From an uncultured cyanobacterium (lineage in GTDB: Bacteria; Cyanobacteriota; Cyanobacteriia; Phormidesmidales; Phormidesmidaceae): a stretch of 64,000 nt of DNA. The translations under genes and the position numbers were made by a program. Shown here one piece after another: positions 1 to 64,000 of the stretch. The DNA lies in assembly GCA_963793265.1 (NCBI GenBank), contig CAWBZI010000001.1, positions 1,216,001-1,280,000 of the forward strand, read 5' to 3'. Numbering within the stretch: position 1 is the stretch's first letter; every line of letters begins with the position of its first letter. The notes under the pieces are model-generated. The model searched no databases. It saw only the letters and a program-made list of their open reading frames with translations, and was not told where the DNA came from.

Positions 1-395
1 CTAATCAGCGTTTTATCTGCCGACAGCAAATTAGCCTCATGTTGGCCATCAGGACGAGCTTGAGGCGGCTGCACCTTGAGAATAATGTCAGCGCTATCCC
101 ACAGATCAACCGTCTTCACAATCTCGCAGCCTGCCGCCTTGTAAGCAGCATCGCTGAACTTCGCGTTCTCGCCTGCTGAGCGCTCGACCAAAACATCAAA
201 GCCAAGCTTTTGCAGCTTCTTAACCGTATCGGGAGTGGCCGCTACTCTGCGTTCGCCGGGTGCAATTTCTTTGGGAATGCCAATTTTTTTAGCCAACTTT
301 GGCTCAGACTTTGGTTCAGCAGAACCTTCCGCTTGGAGAGTTGCTACCGGGGCAACTTCCTTTTTAGCAGCGTCCTTTTCAATCGAAAGGGTCAT
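1..395 (-). CDS. pntA: NAD(P) transhydrogenase subunit alpha, 5' part (runs off window)
   Basis: Manual translation from ATG 395: ...KIGIPKEIAPGERRVAATPDTVKKLQKLGFDVLVERSAGENAKFSDAAY..., the PntA N-terminal motif. Absent from the ORF track because it is truncated. Confidence 0.92.
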   Translation of the reverse strand, partial: MTLSIEKDAAKKEVAPVATLQAEGSAEPKSEPKLAKKIGIPKEIAPGERRVAATPDTVKKLQKLGFDVLVERSAGENAKFSDAAYKAAGCEIVKTVDLWDSADIILKVQPPQARPDGQHEANLLSADKTLI

Positions 396-739
396 AGCGT
401 CTCCGAGTTCTAGATAAATATGCAGGCGTTAGAACGCAGACTAAATAGTGGCAGAAGAGAAATACACATCGGTGGCACTACTCACAAAGATTGATGTCTG
501 TTAGCAAAAGTTTTTGAAGGGTTTGTAGGGGTTCATATTTAGGGGCGCTTGGTTGGCAGGTTGCGCGATCGCCTTCATGCAATTCAAAAACCGTCCACTT
601 CCCTATATGACCGCTGTTCTCGCAGTGTTAGACGTAATATAAGAAAAGCGTCGCATTCCAAAGCTGCTGCGCTTAACTTCATGAAGTAACATCACATTCT
701 GTTTAAAGCCACATTTTTTGTTTGAGGAGTCGTAGCGAA

Positions 740-1336
740 ATGTCTGCAAAGCGTTCTAGTCTATTTTCAATTTCAGGGCGTTTACTATCAGGTCTATTCC
801 TGTCAGGCGCGGCGATCGCCACCACTATCGCCGTTGTGCCCACCGCCCCCGGCATCGCTCAAACCAACCAGGGCATCACCCTCTTCGGCGGCGTCGATTC
901 CGAATATCGCCTGCCCTACACCCTGCGCAACAACCGCCCGCGTAGCACCAACGCGCTCTACTACCTGCGCGTCCCTGGCACCCGCATGGATCGCGCTGCC
1001 TCTAAGCTTCGCATCACCTACCCCGAAGCCTTCACCAACCGCCGAGGCTCTTTTGACACCGACAGCATCGAAGTTCGCCGGGGCCGAGGCACGGGCGGCA
1101 GCGAAATCGCTGTAGAAGAAGTCACCTGGGATGCAGACTCTAGCCAAATCGAAATCTTCCTAGCCGAAGATATCCCCGCTGACACCAGCTTTGTCGTCTA
1201 CATGAGCAACATCCGCAACCCCAACCGCTTTGGGATGCACCGCTTTAACCTCCAGGCCGAAGCACGCGGCGACGTACTGCCTCGCTACCTGGGCACTTGG
1301 GAACTGCTAGTTGCAGAAGACAGGGGTAACCGCTAA
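740..1336 (+). CDS. DUF2808-type secreted protein
   Basis: Signal-like N-terminus, GITLFGGV and NP..FG...FN motifs; usual position upstream of rpmH in cyanobacteria. ATG 740 preferred over TTG 722. Confidence 0.75.
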   Translation: MSAKRSSLFSISGRLLSGLFLSGAAIATTIAVVPTAPGIAQTNQGITLFGGVDSEYRLPYTLRNNRPRSTNALYYLRVPGTRMDRAASKLRITYPEAFTNRRGSFDTDSIEVRRGRGTGGSEIAVEEVTWDADSSQIEIFLAEDIPADTSFVVYMSNIRNPNRFGMHRFNLQAEARGDVLPRYLGTWELLVAEDRGNR

Positions 1337-1386
1337 TATAATAGACCCAACAAAGCCAGCAGACCGCAGCCAGGAGACATTAAGTC

Positions 1387-1530
1387 ATGACGAAGCGTAC
1401 CTTAGGCGGAACTTCCCGCAAGCGCAAAAGAGTATCTGGATTCCGTGCCAGAATGCGTACTAAAAATGGCCGTAACGTCATTAAGGCGCGTCGTAGCAAA
1501 GGTCGCGCTCGTCTTTCAGTCAGTGGCTAA
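1387..1530 (+). CDS. rpmH: 50S ribosomal protein L34 (47 aa)
   Basis: Manual translation [52 protein letters not shown] upstream; precedes rnpA. Confidence 0.98.
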
Positions 1531-1532
1531 CG

Positions 1533-1991
1533 GTGGCCCTTGCTAAGCAGAACCGGCTGGGGTCATCTCGTGATTTTGGCAAGGTTCATCGCAAAGGCGC
1601 TAGAGCTGCAACCGAACATCTGGCAGTCAGAGCGCTAGCTTTTAGACCGACAGTCAGAGTAGAAGATCATAAAAAACGCCTGAGCGCAGAGGGAAAACCG
1701 TCTGCGCTTTCGTGTGATTCAGCGCGTGATTCTAACGAGGATTCGGCACCCCAAGCCAAACCCGCCACTAAATTTGGCATTTCTATCAGCCGAAAAGTTA
1801 GCAAAAAAGCGGTCGTTCGCAATCGCATCAAACGGCAGATAAAAGCCATTATTCGGCAGATGCTGCCCGATGTTCAGCCCGGTTGGCAGGTCGTTATTGT
1901 CGTCCGTACCTGCGCGGTAGAGTGCGAATTTGACGACTTTTTGCGAGAATTAGAATACCTGTTAAAAAAACTAAAGATCGTATCGAGGTAA
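1533..1991 (+). CDS. rnpA: Ribonuclease P protein component
   Basis: FGISISRKVSKKAVVRNRIKR (RNR motif); synteny with rpmH and yidC. Confidence 0.96.
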   Translation: MALAKQNRLGSSRDFGKVHRKGARAATEHLAVRALAFRPTVRVEDHKKRLSAEGKPSALSCDSARDSNEDSAPQAKPATKFGISISRKVSKKAVVRNRIKRQIKAIIRQMLPDVQPGWQVVIVVRTCAVECEFDDFLRELEYLLKKLKIVSR

Positions 1992-1994
1992 TCC

Positions 1995-2390
1995 ATGGCT
2001 ATTAAAGAAGACGTTTACTACGAGGGTGGCCCCCACATTGGCGAGCTAATCTTCAACATAGCGCTGGCTTTTACCATCATTTGCATTCCGCTCACCGTCG
2101 GCGCAATCGTGCGGGCGCTGTGGCTACGCTACCGAATTACGAGCCGCCGCATTTCGATTACGGGGGGCTGGATGGGACGCGATCGCACAGACATCATCTA
2201 CTCAGAAATCGCTAAAATTGTCACAGTGCCTAGAGGCTTAGGCGCATGGGGCGATATGGTCGTCACCCTCAAAGACGGTAGCCGCATCGAAATGCGCGCC
2301 GTGCCTAACTTTAGAGACGTATTCGACTATGTAACCGACAAGATTTCGCCTCAGGCCAAAGTCGCGAGCGGCGCAGTCGGCGTTTCGTAA
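1995..2390 (+). CDS. Bacterial PH-domain membrane protein
   Basis: YYEGGPH, a TM segment, LRYRITSRRI; conserved cyanobacterial gene between rnpA and yidC. Confidence 0.8.
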   Translation: MAIKEDVYYEGGPHIGELIFNIALAFTIICIPLTVGAIVRALWLRYRITSRRISITGGWMGRDRTDIIYSEIAKIVTVPRGLGAWGDMVVTLKDGSRIEMRAVPNFRDVFDYVTDKISPQAKVASGAVGVS

Positions 2391-2553
2391 GCGAAATCTA
2401 CCTCTCAAAACGACACCTCGAATAGGAGCCGCAATCATTGAAGTTCGGTTAACCCATCTTCAACGCGGCTCCCATTCAGATAAATTAAAGTCAGCAGCTT
2501 TTAATAGCCTTCAATCACCACCCCCTACAGCCTTCAACTAACAGAGCGCCAGC

Positions 2554-3789
2554 ATGGACTTCGGAATCGGCTTCCTTTCAAACAACGTAATGCTGCCAAT
2601 CCTAGATTTTTTCTATGGGATTGTGCCCAGCTATGGGCTAGCAATTATCGCCCTCACCCTAGTAATTCGCTTTGCGCTCTATCCGCTCAACGCGGGTTCT
2701 ATTCGCAACATGCGAAAAATGAAAGTCGCAAACCCCCTCATGCAAAAACGCATGGCAGAGGTTAAAGAGCGCTACAAAGACGATCCGGTTAAGCAGCAAG
2801 AAGAAATCAAGGGCATTTACTCAGAGTTTGGCAACCCCTTAGCAGGCTGCTTTCCAGTCGTGCTACAAATGCCCATTCTGTTCGCCCTATTTGCAACCCT
2901 AAGAGGATCGCCGTTTGCAGACACCAGCCTGCCTGTAAACCTCAAGATCGTTCTACCCGAAACCATAGAGCAGGTCGAGCAAGCGCCGCTAATCACCAAG
3001 CCCAGCAACATCTTTGTGGCCGATGGCGAACACTTCAGAGTCAGCGCTGTAGTGCCCGCAGGTGAGAAAATAGCCATTGGCGACACTGCCAAAATTCAGC
3101 TCCGCTCCACCGACGATAAGTCTCTAGACGAGCTGCGAACTGAGTATGCCGAAGAAGGTGTAGACATTACGCCTGAGTGGGAGATTACTAAAGGCGACGA
3201 CATCGCCACCATTGAGGCCGATGGCACCATTAAGGCGCTAGCTCCAGGCGATGTGACTATTCAAGCTAAAATCCCCGGTCTAGCGGCTGACAAAGGCTTT
3301 TTATTCATTGAAAAGCTCGGTCAAATCGGCGTGACTGGCGAAAACGGAGAAATCCACTGGGATATTCTCGGCATGATTATCTTCTTTGGTATCAGCCTTT
3401 ACGTGAGTCAGCAGATTACCCAGGGTGGCCCCAGCGCAGGCGACCAAAACGATCAGCAGCAGGCCATTCAAAAGTTCACGCCCGTGATTTTCTCTGGCAT
3501 GTTCCTATTCTTCCCGCTCCCTGCTGGCGTACTGATGTACATGGTGGTTGCCAACATCTTCCAAACCGCACAGTCTTTCATCCTCTCGAAAGAGCCTTTG
3601 CCTGAGAACATTCAGAAGCTTCTGGATGCCCAAGAAAAGAGCCAGGGTAAGACGATTGATGTAGAAGCGCGCAGCGAGAAGCTAGCGTTTGAGCCAGGTG
3701 CAGCTAAGCGCGCAGCCAAAGAAGCGGCGGCTCCTAAAAATAAGAAAAAAGCCGGTGCTAAAAAGAACACAGCTAAGAAGAAGTCTTAG
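2554..3789 (+). CDS. yidC: Membrane protein insertase YidC
   Basis: [44 protein letters not shown] motifs. Confidence 0.97.
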
Positions 3790-3832
3790 CTGGGCGATCG
3801 CCTACCGATCCCGACCACAGCTTGCTTTTACA

Positions 3833-3869
3833 GATGGCTCACCTGCGCTGACATGACGGGTGGGCCATC
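3833..3869 (+). other. Intergenic stem-loop between yidC and jag
   Basis: GATGGCTCACCTG...CGGGTGGGCCATC can pair with G-U pairs; no U-tract. Confidence 0.45.
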
Positions 3870-3944
3870 AACGTTATAGAATCGGCTACTAAGGTCTAAA
3901 TTCAGACATCTGTAGGCGCATAAAAGAGGCGCATAAAGAAATCC

Positions 3945-4448
3945 ATGGAAAAGAGCATTAGCTGGTTAGAGGAACTATTGACGCTTCAAGGGCTCAAAGC
4001 CAGCGTAAGTGGGAATCAGAAAACTGAAGCCGAAGGCGACGATAGCTACTGGCTCACTATCGATACCGCCAATTTATCTGAGGCTGAAGTAGAAGGGCTG
4101 ATTGGCGATCGCGGCACTGTCTTAGACTCCATTCAATACCTCGCCAACATCACCCTCAACATGGGCAAAGGCGAAGACGAACAGCAAGCCTACACCATCG
4201 AAATCAACGGCTACCGCGAAAAGCGTCAGGCCGAACTCAAAGAAATCGCTCAAAACGCCGCTGATCAGGTGATTGAAAGCGGTAAAGAATACGAAATCAA
4301 GGGCCTCTCTGCCGCCGAGCGTCGCCATCTACACGGCATACTAGGCGAAAATGAAGCGCTAGAAACCTTTAGCAGAGGCCGTGAGCCTGAGCGTCATTTA
4401 GTCGTTAAGAAGGCAGGCGCAACCGAAGAAACCGACGCTGAAGAATAG
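3945..4448 (+). CDS. jag: Jag/KhpB RNA-binding protein (KH + R3H)
   Basis: LIGDRGTVLDSIQYL (KH), AERRHLH (R3H), SRGREPERHLVV. Confidence 0.9.
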   Translation: MEKSISWLEELLTLQGLKASVSGNQKTEAEGDDSYWLTIDTANLSEAEVEGLIGDRGTVLDSIQYLANITLNMGKGEDEQQAYTIEINGYREKRQAELKEIAQNAADQVIESGKEYEIKGLSAAERRHLHGILGENEALETFSRGREPERHLVVKKAGATEETDAEE

Positions 4449-4513
4449 CGCCGCCCCAGAATTGAAGAGACCTGAAGCCCCTTTATCCTCACCAAACTTA
4501 CTGTCATCTGGCA

Positions 4514-5017
4514 ATGAGATCTATTCATATTCCGCAGATATTAAACGCTCCCAACAAGACCCTTTCTATAGACGTTGCCGAACATTTGCCGGGGTTAGAG
4601 ACGCTGACGCCTGTTAAAGGTGAAATGAGCGTTACCCATCAGGGCACCTATTTGGACGTGAGAGGCAAAGCAGAAACCATTGTGACTTTGGAGTGTGATC
4701 GCTGCCTCCAAAGCTACAACACCCGTATCCAGCTAGACACTTCAGAAGTCGTTTGGCTAGAAGAACCCGCCCCGGTAGAGCTTGTCGAAAAAGAAGTTGA
4801 CCTCGAAGACCTGATCGAATCTGTCTCGCCTCACGGCAACTTCGATCCGGGCGAATGGCTCTATCAGCAAATGTGCCTGGCTATTCCCCAAAAGCAAATC
4901 TGCCGCCCTGACTGCGAAGGCATCGCCTTCAACAATCCCAAGAGCACAGAACCCGAAATCGACCACCGCTGGGCCGCGCTTTCGTCTTTAAAGCAGCAGC
5001 TATCGGAGCAAAACTAA
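4514..5017 (+). CDS. YceD/DUF177 family protein
   Basis: CDRCL, C..DC.G and DHRWAAL motifs. Confidence 0.9.
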   Translation: MRSIHIPQILNAPNKTLSIDVAEHLPGLETLTPVKGEMSVTHQGTYLDVRGKAETIVTLECDRCLQSYNTRIQLDTSEVVWLEEPAPVELVEKEVDLEDLIESVSPHGNFDPGEWLYQQMCLAIPQKQICRPDCEGIAFNNPKSTEPEIDHRWAALSSLKQQLSEQN

Positions 5018-5025
5018 GCCGGGCA

Positions 5026-5631
5026 TCAAACAGGCTTTTCTTTTTCTAGCTCTGCAATCCTCGCTCGCAACGGCTCTACCGCAGCCCTAACTATCGCCGC
5101 CACCTCATCCGCCGAATAGCGGACAGGAATATGCTGCGAGCAATTTTCACTAAACGCCTCTACCCGAAACAAAATTGCTCGCTCAACTTTCGCTGCATAC
5201 CCCGGCATTCTCAGCCGCTCAATCAGCTCTTCATCGCCCTCTACATACTCAGCGCGGCCCCAGAGCTTAACCCGGCGACGATGGCGGTAGTCCATCAGAA
5301 ACAAAAACGCCCGGTCGTTAGCCGCCAAATTTCCCACCGTCACATACTGCACGTTCCCCGAGAAATCAGCAAAGCCCAAAGTCTTCTCATCTAGCACCTT
5401 CAAAAATCCCGGTGGCCCACCGCGAAACTGAATGTACGGATAGCCATTAGAGCCCACCGTCCCGAAATAGCAGCCGTCTAGCTGAGATAAGAACTCAGCT
5501 AAGTTTGGCGTAATTGAATCGTTCGCAGGCCCTTTGGCAACGTATCGCTCATAAGTCTCCCGAGAGCCTCGCTCGGCCTGCGCTGCCTTTACCTCAGGCG
5601 TAAAGGCAATCTCACCAAACTTACTCGCCAT
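5026..5631 (-). CDS. Pyridoxamine 5'-phosphate oxidase-like FMN-binding protein
   Basis: PYIQFRGGPPGFLKVLD, ADFSGNVQY and NCSQHIP motifs. Confidence 0.85.
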   Translation of the reverse strand: MASKFGEIAFTPEVKAAQAERGSRETYERYVAKGPANDSITPNLAEFLSQLDGCYFGTVGSNGYPYIQFRGGPPGFLKVLDEKTLGFADFSGNVQYVTVGNLAANDRAFLFLMDYRHRRRVKLWGRAEYVEGDEELIERLRMPGYAAKVERAILFRVEAFSENCSQHIPVRYSADEVAAIVRAAVEPLRARIAELEKEKPV

Positions 5632-5633
5632 AG

Positions 5634-6257
5634 TTAAATCCCCGCCATTGAAACAAAATGCGGTAGCTGCTTAACCCGCTCAATCCACGCAAGCACCTGC
5701 GGGTAAGGCGCTAGCGAAATTTTGCCATCGCCTGCCAGGGCCACATAAGGAAAAATGGCAATATCGGCAATGGTCGGTCGATTCACCTTCGCCGAGCCTT
5801 CGCCAGTACCCGCTAGCCATTCGTGATCGCTCAAGTGCCGATCCAACTGCTCCAAAATAAACGCAGCTCTCGTATTCGCCCGCTCAATATTAATCGTCGA
5901 AACGCCAAACAGATAGTAAAGCCGCGCAAACTCCGGCCCCTGCCTCACCTCCCCAGCCGCCGTAGACAGCCAGCGCGTCACCTCAGCCATCGGCAGCGGC
6001 TCCAAAGGCAACCAGTCATCGCCGCCATACTTCCGTGCCAAATAAACCAAAATCGCCTGCGCGTCCGGCACCACCACATCGCCATCCGTCAAAACCGGAA
6101 TCTGACCAAACGGATTGAGTGCCAAAAATGGCGGCTGCAAATGCTCACCTTTCAACACGTTCACATTAATTTCTTCGTATTCCAGCTCCAAAAAAGAGAG
6201 CAGCATTCTGACCTTGTGCACGTTTCCTGAGATTGCATGGCCGTAGAGCTTTAACAT
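5634..6257 (-). CDS. Glutathione S-transferase family protein
   Basis: MLKLYGHAISGN, LNPFGQIPVL, DAQAILVYLA, PTIADIA; ATG 6257. Confidence 0.93.
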   Translation of the reverse strand: MLKLYGHAISGNVHKVRMLLSFLELEYEEINVNVLKGEHLQPPFLALNPFGQIPVLTDGDVVVPDAQAILVYLARKYGGDDWLPLEPLPMAEVTRWLSTAAGEVRQGPEFARLYYLFGVSTINIERANTRAAFILEQLDRHLSDHEWLAGTGEGSAKVNRPTIADIAIFPYVALAGDGKISLAPYPQVLAWIERVKQLPHFVSMAGI

Positions 6258-6276
6258 AGGAAAATTCTCAAGCAGC

Positions 6277-6323
6277 AAACCGAACGAACGGTACAGACAC
6301 AATTAAACCGATCGTTCGGTACA
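6277..6323. promoter_or_regulatory. Paired palindromic operators, probably for the adjacent TetR
   Basis: AAACCGAACGAACGGTACA (6277-6295) and AAACCGATCGTTCGGTACA (6305-6323) lie between divergent GST and tetR. Confidence 0.7.
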
Positions 6324-6376
6324 ATGTCAATAGTCTCTGCCGATAGTTCCTAAGCACGCCTCGCTGCCAAACACTC

Positions 6377-6943
6377 ATGTCCCGCGAAACCCACCTGCCC
6401 GTTTTATTTGAACTCTTCCGCCAGCACGGGTACGACGGTGTGAGCCTTTCTAAGATTGCAGAGGCGACAGAACTGGGTAAAGCCAGCCTTTATCACCACT
6501 TTCCAGGCGGCAAGGCAGAGATGGTGCGGGCCACACTCGACTATAGCCAGCGGTGGTTTGTCGAAAACATTATTGATGTATTAGAAGCAGAAGGCACCGC
6601 CGTTGAAAAGCTTGAGCATATGTGCGATCGCCTCAACACCCTCTACGACGCTGGCCAGCAGCCCTGCCTGCTCGCAACCCTGGTGACTGGCGCGCCGCGA
6701 GATGCTTTTCACGAGCAGGTCAAGGCCAGATTGAAAATGATTGTAGAGGCGATCGCTGATTTACTCACAGCGTCGGGACTAGACCCAGACCTCGCCTACC
6801 AGCGCGGCGAAGACGCTGTTATCACTATTCAAGGCGCACTTATTTTGTCTAGAGGCACCGACAATCCAAAGCCGTTTCAGCGCGCGATCACTCATCTCCC
6901 TCAAAGGCTATGTGAAGGTCTGCGCCCAACTGTAAGAGAATAG
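6377..6943 (+). CDS. TetR/AcrR family regulator
   Basis: HTH LFRQHGYDGVSLSKIAEATELGKASLYHHFPGGK. Confidence 0.93.
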   Translation: MSRETHLPVLFELFRQHGYDGVSLSKIAEATELGKASLYHHFPGGKAEMVRATLDYSQRWFVENIIDVLEAEGTAVEKLEHMCDRLNTLYDAGQQPCLLATLVTGAPRDAFHEQVKARLKMIVEAIADLLTASGLDPDLAYQRGEDAVITIQGALILSRGTDNPKPFQRAITHLPQRLCEGLRPTVRE

Positions 6944-7466
6944 TTTGCATATTTTTCCTGAATTTTATATTTTTCCTGAAATCTAGATCCGGATAAATAA
7001 GTGCGAAATCATATCAAGAAAACTTGATACAACGCTGATAGCCAATCGGTATCATTGATAGCCAGGCCGTATCTCTGGCTTTGACGTTGACAGCCGGGAA
7101 GTTGTCCGTTTGAATAAGGTCAGTTCGTCAAAGGTCATTCAAAGGGCCGCCTCGATCATCGTCACTGATTGGGACATTTACTAAGAGAGTTTCTTAAAAT
7201 CCAAAGAACAATGACTGTTGCTTTGATGAAAATATAGGTCTAAGATACAACCTCAAAAATTCACAAGGAAAGCAACCCAGCCTCTACGGCAACCCGTAGG
7301 GTAAGCGTTTGTGTGTCTTTTTGACAATAATGCAGCTTACATACGCTCAAAACAGCAACACAGTTCAATCCATATGTTGTTCGTCTAGCATCTCTTGTTA
7401 GGCTCACTTTTGAACAACCCCTAAAGGTGCGTTTACCAGCACATTACCTTCAGGGATCAAACATTC

Positions 7467-10400
7467 ATGGCTACAACATCCGATACTTTTGTCAGTGAAG
7501 TTCTTCAGCTCACTAACCAGTTTCGTGCAGAAAATGGCCTAGCGCCCCTAACCGCCAACTCAGAACTTGACCAAACAGCTCAAAGCTATTCTGAGACGAT
7601 GGCCAAAGGAGACTTTTTTGACCATACCGGCAAGGATGGATCAAAGCCCTGGGATAGAGCCGAAAAGGAAGGCTATACTGCCCGCGCGATGGGAGAGAAT
7701 ATTGCGGCGGGTCAGCGATCGCCTCAATCTGTCGTCGATGGCTGGATCAACAGCCCAGGGCACCGCGCCAACCTGCTCAACCCCAGCTACACAGAGCTAG
7801 GCGTTGGCTACTTCAACCTAGAAAACGACACCGGCAGCGTCAACTACAACACATACTGGACACAGCTATTCGGCAGCGGTGACCTCACGCCCAGCGCCAC
7901 CAATCCACCAAACTCTCCTGAGGTGCTCACCCCTACAGCCGAACCAGCACCCGTTGCAGCCGAACTGCCAACTGAAAAGGAAGATCCGGTTAAGACTTCA
8001 CCTGAAGAAGTTCCAGAGACACCCGAAGAACCAGCACCCCTTCCTGAACCTGCCGCGGAAGCACCTGCTGAGCCAATGGCTGAAGCGCCCGCTGAACCTG
8101 CTGCTGAACCAACGGTTGAAACACCTACTGAACCAGTAGCTGAAACGCCAGCAGCCGAACCTATGGCTGAAACACCCACTGAACCAGTAGCCGAGACACC
8201 AGCAGCCGAACCTGCTACAGATAACCCTATGGGTGAGAGCCCTATGGATGCAGGCAATATGGATGATATGGACATGGGCGAGATGCCTCACTCCAAAGAC
8301 CATATGGCGCTCGAAAATCTTATCGACACCTTAGCGCCCACCCATATCGCGGCCAAGAGCGGTGCGTGGTCTGATCCGACGACCTGGCAAAACGGCACGG
8401 TACCCGGCAACGGAGCCAAAGTGCTCATTTCAGAAGGGGCAACCGTCACCTACGATCAAATCAGCGACGATCGAATCAACACTATTGCGATCGAGGGAAA
8501 TCTTAGGTTCGCGGCGGGCAAAGACACCCAGCTCTACGTTGAAACGATTCTCAATGCTCCAGAAGGTAAGCTAGATATTGGTTCTGAAAGCCAGGCGATC
8601 GCAGCCGACAAGAACGCAAGGATTATCTTTACCAGCAACAACACTGTCAACACCCAATGGGATCCTACCCAGCTCAGCAAAGGGCTAGTCAGCCATGGTG
8701 AAGTCAATATCTACGGCGCAGACAAACTCGACAAAGCTGTCCTAGCTGGTGATGCCCAAGCTGGCAACAACGTTCTCACCTTTCAATCCGATCTCACAGG
8801 CTGGCAAGTCGGTGACCAAATCGTCTTAGCCGGTACCGACAACACCTGGAACGGTACCGATGCCGACAACTCCAGACTGCAAGACGAAGTACTTACTATT
8901 ACCGACATCAGCGGCAAAGAGATCCGTTTTGAGAACAAGGACATCACCGAAGGCGACAACACCGTTCTTAGGTTCGACCACACGACCAGCAATAGAGCCG
9001 ACCCAGGAGAGCTAAATCTCTATGCCGCAAACCTAACTCGCAACGTCAGTTTTGAAACCGAAAACGGCAAAGACGTGCCCATCAATCAGCGCGCCCACGT
9101 GATGCTGATGCACAATCCCAACGTAAATGTTCTCAATGCAGGTTTTTACGACTTAGGCCGCTCCGACAAGTCCAAGATTGTTGATGACATTGGTGAAAAC
9201 GTTGACGGGTCTAAGGGCAACGGCACCAACATTCGCGGTCGCTACTCTTTGCACCTCCACAAAACCGGCGTCGATGATGTCAATGGCGAAGCGTCTATCC
9301 TAAAAGGCAACGTGGTTTCGGGCTCGCCAGGGTGGGGGATTGTGCAGCACCAAAGCCATGCCGGACTCGAAGACAATACTGTTTTTGATACGGTCGGCGC
9401 AGGCATTGTGGCCGAATCAGGCAATGAAATCGGCTGGTGGACTGACAACTTTGTGGTAAAGACCACAGGTATGGGTTGGGAAAAGGCCCGAGATCAAAGA
9501 GATAATCGTGAGAACAAGTTCGACTTAGGCTTTGAGGGCGATGCCTACTGGGTTCAGGGCGCAGCTCAAGTCAAGAACAGAGACAACAAAGCGGCCAGCT
9601 CCAACCGGGCTGGTATGGTACTTTTTGGCAGCGCACTAGACACTAAAGACACCTTTAGAGAAGTCACCACCATTCCAGTTAAAAACCTGCCTAAAGAACT
9701 ACAGGGGCTCTGGACAGAAGAACAAACCGAGGCCGATATCCGCGATGTGCCCATGGCGACAGTAAGCGGCTTCGAGAGCTATAACGCTGACTTTGGTCTA
9801 AGAGTATGGGGCCATAACACCAACTTTGACGGCGAAGGCGCATTCAGTACGCCGACTAAAGAAGGCGAGCCTAAGGTTGCGCACACAGGGCGATCGCTCA
9901 TTGAAGACTTTAAGCTATGGGGCAATCGCTGGAGCGGAGCCCAGGTTTTCTATAGCAGCAACGTCGATCTTAAAGACGGGCTCGTACTCGGCAGAGAAAC
10001 CACGCCCTATATTGAAGGCGCTGGCGGACAGGGCTTGCTCAGCAACCATGCCACCTTCAATTCTACCTACGACAATCTCACCATCGCGGGCTACGAACAG
10101 GGCGCTCAAATCGAGTACCCTAACACCGATAAAGACTTTATCGGCGTCACCCTCAAAAACAGCACCTTTAATGACAATGTTTATGCCTTAGGAAAAGTTG
10201 GCGACGACGGTATCAAAGAAGGCAGGCCAGATGACTTTGGTAGCTTTATCAAGCTGCAAAACAACACGTTTGAATCCTCAGATGAAACCACAGCAAACAA
10301 CCGTGCACCAGTTGCAAGGTTTCGGAGCAAAGCCGCTGGCGGACTCGCCATTGAATTAGACGCCAGCGCTTCTTCAGATCCCGATCCGCTGCAAGCTGAA

Positions 10401-12032
10401 GACGGGCCGATAAAAGATCTGCTCAGTAACGGCATCGCGGCCTATGGCTGGGATCTCGACAGCGACGGCACCATCGACAAGTTTGGACGCAACATCAAAC
10501 ACGTATTCGATCAGGCGGGCAGTCGAGATATCACCCTGACCGTTTTCGACAACCAAGGGCAGTCAACATCCCAGGCGCAAACCATTGATGTTCAGCCAGC
10601 CGCATACGGCAATGCGTTCTTAGATGGTGGCTTCAACAACCAGCCTGAACTCAAGTCCTGGCAAGCCTTTAGCGAATACTCCGATCAAGGCTGGTTTATT
10701 AGCGACCAGGGCAGTATTACAGGCGGCGTTGCCAAACTCTCATCGACCAATTCGTGGGGCAACCATCTCGGCCAGGTCGTTCGCGACCAAAAGGTTCGGC
10801 GCGGCGAGCAAACGCTCAGCTTCAGGCTAAAGAACCTGGAAGGATCTACGGAGGCAGAGTACTGGAAAAACAACGAGACAAATGTCACCTTATGGGGTGT
10901 CAACGGCCAGTTTGGTAATGAGCCCTGGCAGCCAGAGGGACCTCAACAGCTCGGCACTTTGCCTATGCAGCGCACCGAGCTAGCCAGCGAAATGTACGGT
11001 GGTGAAGAGGGCGAATTCTTCGACTGGAAAAATATTAGCCTGGATGTCGATCTCGGCCAGGGCTACGACTATTTACTGTTTCAGGTAAATGCAACTCACG
11101 TTAAAGATGCCGGAGATGATGTTTCTATCGACAACGTTTCTTTAACAGGAGCACCCAACTCAATTCCCGGAGCGCCGACGACCTCAGCGCCTACTTTCTC
11201 GCCGTCGCCCGACAAGAAGGAAGCACCTGTTAATCAGCCAGATCAGGAACCTGTCGCTGAAGCACCTGTAGTTGAGGCACCCGTAGCTGAAGCACCGACA
11301 TCTGAACCGACAGTTGTTCCTGATGAAGATCCAACAGGTGAAATGCCTGAGGCGATCGCACAGCTCAGCTTTGAAGAGGCCATAGACAACATAGCCCAGG
11401 ATACTTCTACAGGCGGCACCGACAACTTCGGTCGCCTAATCGCAGATGCCGAACTCGTTGAAGGAAAAGTAGGCCAGGCAGTCGCCTTTGATGGTGTCCG
11501 AGATATGGTTGCAATAGGCAACTCAGAAGATATCAACCTGGGCATTCATCCAGAGCGATCGATTTCGCTTTGGTTCCAAGCAGACGATACCTCAGCTAAC
11601 AGCAAACAGGTCATCTACGAAGAAGGCGGCGGTGCCAGAGGGCTCAACCTGTACCTAGCAGACGACCTGCTCTACTTTGGCGGCTGGAATGCGCCCGAGT
11701 CTGGTTGGGAAGGCTCATGAACCAGTACCGATCAAGTATCACCGGGCAAATGGCACCATGTTGCGCTGGTGCTAGAAGGCACCGATACCGTACAAGACAA
11801 CGCGCTGAGTGCTTACTTAGATGGTGAAAAAGTAGGCCAGATGGAAGGATCCCAGCTATGGACTCATCCCAATCGCATCGGCATCGGCAACGTTAACGGC
11901 CAAACCAAATTTCACGATGGGATTGGCACAAACTCGCGTCATGGATTGGCTGGGTCAGTTGACGAATTCCAGCTCTTTAACACAGCGCTAGACGATAATC
12001 AGGTGCAGCAGCTCGCAGGTACTCTGGCGTAA
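7467..12032 (+). CDS. Large extracellular protein (CAP - Pro/Glu linker - G8 - beta-helix - PKD - LamG) with in-frame TGA at 11718-11720; possibly a truncated allele
   Basis: CAP: GENIAAGQ..WINSPGHRANLL. G8: SGAWSDPTTW..GTVP. PKD: DASASSDPD..YGWD..LTVFDNQG. LamG: WHHVALV..YLDG..GSVDEFQLFN. ORFs 7467-11720 and 11769-12032 share one frame. Confidence 0.8.
8020..8215 (+). repeat. Coding tandem repeats (EPxAETP/EPAAE units)
   Basis: GAACCAGTAGCTGAAACGCCAGCAGCCGAACCT recurs near-identically 51 nt later; shorter 8-9 aa units precede it. Confidence 0.8.
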
Positions 12033-12067
12033 GTAGCTGAGCGTAAATAGCTTTTCGAGCTTCTAGC

Positions 12068-12118
12068 GGCCTGTATCTCTTTTCTATGGGGGGGAGAAAT
12101 GCAGGTCGTTTTCTTTTT
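12068..12118 (+). terminator. Probable intrinsic terminator
   Basis: GCCTGTATCTCT...AGAAATGCAGGT imperfect stem followed by a T-rich run. Confidence 0.5.
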
Positions 12119-12169
12119 ACGGTTCGGCAAAGACCTATCATTTTAGAAAGTGCATTGTTGGGGGTCGCT

Positions 12170-13699
12170 ATGACGAGTTTTCGTGAAGAGCTGAGTTTAC
12201 TGGTGCGATCGCGCTACCCTCTCATCTACATCCCCACCCGCGAAGAAGAACGCGCCGAAGTCGGCATTGCCCAGTGCGCTCAAGATATTGGCGATCGCAC
12301 CGTCTACACCTGGGACTACGTAGACGGCTACCAGGGCAACCCCACCGACAGCGGCTTCGGCAAGCGTAACCCGCTTCAAGCCCTAGAACTCATCGAAAAA
12401 GTCCCATCCTCAGCCGCCGCCCTTTTCGTTCTACGCGACTACCACCGCTTTTTAGACGACATTGCCATCTCTCGCAAGCTCCGCAATCTCCTCAAGCTGC
12501 TCAAATCCCAGCCCAAAAACGTCATCATTCTCTCTGCTACCCTCGCCATTCCAGACGAACTCAGCAGCAGCATCACCGTTCTAGAATTTCCCCTGCCTGA
12601 TAAGGCCGAAATTCGTACCGAAGTCGAAAAGATTCTCAGCGTCACCGGCTCCACCCTCTCTGCGCGCGACACCGACGAACTCGTTCGCTCCTGTCAGGGT
12701 CTTGCCCTAGAGCGCATCCGCCGAGTTCTTGCGCGTGGTATCGCCGCCCATGGCACCTTCGAGCCCGACGATATTGATCTGATTCTCGAAGAAAAACGGC
12801 AGACCATTCGCCAAACGCAGATTCTAGAGTTCTACCCCGCTGCCGAAAAGATCTCGGATATTGGCGGACTCGATAATCTCAAAGACTGGCTGCTCAAGCG
12901 CGGCGGTGCCTTTTCAGAGAAAGCTCGGCAGTATGGGCTACCGCACCCGCGCGGGCTCATGCTAGTGGGGATTCAAGGCACTGGAAAGTCACTGACTGCA
13001 AAGGCGATCGCCCACCACTGGCACCTCCCGCTTCTCCGCCTGGATGTCGGCAGACTCTTCGGCGGCCTCGTGGGCGAATCCGAATCGCGCACCCGCCAGA
13101 TGATCCAGCTTGCCGAAGCCCTTGCCCCCTGCATCCTCTGGATCGACGAAATCGACAAAGCCTTTGCGGGTTTCGATGGCGGCGGCGATTCCGGCACCAC
13201 CAGCCGCGTATTTGGCACCTTCATCACCTGGCTTGCCGAAAAATCCTCTCCTGTCTTCGTCGTTGCCACGGCTAACAACATCCAATCGCTCCCTCCCGAA
13301 ATGCTTCGCCGGGGCCGCTTCGATGAAATCTTCTTCGTCGGCCTCCCCAGCCAGCCCGAGCGCGAAGCCATCTTCAACGTCCACCTCGCGCGCTTGCGCC
13401 CGCACAACCTGCCCGCCTACGATCTCAAGCGCCTCGCCTACGAAACCCCCGACTTCTCTGGCGCAGAAATAGAGCAGGCCCTAATCGAAGCCATGCACAT
13501 TGGCTTCAGCCAAAACCGTGACTTCACCCACGACGACGTACTCGAAGCCGTCAGCCAGATCATCCCGCTTGCCCGCACTGCCCAAGAGCAAATCGAAGCC
13601 CTCCAGAACTGGGCCGCATCCGGCAAAGCCCGTCTCGCCTCTCGCCAAACCCCACTTTCTGAACGCATCGAACAGCAGCGAAAAGCTGATAGTCCCTAG
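12170..13699 (+). CDS. ycf46: Ycf46-family AAA+ ATPase
   Basis: [13 protein letters not shown], Walker A GIQGTGKS, Walker [25 protein letters not shown] 12170. Confidence 0.88.
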
Positions 13700-13797
13700 C
13701 TTCTAACGCCTCAGCCATCCTAACTTCCAGCCAGCGCCTTTACCTGTCGCACTCTTCACGCTATAACCATAAGGCTCTTGCTATCCAGCGCTGCGCC

Positions 13798-14259
13798 ATG
13801 GCGATGAAAAACTTTCTAATTGGTCTAAGTAAATTTGTTTTGGGCCTCATTCTAGCCATGCTGATCATGTCGCTAGCCGGACTCTCTATGGCTCGCTACT
13901 TCATGACTCGAATGGTAGAGCAGCCCGAGCGCCCCACCTACGAAAACGACCTCCCCGAAGACCAGCGCCCACGGCCCACAACGCCAGCCTCTACCGCCGA
14001 AGCAGGTGACTCTGAGCAAGCTTCTGAGCCTGAAGTCGTTGCACCGCTGCCACAGACAGCAGACTCTGATGACGCTTACGAAGCCTACGCCACGACCAAC
14101 GTAAACGTAAGATCTGGCCCTGGCACTAGCTACGATACTATCGGCAGCTTAGGCACTGATGAAGGCGTCACCGTCATTGGTGAAGATGGTGGATGGCTAA
14201 ACGTAGCGCTAAATAACGGTGCAGAAGGCTGGGTCAGCGGCAACTACATTCAAGAATAA
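13798..14259 (+). CDS. Membrane-anchored SH3b-domain protein
   Basis: N-terminal TM; VNVRSGPGTSY...GW....NGAEGWVSGNYI. Confidence 0.88.
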   Translation: MAMKNFLIGLSKFVLGLILAMLIMSLAGLSMARYFMTRMVEQPERPTYENDLPEDQRPRPTTPASTAEAGDSEQASEPEVVAPLPQTADSDDAYEAYATTNVNVRSGPGTSYDTIGSLGTDEGVTVIGEDGGWLNVALNNGAEGWVSGNYIQE

Positions 14260-14400
14260 GATTGCTGTAAAGAAATCTATCTCATTTCAACGGTTGGTTA
14301 CAAAAAGGTAGACATCACCCTACCTCTGTAGGCAGAGGGTGATAGTTTGGAGACGCTTACAAGAATTTAGGCAGTTAAACACTGCTGAAGGCAGCAAGCT

Positions 14401-14568
14401 ATGTACAAAAATCCTCAAAGAGACTGGGTAGGTTCATTCGTCATCGCTGGTTTGGGCGCAGGGGTCATCACCTCATTTGCTGTCGGCCAGGGGCAAAATC
14501 CAATCGTTGGCTTAGGTATCACCGCGATCGCAGCGATCGCAGCCGTCACTATAGACATCCTGCTCTAG
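14401..14568 (+). CDS. Small two-TM protein (55 aa), below the ORF-track cutoff
   Basis: MYKNPQRDWVGSFVIAGLGAGVITSFAVGQGQNPIVGLGITAIAAIAAVTIDILL. Confidence 0.65.
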   Translation: MYKNPQRDWVGSFVIAGLGAGVITSFAVGQGQNPIVGLGITAIAAIAAVTIDILL

Positions 14569-14709
14569 CAAACTAACCTGCTCTAGAAAACCATTCTGAA
14601 CGCAGTCATCAAACCTACGACAAGACCTGATAAAAGTAACATGACGCTCAACAAGCCTCAGTTCTTGAGCGTCATCTTCCCTCTCTACAATTATCAGAAT
14701 CTTATAGAT

Positions 14710-15735
14710 ATGTTGTTTGTTACCAACCGTGTTCTAGAGCAAGGACTAACGCCCGTCCCCGAAACCGGCTCAGCCTACAGACTATCTCGCTCCGTCAACT
14801 TTGTTCTAGAAAATAACCAGGCCGAACAGTCCTTTTACTGCTGCTGGCGCACCGGCCCCTACGACTACACCGAAATCGGCAGCACCAACTTTTTCGACAA
14901 CCTCAAAGAGCTTAGAGCCGATCAGCTCCTCTTCTTCATCCACGGATTCTCTGTTCTTCCTGAACAAGCTTTAGCACAGGCTGAAAAGCTTCAACAGTTA
15001 CTAGACGAGCTGCATCGCGCCGATCAGCAAAACAACATAAGGAGCCCCAAGATTGTCGTTGTTCCGCTCGTATGGCCCTGTGACAACGACCGAGGCAAAG
15101 TCAAAGACTACTTTGACGACCAAAAAGCCGCCGATGCCAGCGGTACCGCTTACATGCGCTTTCTGCAAAAGTTCTTAGCCTGGCGCAACGAAAACAGCAC
15201 CCTTACCAATCCCTGCCTCAAACTTATCAACCTACTCTCATACTCCATGGGCAACAGAGTCCTGCGTAGTGCCCTTCAGCTATCGCTCAAGTACTATCCT
15301 CAGCACAGCGCCGGGCTTTTGTTCAGAAACACCTTTATGGCTGCTGCCGATGTCGTCAACCAGAGTTTAGAAGCGGGTGAAGCGGGTGGCATGATTCCGA
15401 CTATGAGCCGCAACGTCGTTGTTTACTACGCCGCCGATGATTTGGCCCTCAGAGCGAGCAAAATTGCGAACGTCGGCGGCTCCGATGCTTCACGCAGATT
15501 AGGTCACACTGGCCCCGAAACCATGAGTAAGGTTCCTCGCAACGTCTATGCCATCGACTGCGATGACTTCAACAACCGCTATGACAATCCGCTAGGCCAC
15601 AACTACTTCTTAGAAGACCCTCAAACTGAGGAGGCTGGATTATTACTACGTCATGCTTGGGCCTGTATGCGTACTGGGCGAGTGCCCATGACCGATAGCG
15701 CACTGCCCGATAGCCGCATTGCTATACTCAACTGA
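14710..15735 (+). CDS. Alpha/beta hydrolase (DUF900-like)
   Basis: MLFVTNR, FFIHGF, nucleophile elbow SYSMGNR, AAD, GHNYF. Confidence 0.8.
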   Translation: MLFVTNRVLEQGLTPVPETGSAYRLSRSVNFVLENNQAEQSFYCCWRTGPYDYTEIGSTNFFDNLKELRADQLLFFIHGFSVLPEQALAQAEKLQQLLDELHRADQQNNIRSPKIVVVPLVWPCDNDRGKVKDYFDDQKAADASGTAYMRFLQKFLAWRNENSTLTNPCLKLINLLSYSMGNRVLRSALQLSLKYYPQHSAGLLFRNTFMAAADVVNQSLEAGEAGGMIPTMSRNVVVYYAADDLALRASKIANVGGSDASRRLGHTGPETMSKVPRNVYAIDCDDFNNRYDNPLGHNYFLEDPQTEEAGLLLRHAWACMRTGRVPMTDSALPDSRIAILN

Positions 15736-15852
15736 TACCTGGAGAGCAGCAAATTTGATCCTATAAATTTAATGCTAATTAATGCTAATAATCCGCTATG
15801 ACCGCTAGGGTAAGGCAAAAGTAAAGCGGTTGGCATTGGAAGGATTCTATTT

Positions 15853-16938
15853 ATGTTAGAAACGGCTTTGAGCCGCCTTGGCAATCCCGAGCTAGAGCTT
15901 GGGCTGGTCATAGCTGTGACAGTTGTGGTGACTGTGATTGCCTCACGATTCATCCCTACACTATTCCGCAGCCTATTCGAGCGCTTGCAAGGCTCAGCTA
16001 CCATCTATGCCGAAGTCATAGAGCCCAATCAAACCCTGCTAGCCACTGCCCTCAGCTTAAGCGCCGCCGATCTACTCATCACAGCATTCTTCGCTAGCAC
16101 CAAAGCCTTCTTGCTAGTAGACATTCCCCTCAGCCTGGCCGTCAGCGGGCTCACTATCTGGCTAATTTTCAGGCTATCCAAACTATTTTTTGACATTTAC
16201 CTGCTTAACGATGCGGTTCGAGAAGGCCGCAAAATCAGCAGCGAAATCCTCACCCTCGGCAAAGTCATCAGCATCGGCGGCGGTGCAATCACCGTCGCCA
16301 TCATCTTCGGCCAAACCCACCAGTTCAACGTTGTCGGCCTTATCGCTAGCTTAGGCGTCGGTGGCCTCGCACTCGCCTTTGCCGCCCAAAAGACCCTAGA
16401 GCAAATCCTTGGCAGCGTCGTTCTCTACATCGATCGCCCCTTCGTCATAGACGACTATATCGGCCTGCCTGACGGCACCTTCGGACAGGTCGAATCGATC
16501 GGTTTGCGTTCTACCAAAATTCGCACCTCCGGCAAAGGTACGCTGGTGATTGTGCCCAACAATATGCTGACGCAGATTACGATTGAGAACTTCACTGGGG
16601 CCAAAAAGGTGATGTCTATTATTTATCTGCGGTTTTATCGGGCGATCGCAAACGACGAAAGAGCCCTCATTCGCCAGGTCATTTTAGAAAGCACCCAAAA
16701 CATATTCGGCATCGACTCGCGCAGCACCGACATCACCTTCATGGAGCCTAACAAAGCCATGGAGACGCGCGCACAGGTTACCTTCTTCATTCTCGGCTCA
16801 GGCGAAGTTTCAATGGACTTACGCGGTCAGCTTCTAGATATCGCCAGCCGCAACGTCGCTCAAAGGCTCAAAGAATTTGGCATTGCCTTCGACATTGAAG
16901 AACAAAGAATTAACGTCGATTCTCCAATCACCATTTAA
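15853..16938 (+). CDS. MscS-family mechanosensitive channel
   Basis: LGVGGLALAFAAQKTL, DRPF, VESIGLRSTKIR, VPN. Confidence 0.92.
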   Translation: MLETALSRLGNPELELGLVIAVTVVVTVIASRFIPTLFRSLFERLQGSATIYAEVIEPNQTLLATALSLSAADLLITAFFASTKAFLLVDIPLSLAVSGLTIWLIFRLSKLFFDIYLLNDAVREGRKISSEILTLGKVISIGGGAITVAIIFGQTHQFNVVGLIASLGVGGLALAFAAQKTLEQILGSVVLYIDRPFVIDDYIGLPDGTFGQVESIGLRSTKIRTSGKGTLVIVPNNMLTQITIENFTGAKKVMSIIYLRFYRAIANDERALIRQVILESTQNIFGIDSRSTDITFMEPNKAMETRAQVTFFILGSGEVSMDLRGQLLDIASRNVAQRLKEFGIAFDIEEQRINVDSPITI

Positions 16939-16981
16939 ACAACACTTTTCACGCAACATACTTCCCGCATCACCACACAGC

Positions 16982-18121
16982 ATGGATACCGTTACGACAA
17001 CCTTAAAAGAGATTTTTCAATTTGATAGAGAATTTCAGCTCTTCCTCATTCGACTAGGGCTTCAATTAGGACTCTTCTTAATCTTTGTTCTAGTCTCACT
17101 CTTCATCGGCCGCTACACGCCTACCTTTGTCCGATTTATTCTACGCAAAGTCGCCTCAGATCGCGTCTCAGACCTCTATGTCAACTTCGTCAAACCAATC
17201 GAGCCGCTATTTCGCACCGCTGGATCGCTGATTCTGATATCTCTTAGTTTAAGCCTGCTGAGAGAATACGAAGGGATATATAGGTTTCTTGGCTTCTTCG
17301 TTACACTAGCCACCTTTATCAGTATCGCGTGGCTAGCATCACGTTTATTCCGCCAGTTTGTTCGCATCTATGGCATCGATCTGGTTCGTCGCCTCAACCT
17401 GGAAGTCGATGAAATGCTGCTGGTAGTTGAAACGCTAATGAACGTGGTGATTGGCCTAGTTGCAGTAATTGCCTTTGCGCAGAATCAGGGCGTAAGTTTA
17501 GTCGGCTTGGTAGCAGGCTTTGGTATTGGCGGTGCTGCGATCGCCTTCGCCGCTCAAAAAACCCTCGAACAGCTCCTCGGCACCGTTGTCCTCTACCTCG
17601 ATCGCCCCTACGTCCCCGGCGATCACATCCGAGTCAGCCTAAACCCACATGCCGAAGACGTATACGGTCGCATTGAATCGATTGGCCTACGATCTACCAA
17701 GCTTCGCACGGCGGCCAAAAGTACGCTGGTAATTATCCCCAACTCAACCATGGCGAACTTAGATATTGAGAACATCACGCGCGGGAAAAAGGTGATGGTG
17801 TTGATTTATCTAGACTTTGTTCGAGAGTTGGTAGAGAGGGAGCGATCGCTTGTTGAACAAGTTGTCAAAGAAAGCACCGATTCTCTTTTTGGCATCGACC
17901 CAGGCAGCACCAAAGTCAGCCTCTACCACATAGACAATCGCCCTGGCACCCGTGCTAGAGTCACCTTCTTCATCTTAGGCTCCAGTGAAAACTCCATCCA
18001 GCTCCGCAAACGCCTGCTCGAACTCGCCAACGCCACCATGGCCAAAAAGCTATCCGAATACAACATAAAATTCACCGTAGAAGACCCCACCATCTACGTC
18101 GATTCTCCCGTAACTATCTAG
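16982..18121 (+). CDS. MscS-family mechanosensitive channel (tandem paralog)
   Basis: FGIGGAAIAFAAQKTL, DRPY, IESIGLRSTKLR; ATG 16982. Confidence 0.92.
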   Translation: MDTVTTTLKEIFQFDREFQLFLIRLGLQLGLFLIFVLVSLFIGRYTPTFVRFILRKVASDRVSDLYVNFVKPIEPLFRTAGSLILISLSLSLLREYEGIYRFLGFFVTLATFISIAWLASRLFRQFVRIYGIDLVRRLNLEVDEMLLVVETLMNVVIGLVAVIAFAQNQGVSLVGLVAGFGIGGAAIAFAAQKTLEQLLGTVVLYLDRPYVPGDHIRVSLNPHAEDVYGRIESIGLRSTKLRTAAKSTLVIIPNSTMANLDIENITRGKKVMVLIYLDFVRELVERERSLVEQVVKESTDSLFGIDPGSTKVSLYHIDNRPGTRARVTFFILGSSENSIQLRKRLLELANATMAKKLSEYNIKFTVEDPTIYVDSPVTI

Positions 18122-19434
18122 CTCAAAAACAGCTCGCGCTCAGCCACCCGCCGCCGAGTGAGCCCTGCCAGCACTCGTCCGCCAGCTCGATTCCATCGCA
18201 ACAACTCATCCGCCGCGCCAAAACTATCCCCTGCATTCAGCCTGCGCAGCAACGTCGAACTATTTAGCGCACCGCTACCCACGTTATAGGCAAACGAAAC
18301 CAGCGCCGCAAACTGATTCTCCGTAATCGGCACCCGCACCGCTCTAGTCACTGCATTCTCAAAGTTTGCCACATCTTCTCTCAGCAAAGCCGTCGCCTGC
18401 GCATTCGTAATCCGCTGCCCCGGCCCTGCCGTCCGCGTATGCCCATAGCCAATCGTCCACACGCCCACCGCGTCTCGATAAGAATTCAGCCTTAGTCCCT
18501 CAAAGTCCTTAATCAAATCAAGCCCGACGCCGTTAATTCGCCCTGAAATAGCAGGGCTATCAAAACTTTGCTCCACAGGCGCTACCGGCGCATTATCTGC
18601 AAACACTGCCGCCCAGGTCAACGGGCCGACAATGCCATCACTCTCAAGGCCAACTTGCTGCTGAAAACGCCGAGTCACCGCTGAGCTGCCAGGCCCAAAC
18701 AGCCCGTCTGCCTCAATCTGCCAGCCCAAGTCCATAAGCCGCTGCTGAAACTGCTGCACCTGCGAATCGAACTGCAACGTCACAAACGGACTATAGCCAA
18801 ACGCACTTCCTGAAAAAGCATTCTCGACTGGGCTCATAACCGGCAAGGCAACCACAGGCTCTGCAATCGGCGGCTCGAATCCGGGAAACGTGCTCTCATC
18901 AAAAGCGGCCTGCCACGTCTGCGGCCCTACAATCCCGTCAGCAATCAAACCTTTCTCAAGCTGAAACGCACTGGCAACCCGCTCACTCTGCGGCCCATAC
19001 AAACCGTCTACCTCAATCGACCATCCACGCCGTTGCATCTGCGCCTGCCACTGAGCTACCGCTGGCCTACCTTCTAAAGACCGACCCGGCACATAGCGCA
19101 ACAGGTAACCTGGATACTCAGCTTGAGCCGCAATTAAATTAGCAGGTAGCATTCCACCTGTCAGCAGATCGATTGACGGCTCAGCGCTTTCTAAAAGAGC
19201 ATTGGGCTTTATCGGGCTGTCCAAAATTCCTGTATCTGTCGTCGTCAGGCTCAGAGCCATCTCAGAAGACTGTACGAATGCGTTGTGCCAGCTCTCTCCT
19301 ACCGGCTGTGATGCGATCGCCCCCTCCCCCGGCCCAACCGCATCAAAAGCAACCTCAGGCAGCAAAAGGTCACTCTCAAAGATACCAGCCGAATCAAACG
19401 TCGATACGCCCATAAAAGCACTCAAAATCTTCAC
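18118..19434 (-). CDS. GH24 (phage-type) lysozyme with two peptidoglycan-binding domains
   Basis: E-x8-D-x5-T motif (FEGLRLNSYRDAVGVWTIGYGHT); two DGLxGP..FQ..GL..DGIVGPxTW repeats. Start uncertain. Confidence 0.9.
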   Translation of the reverse strand: MKILSAFMGVSTFDSAGIFESDLLLPEVAFDAVGPGEGAIASQPVGESWHNAFVQSSEMALSLTTTDTGILDSPIKPNALLESAEPSIDLLTGGMLPANLIAAQAEYPGYLLRYVPGRSLEGRPAVAQWQAQMQRRGWSIEVDGLYGPQSERVASAFQLEKGLIADGIVGPQTWQAAFDESTFPGFEPPIAEPVVALPVMSPVENAFSGSAFGYSPFVTLQFDSQVQQFQQRLMDLGWQIEADGLFGPGSSAVTRRFQQQVGLESDGIVGPLTWAAVFADNAPVAPVEQSFDSPAISGRINGVGLDLIKDFEGLRLNSYRDAVGVWTIGYGHTRTAGPGQRITNAQATALLREDVANFENAVTRAVRVPITENQFAALVSFAYNVGSGALNSSTLLRRLNAGDSFGAADELLRWNRAGGRVLAGLTRRRVAERELFLS

Positions 19435-19525
19435 ACTCCTCTGGTCATACGGCTGCTGCCATAAAGAATCAGAGAGCTTTTATCAAAAAATCTTGGTACA
19501 AAGCAGCTAGCAGCCCCTAGAGATC

Positions 19526-19559
19526 AAAAAAACCGCAGATACACATGATGTACCTGCGG
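19526..19559 (-). terminator. Intrinsic terminator of sigC
   Basis: Minus strand CCGCAGGTACATCATGTGTATCTGCGG followed by T7. Confidence 0.75.
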
Positions 19560-19602
19560 CTATTATCCTTAGGAAACAAACAGTTAAAAGCAAAAATCGC
19601 CC

Positions 19603-20862
19603 TTAGTTCAGCGACTCCAAATAATCGCGAACCCGGTTACGTCGCTTAGGCTGACGCAGCTTTTGCAGTGCCTTAGACTCAATCTGTCGCACCCGCTCAC
19701 GAGACAGCTCCAAAGTCCGACCGATCTCAGCTAAGGAATACGGCACACCATCATCCAAGCCAAACCGTAGCGTAATCACTTCCTGCTCGCGCGTCGTCAA
19801 ATCGGTGAGCAACTGCCGCAAATCTCGCTTCAGCGACTCGCGCATCAGCAGTTCTTCAGGCGAAATATCCTCAGTCTCTAGCAGGTCACCCAGTTCAGTA
19901 TCACGATCCTTGCCAACCTTAGTATCCAAAGACACAGAGCGCGGCACCTTTTGCAACACTTCGCGCACCTGCTCCGCCGTCATATCCAGCTCTTTCGCAA
20001 TATCCTCCAGCTTGGCAGTGCGCCCCTGCGTCTGAGAAATCTTACGCTGAGCCTTCTTAATTTTGTTGAGCTTTTCAGTGATATGAACCGGCAGACGAAT
20101 TGTGCGGCTTTGGGTTGCGATCGCCCGCGTAATCCCCTGACGAATCCACCAGTAAGCATACGTACTAAAGCGATAGCCTTTGGTCGGGTCAAACTTCTCC
20201 ACCGCCCGCTCAAGCCCCAAAGTGCCCTCCTGAATCAAATCCAGCAGCTCCAGCCCCCGGTTCTGATACTTCTTCGCCACCGACACCACCAGGCGTAAAT
20301 TCGCCTTGATCATGTGCTCTTTGGCCCGCACACCTTCCGACTGCATCTGCACCAAGTCGTCCACGCTCAGACTAGCCAAATCGGCCCATAGCCCCTTGCC
20401 CTTAATCAACGTCGGCTTCAGCTCACTTACCGGAATCTCAGCCGTCTTTGCCCAGCGCTCTAAAGAAGGCTTATGACCCAACTGCGCCGTTAGCTGATCG
20501 CGAGTATTGATCAAATTCACATACACCGCCAGCGCACCACCAGTTTCCTCAGCCGCCTTATCACGCAGGCTCAAAAGCTCCATGTGCTGCTGCACTCGCT
20601 GCGCCTCAGCCACTTCCTCATCGCGCTCAAGCAGGCTTACTCGACCGATTTCTTGTAGGTACAAGCGCACCAGATCTGTAGAGCGAGCAGCACGGGGCTT
20701 AGCATGAGACTCAGAATCCAACCCTTGGATATGGACATCGCCACTTTCATCAGAACCAACCCCTGAAAGATCAATCACAGTCGGCTCGCGGGAATTATCC
20801 GCTTTGGCATCTTTTGAAACGCTAGCAGTGCGTTCATCAACGTATTCGGGCGTAGCTTTCAT
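19603..20862 (-). CDS. sigC: Group 2 RNA polymerase sigma factor, SigC type
   Basis: STDLVRLYLQEIGRV.LL.RDEEV, ANLRLVVSVAKKYQNRG, FSTYAYWWIRQ, SRERVRQIE; ATG 20862 assumed. Confidence 0.85.
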   Translation of the reverse strand: MKATPEYVDERTASVSKDAKADNSREPTVIDLSGVGSDESGDVHIQGLDSESHAKPRAARSTDLVRLYLQEIGRVSLLERDEEVAEAQRVQQHMELLSLRDKAAEETGGALAVYVNLINTRDQLTAQLGHKPSLERWAKTAEIPVSELKPTLIKGKGLWADLASLSVDDLVQMQSEGVRAKEHMIKANLRLVVSVAKKYQNRGLELLDLIQEGTLGLERAVEKFDPTKGYRFSTYAYWWIRQGITRAIATQSRTIRLPVHITEKLNKIKKAQRKISQTQGRTAKLEDIAKELDMTAEQVREVLQKVPRSVSLDTKVGKDRDTELGDLLETEDISPEELLMRESLKRDLRQLLTDLTTREQEVITLRFGLDDGVPYSLAEIGRTLELSRERVRQIESKALQKLRQPKRRNRVRDYLESLN

Positions 20863-20919
20863 GATGGTGTGAAGTAGCAGGACAGGTGAAGAATCAACGA
20901 GGCTCACCCCTTAATGGAT

Positions 20920-20928
20920 AGTGTTCCC
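20920..20928 (-). promoter_or_regulatory. Putative SigJ-type promoter box GGGAACACT upstream of sigC
   Basis: One mismatch to the J-box GGGAATACT, 58 nt upstream of the assumed ATG. Confidence 0.5.
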
Positions 20929-21443
20929 AGCCGATGAGGTCACAAAGCAATAGAATCGGGAAAGAGACTTCGGAAAATACGTTCTCTGACGAGCTATCAG
21001 ACTTAAGAACAAACTTTATGCAAGCTGCTCTTAGAAGCTTTAGAGAAAGCCTCAACATACAGACGTCTAGCTAAGATATTCATAGCGATACAGGCTTATT
21101 CCTGATGACTTGAAGGGTAAGATGAGAAACTTAACGAATAACCTCTTAAAACAAACTGCTCTAAAAACAAACTGTTGGACGCATCGAGAAGACAAAGCCA
21201 AGCCGAAACTCAACTAAACTGCCCTATTAAAGAGATATCAGGCAAGGCAGCTCAGCCTCGAAAAGGCTATTCCAGGTTTATCAGTGTCACAAAGGCTTGG
21301 AACTTACAACAAATAATGGCTACTTTGAACAAGCCAGCAGATGCCAGCGCTAACATTTCAGGACACTACAAAAGGCTAAAACCGTGGCTGATTGGCCAGT
21401 TCAGAGGGATCAAAAGATTCTCTAAACCGACCGTCCAACAAGA

Positions 21444-23594
21444 CTACTGCTGCGGGATTTGAATAGTAAAAGTGGTGCCCGAGCCGATAGCCGAGTTGCA
21501 AATTAGCGAACCACCGTGCCGTTCTGTCACAATCTGATAGCTGATAGAAAGCCCCATCCCGGTACCTCTCCCGATTGGCTTGGTCGTGAAGAATGGATTG
21601 AATATTTGCGATCGCACATCCTCCGCCATCCCCGCACCATTATCACCAATACTGACGCTAAGCTGCCCCGCCATAAAATCAGTCGAAATCACCAGTTGAG
21701 GCTGATCAATCCCTTCTAGAGCATCAATACCGTTACCGATAATATTCATAAATACCTGATTGAGCTGCCCGGCATAGCACGTTACCAGCGGCAGCTCGCC
21801 ATAGCGCCTCACCACCTCAATCTCGCCACGATGATTCTGAGCCTTGAGCTGATGCCCTAAAATCATCAGCGTACTGTCTAGCCCTTGGTGAATATCCACC
21901 GCCTTTTGCTCCGCCTCATCTTTTCGAGAAAACGTCCGCAGCGAAGAAACAATCTGCCGAATTCGCTCCGCACCTAGCTTCATAGAAGCCAGCAAGTTCA
22001 ATAAATCCTCAGTGATAAAGTCAAAATCAAGCTCTTCTAGCTCTTCTAAGATTGCTTCAGGCGGATCTGGATATTGCGCTTGATAAAGCTTTAGCAGCCC
22101 TACCAGGCTATTTGCATACCGAGTAGCAGGCTTCACATTGCCATAAATAAAGCTCACAGGATTGTTGATCTCATGGGCTACGCCTGCCACAAGCTGCCCT
22201 AAACTAGACATTTTTTCAGTTTGTACTAAGCGAGTTTGCGCCTGCTGCAATTCACAAAAAGCCTGCTCTAAGTCTTTAGCCTGCTGCATCAAACACAGCT
22301 CGGCCCGCTTGCGCTCAGTAATATCATTGTGGATAGCCACATACTGATAAGGGCATCCGGCCTCATCCAAGAACGGCACAATGGTGGTGTACACCCAGTA
22401 GAGATTGCCATTTTTAGCCTGGTTTCTCATCTCGCCTAGCCAAACGTGGCCCGTGCTAATGGTGTGCCACATCTCCTCAAAAAACTCGCGCGGGTGATAG
22501 CTAGAGTTAACCAGACGATGGGTCTGCCCAATGAGTTCAGCCTGATTGTATTTAGAGATTTCACGAAACTTGTCATTGACGTAGGTAATGCGTCCTCGAT
22601 GGTCAGTAATCGCCACGTTTGAAGAGCAGTCCAGTGCAAACTTAACGTCAGCGAGTTCTTTGAGTGACTGATTTAACTGGGCTTCGATTTGTTTGCGATC
22701 GCTAATATCACTCAAGCACCCATACCAAACAATCGAACCATCCGCCTGCGGCTGCGGCTTAGCCAGCGTCCGCACCCACCGCGTCCGCCCCGAAGGCAGC
22801 ACAACCCGACACTCATACTGATACACCTTCAGCGTCAGCGCCGAGGCTCTAACCGCCGCCTTAAATCCCTGCCGCTCACTCTCATGAACCAGCTTGAGCA
22901 TCTCTACCCCCCGCGACTGAAACTCCTCCGGCGACAGGCTTAGCAATCGGTAGCTATCTGAGGAGACATAGGGAAAAGAGACTTCTGAATCACCGCTAAG
23001 CCGCATTTCATAGAGCAAATCTGGCACATTGTCGGCCAGTTTTTGCAGGCGAGTTTGGCTCACTGCTAGCTCAGCCGTACGCGCCTCTAACCGACTAGAT
23101 AGCAGATGATTGAGCTGCTTGGTTTCAATCTCCGACTGCTTGTGTATCGTAATATCTTGAGCTAGCGCGTTCCACAGGATAGTGAGCGGATCGAATTGCT
23201 CAGGGGCAGGCTGCATCGTCAGCGCGATCCATTTTATCTTTTGGTTGGGTAGCACTATTCGTCCTTCCCATTCCCAAAGCCGGGGGAGCTGAGCCGCCCG
23301 TTTCATTGCTAGCTCAAAAGACGCGCGATCTTCTAGGTGGATAGCGTCAAATAGGCAGTGGGATAGGTGTTTTAGCGCTTTGATGTGGCTTGATGGTTGA
23401 GCGATCGCAGGCTCTAGCAGTTTGTAGCAGCCCGCACCAATATATGGATAGGCAACAGCCACCCCTTCTCGCGTCGTCACCACCTGAGAAACTGCCCCAG
23501 GGATGCTGTCCATCCAGCGCTGAAAGTCATCAGGTAGATCGTTACTGCGTAGAGATTCAGGGTCGATCTGAGTAGGCGGAATAGAAGCTTTCAT
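21444..23594 (-). CDS. Multi-PAS sensor histidine kinase
   Basis: Three PAS/PAC-like units; H-box [10 protein letters not shown]-box [28 protein letters not shown]. Confidence 0.92.
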
Positions 23595-23718
23595 CGGGGG
23601 GTATCTGAAGAGAGAAACCACTTTGGGTTATCATTCCCGAGGCGAAAAGCTAGGCAAGACGGTGTTCTTACGGAGCATAGAGCCAACGACGCAAAATGGC
23701 ATCTGTAACGTTTGGAGA

Positions 23719-24009
23719 TTAAGTGAAGAAAGATGGGAAGTTGCGGCGACCGTTTACAACCCGTAGGATTTCGATATCATCATCTAGGAGTTGGTAGAAA
23801 ACAATATAGCCATCTAAAGACATTCCTCTAAGATCAGGCCGAATAAAATCATAGCTTTTACCGCTGTTTGGGAAAGTAATTAGCTGCTTGCACTTTCGGT
23901 CGAAAGTACGAAAGAATCTTTCGCCTGCTTCAACGCTAGTATCAGCAAAATAATTAGCAATCTCGTTGAGGTCTTTACTAGCAAGCTCGTTGATGACATA
24001 GCGACTCAT
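23719..24009 (-). CDS. ParE/RelE family toxin
   Basis: ASKDLNEIANY..FPNSG..YIVFY..IEILRVVNGRR; 4-nt overlap with the antitoxin gene. Confidence 0.88.
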   Translation of the reverse strand: MSRYVINELASKDLNEIANYFADTSVEAGERFFRTFDRKCKQLITFPNSGKSYDFIRPDLRGMSLDGYIVFYQLLDDDIEILRVVNGRRNFPSFFT

Positions 24010-24266
24010 GCCTGACCAGGCTTTTGAAACCGCTCCAGGATCTCGCTAACGAAGGTTTCGCCATCAATGGGAGGCGTACTGTTTGAAGCCTCAATAGCTG
24101 CGTCGATCTTCATGCGTACGTCTTCAACCCATTCGGCGTTTGATCGCTCGTATTCGTCCAGCAATTTCAGTGCAGTTTCCAGAACCTCCTCAGCAGAACG
24201 ATACTTACCAGCTTGCAGCTTATTTTGAACAATACGCTCTTGATCGGTTGTCAGACTGATACTCAT
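24006..24266 (-). CDS. ParD-like (RHH) antitoxin
   Basis: MSISLT..GKYRSAEEVLETALKLL; directly upstream of the toxin. Confidence 0.85.
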   Translation of the reverse strand: MSISLTTDQERIVQNKLQAGKYRSAEEVLETALKLLDEYERSNAEWVEDVRMKIDAAIEASNSTPPIDGETFVSEILERFQKPGQA

Positions 24267-24406
24267 AAGTCGTGTCTAATTGAGATAACTCTATTCTAAA
24301 GGCTCGTTACAGAAGAAACTAAGACTACGTGCTATCGATACAACTGAATCAAAATGCAGATTGCAGAAGCATATTCGGATATATTTATCAACATGAATAA
24401 AGAAAA

Positions 24407-27400
24407 TCAGCTCTCGTCAATTACAGCATCGCGGTCTAGCAATAGCAAATTACGTAACTGATCGGTATCTAGTTCAGTGAGCCACTGTTCACCTGCACCG
24501 ACAACTTGCTCAGCAAGTGCCTTCTTACTGTTGATCATGTCATTGATTCGTTCTTCTAGGGTGCCAGTGGTAACGAATTTGTGGACTTGGACGTTTTTGG
24601 TTTGGCCGATGCGGAAGGCGCGGTCTGTGGCTTGATTTTCTACGGCGGGGTTCCACCAGCGGTCGAAGTGGAAGACGTGGTTGGCGCGGGTGAGATTGAG
24701 GCCGACGCCGCCTGCTTTAAGGGAGAGAATGAAGATTTTGGGGCCGTTAGGATCGAGCTGGAATCGGTCTACCATTTCTTCTCGTTTGGGCTGAGAGGTG
24801 CTGCCGTAAAGGAATTGGGTTTGAGTGCCCAAGCGATGTTCTAAATGGGTAGATAACAACTTTCCCCACTCGGCAAACTGCGTGAAGATTAAGGCGCGAT
24901 CGCCCTCTGCAACAACTTCTTCTAACATCTCATCCAAACGCTGCAATTTACCCGAACGCTGAGACTTCCCTAAGCTATCTTGCTTAAGAAACTGCGCGGG
25001 ATGATTGCAAATCTGTTTGAGTTTCACTAGCAGTCCTAAGATCATGCCGCGTCGCTGAACGCCCGTAGCCTCGTCAATCTCTCCTAATGTCTCATCTACT
25101 AGCTTTTGATAAAGCTTGGCCTGCTCGGCAGTGAGTCCACAAAAAACAGTCATCTCCTGCTTGTCGGGCAGGTCTTGGATGATAGTGCGGTCGGTTTTGA
25201 GACGGCGCAGAATGAAGGGTTGGACAAGCGATCGCAATGTCTTCAGCGAATCTGTATCGCCATACTTCTCAATCGGCGTTGCAAACCGTCGCTTAAAGAA
25301 GTTCAGTGGTCCCAAATAGCCAGGATTCAAGAAATCCATAATCGCCCACAGCTCAGAAAGCCGGTTCTCTACAGGCGTACCCGTTAGCGCCACGCGAAAC
25401 TCACTTTCTACCTCGCGCACTGCCAAAGACTGCTTAGCCGTTGGGTTCTTGATATTCTGCGCCTCATCAAGCACCATCCCTCGCCACTCAATCTTTTTAA
25501 GATCCTTCAAGTCTCGCTGCACCAGCGTATAGCTCGTAATCACCAAATCTAGCTTTTCAGTCGCCTCAACAAGCGCTGTCCCTTTGGGCCGCTTATCGCC
25601 GTGATAAATCAAAGTCCTTAGCTCAGGGCCAAACTTTTTCACCTCACGCTGCCAGTTTGTGAGTACAGAAGTCGGGCATACCAACAAGGTCGGCCCACCT
25701 AAAGCCTTTTCTTGCTTGAGATACAGCAAAAACGCAATGAGCTGAATCGTCTTACCCAAGCCCATATCATCGGCCAGGCAAGCCCCAAGCCCCCACTGCT
25801 CCAGAAACGAAAGCCAGGAAACCCCTTTCGCCTGATAAGGCCGTAGCTGCCCTTCAAAACCATCAGGCTCCTCAATTGCCGTTAGGCTCTGGTTGCCTGT
25901 CGTCATGGTTGTGATCAGCTCATCCAACTTGCCAGAAGCATCAAACTTCACAACCGGCAGCTTATCGATAAGCTGGTTATCACCTGTACTAATACGCAAA
26001 GCTTCCTCTACTGAAAGCTTTGTTTGCCCCTTACGTTTCTCAAAGAACTCTTTAGCCGCTCGCACATCCTGCGGACGCAGCTCAATCCACTGGCCATTAA
26101 TCTCAACCAGTGGCGTACCTTGAGTAATCAGATCGTCAAACTCCGCCTTAGTTAGAATCTGACCGCCGACAGATAGATCCCACTTGAAGTTCAACAAGCT
26201 TTGCAGGCCCAATCGCTGCTGCTTAGGTGGCGCGGTTGCACTGATTTGTAGCCCTAATCGGCTAGCGCCTACTTTACTAGGATCTACCAAATTGTCGGGC
26301 AAAATTACGCCAAAGCCGCTGTCCTGAAGCCGCCAGGCGGTAGCCTTAATGAACTGATAAGCCTCGATAGGATCTAGAACGCACTGAGTCGGGCTGGGGT
26401 CTGTGAGGGTTTGCTTGATAGGTTCGTATAGGCGAGTAGCCCGGCCTAAGCCGCCTAGCAGAGTTTCTTGAGGCGCTTCTATGGCTCTGCCTTCATAGGT
26501 GATTTCGTCGGCAGGGTTTTGCCAAACCGTTTCGGCGTCTACCTTAAAGTCGCCGTCGTCAATGGCTTGTAGGCCGTAGGAAAGCGTCCAGTTTAGCGTG
26601 CCTGATGGGGGCGGGGTGAGTGAAAAGCAGGTGCGGAAGCCGTGGATTTTGTCAGCCAGGTTTTGCAGCGGCGCTGTCCAGGTGTTGATGGCATCGTTGA
26701 GGCGGACGACGCCTGTAGGGGTGGACTCAAAGTGAGGATCTGGTGCGGCTAGTGCCTCTAACCATTCGTGTAGGGGGAGGTCTTTGCTTAGGGCAGCAGC
26801 GCTAGGCGTTTCGTTACTTTGAGCGGCGCTGCGGACTTGAGCATCAACGAGCGTTTCGAGAAAGTTGCGGACTAGGGGATCAACAGAATCGGGGAGATCG
26901 ATGCGGAAGGGGGAGACTTTTTTGGGGGCTGAGGCTGGGTAGCTGCGGCAGACTAGGGGGAGGCGATCGCAAAATTCCTTCAGCCGAGCCTGATCCAGCG
27001 CACTATCTAACAAAAGCTGCCACGCCGCCAAAGCCCCTTTTTTATCGGCACTTACGACCGGCACAAACTTGCCTCGCGCCAGCAAATCTAAGCACCAGCG
27101 GGTTAGGTGCGACCAGTAGCGCAAATCATCACCGACAAAAGCACTCGCTTCTGACTGGCCCAGCGGTAGTGCTGTGAGAAATTTCGTGGTTGTCAGCGGA
27201 TCTATCAGTCCGCCCGAGATTTGCCACGGGTAGAGCACGGCTGATGATTCTTCTGAAGCTTGCTCGGTTGCAGGGAAGCGATCACCCGCCGACAGCACAG
27301 GCAGCATCCCATCATCATCAAACATAGTTGGTAATACAACCACCCGAGACTGCCAGTCCTTCGAGCCAGCTTTACTCGCTTTAGACTGACGAGTCTTCCC

Positions 27401-27706
27401 CTTTGTGGCTTTGCCGTCCGATTTAGCAGTCGTCTTAGTGCCGACCTTAGCGCTGACTTTGCCGCTCGTACCCGCTATCTGAGCCTGCATCCAGGAAAGA
27501 TCAAATTCCTCACCCTTTTGCAAACTGTCAGCAAGCTCTGTTTGGCTCAACTGATACGGCTGCTTAGGAACGCTAGGAACTTTGTCTTCTGCTAAAAGGC
27601 CAGAGAAATCGATTGAAAACTTAGTCGCATCGACTTTTCGCCAGGTTTCCCCCCACAGAAAAAAACGCTGTAGGTCAGGCAGCCAGTTTCCATGTAATGT
27701 CGCCAT
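24407..27706 (-). CDS. SNF2-family helicase
   Basis: LADDMGLGKT, DEAQ, TGTPVENRL, SLKAGGVGLNLT, QATDRAFRIGQ. Confidence 0.95.
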   Translation of the reverse strand: MATLHGNWLPDLQRFFLWGETWRKVDATKFSIDFSGLLAEDKVPSVPKQPYQLSQTELADSLQKGEEFDLSWMQAQIAGTSGKVSAKVGTKTTAKSDGKATKGKTRQSKASKAGSKDWQSRVVVLPTMFDDDGMLPVLSAGDRFPATEQASEESSAVLYPWQISGGLIDPLTTTKFLTALPLGQSEASAFVGDDLRYWSHLTRWCLDLLARGKFVPVVSADKKGALAAWQLLLDSALDQARLKEFCDRLPLVCRSYPASAPKKVSPFRIDLPDSVDPLVRNFLETLVDAQVRSAAQSNETPSAAALSKDLPLHEWLEALAAPDPHFESTPTGVVRLNDAINTWTAPLQNLADKIHGFRTCFSLTPPPSGTLNWTLSYGLQAIDDGDFKVDAETVWQNPADEITYEGRAIEAPQETLLGGLGRATRLYEPIKQTLTDPSPTQCVLDPIEAYQFIKATAWRLQDSGFGVILPDNLVDPSKVGASRLGLQISATAPPKQQRLGLQSLLNFKWDLSVGGQILTKAEFDDLITQGTPLVEINGQWIELRPQDVRAAKEFFEKRKGQTKLSVEEALRISTGDNQLIDKLPVVKFDASGKLDELITTMTTGNQSLTAIEEPDGFEGQLRPYQAKGVSWLSFLEQWGLGACLADDMGLGKTIQLIAFLLYLKQEKALGGPTLLVCPTSVLTNWQREVKKFGPELRTLIYHGDKRPKGTALVEATEKLDLVITSYTLVQRDLKDLKKIEWRGMVLDEAQNIKNPTAKQSLAVREVESEFRVALTGTPVENRLSELWAIMDFLNPGYLGPLNFFKRRFATPIEKYGDTDSLKTLRSLVQPFILRRLKTDRTIIQDLPDKQEMTVFCGLTAEQAKLYQKLVDETLGEIDEATGVQRRGMILGLLVKLKQICNHPAQFLKQDSLGKSQRSGKLQRLDEMLEEVVAEGDRALIFTQFAEWGKLLSTHLEHRLGTQTQFLYGSTSQPKREEMVDRFQLDPNGPKIFILSLKAGGVGLNLTRANHVFHFDRWWNPAVENQATDRAFRIGQTKNVQVHKFVTTGTLEERINDMINSKKALAEQVVGAGEQWLTELDTDQLRNLLLLDRDAVIDES

Positions 27707-27795
27707 GAGGCAAAACGCTCTTAAGAGAGGCTAGAGGTTGACGTAATCGTATCGAAGGAACTGCGCCTTTTAAAGGCATTCACCTAAGAGTATCG

Positions 27796-28752
27796 CTACG
27801 GGGTTTCAAATTTTTCGTAGGCAGCGACAATTCGTTGCACTAATGGGTGGCGTACCACGTCAGCTTTGGTCAATTCGCAAAATGAAATGCCTTCCACCTT
27901 CGACAAAATCTGAGTCGCTGCCGATAGCCCAGACTTTTGATACTGCGGCAAATCTGTTTGAGTAACGTCGCCAGTAACGACCATTCGCGAGTTAAAGCCT
28001 AAGCGAGTGAGCACCATTTTCATCTGCGCGGGCGTACTATTTTGCGCCTCGTCCAAAATCACGAAGGCATTGCTCAGCGTTCGTCCTCGCATATAGGCCA
28101 AAGGCGCAACCTCAATCACACCGCGTTCCATCAGTTGCGGAATCCGCTCAGGATCGAGCAGTTCGTGCAGCGCGTCGTACAAAGGGCGCAAATAAGGATT
28201 GACTTTCTCTTGCAAATCGCCCGGTAAGAACCCTAGCTTCTCACCGGCTTCTACCGCAGGGCGCGTGAGAATCAATTTCTCAAACTCCTCATTCATCAGC
28301 GCCTTAACAGCGACCATCGCGGCCAAAAAGGTTTTGCCGGTACCTGCCGGGCCAGTACAAAAGGTCAAATCGCTCTTGCGCAAAGCCTTGATGTACTGCT
28401 GCTGGCGGAAGGTTTTAGCACGGATAATTTGCCCTCTGCGCGTTCGAGCAACCACATCGCTTTGCAAGGCTTTTAGCTCATCGCCTCGGTGCGTGTCGAG
28501 CGCATGAATGGCCGTCATGATGTCGGTAATTGCGATCGCCTGCCCCTGGCTCCAGGTCGGCTCTAGCGTCTCTACAATTTTGCGCGATCGCTCCACCTGA
28601 CTCTCGGTACCCACAATATTTAGCTCACTGCCCCGAAGCACAATATTAGCGCCGGTTTGCTGAGCAATGCGCTTGATATTTTCTTCGTGCGGGCCAGCTA
28701 GGGCGATCGCATTTTCAGAACTCATCAAGCCAAATTTATAGTTATTTCCCAT
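27796..28752 (-). CDS. phoH: PhoH-family ATPase
   Basis: GPAGTGKT, RPAVEAGEKLGFLPGD, YMRGRTL, DEAQN. Confidence 0.95.
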   Translation of the reverse strand: MGNNYKFGLMSSENAIALAGPHEENIKRIAQQTGANIVLRGSELNIVGTESQVERSRKIVETLEPTWSQGQAIAITDIMTAIHALDTHRGDELKALQSDVVARTRRGQIIRAKTFRQQQYIKALRKSDLTFCTGPAGTGKTFLAAMVAVKALMNEEFEKLILTRPAVEAGEKLGFLPGDLQEKVNPYLRPLYDALHELLDPERIPQLMERGVIEVAPLAYMRGRTLSNAFVILDEAQNSTPAQMKMVLTRLGFNSRMVVTGDVTQTDLPQYQKSGLSAATQILSKVEGISFCELTKADVVRHPLVQRIVAAYEKFETP

Positions 28753-28973
28753 GCAGTTATTGAGTCAGCCAAATCAAGCGAATTAAAAGGATATAGCCAG
28801 CACCTTTTATAAAGTGCTCATCTCCTAATCTAGCGCTTTTGAACTATCTGAGCGCATCTAAGGACTAGAGATATAGCGAAAACAGCCGAGCCCACAAAAA
28901 AAGACCTGGCCTGCTAGCTCGCCTGCCAAATCTTCTTTCATATCTTTAGAACAGATACGTCAAAGCGCTAAAA

Positions 28974-29420
28974 CTATTCTGGTTTGGGCTTCTTCTTAGG
29001 TGGCGCTGGATTAGTACTAGGTCTAGGTGGACGACTTTCTCGATTGCGATCACCACCACGCCCTCTCCCACCACCTGAACGACCACCACCACGACTATCA
29101 CTCCGCTCGGCTCGCTCAGGCTCGGGTTCACCAAACACGCTGATATTCACAGTCATATCAGATAGCTTCGCCGCTGCTGCTAGCACCGTTCGTACCGCCT
29201 TAATATTGCGGCCCCCACGACCAAACACGCGCCCTTTATCCTCGTCTTCGTCAAACGCGGCTCTGAGCCACAGCTTTTTACCACCGGAGAGATTCTCCAC
29301 GTGAAACTTAAGCTGCTCCGGTTTGTCTAAAAAAGGATGCATCAAAAAGCGAGCGAGCGCTTCGTAATCAGGCCGGTTAGATAAAGCCTGTTCGGATGAA
29401 GTTTGGTCAGATGAAGTCAC
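28974..29420 (-). CDS. khpA: KH-domain RNA-binding protein (KhpA-like)
   Basis: DKGRVFGRGGRNIKAVRT; directly downstream of rpsP. Confidence 0.85.
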   Translation of the reverse strand: MTSSDQTSSEQALSNRPDYEALARFLMHPFLDKPEQLKFHVENLSGGKKLWLRAAFDEDEDKGRVFGRGGRNIKAVRTVLAAAAKLSDMTVNISVFGEPEPERAERSDSRGGGRSGGGRGRGGDRNRESRPPRPSTNPAPPKKKPKPE

Positions 29421-29430
29421 GGCTTGTCAC

Positions 29431-29685
29431 CTAGCTATTCGTCCCGAGCTGTTCGTACACGTTTGCTTTTTTCAGAATGTGCTCAACAGTCTTAGTGGGC
29501 TGAGCGCCTTCTTTGAGCCACTTTACAATGGCTGGAACGTCCAAACGGGTTTCGTCCGTTCTGGGGTTATAAAAGCCTACTTCTTCAAGCGGACGACCGT
29601 CGCGGCGGTCTTGAGCACGCATCGCGACGATACGATAGCTAACTTCGCGCTTTTTGCCAAAGCGCTTGAGTCTAATTTTGATCAT
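29431..29685 (-). CDS. rpsP: 30S ribosomal protein S16
   Basis: [31 protein letters not shown]; start ATG 29685. Confidence 0.97.
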
Positions 29686-29834
29686 TTGAAAACAGCTATT
29701 CACATTAGAGCAATCGATTTTAACACTCACTGCGAACTTCTGCGAATCCGAAGCAAAGCACCTGCTTTCCCAATACTTCAAAAAAAGAAAATTGAGAAGG
29801 CAAAAGCTCAGCCACAAATTTGCGGTCGGTTCGA

Positions 29835-29975
29835 TTAATCTTCGTGATCTTCAAACGGATCGCTGAGCTGCTTAGCCGGTGGGCCAAACGCTGTATACAC
29901 CGCGTAGAGAGTGAACAGGCCGACGATGGAAGCGACCGACACAATAAGAACTGTTGCAGAATCTAAATTTGCCAT
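29835..29975 (-). CDS. psbN: Photosystem II assembly factor PsbN (46 aa)
   Basis: Manual translation [46 protein letters not shown]; divergent from psbH. Confidence 0.96.
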
Positions 29976-30043
29976 GGAGTTTTACTCATGATTTCCTCTA
30001 TGATATTACAGAATATAAAGTAACTTTAGTCACCGATTACTCC

Positions 30044-30247
30044 ATGGCACAGCGCACGAAGTTGGGTAACATCCTCAAGCCTTTGAACTCTGAGTACGGA
30101 AAAGTCACCCCAGGGTGGGGGACAACCCCAGTCATGGGCGTGTTCATGGCGCTTTTCCTCGTGTTTTTGCTGATCATTCTTCAGCTATACAACTCATCGC
30201 TAATCATCGATAACGTCGATGTAGATTGGAGAAGCCTTGGCGGCTAA
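30044..30247 (+). CDS. psbH: Photosystem II protein PsbH
   Basis: [31 protein letters not shown]. Confidence 0.97.
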
Positions 30248-30355
30248 CGCTAGAGCAGCACTATTTAGATTCAGTGCTACAAATTCTTCAAAGGGGTAGG
30301 TGTGTTTTGCGCCTGCCCTTTATAATTTTTAAACAACGTCGCGGATATTTGAGAA

Positions 30356-30685
30356 ATGAACGTCTTTGGAATTGGCCTACCCGAGATGGGCTTGATTATG
30401 ATTGTGGCCTTGCTTGTATTTGGGCCTAAAAAGCTGCCCGAGATTGGCCGCAGCATGGGCAAGGCGATGAAGGGCTTTCAGGACGCCACTAAGGAATTTG
30501 AGACTGAGTTCAAAAAAGAAGCCGATGCTATAGAGAAATCGGTAGCTGAGCCGATGCGGGCGACATTAGAAAAGCCACGCGCGCTAGTGGCTGATAAAGA
30601 ACCGACCGAAGCGCAGGTTGTTGAAACCGAGCCTGAAGCTGATGCAGCCAACGCTAAAGAAGATAGCGAAACTCAGGTGGCTTAA
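30356..30685 (+). CDS. tatA: Twin-arginine translocase TatA/E
   Basis: FGIGLPE..LLVFGPKKLPEIGRSMGK. Confidence 0.93.
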   Translation: MNVFGIGLPEMGLIMIVALLVFGPKKLPEIGRSMGKAMKGFQDATKEFETEFKKEADAIEKSVAEPMRATLEKPRALVADKEPTEAQVVETEPEADAANAKEDSETQVA

Positions 30686-30733
30686 GCGTTAGCCATTGAG
30701 ATACAGTCAGCAGCAGTTGAGATTGAAGGAAAG

Positions 30734-31375
30734 ATGGTAGGGACACCGCCCGCGCAGACACCCACGCAAACACTGGTGCTGCCAAGATTGATTGTGGGCT
30801 TGGGAAATCCAGGCGCTAAGTATGACCGGACACGTCACAATATTGGCTTTGAGGTGATTGATGCGATCGCTAAAACCTACCCAGACGTTTCCCTCACAGA
30901 AAACAAGCGGTTCCAGGGTGCCACAGGCGAATTTCGGAATGGGGGCGATCGCACCGTTCTCCTCAAGCCCACCACCTACATGAACAAGTCAGGCCAGGCT
31001 GTCCGCGCCGTGCTCGACTGGTACAAGCTAGACCCTGCCTCAGTGCTCGTGGTGTACGACGATATGGATTTACCCACTGGCAAGCTGCGCCTACGCCTGA
31101 CAGGTGGAGCCGGTGGGCACAACGGCATGAAGTCGATTATCGCTCACTTAGGCACAAAGGATTTTCCTCGGCTGCGCGTTGGCATTGGTAGCACCGATAA
31201 AGGCGAGGAACGTGATAGCGCAGTTGTCTCTCACGTGTTAGGCCGCTTTGCCCCAGAGGATAGAAAGATCGTTGATGCGGTAATTCCGATGGCAGTCGAT
31301 GCGATTGACTTGAGCCTGCGTAAGGGATTTGAGCGCTCAATGAATTTGTATAACGGGCGAGAGGTAGAGATTTAA
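30734..31375 (+). CDS. pth: Peptidyl-tRNA hydrolase
   Basis: LIVGLGNPG..TRHNIGF, KPTTYMN, GGHNGMKSI. Confidence 0.97.
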   Translation: MVGTPPAQTPTQTLVLPRLIVGLGNPGAKYDRTRHNIGFEVIDAIAKTYPDVSLTENKRFQGATGEFRNGGDRTVLLKPTTYMNKSGQAVRAVLDWYKLDPASVLVVYDDMDLPTGKLRLRLTGGAGGHNGMKSIIAHLGTKDFPRLRVGIGSTDKGEERDSAVVSHVLGRFAPEDRKIVDAVIPMAVDAIDLSLRKGFERSMNLYNGREVEI

Positions 31376-31740
31376 GGCGGCGCTTGGTCTTGAGAACGCT
31401 GATAGAAGAGAATACCAACCCGACGGATATGGTCTACAACGTCAGGATTATCAATATGGCTGAGAATAGAGATATCAAAGAGGTAGGGCAGCAGTAAATC
31501 GTCTATTTCATTTTCTAGACGGCTGATAATTCGGTAAGTTAGCTGCGTTCCCGTCAAAGTCAAATCAATGTCTGAGCCAGGACGATACCTGTTCATAGCT
31601 CTTGATCCATAAAGAATCGCAGACTCTACTTCAGGATAGTGAGAAAAAACGTCTGTGATTTTAGTAATCACTGATTCTTTTAGCCCAAACCGCTTCGGTG
31701 TTTCGCCAAATGTTTTTGAATCTGATGAGATAGGCGGCAT
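31372..31740 (-). CDS. Minimal nucleotidyltransferase (MNT) antitoxin
   Basis: GS-x10-DxD motif YGSRAMNRYRPGSDIDL. Confidence 0.88.
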   Translation of the reverse strand: MPPISSDSKTFGETPKRFGLKESVITKITDVFSHYPEVESAILYGSRAMNRYRPGSDIDLTLTGTQLTYRIISRLENEIDDLLLPYLFDISILSHIDNPDVVDHIRRVGILFYQRSQDQAPP

Positions 31741-31745
31741 CTCAG

Positions 31746-32162
31746 TTATTCCTCATCTGCATTTGAGATTTTCTGCATCTTCGACTGCAGAGCAATAAAT
31801 TTCTCAAAGTAGCTTTCTGCAACGCTAGTTGCGATTTCTCTAGCAGTATCGCGGTTGTAGGTATGGCTCGTCCGATTGCGGTCTTTGATCATCTTCATCC
31901 AAGCTTCGCCATCTTCAATCAGGCCCAGCGTAAAGGCAGTTCGAGTGGCATCTTTAGATCCGTAGATATCGTTTCGGCCCCGGCTACTCAGAAAAGATTT
32001 CAAAAGCTTCCAAGCTAATTCATGAGTATATTCAAAAGCCTTAATTAAGCCTTGTTCTTCCAGCTCATTTAGCTCGCCTTTTTCTATAAATTTAGTTAGC
32101 TGCGCTACTGCCATTTTGTAGCTAACAAATCGCTGTTTCCATCGGACATCTGGATAGTCCAT
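31746..32162 (-). CDS. HEPN-domain protein (HI0074-like), toxin partner of MNT
   Basis: RWKQRF, FEYTHELAWK and the R-x4-H-x-Y motif RNRTSHTY. Confidence 0.88.
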   Translation of the reverse strand: MDYPDVRWKQRFVSYKMAVAQLTKFIEKGELNELEEQGLIKAFEYTHELAWKLLKSFLSSRGRNDIYGSKDATRTAFTLGLIEDGEAWMKMIKDRNRTSHTYNRDTAREIATSVAESYFEKFIALQSKMQKISNADEE

Positions 32163-32166
32163 GACT

Positions 32167-32655
32167 CTATAGCCTTACGTAGGGCGCTAGTTCATTCCAC
32201 AGGTCGGGAAACTGCTGGCGAATTTCGGCGGCTTTGCCAATTGCCATATCTCGATAGTCAAACCCAGGCGCAACCGCCTCTCCTAGCAATCCATACTCAC
32301 CCGATTCCAGCACTGCCGCCTTCCAGTATCCGCCCGGCACAATGAGCTGAGGCACTTCACCTTGAGCCACATCAAGTCCTAACCTGATCTTCTTCAACTT
32401 GCCTTCCAAGTCAATCAAAAAGTATGTAATCGAGGCACCAGCCTGAAAATAGTGCACGATATCAGACGTGTTTTTGTTCAAATGATTGATCGGGCGATCG
32501 TCGGTGAGCAGGTAGTAAATCGAGGTCATCACCGAGCGATCTGAGCCTTCTCTAGGCGTCGGCATCTCTTCAGCAGATCGGTACGACTCAAAAAAGTAGC
32601 CGCCCTCAACGTGCTCAACTAGCGATAGCTTCTCAATCCAATCTTGCTTATTCAT
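32167..32655 (-). CDS. Cupin superfamily protein (DUF985-like)
   Basis: L..HVEGGYF, TSIYYLL, PQLIVPGG.W, VAPGFDY.D; ATG 32655. Confidence 0.85.
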   Translation of the reverse strand: MNKQDWIEKLSLVEHVEGGYFFESYRSAEEMPTPREGSDRSVMTSIYYLLTDDRPINHLNKNTSDIVHYFQAGASITYFLIDLEGKLKKIRLGLDVAQGEVPQLIVPGGYWKAAVLESGEYGLLGEAVAPGFDYRDMAIGKAAEIRQQFPDLWNELAPYVRL

Positions 32656-32689
32656 CTTGCTCGCAATCCAAGATACACAGTTATCGATC

Positions 32690-33397
32690 TTATGGCTTAA
32701 CCCAATCTTTCGCAGCATCGACAGCTCTGGTCATACCCTCAAAGCCAAAGCGAGCGATTAGATAGAGAATCGTGCTGGTGAGCGCGCCACTCACCACGCA
32801 GATTGTGATGCCCGCAAGGCTGATTGCACCATCGTCGTCTAACAGGCCGAAGCCAGTTACGAAAATGCCAATGGCAGGCAGCGTGTTGGTCAGGGGAATG
32901 GGGATCATCATAGAGATAGACATGAGTGCGATCGCCATCCCAATAACAAACCGCCCTACCCGACTCGTGCAAACAGGCGTCAGCCTTGGCCTAGCCACCA
33001 GCTCAATCCGCTGTAGCCAGGGCATTCCTTTACGAACAAAGCCCTGCACCGTTGACCGTTCAAAGCCGCGCTTACGAAAGCTCTCTGGTAGCCAAGGCTG
33101 TTCCGAGCCTGCAATAAGCTGAACAGCCAGCAAAAACATCACAATACCAAACGGCGTAGAGTAGCCGGGTGCAGGAATTGGCAGCGCAGACGGTAAAGAT
33201 AGCAAAACGAACAAAAAGCCAAACGTCCGCTCGCCCGCAATTTCTAGAATTTCATTGAGCGTAACTTCTTTCTTTTCAGAGATAGGCGGCTGACCATCGA
33301 CGGGCAGATCGGATAGTGCCGCAGACTGAGCGGCCAAAAGCGTCCCCGCATCATCGCTGAGAAAATATCGTTGTAGCTCTACAGATAGCCGTGCCAT
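32690..33397 (-). CDS. exoD: Exopolysaccharide synthesis protein ExoD
   Basis: GERTFGFL..LPSALPIPAPG, PIPLTNTLPA, DDG. Confidence 0.9.
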   Translation of the reverse strand: MARLSVELQRYFLSDDAGTLLAAQSAALSDLPVDGQPPISEKKEVTLNEILEIAGERTFGFLFVLLSLPSALPIPAPGYSTPFGIVMFLLAVQLIAGSEQPWLPESFRKRGFERSTVQGFVRKGMPWLQRIELVARPRLTPVCTSRVGRFVIGMAIALMSISMMIPIPLTNTLPAIGIFVTGFGLLDDDGAISLAGITICVVSGALTSTILYLIARFGFEGMTRAVDAAKDWVKP

Positions 33398-33622
33398 ACG
33401 TGGGGACTCAGTTGAATTAAAAGAATTAGGTCTATAGCAATATATAGCCTATGGCAAACCTTCACCGCCCTATCCGTTTTTCCTCAAAGAGCAACACGAT
33501 ATCTTTGCTCAACCCTTACTCCTCCTTAAAGACTCCGTAGCCACATTAAGAGGCTAGTAAATTTACTGATTTTCTTGCTAGATAGAGCTAAATACAACCA
33601 TTTAGCAAGCACAGGACTACCA

Positions 33623-35158
33623 ATGTCTGCTTTTATACCCATCGTTAGCTTCTTCATGGCGCTAGCGGCTCTGCTCTTCGGCTTAGCTGTGAGAGTGCTC
33701 GCAACGCTGCGATTTGCCGACTTCAGCGGCGACCAAATTAGAGATGCCTACGTTTCTATGAACATGTGGCAGGGCACGCTGCCAACGCTCGGGCCTTCTT
33801 CGGCTTGGGGTGATATTTATCTACCGCCACTATATTTTTATTTGGCGTTTCCCTTTACGGTCTTTGGCGCGGATTTGGCGTTTCAAGCGATCGCCAACGC
33901 CATTTTGACATTCCTCTCCATCCCCCTCCTAATCTTTACCATCTATCAGCTCCTAGAAAACGTCCCCCCGTCCAAACGCCTCCTGATCGCCAGCGGTGCG
34001 GGACTCTGGTACAGCTTGATATTCCAAAACATCATCATCAACACTGGCAACAGCCTGGCAGGAAACTCAGGCTCAATTGTCTTCTTCCTACTGGCCTTCG
34101 TGCTGCTATTCAAGTATCAGTGGGAAGCCAAGCTGTCTATGCAAGGTCAAATCGTCTGCTGGATTCTGTACGGCATGACGCTGGCACTAATTGGCAATCT
34201 ACACTTTGCACCGCTGTTTGTGATGTCCGCGGTCTTTGTCGGTAGCATCATTGCTTTCTGTCTGAAAAATCGTCGTCGCCCCAAGAGGTGGGCATTGCCG
34301 TTGCTTTCTATTGGCTCAGGCGTAGTGATGATGACGCCGTACTGGATTGGCGAATTTTCACGGGGGTGGACGAATACGCAGGGCATTATCAGTCTGATTT
34401 TTAAGGCGAGTAATGAAGACGGGTATGCGGTGACGTTTTTGCAGCGGTTGCAGGCGATCGCATCCGGCTATTTCAGCTTAGGCACCGACGTTTACTTCTT
34501 TCACCAGTCCACAAAATCCCTTCTCCTCTCCTTTTTCTTCCTCGGCATGATTCTCACCATCTCCCTGTGGAAATTCAAAGGGAACCGCCCCATCTTCTAT
34601 CTATTCCTCAGCATTTGGGCGCTATTTCTCTACGCCTATTCTTCTACAGACATGGAGCGCACCTACGATCCTGTCTTTTATAAACTGCTCATCTTTTTCG
34701 CACCCATCATTCTCACCAGCATCAGCCTCGCCTACTTCAACTACAGAAAAACCCTCGAAAAAATCGTCATTCTTACCCTCATCGCCACCGTCTCTCTCTC
34801 AGCCGTCATCAATCTGGATTTACATAAAAACTACGTCTACAGTCGCTACGGCCCGCAAAGGATTGCGCATACTGCCGACTATATAAAAACTGTAAAAGCG
34901 CTACCCGCAGGCTCAACCCTGTGCGACATTAACAGCCACCGGCCTAGCATCAGGATTTATGAATATACCAACGAATACATTGTGAAAAAGCCGCTTAGCT
35001 TCAACGTAGACTGCGAGCCCGACAGCTATGCGATTTATCCAAAGTTCAAGTCAAGCAGCCGATTCGAGGCCGTACCGAGTAAAGCGTTTGCCTCGTACGA
35101 AAAGCCCCATGAGGTATTTTACGAGGACGATGTGTTCTATATATTCCGCCTACTGTAA
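33623..35158 (+). CDS. Polytopic GT-C type (ArnT/PMT-like) membrane glycosyltransferase
   Basis: FSGDQIRDA..PTLGP..YLPPLYFYL followed by many TM helices. Confidence 0.65.
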   Translation: MSAFIPIVSFFMALAALLFGLAVRVLATLRFADFSGDQIRDAYVSMNMWQGTLPTLGPSSAWGDIYLPPLYFYLAFPFTVFGADLAFQAIANAILTFLSIPLLIFTIYQLLENVPPSKRLLIASGAGLWYSLIFQNIIINTGNSLAGNSGSIVFFLLAFVLLFKYQWEAKLSMQGQIVCWILYGMTLALIGNLHFAPLFVMSAVFVGSIIAFCLKNRRRPKRWALPLLSIGSGVVMMTPYWIGEFSRGWTNTQGIISLIFKASNEDGYAVTFLQRLQAIASGYFSLGTDVYFFHQSTKSLLLSFFFLGMILTISLWKFKGNRPIFYLFLSIWALFLYAYSSTDMERTYDPVFYKLLIFFAPIILTSISLAYFNYRKTLEKIVILTLIATVSLSAVINLDLHKNYVYSRYGPQRIAHTADYIKTVKALPAGSTLCDINSHRPSIRIYEYTNEYIVKKPLSFNVDCEPDSYAIYPKFKSSSRFEAVPSKAFASYEKPHEVFYEDDVFYIFRLL

Positions 35159-36997
35159 AGGCTCTCTTGCAGGCAGCCGAAACCAGTAACAGCTAAGTGC
35201 GATAGTGGCGATCGCACTCAAAATACTCGCTGCTACCCCCAGCTTAAAAGCCAGCGTCTTTTCAAGCACCACGTCCATCTCATATCGCCCCGGTTCTAGC
35301 TCAAACTGAAGTCGTCCATCTGTCGCTTGCTGCAAAGGATGAGCCTCGCCGTTCAGATACAAATGCCAGCCGGGATAGGAATAAATTCGTAAAATCCCCA
35401 TCGTCTGCTCACGAGCATTGACACTCAAACGTCTGTGATAGCTGCTCCAGTCCTCAATCGAGATATCCGCATCGCCCTGCAAAATCTCGACGCGGGGTTG
35501 ATTCGGCTGCGGGGTCGGTAAAGAAGCCGAAATTGTCTCTTTCACCTGCGGCAAGCCTTCACCCGTTTGTTCCTCTTTTACAAAACTCAGCGGCTTGCCG
35601 TTATCAATGCGAGGCCGATATTCCGGCACGTCGATCAACGTATCGCTATAGGGATTGTGCACGATATTCTCCAGCCATACCCGGTTCCAAATAACCCCGT
35701 TACCGCCGCTATAGAGTCCTGGGAACCGACGAGAATAGTCGTAGTTGAACTTGAAGTTGCCAAACAAAATGGCACAGATAATAACCAGTAAAAATACCCG
35801 TGAGAAATTCTGGGACAACCTTCTTAAAGAAAAGTCTCTTACCTGCCAGCGGCTCTGAAGGAGAGATTGAACCGCCAGCGCACATAGGGCCGCTTCTGTA
35901 AAATACAGCAGCCGATCAATACGGCCTGAGAACTCAATTTTTTGCAGAATAGGATTGAGCTTCCAAAGCGGCCAAGACCAGTCGCTCATAATAAAAATGA
36001 TGCCGATAGCCGTCAGCAGCAACACGCCCGCGGTCTTTCTTTTCTGTGGCTGACGCACAAATCCAAACGCCGCGATTCCTGCAAACGCCAGGCAGGCTAG
36101 CCACTGCCGAAAACCAATATCACCTATCCCGCGTCCAATCGTTTCAAAGACGTTGAGCATGTAGCCCTCAAAGCCAGACTGAGAGGCCAGCATGTATTCA
36201 ATATTGATGTAGCGCTGCTCTAGGACAGCAGGAATAAGAAAGAAGGCAGAAATTCCCCAGCCGAGGAGAGGTGTTAGCCAAATTTGTAGGCGCGTTTTCC
36301 AGGAATGGTGCCATAGGATTTTGAGCGTGTAGAGCATCCAGGCGATCGCATAGATCAACAAACTGGGCAAATGCGTCAGCGCCACCAAAGACCACAGCGA
36401 CGCCAGCACACATAAGTAGCCAGGCTTACGAATCGCCTTATCGGTAAAAAGCACCAGCAGCGGCGGCCAGACAAAGGTATACAGAGGCGAGAGTCCACCG
36501 CTTTGCACCAGACCTAGCAGCCCAGGGCTGAGCATGTAGGCCAGCGCGCCAAACAAAGCCCCTGCTCGCCCCCAGCGAACCCGTCCGCAGAAATAAAAGC
36601 TCAGTCCCGAGAGAAAAATACCGCCGCAAAACAATGTATTCACCGTTTGCTCAAAGGTCAGGCCAATCGCCCTGAGCCCTGAGCCCAAGAAATAAACCAA
36701 TGGTGGATAAAACACAAACGTCGGAGAGCCATAGCCAAAATTAGTCCCGGCCAGCCAGCGCGGATACCAAATCCCTTCTGCTAGCTGCTTAGAGAAGTGC
36801 TGAAGCCAGGTTAGGTGCCATCGCATATCGCCTAAGCCGTTGATGCCATCGCGAACCATGCGGAGGTTCATCGCGATCGCAGCTAAGACCAAAAAAGCAA
36901 CCACCCCGACTTCTATCAGCGCAGGTATCAGCACCCTGTTTGTGTGTTTTTCAAGCGCGTCCGAATTTACACTGTCAGCAGAATTAGAATTTTGCAT
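35150..36997 (-). CDS. Polytopic membrane protein, PTPS-related/YfhO-like (GT-C fold)
   Basis: GIWYPRW..NFGYGSPTFVFYPPL, C-terminal YPGWHLYLNG. Confidence 0.7.
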   Translation of the reverse strand: MQNSNSADSVNSDALEKHTNRVLIPALIEVGVVAFLVLAAIAMNLRMVRDGINGLGDMRWHLTWLQHFSKQLAEGIWYPRWLAGTNFGYGSPTFVFYPPLVYFLGSGLRAIGLTFEQTVNTLFCGGIFLSGLSFYFCGRVRWGRAGALFGALAYMLSPGLLGLVQSGGLSPLYTFVWPPLLVLFTDKAIRKPGYLCVLASLWSLVALTHLPSLLIYAIAWMLYTLKILWHHSWKTRLQIWLTPLLGWGISAFFLIPAVLEQRYINIEYMLASQSGFEGYMLNVFETIGRGIGDIGFRQWLACLAFAGIAAFGFVRQPQKRKTAGVLLLTAIGIIFIMSDWSWPLWKLNPILQKIEFSGRIDRLLYFTEAALCALAVQSLLQSRWQVRDFSLRRLSQNFSRVFLLVIICAILFGNFKFNYDYSRRFPGLYSGGNGVIWNRVWLENIVHNPYSDTLIDVPEYRPRIDNGKPLSFVKEEQTGEGLPQVKETISASLPTPQPNQPRVEILQGDADISIEDWSSYHRRLSVNAREQTMGILRIYSYPGWHLYLNGEAHPLQQATDGRLQFELEPGRYEMDVVLEKTLAFKLGVAASILSAIATIALSCYWFRLPAREPLQ

Positions 36998-37162
36998 AGT
37001 ATTTGTTTGATATTAGTGCCGCTATTAAATTGATATATAGACCGCGCTGATAAAAGCTCTGCCATCAGGAACTACACGAAATATATACGCTGATACATAA
37101 AAGCTTTCACCGTAAAGTGAACAAAGCTATCTTGAGCTTAATTTTTCCCTTTGGCAAAACGA

Positions 37163-37747
37163 ATGGCTAAAAAAACACTTATTATCACTACATTCCCTAC
37201 GTTACTAGCAACAGGAGGCTTCTTTCTCAGCGCGCTAACGACCATTGCGCAAGCAGCGCCAGTCGCCACCGAATTTATGTCCGACTACGTTCCCTCTGAA
37301 TGCGCCATTCGACTCGGCTATGCCACTGCAAACGCAGCAGACTTGAGCCAGACGCTAGATCAAGATTTCGAGCAGGCGGTTAGCACCGTAGTAGAAGATC
37401 AGCCTATAACGCTTTGTGATGCAGTTATCGGCACAGACAGCGGGGAGAGTCGCAACTTCAACTTTATTCATGCAGATGAAGGTGTTTATAAGATCGTCAC
37501 AGAAAGCACCTATCGATACGACGAGGAGAGCACTACCTATGTATTTAACGTATTAGGCGTTCGATTTATTCCAATTGCGACCGAAGGCACCTTAGATGCC
37601 AGTGGTGCCACAACAATGTTTGCACTAACAGGTAGCGTCTGCGCCACAGATACGCTTGACGAGCCTTTTGAAGTACGCTGCGAATTTGCTGCCGTTGATT
37701 CAGACGAAGGTGAGATTACAGCCGGGCAGTTGAGCTACGCCTATTAA
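37163..37747 (+). CDS. Secreted hypothetical protein
   Basis: Signal peptide ending AQA-A; acidic, 4 Cys; no family recognised. Confidence 0.65.
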   Translation: MAKKTLIITTFPTLLATGGFFLSALTTIAQAAPVATEFMSDYVPSECAIRLGYATANAADLSQTLDQDFEQAVSTVVEDQPITLCDAVIGTDSGESRNFNFIHADEGVYKIVTESTYRYDEESTTYVFNVLGVRFIPIATEGTLDASGATTMFALTGSVCATDTLDEPFEVRCEFAAVDSDEGEITAGQLSYAY

Positions 37748-37784
37748 TCGAAGGACTTGCGTCGGTCGAACTAGAACAAAATAC

Positions 37785-37818
37785 AAAAAAGCCGAGAGAA
37801 TCTTGCAACTCTCTCGGC
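37785..37818 (-). terminator. Intrinsic terminator downstream of ahcY
   Basis: GCCGAGAG...CTCTCGGC stem with A6 on the plus strand (U6 on the minus transcript). Confidence 0.7.
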
Positions 37819-37913
37819 CTCTCTCATTCAATTAGAGCAAGATGACTTTAGCTCTCAAGACTTAGGGACATGCGTCTAAATAAAGTACCGCTGATAGCGC
37901 TGTTCATTGCCTC

Positions 37914-37978
37914 GGGCATAGCAGTGCTAAGCCCCTACAGAAATTGACGGTGACGTAGGGGCATAGCACGCTATGCCC
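37914..37978. repeat. Inverted pair of GTAG-family REP-like elements
   Basis: GGGCATAGCAGTGCTAAGCCCCTAC, a 16-nt spacer, then GTAGGGGCATAGCACGCTATGCCC; matches 63558-63586. Confidence 0.8.
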
Positions 37979-38026
37979 AAGGCAATATTTGTCGGTTTGC
38001 CGGTACTTTATTTGAGCGCAGCTCCC

Positions 38027-39439
38027 TTAGTACTTGTAAGCTTCTGTCTTGAATGGGCCTTCTACAGGTACGTTGATGTACTCAGCCTGCTCCTTACTCA
38101 GCTCAGTAATCACGCCGTTGAAGCCTTCTACCATGTAGCGAGCGACTTCTTCGTCAAGCTTCTTAGGTAGCAGCTCAACGGTAATGGCCTCTGCTTTCTT
38201 CGCTTCATCCAAATCAGCAAACTTCTTCTCGTACAAGAAGATTTGAGCTAGCACCTGGTTAGCAAAAGAACCATCCATAATTCGTGAAGGATGACCTGTT
38301 GCATTACCCAGGTTGACCAAACGACCTTCGCTCAACAGGATCAAGAAGTCCTTGTCGTCATCAGAGCGATAGACCTGATGAACCTGAGGCTTCACCTCTT
38401 CCCAGCGCCACTCTTTGCGCATAAAAGCAGTGTCAATTTCGTTGTCGAAGTGACCGATGTTGCAAACAACAGCGCCTTTTTTAAGGTTAGCCAAGATGTT
38501 TTTATCGCAAACGTTGTAGTTACCAGTAGCCGTTACAACCAGATCAGTCTTAGAAAGAAGATCTAAGTCGAGGCTATCAACGGTGCCGTCGTTCTTACCG
38601 TTCTTGTAAGGAGAAACAACTTCAAAGCCGTCCATGCAAGCCTGCATTGCGCAGATAGGATCAACTTCAGCAACCTTTACAATCATGCCTTCTTGCTGCA
38701 AAGAAGCAACAGAACCTTTGCCCACGTCACCGTAGCCAATCACCAATGCTTTCTTACCAGAGAGCAGGTGGTCAGTACCCCGCTTAATCGCGTCATTCAA
38801 GCTGTGACGGCAGCCGTACTTGTTGTCGTTCTTAGTTTTAGTAACCGCGTCGTTAACGTTGATAGCAGGGATTTTTAGCTCTCCCTTTTCCATCATCTCA
38901 AACAAACGGTGAACGCCTGTTGTTGTTTCTTCAGTAACGCCGTGAATGCGCTTGAGCATTTGAGGATACTTCTGGTGGATGTGACCTGTAAGATCGCCAC
39001 CGTCATCCAAAATCATGTTGGCGTCCCAGAGTTCGCCGTTGCCGTCGTAGCAAGTTTGCTCTAGGCACCAGATGTACTCTTCTTCGGTTTCGCCTTTCCA
39101 AGCAAAAACAGGAATGCCAGCCGCTGCGATCGCTGCTGCCGCATGGTCTTGAGTCGAGAAAATATTACAAGAAGACCAGCGCACTTCAGCGCCTAGCTCA
39201 CACAGGGTTTCAATCAAAACCGCTGTTTGAATGGTCATGTGAATACAGCCGATGATCTTAGCGTTTGCCAAGGGCTTGCTGTCACGGTACTTGTCGCGAA
39301 TAGCCATCAGAGCGGGCATTTCGCCTTCAGCGATCGCGATTTCTTTGCGGCCCCAGTCAGCCAAAGCGATATCAGCGACTTTGTAGTCAAGCTTGCCAGT
39401 AGGCGCGGTATCGGGAATTCGAGTGCCAGTTGCAATCAT
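38027..39439 (-). CDS. ahcY: Adenosylhomocysteinase
   Basis: [54 protein letters not shown] 39439. Confidence 0.98.
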
Positions 39440-39619
39440 AGTTATTTCGGTGTCTCTTTGTCGTAAGTAAAACTTGTCTACGATCAGCTTACCTTCAAAA
39501 ATAAATGTGAGCCGCCGAAAAGCCCGTCTAGCCCATGCATTCCACCGATGCATATATATTGATGCCATTAATTAAGTGCTTAAAAGCGCGTCACATTAAA
39601 CAAGTCCTTTAAGCGCCGC

Positions 39620-40447
39620 TTATGCGCCTTGCTTTTGCAACGGGTCTTCGGGTAATCCAATATCTTCAGGCAAGCCGAATTGACGCGATCGCACATCCTC
39701 ACAAAACTGCTTCGCCGCCTCAATCCCCTGCTCTCTCAAATTCACATAGGGCTTGGCAAACGGCGGCTGCCATTCTGAGAGCCCCAGCAAATCGGAAGTC
39801 ACATACACTTGCCCATCACAATATGGCCCCGCGCCAATGCCAATGGTCGGAATCGTCAGCGTTTGGCTAATGGTTTGAGCGAGTTCGTCAGGAATGTGTT
39901 CGAGCACGATTGCGAAGGCACCCGATTTTTCGAGTGCGATCGCCTCATTCAAAATCCGCTCAGCTGCCTCAGCCGACTTCCCCTGCTTGCGAAAGCTCCC
40001 CACCTGATACACCGACTGCGGCGTTAGGCCGACATGCCCCATCACTGGCACGCCCATCTGCACCACAGCGGCGATCGTTTGCACCATCGCGGCGTGACCG
40101 CCCTCCATTTTCACAGACTGCGCTCCCGTCTCTTTTAACACCCGCCCTGCTGCCAGCATTGCCGCCTCCGGGCTCAACTGATAGCTTAAAAAAGGCAGAT
40201 CGACGACCACCAGCGTCTTTTTTACCGCTCGCCGTACCATTTTTGTGTGATAAAGCATTTCGTCTAGCGTTAGCGGCAGCGAGGTTTCATGGCCCATCAC
40301 CGACATCGCCATTGAGTCGCCTACCAAAACAATATCCACATCTGCGGCCTCAGCGATCTGGGCAGACATATAGTCCCAGGCGGTGAGCATTGCGATCGCT
40401 CGCCCCTCCTGCTTCCGCCGCGCAAACTTGTGCACATTGACGATCAT
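39620..40447 (-). CDS. panB: 3-methyl-2-oxobutanoate hydroxymethyltransferase
   Basis: [37 protein letters not shown]. Confidence 0.96.
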
Positions 40448-40555
40448 GATCTTGGCTCCTACTGAGCTGGTTATATTCCGCAAAGTTGCCATAGCCATTC
40501 AAGCGCCTGGCATTAACTAGAATATCAAACCTAGTAGATGCTGCTTAATGGGGGA

Positions 40556-41659
40556 TCACCGCGCCCCAAAAGCGCTCACAATTGAACCATGTGGGACTCC
40601 GCGCCCGGTTACCGTGCTCACCCAGGCTAGTCCCTCAGTGGTGCCCACCCAAATTTTGTTTCCCGTATCCGGCGAAATCGACAGGATATGGTCAGATGGC
40701 AGGCCAGGCACTCGTCCTACAATTGCACCGTTGTATGGGTTTAGCTTCACTAATCCAGTGCGCGTACCGACCCATAGGCTTTGTGTGGAATCGAATGCGA
40801 TCGCCTGCACATCTCGCCCCCGTAGCTGAGTCACCGAGCGCAACAACTGCCCCGTACGACTATCCACCACCAGCACCCCCGTCGGCGTCCCGATCCACAA
40901 ATTCCCCTGCGGCCCCACCGCCATCGCCTGAGCAGAGCGCCCCGGCAGGTCAGTCACCCGGTCAGTAATATAGGCCGAAGCCGTATCAATCCGCACCAGC
41001 CCTTCCAAAGTACCGACCCACAAATTACCGTCCGGTGCGAGCCCCAGCGTATTCGCACTCACCCCCGGCAGCGCTTGCAGCGTCGTCATCAGCAACCCTT
41101 CATCCGGGCTAATCATTGCCAGGCCGCGATCGGTACCCACCCACAAAAAACCGCGATGGTCTACCAGCGTCGCCAGCACCCGGTTAGAAGGCAGGCGAAA
41201 ATTCTGCGCCGTCACCTCATTAATTCGAGGCTCAATCCGAATCAGCCCCTCAGGCGTACCCAGCCAAATTCGACCTACCTTGTCTTGGGCCATCGCATCA
41301 ATAAATCGATTCGGCACCGGCACCTGCGCCAGCACTCGCCCCGTCTCAGGATCAATTCGCACAACGCCCTGATGCGACCCGACCCACAGACTACCGGTAT
41401 AGTCGGCTTGCAGTGCGCCTACTTTATAGTCCTCAGCAATGGGATTGGGCCTTCTGGATCGCTCGTTGGTCAATGGACGAGAAGGGGTGCCGATATTGGT
41501 GTTAGCGCCGGGGAGGCGGACTTGGGCGATCGCAGGCTGAGCCATCCAAGCCTGAACCCCCAAAGGAATATTAAGAACAATCGCTATCCCGCTTTTTAGA
41601 AAAGCAGCGCCTACCCTTCGACCAACTTTTCTAGTAATACCCACAAAAACACGCCCCAA
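40556..41659 (-). CDS. Secreted beta-propeller protein (two-component regulator propeller-like repeats)
   Basis: Seven roughly 41-aa repeats of D..G.LWVGT..GL; hydrophobic N-terminus. Start uncertain. Confidence 0.8.
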   Translation of the reverse strand: MGRVFVGITRKVGRRVGAAFLKSGIAIVLNIPLGVQAWMAQPAIAQVRLPGANTNIGTPSRPLTNERSRRPNPIAEDYKVGALQADYTGSLWVGSHQGVVRIDPETGRVLAQVPVPNRFIDAMAQDKVGRIWLGTPEGLIRIEPRINEVTAQNFRLPSNRVLATLVDHRGFLWVGTDRGLAMISPDEGLLMTTLQALPGVSANTLGLAPDGNLWVGTLEGLVRIDTASAYITDRVTDLPGRSAQAMAVGPQGNLWIGTPTGVLVVDSRTGQLLRSVTQLRGRDVQAIAFDSTQSLWVGTRTGLVKLNPYNGAIVGRVPGLPSDHILSISPDTGNKIWVGTTEGLAWVSTVTGRGVPHGSIVSAFGAR

Positions 41660-42449
41660 AAAAGGTTACAGCGGCCAAACCCATACGCATCAGCGGCTCC
41701 GTTGTCAGGTCGTTTAGAACCCCATATAACAAGGACGGCTGATGAGATAGCCTGCCCAAAAGTGCCCACAAGGCTTCTTGGCTTAACAGCAAAGCAACCG
41801 CTTAGTCTACTGGCTAGCTACCTGCTGCTCAGTGGTCGCCCAGAGTCTTAAGCTCGCATAACAAATCAAGCCACTTCTAGAAAAGGTGAATTAGTCTCTA
41901 AAAAAGCAAAAACCAGTCTTAAAATCTGGTTAGGCTCAAGTAGATCGCAAGCGGCTCTCTTCAGCAGGCGATCTGAGAAATAGTGATTGTTTTAACATTT
42001 TTCTTTACAGAATGTTACGAACTATACTGCGCGTCTTAAAACCCCGAAACCTTCTGAAACCTTTGTATATCAGCATTCATAATATTTTGTTATCAGAGTA
42101 TACAGAACTTCTAAAAGGAAACTTATCGTTGCCCTGGTAGTATTCTGAAAAGCATAGGTTTATCTGACGGGCGACTCCAACCCATTTGGGCAAGCACCCA
42201 CATCAGCACCCAAACCTAAGAGGCACGGGCTTTTCACAGCTTTAGCGATCGCGCTCTAGCCCACGTGTTAAAAACCGCCTCGCGCGCTTCGAACTTCTCA
42301 ATAGATCAGAGCATCGTCTAAGCCAATCGCTATTACACGTCGTAATTAGGGAAGGGGTTTTTAGGGCGCTGGGTGCGGGTCTTTCTCAATGAGATCCATG
42401 GAGTTCGGTCAATATCTAGTTTGATTCATAGGAAATAGACAGGAAATAG

Positions 42450-43886
<1,437 letters not shown>

Positions 43887-43951
43887 GTAAGAACTATCTA
43901 GATCGAAGCGATTTGGGTAAACGGTATCACCGCAGACAGGTTCTCAGGGCA

Positions 43952-43976
43952 ATCCTTCGCTAAGTTAGCGAAGGAT
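43952..43976. other. Palindrome between rbcL and rbcX
   Basis: ATCCTTCGCTAA-G-TTAGCGAAGGAT, perfect 12-bp arms. Confidence 0.7.
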
Positions 43977-44029
43977 ACCAGCCAACACAGCAGATTTATC
44001 GGAGTTCTTTTCAACAGGGCTTCCTTCAT

Positions 44030-44488
44030 ATGGATCTCAAGCGAATTGCGAAAGATACAACACAGGTGCTCACCAGCTACCTTACCTATCAAGCCGTTCG
44101 CACTGTGCTAAGCCAGCTTTTAGAAGCCAATCTGCCGCTGTTTCATCAGCTCAATGAGTTTGCGAGTCGTGAAAAGATCCAGGATGGAGAGGTGTTTATT
44201 ACCGATCTGTTCAAGGAGCACCCTGAGTTGGCTTTAAGAATAATGACGGTGCGGCAGCATATTGCCGAAGAAATTGGAGAATTTCTGCCAGAGATGGTCA
44301 CCAGCAATATTCAGCAAACCAACATGGGGCATCGCAAAAAGCACTTAGAGCGCATGACTCAGATGACCTCTGAAGAACTAGCGGCAAGCGCGGAAAAAAC
44401 AGACAGCTTAGAGCCACCTTCACAGCAAGGCACTGATACCTCTGAGCCAGAAACGCCCGATACCGAACGTCCAGATTCTTCGACTTAG
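44030..44488 (+). CDS. rbcX: RuBisCO assembly chaperone RbcX
   Basis: MDLKRIAKDT..LTSYLTYQAVRTV..LALRIMTVR. Confidence 0.97.
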   Translation: MDLKRIAKDTTQVLTSYLTYQAVRTVLSQLLEANLPLFHQLNEFASREKIQDGEVFITDLFKEHPELALRIMTVRQHIAEEIGEFLPEMVTSNIQQTNMGHRKKHLERMTQMTSEELAASAEKTDSLEPPSQQGTDTSEPETPDTERPDSST

Positions 44489-44603
44489 ACTCACTTAGAC
44501 TCTGTTCAAATTTCCCTAAACCTGTACAACAAGGCTGCAATAGCAATTCTCTCTAACCGGGGGCTAGCGCAGCCGAAGTCCATTTTCACACTGGAAGAAA
44601 TCC

Positions 44604-44957
44604 ATGAAAACTCTGCCTAAAGAGCGTCGGTATGAAACGCTTTCGTACCTTCCCCCCCTCACTGACCAACAGATCGAAAAGCAGATCAACTACTGTCTGC
44701 AAATGGGCTATATCCCTGCTGTTGAGTTCAATGAGAACTCTGATCCTGAAGTTTACTACTGGACAATGTGGAAGCTGCCTTTGTTTGGCGCAACCAGCAC
44801 TCGCGCGGTTCTAGACGAAGTGCAAGCTTGCCGCTCTGAGTACGGCAACTGCTTCATCCGCGTTGTTGGCTTTGATAACGTTAAGCAGTGTCAGGCTGTA
44901 AGCTTTATCGTTCACAAGCCCGGCAGCAACAACAGCGGCGGCGGCTACCGCTACTAA
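44604..44957 (+). CDS. rbcS: RuBisCO small subunit
   Basis: [30 protein letters not shown]. Confidence 0.99.
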
Positions 44958-45001
44958 GTACTAATCTAAATCGATTTTAGATCAGTGCTTCCATAGAATA
45001 G

Positions 45002-45040
45002 AAAGAGGGCGCTCAGTAATACTGGCCGCCCTCTTTTTTT
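45002..45040 (+). terminator. Intrinsic terminator of rbcLXS
   Basis: AAAGAGGGCG...CGCCCTC followed by a T run. Confidence 0.85.
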
Positions 45041-45192
45041 GAATGTGTCTTATGAACGGCACGAAGTCCAGAATATATTCCTCACGAACCCAGATACTAG
45101 AACTTGCAAGAGAGAATACAAGTTATTTTGAGTAGACGCTGAAAGTGGGAATGTGCGCTGGCATGGACATTTAACAAAAGGATCAAACAACA

Positions 45193-45573
45193 GTGCTAAT
45201 CACTAACAGCGGGCGCTTCTTTCGCATCGTGATTTCTATGGTGGTTTTTAGCGCAGTGTTTCTTTGGAGTGATGCTGCTGTGGCCGATCTGCAAAGTTCT
45301 CAGTTCAAAGAAAAACCTGCCACTTTAGTAGGCCCTCGTGAGAACTCTGCGATCGCTCTCTACATTCGTCCCGCACCCAACCAGCAGCCCGTCGGCTACG
45401 GCATGAGCGGCGATGCTGTCACCGTCACCGATCAGTTTGGTGACTACCTGATGGAAGACGATCCGAGCGCTACCTGGAGCCATATTCGCTTAGAAAAACC
45501 GCCCTATACCGAAGGCTGGCTAAGAGGAAGATTCTTGACAATGCAACCGGCAGATGGAACAGCTCAAGATTAG
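45193..45573 (+). CDS. Secreted SH3-like domain protein
   Basis: Signal peptide; IALYIRP..GYGMSGDAVTV..W..I..EGWLRGRF. Confidence 0.6.
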   Translation: MLITNSGRFFRIVISMVVFSAVFLWSDAAVADLQSSQFKEKPATLVGPRENSAIALYIRPAPNQQPVGYGMSGDAVTVTDQFGDYLMEDDPSATWSHIRLEKPPYTEGWLRGRFLTMQPADGTAQD

Positions 45574-45609
45574 ATAGTTTCCTTGTCTACATAGTTAGGC
45601 TCTATCTAT

Positions 45610-45908
45610 CTATACTGCAAAGAAACTGGTGAGCGATCGCACTACATCTTCCGGCGCTTCTTCTGGCACAAAATGCCCGCAGTCTAACGACTTCCCTTCC
45701 ACCTGCTCTGCATAGCGCCGCCAAACTGGCAGCACATCATAATTTTTCTCCATCGCCCCTTTACCACCCCACAGCACCAAAAGCGTTGATGGTTTTGAAG
45801 ATGTGGTGGGTAGGGACGATGTAGAAGAGGCGGGCCGTTGCCGCCTATACGAACGTGCAGGGCAACGTCGGTGAGCTGGACTTTTTGGATGGCGAAATTT
45901 GAGAACAT
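45610..45908 (-). pseudogene. Internally deleted alpha/beta hydrolase (haloacetate dehalogenase-like)
   Basis: The N-terminus MFSNF..LHVRIGGNGPPLL and C-terminus LLVLWG..DCGHFVPEEAPE lie in different frames about 40 nt apart; the core is missing. Confidence 0.85.
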
Positions 45909-46007
45909 AGGGGTTTAGCGGGTTAAGAGGCGATGGACACTCAATCAATCGGGTAGAACTAAAATAGAGCATATATAGTCAGAAACTTGATTGGAAAGGT
46001 GGTCGGT

Positions 46008-47087
46008 ATGGACGCAGCAGTGATTCGCCAGGGTGAGCTGGTAGGGCGAGGGGTGATGGCGTATGAGACGACTGAGGAAGTAGGCGCTGTGGCTCACTTG
46101 TTGGTAGATGTGCGGCGTTCGGCGGTGGTGGGCCTGGCTTGCAAGACGGGCGGGCTGATGGGACGAAAGCAGGCTTTGGGCTGGACGCAGCTTGTGAAGA
46201 TTGGGCGCGATAGTTTGATTGTGCGGATGGAGGCTGCGCCTGATTGGGTAGTGGCGAGTGAGGCGGAGCTGACAGCGGCTCAGGATATGACGGGGTTGGA
46301 AGTGTGGACGGATGGGGGCGATCACATCGGTCACATTGTTGATTTTTGCCTGGATCAATCAACTGGCGAAGTACAACAATATCTATTTGCGCTTGATGCT
46401 GAGTCAAATGAACTGTTGCAACCTGCACTTGAAAGAGAACCAGAGACTCCTGCCGACAGCCGCTCAGATGAGCCTTTAGGCATTGAAAAACCTGTGCCTA
46501 GTGATGAAAAGGTAGTGGCCGAGAGCGTGACGGTGTATAGCATTGAGCCGCAGGCCGTGATTAGCGCCGGGCGTAAGCGGATGATGATTTCTGAGACGGC
46601 AGCTAGGCAGGCTGACCCCTACAAGCAATTGTTGAACATTGCAGCGCCACAGACAGAAAGGCCGGTAAGCTGGAGGTCTGAGCAGCTACCGGAGATGCCA
46701 ACAGATTTTGGTGCTTTGTTGCAAAAGGGCCAGTCGATGGCAGGCAAGGTGACAGAGCAGGTGCGGCAGCGGGCGAAGCAGTTTACAGATCAGCAGCTTG
46801 CGAATCAGGAGTTTGTGGCGGGCGATTCGCTGCCAGATATCACCGAACAGCTTCAGGAAAAGGCGCAGCAGGCCCGGCAGCAGATGCAGACGCAGTTTGG
46901 GAAGGTACGCGATCGCGCTAAAGATCAGCTAGATCTCGAAAAACTAGACATTGATAAGACGCCGTTAGGAAAAATGCCGTTTGGGCGATCGCTCGGTAAA
47001 ACGCTCGATAAGTTCAAGCGCCCTCAGCGGCCTACCGTAGATCCGATTGATGTAGATGCCTTTGAGGTGTGGGAAGAAGACGAATAA
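46008..47087 (+). CDS. PRC-barrel domain protein
   Basis: Two PRC-like units (ELVGRGV..EVGAV..; GLEVWTDGGDHIGHIVDF) and a Q/K-rich tail. Confidence 0.75.
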   Translation: MDAAVIRQGELVGRGVMAYETTEEVGAVAHLLVDVRRSAVVGLACKTGGLMGRKQALGWTQLVKIGRDSLIVRMEAAPDWVVASEAELTAAQDMTGLEVWTDGGDHIGHIVDFCLDQSTGEVQQYLFALDAESNELLQPALEREPETPADSRSDEPLGIEKPVPSDEKVVAESVTVYSIEPQAVISAGRKRMMISETAARQADPYKQLLNIAAPQTERPVSWRSEQLPEMPTDFGALLQKGQSMAGKVTEQVRQRAKQFTDQQLANQEFVAGDSLPDITEQLQEKAQQARQQMQTQFGKVRDRAKDQLDLEKLDIDKTPLGKMPFGRSLGKTLDKFKRPQRPTVDPIDVDAFEVWEEDE

Positions 47088-47178
47088 GACAAATGATGAC
47101 AACCTTGCCCTAAATGCGCTCTAATCAGCATATCTATCAAGGAGAGTTCCTTTTTATCCCTCTTCAAAAGATTAATCG

Positions 47179-49287
47179 ATGGTTAGCCAAAGCAACGGCA
47201 TTTTTGCAGAAAGCGCGTTTACGAAGCCTGCTGAGGGTGACGCTTTAACCTGTTCTATTTTGGTTGTCGGCGGATCGACAGCGGCCTATTCGGCGGCTTT
47301 GGTAGCGCTGCAAATGAATGTGGATGTGTGCCTGGTGCAGCCGCAAAAGATGGTGGGCGGGCAGTTTACGGCCCAGGGACTGCCTGCCTCAGATGACGGC
47401 GACTTGCTTAAGCAGCGGGCGAGCTTTAGTACGGTTGATGGGGAGGCGTTTGCGCTTTCTAAAAATCAAAGGTGGTTTCGCGATCGCCAGCGTCAGCTTC
47501 AGCCAGTGGGGGGCCGCATTCAGCAAAATCCTGGGGGTGCGTGGGTATGTCCAATTACAACGACGCCTGTAGTCGCCGCAACCGCGATGAACGAGCGACT
47601 GATTCCTTACCTGAACAATGGCAAGCTTCGGCTGATAGTGCAAAGTGAACCGATTGAAGTGCTGATGGCCCAGTCAGTAGAGGAAGCTCAGGCTCAAGCT
47701 GAGCGATCGCGCGTGACTGGCGTGAAGTTTCGCGATTTGGCAGGTCGCACCTTTACAGTTACCGCTCAGGTGACGATTGAAGCAACAGACTTTGGCGACC
47801 TTTTAGATATTGCGAATCTGCCGTCTCGGGTGGGGCAAGAGTCGCGCTTTGATACGGGTGAGGCGATTTTGCGTGATGAGGCCGTGCCCGAGTGCCAGCA
47901 GTCCTTTACGTTTAACGTGGTGGTAGAGCGCACCGCACCGGGGGGCGGGCAAGTTATGGCAAAGCCTGAGGGCTATGGCCGCGAGCCCTGGCTGAACCTG
48001 CGCGACTTTACCGGCGACTACTGGATCTTGAAGCCTAGAGGATGGGACAAACGCGATTTTTTCGCACCCTATGGCATCTTTCGCTATCGGCGGCTCAAAC
48101 GTGTCTCCACCTACGAGAAAGCTATCAGCGTTGGAGATGTGTCGGTGATTAACTGGGGCACCTCGGCGCATCCTGAGCGGGGCGAATGCTGTGGGAATGA
48201 TTTTCGGCGGGGGGCGTTAATTGGCATCAGTCGGCAGGAGCGGGCGGTTTTGATTGAGCGGGCACGCGATCGCGCCAAAGCCTACGTCCACTATCTACAA
48301 ACCCACGGCAGCAGCGATCTCAAGCCTCGGGGCGATTTTACCTGGAGCCCAGACGGCATTGCCTTAGAACCCTACATCCGCGAAGCCCGCCGAGGCATTG
48401 CGCTGTCCACCATCCGCCATGAAGACGTAGCCGAAAGCTTTTTTCCTGGCCAGGCCCGCGCTCGCACCTTCGATGACAGCTTAGGCATTGGTCAATATCA
48501 CTACCTAGACTTGCACGGCAATTTACAAGTGGGCCACATTACTCCCAAAGGCAAAGACGCTGCCGCGCTACCGTTTTCTCTCCCGGCCAAATCGCTAGTG
48601 CCGATGACCACTGACGGGCTAGTGCTCTCAGCTAAGAGCATCGGGACGACGCATATTACCAACGCGGCCTATCGAATGCACCCGATGGAGTGGGCGATCG
48701 GCGAGGCCAGCGGATTTTTAGCGGTGTTTAGCGTGTGGGCTGATGTGAGCCCGCGCACAATTGTAGAAACAGTACCGCTGTTGCGTAAGCTTCAAGGATT
48801 CATGGCACGCAACGGCATTCCCATTTTTTGGTTTGATGATGTGGGGCACGATGACCCCGACTTTGAGCCGATTCAGGTAATGGCGACCACAGGCATCATT
48901 CGCAGTGAAAATGCGAATAACCTGCACTTTCGGCCCTACGCGAATGTGTCTCGGGCGGTGGTTTCGACAGCGCTGGTAAGTTTGTTGAACTTAGAAAAAG
49001 TGAGCCCAGCTAGACCCAGTTTTTCTGACGTTCGCCCCGGTGAGCACTGGGCCTATAGCAATATCGAGACGCTGAAGGCGCAAGGGATGATTGCAGGCGT
49101 TGGCGGCGGTCGGTTTGCTCCAGATGAGATGATTACGCGCAAGCAGCTTTCCTTTTTAATTAAAGCGGCAGTGCCCGCAGCGCATTCGCTGGCGTTCGCG
49201 AATTTGAGTCAGGATAATCAAAAGCTAACGCGCCGCGAGCTGTCGAGAGCATTTTACGCGCTGATGAAACATCAGTTTGATATCTAA
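47179..49287 (+). CDS. FAD-dependent oxidoreductase with C-terminal SLH domains
   Basis: ILVVGGSTAA, GGQFT, IEATDFGDL, PYIREARR; SLH: FSDV..HWAY..G.I.G..GRFAPD..ITR. Confidence 0.85.
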   Translation: MVSQSNGIFAESAFTKPAEGDALTCSILVVGGSTAAYSAALVALQMNVDVCLVQPQKMVGGQFTAQGLPASDDGDLLKQRASFSTVDGEAFALSKNQRWFRDRQRQLQPVGGRIQQNPGGAWVCPITTTPVVAATAMNERLIPYLNNGKLRLIVQSEPIEVLMAQSVEEAQAQAERSRVTGVKFRDLAGRTFTVTAQVTIEATDFGDLLDIANLPSRVGQESRFDTGEAILRDEAVPECQQSFTFNVVVERTAPGGGQVMAKPEGYGREPWLNLRDFTGDYWILKPRGWDKRDFFAPYGIFRYRRLKRVSTYEKAISVGDVSVINWGTSAHPERGECCGNDFRRGALIGISRQERAVLIERARDRAKAYVHYLQTHGSSDLKPRGDFTWSPDGIALEPYIREARRGIALSTIRHEDVAESFFPGQARARTFDDSLGIGQYHYLDLHGNLQVGHITPKGKDAAALPFSLPAKSLVPMTTDGLVLSAKSIGTTHITNAAYRMHPMEWAIGEASGFLAVFSVWADVSPRTIVETVPLLRKLQGFMARNGIPIFWFDDVGHDDPDFEPIQVMATTGIIRSENANNLHFRPYANVSRAVVSTALVSLLNLEKVSPARPSFSDVRPGEHWAYSNIETLKAQGMIAGVGGGRFAPDEMITRKQLSFLIKAAVPAAHSLAFANLSQDNQKLTRRELSRAFYALMKHQFDI

Positions 49288-49303
49288 GCTATACCAGCGA
49301 ACT

Positions 49304-49330
49304 GTAGGGGCTCAAGGCTTTGCACCCTCC
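49304..49330 (+). repeat. Degenerate GTAG-family REP-like element
   Basis: GTAGGGGCTCAAGGCTTTGCACCCTCC, 16 nt after a stop codon. Confidence 0.5.
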
Positions 49331-49547
49331 AGCTCTCCGGCACAGCAAACAGTCAAATTTTCGATCCCAAGCTCTAGAAACTAACCGAAAGCAGAGTAAG
49401 TCACATGTATATAGAAGCAATGCGCTAAGCGTATCTATCCCATAGCAAATAAGCATACATGCTTACGAAGCCATACTAATTTGTGCTTATCTTTATGAAA
49501 TAATAAGTATATTCACACAAACCTTTTGCGGCACGTTGCACTTAAAA

Positions 49548-50717
49548 ATGCTTTCAAACATCATCCCCCGCTACAAATCCGCTTTACCGCTGGTGTTAAT
49601 GGCTTCACCATTGCTATTAGCAGCAAAGCCTATGGATCTAGAAGACCGTGGTTTTGTTTGCAACATTGATAGACCGTCTGCGGCTGAGGGGTCTGGTCAA
49701 TATTCAGAACAATATTCACAGGAGGCGGAAGAGCGGGCGATCGCGCAACCTATCTCCACGCAATACCAAGCGCTAGTGAACTCAGAGCAAGAGCTGTCTG
49801 CGTTCTCTAGAGCGCGTTGGGCCACAGCGCTACGACTGCTGCTGTCTAATCCATATGTCAATGAAACCGCGACCTCGCCTGGCGGTGTGAGAACGAGCCC
49901 GGCTACGGCCCCGACACAAAACGACTGCTTAGCAAGTGCAACGGGTGAGATCTTCTTGAGCCAAGAGCCGGATCTACTGCCTGTGTTAGGCCCGCCGCCT
50001 TCGCAACCTATAAATCAGCCCGTTAATCGGCCAGTTGTGACACCGCCAGTCGTACCCCCCCCAGTCGTAACGCCACCTGCGCCATCTGTTCGCCCAGCGC
50101 CCGCGGCAGTTACGCCAACCGCACCCACGACGCCAACAATGCCGACGACCGTTACCCCTCTACCTGCGCCAGTTTCGCCTACGCCCGCTACGATAGATGC
50201 CCCTTCAGGCCTATCTACCGGCCCCGCCTCTTTCGACCCTAGTAACATCACGCCGACGACCGTTGACCCCACGCCGTTCGACGGTCTAACGATTTCAACG
50301 CTTGCCTCTAAGCCCGACGGCAACTATCGCTACCTAGCGGGCGCTGCTGAACAGCGCGCCTATACAGATGAAGAGCTTCAGCAGCAGGGCGGCTCCATTT
50401 TTGTGCTCAAAAAGGAAGGCAATCGGATCACTGGCAGCCTATTGCCTCGCCTTGGCTCACCAGGTATTTGTGTGACTGGTGTTGCGAGCGGCAATACGGT
50501 GTCGGGGTTTGCGTACCCTGATGGGGACGCGCAGCCTCAAAGCAATTTGCCGGGGGCGCTGCAAGTTCGACAGGTGCGTACGGAAGATGAAGGCTTCTAC
50601 TATGCTGGGGCGGTTTTAGATCTCTCTGGCTTTACGCCGATTAATGCAGGCGCTAGCCTGCCGCCCGAGCGCTGTGCTGTCAGTCCTTCGACGGTTGCCA
50701 CTGAGACTAAAGAATAG
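49548..50717 (+). CDS. Secreted hypothetical protein with Pro/Thr linker; C-domain shared with the next gene
   Basis: Hydrophobic leader; PPVV/PT low-complexity linker; C-domain starts TLASKPDGNYRY. Confidence 0.75.
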   Translation: MLSNIIPRYKSALPLVLMASPLLLAAKPMDLEDRGFVCNIDRPSAAEGSGQYSEQYSQEAEERAIAQPISTQYQALVNSEQELSAFSRARWATALRLLLSNPYVNETATSPGGVRTSPATAPTQNDCLASATGEIFLSQEPDLLPVLGPPPSQPINQPVNRPVVTPPVVPPPVVTPPAPSVRPAPAAVTPTAPTTPTMPTTVTPLPAPVSPTPATIDAPSGLSTGPASFDPSNITPTTVDPTPFDGLTISTLASKPDGNYRYLAGAAEQRAYTDEELQQQGGSIFVLKKEGNRITGSLLPRLGSPGICVTGVASGNTVSGFAYPDGDAQPQSNLPGALQVRQVRTEDEGFYYAGAVLDLSGFTPINAGASLPPERCAVSPSTVATETKE

Positions 50718-50841
50718 GCGTATCAGCAGTGACAGCAGAAAGCTGGCGCGTTAATTTCCGTATAATCACGGTATAGTGAACCTACACGGGTGCTGATCAA
50801 TACATCAGCGGGATAAGCCTTCTTATCTCTTCATTTAAGCC

Positions 50842-51795
50842 ATGTTTAATCGTCTTTTTATCACTGCTGCGATCGCCCTTCCCTTCGTAGCCCTCACCCC
50901 TTTTTCTGCAGCGGCTCAAATACAAATTATTCGCATCAGACAATCAACCTTCGATCGCCCGCTGCTTAGGGGCACGCCGCAGTTTATTGTGTGTGGCTAC
51001 AGTCCTTCTGTTCGCCCTAATCCGCTAGGTCAGCAGGCTTCTATCACGGTGAGCGAAGTTGATGGTAGCAGTACTTTTCGCTACAACGGGCCTGACGGAG
51101 CGCGATCGCTCACGCTACCCGGTACCTCTATTCGGTTCGCTCGCCGTCAGCTCGTTAACAGCCCGGCTCAGTACGCTGCGCTAATCGGGCGATCACTCAA
51201 CGATCCGATTGTTCTAAGAGGGTTTAGCTCAGTTGATAGGCTACTGTCTTGCGAAGATGCAAACGAAAGGAGTGCAGCGAATAATGTTCGCTTTGATGCC
51301 TCTGGTGCAGTTACGAATGCGATTAGAGATACGGCTGGTAGAGGTGTTTTGCGCACCACTGTTTCGACGCGTAGTAGTCGATCCGATGCAGATAGGGTAA
51401 CGACTATAGCGAGCTTGCCCGATGGTAACTACCGCTTTACAACGGCTCGGGCTAGCTCAGGCGGTGGCTCTATTAATGGCGTGCTACAAGATAGCGGCGA
51501 TCGCACGTTCACTTTCCGCAAAGCGGGCGAGTCAGTCACCGGCAACTTTGTTTATGTCGATAGTGGTGAAAGCGCCTGCGTAAGTGGCATTGTGCAAGGC
51601 AACACCGTTGTTGGTCAGGCTGTGAGCAATAGCTTCGGCACAGATGTGTTGGGCCAAAGGTATTTAGGCTCGGGACTGTCTTTGCGACTAGAAGAGAATA
51701 GTGGCAACTTTTACAACAATGCCACCCTCAGCCTCGGCGGATTCTCTCGCATCGATGCAGGTGATGTGCAGCCGCCCGCAAGCTGCCGTTCCTAA
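50842..51795 (+). CDS. Secreted hypothetical protein with paralogous C-domain
   Basis: Signal peptide ending AAA-Q; C-domain starts TIASLPDGNYRF. Confidence 0.75.
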   Translation: MFNRLFITAAIALPFVALTPFSAAAQIQIIRIRQSTFDRPLLRGTPQFIVCGYSPSVRPNPLGQQASITVSEVDGSSTFRYNGPDGARSLTLPGTSIRFARRQLVNSPAQYAALIGRSLNDPIVLRGFSSVDRLLSCEDANERSAANNVRFDASGAVTNAIRDTAGRGVLRTTVSTRSSRSDADRVTTIASLPDGNYRFTTARASSGGGSINGVLQDSGDRTFTFRKAGESVTGNFVYVDSGESACVSGIVQGNTVVGQAVSNSFGTDVLGQRYLGSGLSLRLEENSGNFYNNATLSLGGFSRIDAGDVQPPASCRS

Positions 51796-51803
51796 GCTCA
51801 ACC

Positions 51804-52322
51804 TTAAGCTTCAACAAAGTTCAAGGCAACACCGTTCATACAGTAGCGCTTGCCCGTAGGCTTAGGGCCATCGTTGAACACATGGCCCAGATGTCCGCCG
51901 CAGCTACTACAGTGCACCTCGGTTCGACTCATCATCAGAGAGTTGTCTATTGTGGTTGCGATCGCGCCCTCAATCGGCGCATAAAAGCTGGGCCAGCCGG
52001 TACGACTGTCAAACTTAGTGCTAGAAGAGAATAGCGGTTGGCTACAGCCCGCACAGGTATAAGTGCCTTTTGCTGTTTGCTTATCGAGCGGACTGCTAAA
52101 GGGCCGTTCTGTTTTCTCTTCTCTAAGCACGCCAAACTCTTCTGGCGTTAAAACCTTTCGCCATTCCGCTGGCGTTTTTACAACCTCAAAATTGCCGCTT
52201 GAAGCGGTGGATGTGTCTGCTTGTGAAGCCGTTTTCTCTTTTGCTAGCGAGGGTAGATAGCGAGATAGCGCAACGGCACCGATAGCCACCGCACCTGTTT
52301 GCATAAGATAGCGTTTTTTCAT
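51804..52322 (-). CDS. msrB: Peptide-methionine (R)-S-oxide reductase with export signal
   Basis: CAGC, KFDSRTGWPSF, CSSCGGHLGHVF.DGP, RYCMN. Confidence 0.96.
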   Translation of the reverse strand: MKKRYLMQTGAVAIGAVALSRYLPSLAKEKTASQADTSTASSGNFEVVKTPAEWRKVLTPEEFGVLREEKTERPFSSPLDKQTAKGTYTCAGCSQPLFSSSTKFDSRTGWPSFYAPIEGAIATTIDNSLMMSRTEVHCSSCGGHLGHVFNDGPKPTGKRYCMNGVALNFVEA

Positions 52323-52561
52323 AGTCACCGCTTGTTAAAGAACTGTATTCATACTTTAAACAACCGTCCTGAAACCTGACTGAGCTGAAAATAAGGAAAC
52401 TCTCATTTTTTCCAGTCAGATCAAAGGATCAGTAACCTAGTAAGTCTTTGTATCAATTGAGTCAGTGAAAGAATAGTTCTACTTATCTTGATGTAATGCT
52501 GTCGGCCTTTGGTATGACATAGGGTAGGCTATATCTTTCCTCTTTGTATCGAGAAAAATTG

Positions 52562-52756
52562 ATGAGCCGTAGAAGACCTAGTTTAGTGACGACAATTGGC
52601 CTTTACTCAGGCGGTGTCCTTTTCGTGATTTTTGCCGTATTGCTGTTGTTACAAGCCACGGGTATTATCCCGGCTGTATCTGGTACTGTTTACGGTGCGT
52701 TAGTTATGCTTGCTGTGGGCTGCGGACTGCTCTACGGCATCGGTCGTCGCGCCTAG
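52562..52756 (+). CDS. Small two-TM protein (64 aa)
   Basis: Basic N-terminus, two hydrophobic helices, basic C-terminus. Confidence 0.6.
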   Translation: MSRRRPSLVTTIGLYSGGVLFVIFAVLLLLQATGIIPAVSGTVYGALVMLAVGCGLLYGIGRRA

Positions 52757-52823
52757 CCTGAGCCTTTATTTTGATAAATAAACGTCAGCCTGGAACACTA
52801 TAGCCTTAGGCTCTGTTATACAG

Positions 52824-52870
52824 CAAAGTGTGGATGTATCCGTATGTGAAAAGGATATATCCACACTTTG
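52824..52870. terminator. Long inverted repeat between convergent genes
   Basis: CAAAGTGTGGATGTATCC-11nt-GGATATATCCACACTTTG followed by a T-rich run. Confidence 0.7.
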
Positions 52871-52881
52871 TTTTTGTGCGA

Positions 52882-55800
52882 TCAATCAGTGCCTGTTGAG
52901 ACTAGCTCTTTTTGAACTTGTGACTTAATCGGTAGCTCAATAACGAACGTAGCGCCCTCGCCTACTACAGACTCACAGAACAGCCTGCCACCGTGCTTCT
53001 CAATAATTTGGTAGCTGATAGAAAGACCTAATCCCGTCCCTTTGCCAATGGGCTTCGTCGTAAAAAACGGGTCGAATAGCTTTTCTAATACGGGTTGAGG
53101 AATGCCGTTGCCATCGTCTTGAATAGATACGCTGACCCAATCATCGTTCATTCTTTGAGTTTTAATCTGAAGCGTTCTTACTGCGTCATCATCATTAGGT
53201 GCCGCAGACTGTAGCTCATCAATCGCATTGGTCAGCAAATTCATAAAGACCTGATTAATCTGACTAGCGTGACACTCCACTAACGGAAGCTCACCATACT
53301 TTTTGATAATCTCGATAGAAACTTTGTTTGATCCCGTTCTTAATCGATGCTGTAATATCAACAAAGTCCCTTCAATCCCCTCGTGCAGATCAACGGCTTT
53401 CACCTCAGATTCATCTAGCCGAGAGAAATTTCGGAGAGAGGAGATAATTGAGCGAATTCGTTGAGTCCCTGTAGACAAAGAGGTACAGAGCTTGGGCAAA
53501 TCTTCAGCGAGATAGTCAATTTCGGCCTCTTCTAGAAGCGTTTGAATATCATCGGGCGGCGATGGAAAGTGCTGCTGATACCCCTCTATTAGCTTTAAAA
53601 GGCTATTCGAGTACTCTTTGAGATGGCCAACGTTAGCGTGGATGAAGTTGATGGGGTTGTTAATTTCATGAGCAATCCCGGCGACTAGCTGACCTAAGCT
53701 AGACATTTTTTCTGTTTGTATGAGCTGAGTTTGAGTGGTTTTAAGATCGATTAGTGCCGTAGAAAGCTGGCTGTTCTTTTGTTTATCGCTAGCTGCTAAA
53801 GAGGCATGTTGCATCGCTACGCCTAGCTGTGCCGCAATCTGTTGAACGAAATCCACCTCCGAACTATCCCATTTACGAGGCTGCTTGTGCTGATATATGC
53901 CTAGCAGGCCCCACAGGTTTTGCTCTACGAAAATAGGAACCAGCACAAATGCCTTAACCTTAAACTGCTCATATATCTCTAAATGGCATTGAGAAAACTC
54001 GCACTCATAGACATCATTGACAACAGATATTTCACCATCACGGTATCGACCGCCCTGATTCTCTTGTAGGTAGGTATCGTCCCAAACGGTATTGATGCCG
54101 AATTTACCTACGTCAATACCTTCTACGGCAACGCTTTCAAACTCTGCTACAAACTCTCCACCCCAGTCTTCATTAAACCTGTAAACAGAGGCCCTATCTG
54201 CTCTTAAAACCTGAGTGAGTTCCTGAGTGGTCGTTTTGAAAATTTGGTTGATGTCTAAAGATTCGCGAATTTTAGCAACAATACTAGAGAGTGTTCTTTG
54301 CTGGTCAACAACTCTACACAGCTCTGTATTAGACGTTTTAAGCTCTCTTGCCTGCTTTTGAGTGTATGTCAGCAGCGTCGAGTGCTGTAGAGCAACTCCA
54401 AGCTGAGCGGCGATTTGACTCACAAAATCTACGTCGGCTAGTTTCCACTGCCTAACGGCTTGCTGTTGAAATACGGCTAATATTCCCCACAGCGCTTGGC
54501 CCACAAATATCGGAACGTTGATGAATGACTTAATTTTATATTGATTGTAGATATCAACATGACACTGGGCAAACCCCTGCTGCGTGACGTCATTGACAAC
54601 GAAACTTTCTCCATTGCGATAGCGACCGCCTTTGGTATCTTGCAGATAGGTATCGTTCCAAACGGTATTTTCGCCGAACTTACCAACCTCTGCCCATCTT
54701 GGACTTACGGCCTCAAAGCTTGAAACAAACTCACCGCCCCAGTCTTCGTTAAATTGATACACCGAGACTTTATCTGAGTCTAAGAGCTGGCCAAGCTCTT
54801 GGGTGGTAATGCGAAAGATCTCTTCGATATTAAGAGACTCGCGAATCTTCGCGACGATGCCAGAAAGGGCCTGCTGCTTTGAGACAGCGCTTTCTAGCTC
54901 TGCATTGGAAAGCTGTAGCTGCTGGGTCTTTTGCTGGAGCTGTTCAGTTCGTTCTGTTACCTGCTGTTCTAAATTAGCGTTGAGAGACTGTACTTGCTGG
55001 CGAAGCCTATACTGCTTGATCGCAGTTGAGAATCTCTCGCTCAGTGCCTTTGCATAGCTAAGGTCTTCTTCTGTCCAGGCTTGCGCGGTACCTGTTTTTT
55101 CTTCGCGCCATACTTCAAATGACTGTCTGGCCATGAGCTGGCGGCTGTCAGGATTGTGCCAACCGGCCCACATCATTTCGGTATTTATCTCCTCTCGAAA
55201 TACCGATAGGCAACCGACGATTTGACTGTCGTAGTAGAGCGGTACAATCAGCAGGCCGCGTGCGGATGTGGGCTCAAAGAAAGGGGCGATTGTTCTGAGC
55301 AAGGGTTCGCGGTAGATGTCGTTGATAGCCCATAGGTCGAAGTGTTCCTTCGTGCGGCTGCTTGAGCGTTTGTCTGGGAGCTTATAAACTGAGCGCATCC
55401 ACTCTACTGACCAGGGCTTGTAGCCGGTACTATCGGTGCTGGGTTCTACGACAGAGTGAACAAAGTTTTTCCACAGGTAGTTTTCTTCAACGGTTCGCTG
55501 CTGCTGGTTGATGGCGTTTGGCTGAGCGCCGTGGGTGTAGATTTCTTTGGGCAGTTCGCCCTCTCCTGTGAGATACAGCCGACCGCCGCTGCCGCTGAGC
55601 GTTTCGATCACTTCTTCGAGTGCTGCTTGTAGCTGTACGGTCGGGCTTACGTAGAGCAGCTTGGTGACGCGGTTGATGTTGGCCTCTTGCTGCGCCTGGG
55701 CTCGAACCCGGTTAAGTAGTACTGACTGGGCGATCGCAATCCCGACTTGATCGACAACCGCTTGAATAAACTGCAGCTCTGCTTCGGTGACCTCACGAGA

Positions 55801-56349
55801 CTCGCTATGATGACAAGCCAGCAATCCCCATAGCTGAGCCGATGCCTCAGGGGTCTTTTTTCCGGTAGACGTTTCTTCTAATACGATGGGCACTACCACT
55901 GAAGACTGTACGCCCATGGCAGTGAGATATTCTTTGTGGCACGGATCTAACGGGCGGTAGCGAATGTCTTTGTTTTCTTCAGGGTTGCCGGTTTGAGGGT
56001 TGTCTAGCGGGCTGATGCCGATTTGGGCGCTGTGGGTGTCTACAACTGAGCGCTGTCGTGCTTTTAAGAAAAGTTCGCGAGCATAGGGCGGAATGTCATC
56101 GGCAGGGAAGTTGAGATCTAAAAGTGAAGGTAGGCGATCGCTATCAATCGATTCGGCAATCACCAGACCGCTGCTGTCGGGGTTAAACTGATACACCTTG
56201 ACGCGATCAATCTTTAGATACGCTCGCACCTCTACAACCATCGCATCCAAAATCTCCTGTAGCTCTAGAGACTGACGGATACGGTTAGCAATGCGGTGTA
56301 AAAGACCTTCTTGGTTAACGATTGTGACGGTCGGCTGAGGCGTATTCAT
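52882..56349 (-). CDS. Knotless phytochrome (GAF-PHY) + two cyanobacteriochrome GAFs + histidine kinase
   Basis: GAF1 FPADDIPPYAR and DPCH; PHY WAG..RQSF; two W.DTYLQ..GGRY..CH GAFs; AHEINNP kinase; ATG 56349. Confidence 0.92.
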   Translation of the reverse strand: MNTPQPTVTIVNQEGLLHRIANRIRQSLELQEILDAMVVEVRAYLKIDRVKVYQFNPDSSGLVIAESIDSDRLPSLLDLNFPADDIPPYARELFLKARQRSVVDTHSAQIGISPLDNPQTGNPEENKDIRYRPLDPCHKEYLTAMGVQSSVVVPIVLEETSTGKKTPEASAQLWGLLACHHSESREVTEAELQFIQAVVDQVGIAIAQSVLLNRVRAQAQQEANINRVTKLLYVSPTVQLQAALEEVIETLSGSGGRLYLTGEGELPKEIYTHGAQPNAINQQQRTVEENYLWKNFVHSVVEPSTDSTGYKPWSVEWMRSVYKLPDKRSSSRTKEHFDLWAINDIYREPLLRTIAPFFEPTSARGLLIVPLYYDSQIVGCLSVFREEINTEMMWAGWHNPDSRQLMARQSFEVWREEKTGTAQAWTEEDLSYAKALSERFSTAIKQYRLRQQVQSLNANLEQQVTERTEQLQQKTQQLQLSNAELESAVSKQQALSGIVAKIRESLNIEEIFRITTQELGQLLDSDKVSVYQFNEDWGGEFVSSFEAVSPRWAEVGKFGENTVWNDTYLQDTKGGRYRNGESFVVNDVTQQGFAQCHVDIYNQYKIKSFINVPIFVGQALWGILAVFQQQAVRQWKLADVDFVSQIAAQLGVALQHSTLLTYTQKQARELKTSNTELCRVVDQQRTLSSIVAKIRESLDINQIFKTTTQELTQVLRADRASVYRFNEDWGGEFVAEFESVAVEGIDVGKFGINTVWDDTYLQENQGGRYRDGEISVVNDVYECEFSQCHLEIYEQFKVKAFVLVPIFVEQNLWGLLGIYQHKQPRKWDSSEVDFVQQIAAQLGVAMQHASLAASDKQKNSQLSTALIDLKTTQTQLIQTEKMSSLGQLVAGIAHEINNPINFIHANVGHLKEYSNSLLKLIEGYQQHFPSPPDDIQTLLEEAEIDYLAEDLPKLCTSLSTGTQRIRSIISSLRNFSRLDESEVKAVDLHEGIEGTLLILQHRLRTGSNKVSIEIIKKYGELPLVECHASQINQVFMNLLTNAIDELQSAAPNDDDAVRTLQIKTQRMNDDWVSVSIQDDGNGIPQPVLEKLFDPFFTTKPIGKGTGLGLSISYQIIEKHGGRLFCESVVGEGATFVIELPIKSQVQKELVSTGTD

Positions 56350-56393
56350 GGAGGAACCTAAGAGCATTGAAGTTGCGCACAACTTTTAGCTCA

Positions 56394-56402
56394 AATATTC
56401 CC
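56394..56402 (-). promoter_or_regulatory. Putative SigJ-type box GGGAATATT
   Basis: One mismatch to GGGAATACT, 45 nt upstream of the photoreceptor ATG. Confidence 0.45.
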
Positions 56403-56428
56403 GTTTCAGATGCGCTAATCAATCGAAG

Positions 56429-58225
56429 TCAGTCAATCGGAGACGATTCTGGAGGTGCAGCAGGCTCCCCGTCTGGGGCCACCCCTTCTAGCACAACTAG
56501 CGTATCCAACATCTTCTTCACCAGCGGCGCAGCGACCGTGCCCCCATAGGCATTTTCGCCCTGGGGCTCATCAACAACCGCAAGTACAACGTAGCGAGGG
56601 TCGCTTACGGGCGCGATACTCACGAAGCTAGTAATGCGCTGATCCCCATAGGTGCCGTATTCAGTTGCTTTTTGTGCGGTGCCCGTTTTCCCAGCAATTT
56701 GATAGCCGTCGATTTTAGCGGCTGAGCCGGTGCCGTCGTCTACCACTTCTTTCATCATTGAGAGAACTTTTTGGGTGGTTTCGGGCGAAAAAATCTGTTG
56801 CGGCGATTCCTGCTTCGGTGTCCAAGTCAGGTTGCCATCAGCATTGCTAAGGCCGCGTACTACGTGGGGTGTGACTAGCTTGCCACCGTTGGCTAAAGCC
56901 GCGTGGAGCTGGACGAGCTGTAAGGGTGTGAGCGAAAAGCCCTGGCCGAAGGAGGTGGTGGCAGCTTCAACTTCGCTACCGACGAACTGATCGCGGTCTT
57001 TAATTTGGCCGTTGGTTTCGCCAGGCAAATCGATGTTAGTGCGATCGCCAATGCCGAGCTTTTGCAGCCAGCTGTAGTAGTCAGCGCGGGGTACGTTTTG
57101 CATAATGCGTACCATGCCAACGTTGCTTGAATAGCGCAATACGTCGGTGATAGAAATAGGGCCGCGCGGGCCGTTAGTGCGGTAGTCAACGTTTTGAATG
57201 GGCCACTGGCCAACCTGGATGCGGCCTTCGTCGTTGATGATGTCGCCTGCGTTAGCGTTGCCGTTTTCTAGGGCGATCGCAACGTTAATCGGCTTAAAGG
57301 TCGATCCTGGCTCATACAGATCGCTTACCGCCCAGTTTTTAAAAGATTCAATATCAGCGTCGTAGTACTCGTTTGGATTGTAGGTAGGCGCAACGGCCAG
57401 GGTTAAAATTTCGCCCGTGCGGCTGTCCATGACAATCAGCGCGCCTCGTTTGGCCTTGTATTCTGCGACGGTGGCGGCGAGGCTTTCTTGAGCAATGCGC
57501 TGCAACCGGCTGTCGATGGTGAGCTGTAGCTGCTGATCGTCGCGCGTAATTTGCTGTATGGGCGTGGGCTCACCTGCGTCGGGATCGTCGTAGCGGAGGT
57601 GCGATCGCATCTCCAATTCCACCCCAGATTTAGGCTCACCTTCTAGATCAACGTAACCTGTGACCTGAGAAAATAGTTCGCCTTGCGGGTACACCCGGCG
57701 CGGGGAAGCCAACAGGTCTAAACCGTCTAATCTAAGGGCTCGCAAGCGTTTGGCGGTTTCTTCTGAAATGTCATCGTTAAGCTGAATGCCGCTTTCTTGC
57801 GCAGCAAACTTTGCCGTTAGCTGACGCGGATCTTGATCGAGAACGGTGCTTAAAGACTGCGCAACTGCCAGATTCGACTCTTTGAACAGCATGGGATGTA
57901 CATACAGCGTATACACCACCCGATCCATGGCCACCACGTTGCCCTGGCGATCGACCATTTGCCGTCTCGCACTTCGAGGCGTGGCTCGAATGGCCTGCTG
58001 ATCTTGGGCCATCACTTTTAGCTCATCGCCAATCACGAGCTGTAAGTAGGCCAGGCGTGCGCCTAGCCCCAGCATTCCAACTAGCAGCACGAGCCACACG
58101 CTAATCAGCCGCAGGCGCGGAGACTTTAGCCGAAAGTCTTCGATTTGCTTGGGCGTTGAGCGGGGGATCTGTCGCTTAAGTTTAGAGGGTTTACGGCGAC
58201 GCTTGGGCCGAGTAGAAACAGCCAT
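56429..58225 (-). CDS. ftsI: Class B penicillin-binding protein (FtsI/PBP3-like)
   Basis: N-terminal TM; EPGSTFK, SSN and KTGT motifs. Confidence 0.88.
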   Translation of the reverse strand: MAVSTRPKRRRKPSKLKRQIPRSTPKQIEDFRLKSPRLRLISVWLVLLVGMLGLGARLAYLQLVIGDELKVMAQDQQAIRATPRSARRQMVDRQGNVVAMDRVVYTLYVHPMLFKESNLAVAQSLSTVLDQDPRQLTAKFAAQESGIQLNDDISEETAKRLRALRLDGLDLLASPRRVYPQGELFSQVTGYVDLEGEPKSGVELEMRSHLRYDDPDAGEPTPIQQITRDDQQLQLTIDSRLQRIAQESLAATVAEYKAKRGALIVMDSRTGEILTLAVAPTYNPNEYYDADIESFKNWAVSDLYEPGSTFKPINVAIALENGNANAGDIINDEGRIQVGQWPIQNVDYRTNGPRGPISITDVLRYSSNVGMVRIMQNVPRADYYSWLQKLGIGDRTNIDLPGETNGQIKDRDQFVGSEVEAATTSFGQGFSLTPLQLVQLHAALANGGKLVTPHVVRGLSNADGNLTWTPKQESPQQIFSPETTQKVLSMMKEVVDDGTGSAAKIDGYQIAGKTGTAQKATEYGTYGDQRITSFVSIAPVSDPRYVVLAVVDEPQGENAYGGTVAAPLVKKMLDTLVVLEGVAPDGEPAAPPESSPID

Positions 58226-58801
58226 CTAATACCCCATTGGCCCAGGCAGCTCAGGCTGAGACTCGGCTTCAACACCGGCTCCTTCTGGCCGAGATCTTAG
58301 CGGCGCTGGCTCTAGAAATAAAATATCGCCTGCCTCGTAGGGCTCTAGCCCCGAGTTCTCTTTAATGGCCTGCTCTGCCAGGCTTTGCTTAATCGATTCA
58401 TTGGCAGTCGTAAGCTGTTGAGACTCGCCCTGAAGCGAATCGAGCTGAACTAACGCATGGTTCGTAGACTTGTCTACATACACCGTTGAGCCATAAACGC
58501 CCAAGGCACCTGCCACTAATAGGCAGGCCACCACAGCCGAGCCCTGCTGCAAGCGATTGAGTAGCGTGAGCCCGAGCGGTAGCTTAGCTTTTTTAGAGAT
58601 AGATAGCGCGCTTTTGCTGACACGCACTGCCGGAGCGCCTAGCTGCAAAGGCTGGTTTGAAGCGTCTAACGGTACGACTTTGTGCGCGGCTGTGAGGATT
58701 CGAGCCGGGGGTAAGGTCGGTGGCTGAGGGACGCTGCTGTGGGAATTAGCGATCGCGCGAGCAGACTGCTCTAAAGGATCGATCTCGGTGGCAAAAACCA
58801 T
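58226..58801 (-). CDS. Single-TM coiled-coil protein, FtsL-like
   Basis: TM followed by a leucine heptad; abuts the ftsI start. Confidence 0.55.
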   Translation of the reverse strand: MVFATEIDPLEQSARAIANSHSSVPQPPTLPPARILTAAHKVVPLDASNQPLQLGAPAVRVSKSALSISKKAKLPLGLTLLNRLQQGSAVVACLLVAGALGVYGSTVYVDKSTNHALVQLDSLQGESQQLTTANESIKQSLAEQAIKENSGLEPYEAGDILFLEPAPLRSRPEGAGVEAESQPELPGPMGY

Positions 58802-59178
58802 GCGGTGGTATTGGGGTATGTATGGAAGAGGGTATATATACGTACGTTGCTACATCACTTGCGGCTACGGGGTTTTAGCACGATGCACACAAGGCCATAA
58901 CTAAATTACGCGCATACTACCTCGCTAGCGAAAGAAGAACAACCCTGAGGCTGTAATTTTCTTGAAGCCTCTATAAATTCCTCTGTAAGACTACTTGTCC
59001 GTAGAGTAGAACAATTACGGGGATCGCCGGGCCTTATACCCGACGTATTCGCACTAATAAAGGCGTCTGAGGGCAAAGTACCCGTTCAGACGCCTTTATT
59101 GGCTCAGAAAAATTACTCAAATTAGCTTCGCTTATGGCAAGGCTTGATGAAGCTGGCTTGATGATGGTTACAGGCTGC

Positions 59179-60957
59179 TTAAGTAGCTGGTCTGGGCTTG
59201 CCTTCACGCAGACCCACCATCTCAGCATTGCTCTTACCGGGTGGAATCATGGGATAGCAGTTCTCATCGCGGCGAACGCGCACGTCCATCAGCACGGGGC
59301 CTTCGTGGGCGAGCATGTCAGCGATCGCACCTGGCATTTCATCGGGATCGTTCACAACAATTCCCTTCACGCCAAACGCCTGAGCGAGCATGACAAAGTT
59401 GGGCATTCCAATCTCCATGTTGGAAGACGAATAGCGCTCCCCAAAGAAGGTTTGCTGCCACTGGCGCACCATGCCCTGCCAGCCATTGTTCAAAATCACG
59501 GTTTTCACAGCGATGCCGTACTGGGCCAAGGTCGCTAGCTCTTGCAGGCACATTTGAAAGCTGGCATCGCCACTGATGCATACCACCTGCTCGTCCGGCA
59601 ATGCGACTTTTGCGCCCATCGCTGCCGGGAGGCCAAAGCCCATCGTGCCAAGTCCAGCGCTCGAAATCCACTGACGCGGCCCGTTTTTAAGAAACTGTGC
59701 GGCCCACATTTGATGCTGGCCGACATCGGTAGTGTAGTAGGCTCTGGGGGCCTGGTTGGTGAGTTCAACGATGACGGACTGAGGAGAGATTTGGTCTTTG
59801 TAGACGGGGGCTACAAGGGGATAGTCTTCCTTCCATACGGCAATGCGATCTCGCCATGCCTGAGTAGATTGCGGATCGGGCGCGCCTTCCTTCTCTGTCT
59901 CTTTCTCTACCTGGGCCAAAAGCTGCTGTAGTACCGTCTTTACATCGCCTACGATAGGCACTTCAGGTACGCGCACCTTGCCGACTTCAGCCGGGTCAAT
60001 GTCAATGTGAATGACTTTGGCTCTAGCGGCGAATTTATCGAGCTTGCTGGTGACGCGATCGTCAAAGCGTGCGCCGATAGCTACGAGTAAATCACATTCA
60101 CTGACTGCGAAGTTAGCGTAGGCGGTGCCGTGCATTCCCAACATGCCAACGGCGAGAGGGTGGTGCTCGTCAAAAGCGCCTTTGCCCATGAGCGTTGTGG
60201 TGACAGGCGCGTGGAGTAGTTCGGCTAGGGCTTTGATTTCGGGGTGGGCACCAGAGGCGATCGCACCGCCACCGACATAGAGCAGCGGACACTTGGCGGC
60301 TTTGAGCAGGGCGATCGCATCCTCTATACTTTGCGTCGAGACGGCATCTACAGGCGCATAGCCCTTAATATTCACCTCGCCTGCTTCTACAGGCAGGTAG
60401 TCGATTTCTTCGAGGCCCACATCTTTAGGCACGTCGATAAGGACAGGGCCGGGTCTGCCGGTTTTAGCAATATAAAAGGCTTCAGCGACAATCTGCGCCA
60501 TCTGGTTTGGATCGCGCACAACATAGGAGTGCTTCACGATCGGCAGCGTGATGCCGTGAATATCTGTTTCCTGAAAGGCGTCTGTGCCAATAGCCGCGCG
60601 GGTGACCTGCCCGGTGACAATCACCATCGGGATTGAGTCCATTTGGGCGGTGGCAATGCCGGTCACTAAGTTGGTAGCACCTGGCCCTGATGTGGCAAAG
60701 CACACGCCGACTTCTCCGGTGGCGCGGGCGTAGCCATCGGCTGCGTGAGAGGCTCCTTGCTCGTGACGCACCAGAATATGGTTCACCAGCCCTTTTGCTT
60801 CAGCCTTATACAGTTCGTCGTAAATGGGCAGAATCGCCCCGCCAGGATAGCCAAAAATATGCTTAACACCCTGGCGCACCAGGCTATCAATTAACGCATA
60901 TGCGCCGCTGACTTGCTGTGTCTTCGTCGAGGTGTCCGGTGTAAAAGTAGCAACCAT
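59179..60957 (-). CDS. ilvB: Acetolactate synthase large subunit
   Basis: [41 protein letters not shown] 60957. Confidence 0.97.
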
Positions 60958-61062
60958 AGGAAATGCGGTGGGGAGAGTCGGGCCTATTAAAAAGGCCATT
61001 TAATACATAAAAAGGGAGCGCAATTGAGCGATTGATGCTGGTTTAATATTGCCAGTGTAAAT

Positions 61063-61078
61063 TGTAGCCAAACTTACA
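61063..61078. promoter_or_regulatory. Putative NtcA site upstream of ilvB
   Basis: TGTA-GCCAAACT-TACA matches TGTA-N8-TACA. Confidence 0.55.
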
Positions 61079-61130
61079 ACACTATTTTTACTGAAGCTAA
61101 TGTCACGATACAAGCACTTTTAAACGGCTT

Positions 61131-61721
61131 TTAGCTAGCCTGCTTCCATGCAAGCTGTAGCTGCTGCTGTAAAAAAACACGAGCGGTCATTGCCATACCA
61201 GTCGCTTTGCCGCTTTGCCACTCGCTGACCTGCCATCCGACTACCTGCTCACTCTGCCCCCACATCGCGAGATGATCTACCGGCGGATCGGCATAAAAGT
61301 TTACTTTGCCAGATCCTAGCGGCAGCGAACTCCAATGGGTAAATTCGTCGTGACTCAGCCGACATACGGGCAGACCAACGAGCGGCATTCCCCAGCCGTC
61401 TATGGCGAAGAACCGGGCTACTTTCCCCCCTTGTTGCTGCCATAGACCGAGCGCGCCTGCCATGCCAACAACGCCTGCGCTGAAGCCGACTGCAACGAGA
61501 GGCTGTGCGTTTGCAGGCTCTCCTATTGTTTGAGTGAGCCAGCGATGGACGGCGATGAGATCGGCTGGAAATCCGGTGAATGTGTGGGGCTGCGTGAAGG
61601 AGGGGAGCGATCGCACCCACTGCTCAGTTAGCCTAGCGTCGTGAAAGCCAGGGCAAATGAATACGGGTAGTTTGCGCCCAAGTTCATGCAAATCGGTGCT
61701 GTTGAGTTCGGTTCTACCCAT
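61131..61721 (-). CDS. Hypothetical alpha/beta-fold protein
   Basis: ICPGFH, GFSAGVVG, AIDGWG, HDEFTH, FYADPPVDHL. Confidence 0.7.
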   Translation of the reverse strand: MGRTELNSTDLHELGRKLPVFICPGFHDARLTEQWVRSLPSFTQPHTFTGFPADLIAVHRWLTQTIGEPANAQPLVAVGFSAGVVGMAGALGLWQQQGGKVARFFAIDGWGMPLVGLPVCRLSHDEFTHWSSLPLGSGKVNFYADPPVDHLAMWGQSEQVVGWQVSEWQSGKATGMAMTARVFLQQQLQLAWKQAS

Positions 61722-61813
61722 AGTCACAGGCAAAGGGTTGCCGGTAGTGTAAAGGAAGCATCGTTACTGACACTCTTAGCCTCGCAGTTGGCTGTAAAAC
61801 TCGCTGTAATTTT

Positions 61814-63397
61814 ATGGGCGTCTCGGATCAGCTTTTACCGACTATTAGCGCATTGGTGGCCCTGGGGGAATTTTCTCAGGGCGATCAGCTTGCCGATGCG
61901 ACTGATGTAAAAACAGTGAGCGATACGCTCTCGGACGAGGCAAAACAGCAGCGGGCTCAAAGAGAATGGCAGGGTGCGATCGCAGCGCTCGGTCAGCTCC
62001 TGACTCAGCAGGTGAGAACCTCAGTTGCTCAAAGAGCATCTAAATCCCAAAAGCATTTCAAGAGATCGGCGCGCAGTAAATTTCCAGAGGCGCTAGTTAT
62101 AGTTGGGCCTGTTCCTTTTTTGAACGAGCCCGCAGTGTCTGCAAAAATCTTTGATCAACTCTCTACCTGGACAATCGTACCGCAATCTTCAGAGCACCTG
62201 GGATCTGCATTTAGTGCGCTTTCTCCGGTGGGCCGATTGTTTCAAAAAAAGTTTAAGCAGCCTTCTTTTCATAATCGCCTACTGCCGCTTTTAGAAGACG
62301 ATCCGCTCGCTCAAGAGCAGTTTGCTTTGGTACTAACGCCTGAGTTCTCGCTGGTGCTGGTGCTGGGCAAAGATGCTGATGATGAGCTGCGCTTTCAGTT
62401 TTCGTTTATGCCGCAGGTGGTGATGTCGGTATGGCGGCTGTTGCGATCGCGCATTCGTCTCACGCGCCCGCAGCAGCTAGAGTTTATCGAGCCGCTGGTT
62501 GAAAAGTTTGCACCCAAAGATCCTCACTATCGAACGGTGAGTCAGTTCAACCGCTGGATGATTGCCTGTCTGCCGCAGTTAGAGGCGCAAGTCGGATCTC
62601 AGCTATCAGCTCAAGGGTCGGCTCAGGCTGTTGTGAGGGCTGAGGATAATCAATCGGCGGCTAAGGCAAATGACTTTTCTGATAGTGAATTGCTCAAAGC
62701 GATGGCGCATGAGATTCGGACGCCGCTGACCACGATTCGGACTTATACGCGATCGCTCCTCAACCGAAAAGACTTAGACGCTAAAGTGATCAAACGTCTA
62801 CAAAGTATTGATCGCGAATGTACGCAACAGATTGACCGCTTTAGCCTAATTTTTAGGGCGGTAGAGCTAGAGGCTGCCAGTCAATCGCCTAAGTCTCCTT
62901 TGAGTGCGATCGCCCTTCACCAAGTCTTCCAAGAAGCCATTCCCCAGTGGCAACAGGCCGCCCTGCGCCGAAATCTCTCTTTAGAAGTCGGCCTGCCCCC
63001 CGAGCTGCCCATGGTCGCCAGCGATCCCACCATGCTCCAACACGTGCTCACGGGATTAGTAGAACTCTTTACCCACAGCGTTTCGCCGGGTAGCCACATT
63101 CAGCTTCACGTCGTAAATGCAGGCGAACAGCTCAAGCTACAGTTCCAGTCGCAAATTGATTCTGATAATTCAAACGCAGCGCCGCCTTGCTCTCCGCCGC
63201 CTTTGCAATCGCTGGGTCATCTGTTGATGTTCCAACCGGACACGGGCGGACTCAGCCTGAACTTAGAGGCCACTAAGAACCTTTTTCACGCGCTAGGCGC
63301 AAAGCTCACCGTCCGCGAACGCTCCAATCAGGGCACCACTTGGACGGTCTTTTTGCCACTAGAAGCGAGCGGCCTTAAATCCTATCCGATTGTTTGA
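61814..63397 (+). CDS. Sensor histidine kinase, Hik2/chloroplast sensor kinase-like
   Basis: DPL..EQF.LVLT..FSLVLVL, AHEIRTPLTTIRT, IDRECTQQIDRF, LMFQPDTG.LSLNL. Confidence 0.8.
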   Translation: MGVSDQLLPTISALVALGEFSQGDQLADATDVKTVSDTLSDEAKQQRAQREWQGAIAALGQLLTQQVRTSVAQRASKSQKHFKRSARSKFPEALVIVGPVPFLNEPAVSAKIFDQLSTWTIVPQSSEHLGSAFSALSPVGRLFQKKFKQPSFHNRLLPLLEDDPLAQEQFALVLTPEFSLVLVLGKDADDELRFQFSFMPQVVMSVWRLLRSRIRLTRPQQLEFIEPLVEKFAPKDPHYRTVSQFNRWMIACLPQLEAQVGSQLSAQGSAQAVVRAEDNQSAAKANDFSDSELLKAMAHEIRTPLTTIRTYTRSLLNRKDLDAKVIKRLQSIDRECTQQIDRFSLIFRAVELEAASQSPKSPLSAIALHQVFQEAIPQWQQAALRRNLSLEVGLPPELPMVASDPTMLQHVLTGLVELFTHSVSPGSHIQLHVVNAGEQLKLQFQSQIDSDNSNAAPPCSPPPLQSLGHLLMFQPDTGGLSLNLEATKNLFHALGAKLTVRERSNQGTTWTVFLPLEASGLKSYPIV

Positions 63398-63436
63398 ATA
63401 AGAGGTTGGGTCGCTGGTATCGGATTTATTGCACTA

Positions 63437-63459
63437 GATGTAAAGCCTTACGTCCCTAC
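63437..63459 (-). repeat. GTAG-family REP-like element
   Basis: Minus strand GTAGGGACGTAAGGCTTTACATC. Confidence 0.55.
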
Positions 63460-63501
63460 CTGTGGTTACTGTGCGGTACCGTCTATAGTTTAAACCCAAA
63501 G

Positions 63502-63534
63502 ATGCCCTCATCTCGCTAAACAAGATGAGGGCAT
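63502..63534. terminator. Stem-loop between the convergent kinase gene and psbD
   Basis: ATGCCCTCATCT-9nt-AGATGAGGGCAT, perfect 12-bp stem. Confidence 0.7.
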
Positions 63535-63557
63535 TTAAGGAATTTTGAATGAATCCC

Positions 63558-63586
63558 GTAGGGGCATAGCAATGCTATGCCCCTAC
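63558..63586. repeat. Perfect GTAG-family REP-like palindrome
   Basis: GTAGGGGCATAGCA-A-TGCTATGCCCCTAC, 14-bp arms, 13 nt after the psbD stop. Confidence 0.85.
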
Positions 63587-63599
63587 CGTCAGGCACGAT

Positions 63600-64000
63600 T
63601 TACAGCGCGTTACCACGAGGAAGAACTTCCTCAGGGAACACAAACTGCTCATGTGGCTGATCCTGTGGGCTCAACCACGCACGGATGCCTTCGTTCAATA
63701 GAATGTTCTTCGTGTAGAACGTCTCGAACTCTGGGTCTTCCGCTGCGCGAATCTCTTGGCTCACGAAGTCATACGCTCGTAGGTTCAATGCCAAACCGAC
63801 GATGCCGACTGAACTCATCCATAGGCCCGTAACGGGTACGAACAGCATGAAGAAGTGCAGCCAGCGCTTGTTGCTGAACGCGATACCGAAAATCTGTGAC
63901 CAGAATCGGTTCGCTGTCACCATCGAATACGTCTCTTCTGACTGCGTAGGCTCAAAAGCGCGGAACGTGTTGGCGTTGTCATCGTCCTGGAACAACGTGT
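63600..64000 (-). CDS. psbD: Photosystem II D2 protein, 3' part
   Basis: [53 protein letters not shown]. Confidence 0.99.

What the first reader, a model, noticed from the sequence alone, without database searches (positions are those of the whole stretch)
1..64000. Local G/C skew flips polarity at HIP1 sites: candidate HIP1-anchored strand-asymmetric repair or mutation system
Seen: on the + strand, sequence leading into GCGATCGC is G/T-rich and sequence leaving it is C/A-rich. The switch falls at the octamer, mid-gene, in genes on either strand. Hand counts: site 17537 (+ gene) has G26/C13 in 76 nt upstream and G13/C35 in 76 nt downstream. Site 26963 (- gene) has G38/C12 in 82 nt upstream and G13/C29 in 82 nt downstream. 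Site 34454 (+ gene) has G19/C7 at 34381-34440 and G4/C24 at 34501-34560. The same flip is visible by eye at 812, 4105, 12205, 13004, 16642, 20117, 22695, 33887, 40797, 48266, 56134 and 62443, fading over a few hundred nt. These examples were chosen by eye, so selection bias is possible. The pattern is dyad-symmetric like the palindrome, so neither replichore skew nor coding-strand bias explains it. Known: HIP1 contains GATC/CGATCG methylation targets, its function is unresolved, and methyl-directed repair has been proposed. Inference: a process entering at HIP1 (nicking plus directional excision and resynthesis, or transient single-strand exposure) biases substitutions on each side. I do not know of this being described but cannot check the literature.
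Basis: partly seen in the sequence, partly recalled or inferred. Interest (0 to 1): 0.9.

Follow-up and report, generated by a model that had tools for sequence, protein, structure and literature searches.

The report
G-to-C strand flip at HIP1
In this cyanobacterium every copy of the abundant palindrome GCGATCGC sits at a switch from G-rich to C-rich DNA written mainly into silent codon positions, a footprint that points to a one-directional DNA repair or recombination step starting at this long-unexplained word.

Summary
66 of 73 HIP1 sites in the window and 83% of 6,887 in the genome flip from G>C to C>G.

The flip is specific to the full octamer; GATC-only, CGATCG-only, 7-of-8 sites, other palindromes and all other hexamers give nothing comparable. 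It is strongest at fourfold-degenerate sites (skew ±0.63 next to the site) and independent of gene strand. It crosses gene boundaries and follows HIP1 presence or absence at orthologous positions in a sister species.

One additive law of the distances to the two flanking HIP1 sites fits it, with decay lengths about 70 nt and 1.1 kb (r = 0.995). The base hierarchy on each strand's 5' flank is G > A≈T > C. That fits unequal handling of G·T/G·G versus A·C/C·C mispairs, not cytosine deamination. Substitution rate is flat with distance.

The same polarity occurs in 120 of 122 HIP1-rich genomes of other families, usually 3-4 times weaker.

Best reading: HIP1 anchors a strand-polar (5'→3') gap and mismatch-resolution process. 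This is inferred, not shown. Five literature searches found no description. This scan reported the same phenomenon earlier, on this genome and on others.

The parts
1..64000 (.). Whole window: 73 HIP1 (GCGATCGC) sites, each the centre of a G-rich (5') to C-rich (3') switch. Between consecutive sites the + strand skew at fourfold sites runs as a sawtooth from about -0.5 to +0.5.
   Evidence: 66 of 73 sites have D>0; the window meta-profile matches the genome profile
17537..17544 (.).
   Evidence: G26/C13 upstream, G13/C35 downstream over 76 nt; G-C +17 / -25 over 5-100 nt
26963..26970 (.).
   Evidence: G38/C12 upstream, G13/C29 downstream over 82 nt; +28 / -19; Pfam
34454..34461 (.).
   Evidence: G19/C7 at 34381-34440, G4/C24 at 34501-34560; +18 / -24
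812..819 (.).
   Evidence: G-C +4 upstream, -21 downstream (5-100 nt)
4105..4112 (.).
   Evidence: +8 / -15
12205..12212 (.).
   Evidence: +12 / -14
13004..13011 (.).
   Evidence: +6 / -10
16642..16649 (.).
   Evidence: +7 / -13
20117..20124 (.).
   Evidence: +3 / -14
22695..22702 (.).
   Evidence: +4 / -22
33887..33894 (.).
   Evidence: +3 / -32
40797..40804 (.).
   Evidence: 0 / -26
48266..48273 (.).
   Evidence: +24 / -12
56134..56141 (.).
   Evidence: +16 / -11
62443..62450 (.).
   Evidence: +18 / -4
9890..9897 (.). Exception: HIP1 site without the flip (D<=0)
   Evidence: +4 / +8
39126..39133 (.). Exception: HIP1 site without the flip, inside the S-adenosylhomocysteine hydrolase gene (38027-39568, - strand)
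   Evidence: -5 / -3; Pfam
40392..40399 (.). Exception: HIP1 site without the flip
   Evidence: -11 / -10
42245..42252 (.). Exception: HIP1 site without the flip, just upstream of rbcL
   Evidence: -8 / -8
42934..42941 (.). Exception: HIP1 site without the flip, inside rbcL (42456-43886, + strand)
   Evidence: -5 / +2; Pfam
51497..51504 (.). Exception: HIP1 site without the flip
   Evidence: +3 / +6
51958..51965 (.). Exception: HIP1 site without the flip
   Evidence: -3 / +6

Best explanation
HIP1 is the anchor of a strand-polar DNA transaction. One strand is opened at the palindrome and removed or replaced in the 5'->3' direction. Most tracts are tens of nt long, with a tail of about 1 kb. 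On either side of the site, the strand that runs 5'->HIP1 therefore stays intact and serves as the template.

Mismatches inside that tract are then resolved in favour of the intact strand whenever they are detected. They arise in heteroduplex formed with another chromosome copy or with incoming DNA. G-containing mispairs (G·T, G·G, G·A) are detected better than their complementary counterparts (A·C, C·C, C·T). The intact strand therefore keeps its G (and T) and loses its C (and A).

The result is a strand-polar biased gene conversion. Over evolutionary time it writes G > A≈T > C into the 5' flank of every HIP1 on both strands.

Shown: the anchor, the symmetry, the DNA-level nature, the additive distance law, the base hierarchy, the coupling to HIP1 gain and loss, the flat substitution rate and the phylogenetic spread.

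Inferred: the nick, the 5'->3' polarity (it rests on the textbook hierarchy of mismatch recognition by MutS-type repair, recalled and not tested here), the heteroduplex source and the enzymes (MutS, MutL, RecJ and an unknown HIP1-specific nuclease).
For: - Anchor specificity. Only the full octamer shows the step. GATC-only sites (n=8,892), CGATCG-only (n=484), 7-of-8 half sites (n=733) and about 25 other palindromes give |D|<=3.4 against 12.1. In a scan of all 4,096 hexamers only HIP1 sub-words stand out. After masking HIP1, only its m5C-deamination products GTGATC/GATCAC do. The decayed sites GTGATCGC and GCGATCAC (n=350 and 414) keep about 75% of the skew on both arms.
- DNA-level, not protein or mRNA. 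Skew at fourfold sites is the same for + and - genes. It continues into neighbouring genes on the same strand (+0.23 at 60-100 nt) or the opposite strand (+0.22), against +0.225 in the same gene. There is no extended consensus and no hairpin complementarity (10.14 matches of 40 observed, 10.31 with shuffled partners).
- Coupling to HIP1. At orthologous positions in 225 kb aligned to sister species G004, G000-only sites (n=82) are skewed in G000 (+0.17 at 10-30 nt) and flat in G004 (+0.03). G004-only sites (n=85) are the converse. Shared sites (n=166) are skewed in both.
- Processive-tract shape. logit(G/(G+C)) = f(d to downstream HIP1) - f(d from upstream HIP1), with f = 1.09 exp(-d/71) + 0.43 exp(-d/1099), r = 0.995. 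The sawtooth appears in every spacing class. Isolated arms stay skewed to about 800 nt.
- Base hierarchy. At fourfold sites G goes 0.29->0.43-0.48 and C 0.28->0.11-0.16, with A and T flat. At twofold sites G is favoured over A by +0.48 to +0.50 log-odds and T over C by +0.48 to +0.64. These sum to about the fourfold G/C shift of roughly 0.9. The same hierarchy is seen in G004 and in an unrelated family (G192).
- Redistributive, not mutagenic. Composition-corrected identity at fourfold sites to five sister species is flat with distance from shared HIP1 sites (0.193, 0.197, 0.187, 0.171, 0.206, 0.188, 0.199, 0.203). A fixation-type bias predicts 0.21, minimal added mutagenesis <=0.14 and pure extra protection >=0.26.
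- Amplitude varies about 4-fold among lineages carrying the same repair genes. MutS_I, MutL_C, RecJ_OB and ExoVII_L are in 5 of 5 genomes; MutH, Vsr and ExoI in 0 of 5. That is easier for a parameter depending on recombination rate and population size than for fixed enzymology.
- Literature. Homologous HIP1 sites raise integration in PCC 7002 independently of AddAB; the authors suggest a Chi-like role through RecFOR or MutS/L (abstract and discussion read). Elhai proposed HIP1-directed repair with about 1 kb reach.
Against: - No nick, gap, heteroduplex or enzyme was observed. Everything rests on composition.
- The 5'->3' polarity follows only if G-containing mispairs are the better-recognised ones. 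With the opposite preference the polarity would invert.
- The skew in DNA my crude gene model calls intergenic is 3-4 times weaker than at fourfold sites (+0.12 against +0.44 at 10-30 nt). A pure DNA-level bias does not predict this. I can only suggest faster indel turnover or other constraints.
- The rate test is crude: synonymous sites are about 80% saturated, with se about 0.018.
- 7-of-8 sites show no skew. That fits their being young chance occurrences, but says nothing on what is recognised.
- The positional test on strain variants that could have shown a fixation bias could not be done, because only 40 of 377 variant rows were returned.
- ExoVII, which in E. coli can degrade from either end (recalled), is present in 5 of 5 genomes. 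Gene content does not enforce one-way excision.
- G021's own iterated palindrome GGGATCCC (501 sites) shows no skew. Not every iterated palindrome behaves this way.
Confidence: 0.4

Rival explanations
1. Same geometry, but the mismatches are replication errors. This is Elhai-type methyl-directed post-replicative repair. Hemimethylated HIP1 marks the new strand and excision runs only 5'->3' from the nick. Errors on a nascent strand are therefore corrected 3' of a HIP1 but not 5' of it. Uncorrected nascent strands gain G (G·T and G·G mispairs form more often than A·C and C·C). The skew would then be a mutational equilibrium.
For: - Same anchor, symmetry, additive distance law and base hierarchy as the best explanation.
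- The long component (1.1 kb) matches the ~1 kb reach that Elhai took from E. coli methyl-directed repair.
- MutS1 and MutL are present, and MutH is absent as in all cyanobacteria (PMC5101192 passages).
- m5C-deamination variants of HIP1 are the commonest decay products, consistent with the sites being methylated.
Against: - With correction probability falling with distance, this model predicts a 15-20% lower substitution rate next to HIP1 than at mid-interval (my own arithmetic, no call). The corresponding excess identity would be about 0.25-0.26. Observed is 0.197 ± 0.018, equal to the far value.
- A mutational equilibrium should not vary 4-fold among lineages with the same gene set.
- No HIP1-specific nickase is known.
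- Close-strain differences are 83-88% transitions with only 1-5% C<->G. A large purine/pyrimidine shift has to be built from a rare mutation class.
Confidence: 0.22
2. HIP1 is a frequent break or nick site. 5'->3' resection leaves each strand's 5' flank single-stranded. Damage on that strand or error-prone gap filling then adds C>N and A>N changes, as described around human meiotic break hotspots.
For: - The geometry and the affected bases match. Hinch et al. 2023 (PMC7615360, passages read) report C>N and A>N on the strand left single-stranded, mirrored across the break, over about 2 kb.
- Here the 5'-arm strand loses C and converts A to G.
- RecJ is present in 5 of 5 genomes.
Against: - Added mutagenesis strong enough to give the observed composition needs at least an 18-21% higher substitution rate at 10-20 nt. 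That predicts excess identity <=0.14; observed is 0.197 ± 0.018, about 3 se away.
- Simple C deamination would raise T and lower G+C. T is flat and G+C rises by 0.01-0.04.
- Bacteria lack the Rev1-type C-inserting polymerase invoked for C>G (recalled, not tested).
Confidence: 0.12
3. Selection on the flanks. HIP1 works (as uptake signal, protein-binding site or structural element) only or better with a G-rich 5' and C-rich 3' context, and selection maintains that context.
For: - HIP1 sites are conserved by selection (Xu et al. 2018, abstract and passages).
- Methylated HIP1 boosts transformation (PMC13756078 introduction and discussion).
- The equilibrium fits a 'potential' model, which selection also gives.
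- The skew is weaker where other constraints act: codon positions 1 and 2, intergenic DNA, and rbcL/ahcY.
Against: - The effect reaches single silent sites 400-800 nt away and adds linearly from two neighbours. Selection per site would be vanishingly small.
- There is no positional motif and no pairing between arms.
- It shifts amino-acid usage by 15-30% for several residues, which looks like a cost and not a design.
- The amplitude is near zero in some HIP1-rich lineages (families f6 and f5), where HIP1 is equally abundant.
Confidence: 0.08
4. Reverse causality or artefact. HIP1 arises or survives preferentially at pre-existing G-to-C switch points, or the pattern is a by-product of coding sequence, assembly or repeated elements.
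For: Composition alone cannot order events. Synonymous sites between the compared species are about 80% saturated, so an ancestral switch could have decayed in the lineage lacking HIP1.
Against: - Away from HIP1 no word and no region shows such switches.
- Random positions give mean D 0.09, sd 10.9. HIP1 would have to arise only in the top ~15% of positions and never regress.
- The kb-long tail, the additive two-neighbour law and the sawtooth are not properties of chance fluctuations.
- The flanks are ordinary orthologous coding DNA without indels.
- The pattern is seen in about 170 genomes of the order and in 120 of 122 HIP1-rich genomes of other families, and on all 7 contigs.
Confidence: 0.03

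Closest known systems
Elhai's hypothetical G-mC (HIP1)-directed mismatch repair (Life 2015, PMC4390886; section 3.4 read)
   Same: It names HIP1 as the strand-discrimination site for MutS/MutL repair through an unknown MutH analogue. The predicted reach is about 1 kb and the predicted saturation density about one site per kb. The footprint here has a 1.1 kb component and a mean spacing of 822 nt.
   Different: The model was built to explain HIP1 abundance. It predicts no flank skew and no one-way excision; the paper has 0 occurrences of 'skew' or 'asymmetr'. The flat substitution rate fits a conversion bias better than error correction. 7-mer G-mC sites, which the model treats as active, show no skew.
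Methyl-directed mismatch repair of E. coli (Dam, MutH, MutS, MutL)
   Same: A short methylated palindrome directs a nick. Excision runs from the nick over up to about a kb. MutS recognises G·T and G·G well and C·C poorly (textbook knowledge, recalled).
   Different: MutH is absent (0 of 5 genomes; all cyanobacteria per PMC5101192). E. coli excision works in both directions, and I know of no skew around GATC. GATC-only sites here show none.
Strand-asymmetric mutation around human meiotic double-strand-break hotspots (Hinch et al. 2023, PMC7615360; passages read)
   Same: A defined initiation site, 5'->3' resection, and mirror-image strand asymmetry over 1-2 kb. C>N and A>N fall on the strand left single-stranded.
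   Different: There the process is mutagenic (8-fold). Here the substitution rate is flat. That system is eukaryotic and uses PRDM9/SPO11, and it was seen in de novo mutations, not as an equilibrium composition.
Replication-associated GC skew (sign change at origin and terminus)
   Same: G>C on one strand with a small T>A, and a sign change at a defined point. The HIP1 polarity is that of a terminus (G-rich then C-rich).
   Different: Two switches per chromosome against 6,884 here. The HIP1 step is independent of regional skew. Amplitude at silent sites is ±0.6, far above usual replication skews (the latter recalled).
GC-biased gene conversion
   Same: A fixation bias from unequal mismatch resolution in heteroduplex. 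It gives an equilibrium of the 'potential' type without a rise in rate.
   Different: gBGC favours G and C alike on both strands and raises G+C. Here G is favoured and C disfavoured on one strand, mirrored across a site. G+C moves only 0.57->0.58-0.61.
Chi sites and DNA uptake sequences
   Same: Over-represented short words that act in recombination or transformation with a polarity. HIP1 raises integration in PCC 7002.
   Different: Chi and most uptake sequences are not palindromic. The AddAB deletion did not remove the HIP1 effect. I found no flank skew described for them in the searches made.

Membership tests
Methyl-directed mismatch repair (Dam/MutH type) | MutS (mismatch-binding domain I) and MutL present | tested here: met
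   PF01624 in 5 of 5 genomes, PF08676 in 5 of 5. The G000 MutL ORF of 586 aa carries CPHGRP; the exact DQHA motif was not found (both motifs recalled).
Methyl-directed mismatch repair (Dam/MutH type) | MutH-family nicking endonuclease | tested here: not met
   PF02976 in 0 of 5 genomes while the E. coli control rings. Absent in all cyanobacteria per PMC5101192.
Methyl-directed mismatch repair (Dam/MutH type) | Action anchored on the methylated GATC word | tested here: not met
   GATC outside CGATCG (n=8,892) has D = -0.9, against +12.1 for HIP1.
Methyl-directed mismatch repair (Dam/MutH type) | Hemimethylation-dependent nick on the new strand | not testable with these tools
   Needs methylome and nick mapping.
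Elhai's HIP1/G-mC-directed repair (hypothesis) | Effect centred on HIP1 with about 1 kb reach | tested here: met
   Decay components of 71 nt and 1,099 nt. Isolated arms stay skewed to about 800 nt.
Elhai's HIP1/G-mC-directed repair (hypothesis) | 7-mer G-mC sites (GCGATCG or CGATCGC) also active | tested here: inconclusive
   No skew at 733 half sites, but these may be too young to have built one.
Elhai's HIP1/G-mC-directed repair (hypothesis) | CGATCG m5C methyltransferase present and HIP1 methylated | not tested
   Only indirect: GTGATCGC and GCGATCAC are the most numerous one-off variants (350 and 414), as m5C deamination would give.
Very-short-patch repair (Vsr) | Vsr endonuclease; patch of about 10 nt | tested here: not met
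   PF03852 in 0 of 5 genomes. The footprint reaches hundreds of nt. The patch length is recalled.
Chi/RecBCD-AddAB recombination hotspot | Non-palindromic word read by RecBCD/AddAB from one side | tested here: not met
   HIP1 is a palindrome. recBCD is mostly confined to marine picocyanobacteria. The AddAB deletion keeps the HIP1 effect in PCC 7002. RecBCD/AddAB genes were not searched for in G000.
Replication-associated GC skew | Chromosome-scale domains switching at origin and terminus | tested here: not met
   Sign switches at 6,884 sites. The step is the same in regions of positive and negative 40-kb skew.
GC-biased gene conversion | Strand-symmetric weak-to-strong bias raising G+C | tested here: not met
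   G up and C down on the same strand; G+C only 0.57->0.58-0.61.
GC-biased gene conversion | Fixation bias (not mutation bias) | tested here: inconclusive
   The flat rate fits it. The frequency-spectrum test was not possible.
Break-and-resection mutagenesis (meiotic-hotspot type) | Raised mutation rate in the resected flanks | tested here: not met
   Excess identity 0.193-0.197 near the site against 0.19-0.20 far from it. The additive model predicts <=0.14. The test is crude.

The most novel reading that the evidence does not exclude
Cyanobacteria possess an undescribed strand-discrimination and entry system. A HIP1-specific nuclease, still unidentified, opens one strand at the methylated palindrome. 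A one-way (5'->3') gap follows, and mismatch resolution in that gap is biased. HIP1 would then be the long-sought 'MutH site' or recombination entry site of the phylum. Its by-product is a drive strong enough to set codon choice genome-wide and to shift amino-acid usage. The strength of the drive would be a readable, per-lineage measure of how often the system fires.
Probability: 0.4. Interest if true: 0.92.

Novelty: new variant of a known kind. Interest (0 to 1): 0.85.

Why it matters
HIP1 has been known since 1993 and its function is still called elusive in October 2026 (PMC13756078 introduction). The footprint gives the first genome-internal evidence that something acts at HIP1 with a direction, a reach and a base preference. 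It turns rival ideas (mismatch repair, Chi-like recombination, uptake signal) into quantitative, testable predictions.

Practically, in this genome the position of the two nearest HIP1 sites predicts G-versus-C choice at silent sites with r = 0.995 on binned data. It also measurably shifts protein composition. HIP1 is therefore a hidden variable for codon-usage, GC-skew, horizontal-transfer and selection analyses in cyanobacteria. Synonymous recoding in engineered strains may be acted on by the same process.

The lineage-specific amplitude offers a natural experiment for finding the responsible genes.

Tried and rejected
- Hairpin or cruciform idea. In-register complementarity of the two flanks is not above that of shuffled partners (10.14 against 10.31 of 40). 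Rejected.
- Extended motif or repeat element. There is no positional consensus beyond the octamer. Rejected.
- mRNA-level cause. I considered it because in gene coordinates the pattern is the same for all genes. It is rejected because the skew continues into neighbouring genes on the opposite strand.
- First skew proxy (G/C at in-phase positions). It discriminated poorly (ratio 1.49 in G000) and was replaced by the no-C/no-G run proxy.
- My interim conclusion after that the skew is absent outside the genus was wrong. Whole-genome counts show the same polarity, weaker, almost everywhere.
- Polarised substitution spectra from relatives. Same-genus species are only 72-78% identical and silent sites are about 80% saturated. 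At equilibrium such counts would only restate the composition. Not pursued.
- Presence or absence of repair genes as an explanation of amplitude. There is no difference between 3 strong and 2 weak genomes for 7 families.
- Strain variants from public runs. Four runs hold close relatives, but the laying returned 40 of 377 variant positions. The test of skew-eroding against skew-building variants could not be made. Only the totals by kind were used. No habitat or source is inferred.
- Searching the MutL ORF for the endonuclease motif. Exact DQHA was not found and CPHGRP was found. Left open.
- Supplements of the papers cited were not opened. They may hold per-genome tables, but nothing in the main texts searched points to flank composition.

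Full report
**What was checked first.** The window is G000:C1:1216001-1280000 of a 5.68-Mb, 7-contig genome with 51% G+C. It holds 73 copies of GCGATCGC against 2.16 expected from dinucleotide-preserving shuffles; the genome holds 6,884.

I scored D = (G-C) at 5-100 nt upstream minus the same downstream. In the window 66 of 73 sites have D>0, 50 have D>=10 and 7 have D<=0; p = 1.5e-14 against the 47.9% of random positions.

**Genome-wide profile and controls.** Averaged over 6,878 sites, the + strand GC skew is +0.36 (0-5 nt), +0.18 (10-20), +0.11 (40-60), +0.06 (80-100), +0.04 (100-150) and about 0 by 300-400 nt. Downstream is a mirror image. The T-A skew has the same sign but is only 0.03-0.08.

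83.3% of 6,887 sites have D>0 (mean +12.1). Random positions give mean 0.09 and sd 10.9. The controls were:
- GATC outside CGATCG (n=8,892): -0.9.
- CGATCG outside HIP1 (n=484): -0.4.
- 7-of-8 half sites (n=733): +0.45.
- About 25 other palindromes: between -3.4 and +2.3.

In a scan of all 4,096 hexamers the top words are HIP1 sub-words (CGATCG 10.4, z=72). After masking ±250 nt around HIP1 the top are GATCAC (3.1) and GTGATC (2.6), and nothing else exceeds |3|. Among the 24 one-letter variants only GTGATCGC (n=350) and GCGATCAC (n=414) keep the skew on both arms (+4.5/+4.3 and +3.7/+5.1, against +5.7/+6.4 for HIP1). These are what deamination of a methylated first C of CGATCG would give, and they are the most numerous variants.

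**Anatomy.** There is no extended consensus, only diffuse G (0.30-0.35) upstream and C downstream, with a 3-nt period. The two flanks are not complementary in register (10.14 matches of 40 against 10.31 with shuffled partners).

I built a crude ORF-based gene model (4,482 genes, 84.5% coding). With it, the skew on each strand's 5' arm at fourfold-degenerate sites is:

| distance (nt) | 1-10 | 10-20 | 20-30 | 30-45 | 45-60 | 60-80 | 80-100 | 100-150 | 150-200 |
|---|---|---|---|---|---|---|---|---|---|
| skew | +0.63 | +0.47 | +0.41 | +0.36 | +0.29 | +0.24 | +0.21 | +0.14 | +0.09 |

At 10-20 nt, codon positions 1 and 2 show only +0.09 and +0.06, and DNA called intergenic +0.12. The values are the same for genes on either strand. 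The weak intergenic signal is not explained.

**It is a DNA-level effect.** Fourfold sites in a different gene from the one holding the HIP1 show the same skew at the same distance. At 60-100 nt it is +0.225 in the same gene, +0.230 in a neighbour on the same strand and +0.218 in a neighbour on the opposite strand. At 100-150 nt the values are +0.141, +0.148 and +0.167. The step is the same in regions of positive or negative 40-kb skew and on all 7 contigs.

**Distance law.** Arms with no other HIP1 within 1.5 kb (2,072 arms) are skewed +0.53 (10-30 nt), +0.34 (60-100), +0.21 (150-200), +0.12 (400-600) and +0.06 (600-800). Between consecutive sites the + strand fourfold skew runs from about -0.5 to +0.5 and crosses zero near the midpoint in every spacing class from 100-300 to 3,000-8,000 nt.

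A table of skew by distance to the downstream site and distance from the upstream site is antisymmetric. It is fitted by logit(G/(G+C)) = -0.07 + f(d5) - f(d3), with f(d) = 1.09·exp(-d/71 nt) + 0.43·exp(-d/1,099 nt). The weighted residual is 0.020 and r = 0.995.

**Base hierarchy.** On the 5'-arm strand at fourfold sites, A/C/G/T go from 0.214/0.277/0.293/0.216 (500-1,000 nt) to 0.196/0.156/0.427/0.221 (10-20 nt). G replaces C, A and T stay, and the purine fraction rises from 0.507 to 0.623, which transitions alone cannot do.

At twofold sites, where only transitions are silent, G/(G+A) rises from 0.537 to 0.656 (sense) and from 0.495 to 0.613 (antisense). C/(C+T) falls from 0.479 to 0.326 and from 0.521 to 0.403. 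In log-odds these are +0.50, +0.48, -0.64 and -0.48, with the same decay. The two steps add up to about the fourfold G/C shift of roughly 0.9.

So the rule is G > A≈T > C on the strand running 5'->HIP1. This is what unequal formation or recognition of G·T versus A·C and G·G versus C·C mispairs would give if that strand is the one kept.

**Coupling to HIP1 in evolution.** Same-genus species are only 72-78% identical. In 225 kb of G004 aligned to G000 (203 segments, 73.2% identity), 22 sites were dropped for gaps. The rest gave the following:

| class | n | skew in G000 (10-30 / 30-60 nt) | skew in G004 (10-30 / 30-60 nt) |
|---|---|---|---|
| octamer is HIP1 in both | 166 | +0.23 / +0.155 | +0.205 / +0.12 |
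| HIP1 in G000 only | 82 | +0.17 / +0.14 | +0.03 / +0.03 |
| HIP1 in G004 only | 85 | +0.08 / +0.05 | +0.15 / +0.10 |

In the G004-only class, 11 of the 85 G000 octamers are the deamination variants. The skew therefore belongs to the site, not to the gene or protein.

**Rate.** I took 56,877 fourfold sites aligned between G000 and five same-genus samples, requiring identical first two codon bases. Composition-corrected excess identity near shared HIP1 sites is 0.193 (1-10 nt), 0.197 (10-30), 0.187, 0.171, 0.206, 0.188, 0.199 and 0.203 (400-2,000). It is flat, with se about 0.018.

A linear-programming bound shows that added mutagenesis must raise the rate by at least 18-21% at 10-20 nt, which predicts <=0.14. 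Pure removal of mutations lowers it to 0.78-0.81, predicting >=0.26. A fixation-type bias gives 0.94, predicting 0.21. The data favour a redistributive bias, but the test is crude.

**Spread.** A proxy counts 12-nt runs without C against runs without G at 21-32 nt from HIP1 on both strands. Its expectation is 1, and the ratio is about exp(8 × skew). It was calibrated.

In the whole order (one family, 173 genomes, 19 genera) every genus is above 1. The window's genus has 2.84 pooled (46 genomes, range 1.92-4.34; G000 is 3.88). Four other genera have 2.2-2.7, and the lowest has 1.26.

In a class-wide draw, 122 of 184 genomes of other families are HIP1-rich enough to score. Of those, 120 have ratio > 1 and 86 have z > 3. 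The median is 1.41 (skew about 0.04). The highest family is f21 (3.16 and 2.66). The lowest are f6 (0.96, 1.13) and f5 (16 genomes, 1.05-1.28) (counts re-typed by hand).

Direct profiles agree:
- Five same-genus samples: +0.10 to +0.21 at 10-30 nt.
- G020, G023, G026 and G029: 0 to +0.04.
- G021, around its own palindrome GGGATCCC (501 sites): none.

G192 of family f21 replicates the hierarchy. Fourfold G goes 0.337->0.486 and C 0.352->0.220, with A and T flat. Twofold G/(G+A) goes 0.418->0.536 and C/(C+T) 0.431->0.312. Its range is shorter.

RbcL places the organism next to a Phormidesmis sp. MAG (97% amino-acid identity) and to Nodosilinea and Leptolyngbya-like records. In named loci the polarity is seen in Nostocales (211 sites), Microcoleus-type (124), Pseudanabaena (99) and Pleurocapsales-type (83) groups at +0.01 to +0.06 beyond 10 nt. 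In the Phormidesmis locus it is +0.15/+0.14/+0.07.

**Consequences for proteins.** In the 12 codons on the N-terminal side of HIP1 compared with the 12 on the C-terminal side (5,877 sites):

| residue | Val | Glu | Gly | Thr | Ile | Pro | Asn |
|---|---|---|---|---|---|---|---|
| N-terminal side (%) | 8.12 | 6.83 | 7.88 | 5.13 | 5.21 | 4.39 | 3.03 |
| C-terminal side (%) | 6.25 | 5.46 | 6.63 | 6.78 | 6.44 | 5.39 | 3.85 |

**Genes.** In three strong genomes (G000, G192, G065) and two weak ones (G023, G022), MutS domain I, MutL C-terminal domain, RecJ and ExoVII large subunit are found in 5 of 5. MutH, Vsr and ExoI are found in 0 of 5, with positive controls ringing. Gene content thus allows MutS/MutL/RecJ-based processing but does not explain the amplitude.

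**Mechanism.** The geometry that fits is a tract starting at HIP1 and running 5'->3' on each strand. The strand 5' of the site is then the intact template on both sides. I commit to a strand-polar biased gene conversion: a nick at HIP1, a RecJ-type gap, pairing of the intact strand with a strand from another chromosome copy or incoming DNA, restoration of detected mismatches to the intact strand, and conversion at undetected ones. My confidence is 0.4.

The reasons are the flat rate, the additive 'potential' form, the 4-fold variation of amplitude among lineages with the same genes, and the experimental finding that homologous HIP1 sites raise integration in PCC 7002 without AddAB (abstract and discussion read).

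The rivals are:
- The replication-error version of the same geometry, Elhai's model plus one-way excision (0.22).
- A mutagenic break-and-resection process like that at human meiotic hotspots, Hinch et al. 2023, passages read (0.12).
- Selection on flanks (0.08).
- Reverse causality or artefact (0.03).

No nick, tract or enzyme has been seen.

**Known or new.** The searches were:
- HIP1 + 'highly iterated palindrome' + skew (4 papers, none on flanks).
- HIP1 + cyanobacteria + GCGATCGC + flanking.
- cyanobacteria / palindrome / GC skew / mismatch repair / methylation.
- GCGATCGC + asymmetr.
- HIP1 / synonymous / codon / strand bias.

Term searches inside Xu et al. 2018, Elhai 2015 and Rodriguez-Cruz et al. 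2026 gave 0 relevant hits for skew or asymmetry. I found no description in that library. Subscription-only papers are not covered.

This scan's own earlier notes report the same phenomenon on this genome (e1-7817684, e1-7687214) and on other genomes (e1-6388260, e1-6402111, e1-5185068, e1-5240060). I treated them as leads. One of them gave me the Hinch et al. comparison.

Noticed in passing
window 38027-39568 (ahcY, -), 42456-43886 (rbcL, +) and HIP1 sites 39126, 40392, 42245, 42934: Four of the 7 HIP1 sites in the window that lack the flip lie in or beside rbcL and the S-adenosylhomocysteine hydrolase gene. These genes are usually highly expressed with strong codon bias. Translational selection of comparable strength may override the HIP1 bias there.
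   Followed up: no
window 14524-14531 and 14533-14540: Two HIP1 copies separated by a single base (a tandem pair).
   Followed up: no
genome-wide; The HIP1-centred skew is 3-4 times weaker in DNA my crude gene model calls intergenic (+0.12 at 10-30 nt) than at fourfold sites (+0.44). Yet fourfold sites next to intergenic HIP1 copies are skewed nearly normally. I have no explanation.
   Followed up: partly
G021 (family f4), L031-L050: This genome has almost no HIP1 (10 in 400 kb) but 502 copies of GGGATCCC. No G/C skew surrounds that palindrome.
   Followed up: partly
genus g24 of the same family (G096, G101, G104, G110, G121, G124, G132): Seven of 53 genomes of one genus give almost no pattern matches (0-24 against 100-400 in their relatives). 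This suggests recent loss of HIP1 within a genus.
   Followed up: no
L134 (record titled as a Rhizobium sp. MAG): A contig filed under a Rhizobium MAG carries a cyanobacterial-type rbcL (92% identical to the window's) and 29 HIP1 sites in 21 kb. It is probably a mis-binned cyanobacterial contig.
   Followed up: no
window 11000-30999, runs X1-X4: Close relatives of this organism occur in public metagenomes of two studies. Their differences from the window are 83-88% transitions and only 1-5% C<->G changes. A cluster of small insertions lies at 27760-27765.
   Followed up: partly
window 19671-20337: Summed contig depth spikes here in all four runs, and many contigs break at 20117-20164. The stretch matched many paralogous and foreign loci, so it is probably a widely conserved domain drawing contigs of other organisms, not a feature of HIP1.
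   Followed up: no
G192 (family f21), L213-L232: In the other strongly skewed lineage the skew is as strong near the site but is gone by about 150 nt; the long (kb) component is missing or cancelled. HIP1 density there is 1.42 per kb.
   Followed up: partly
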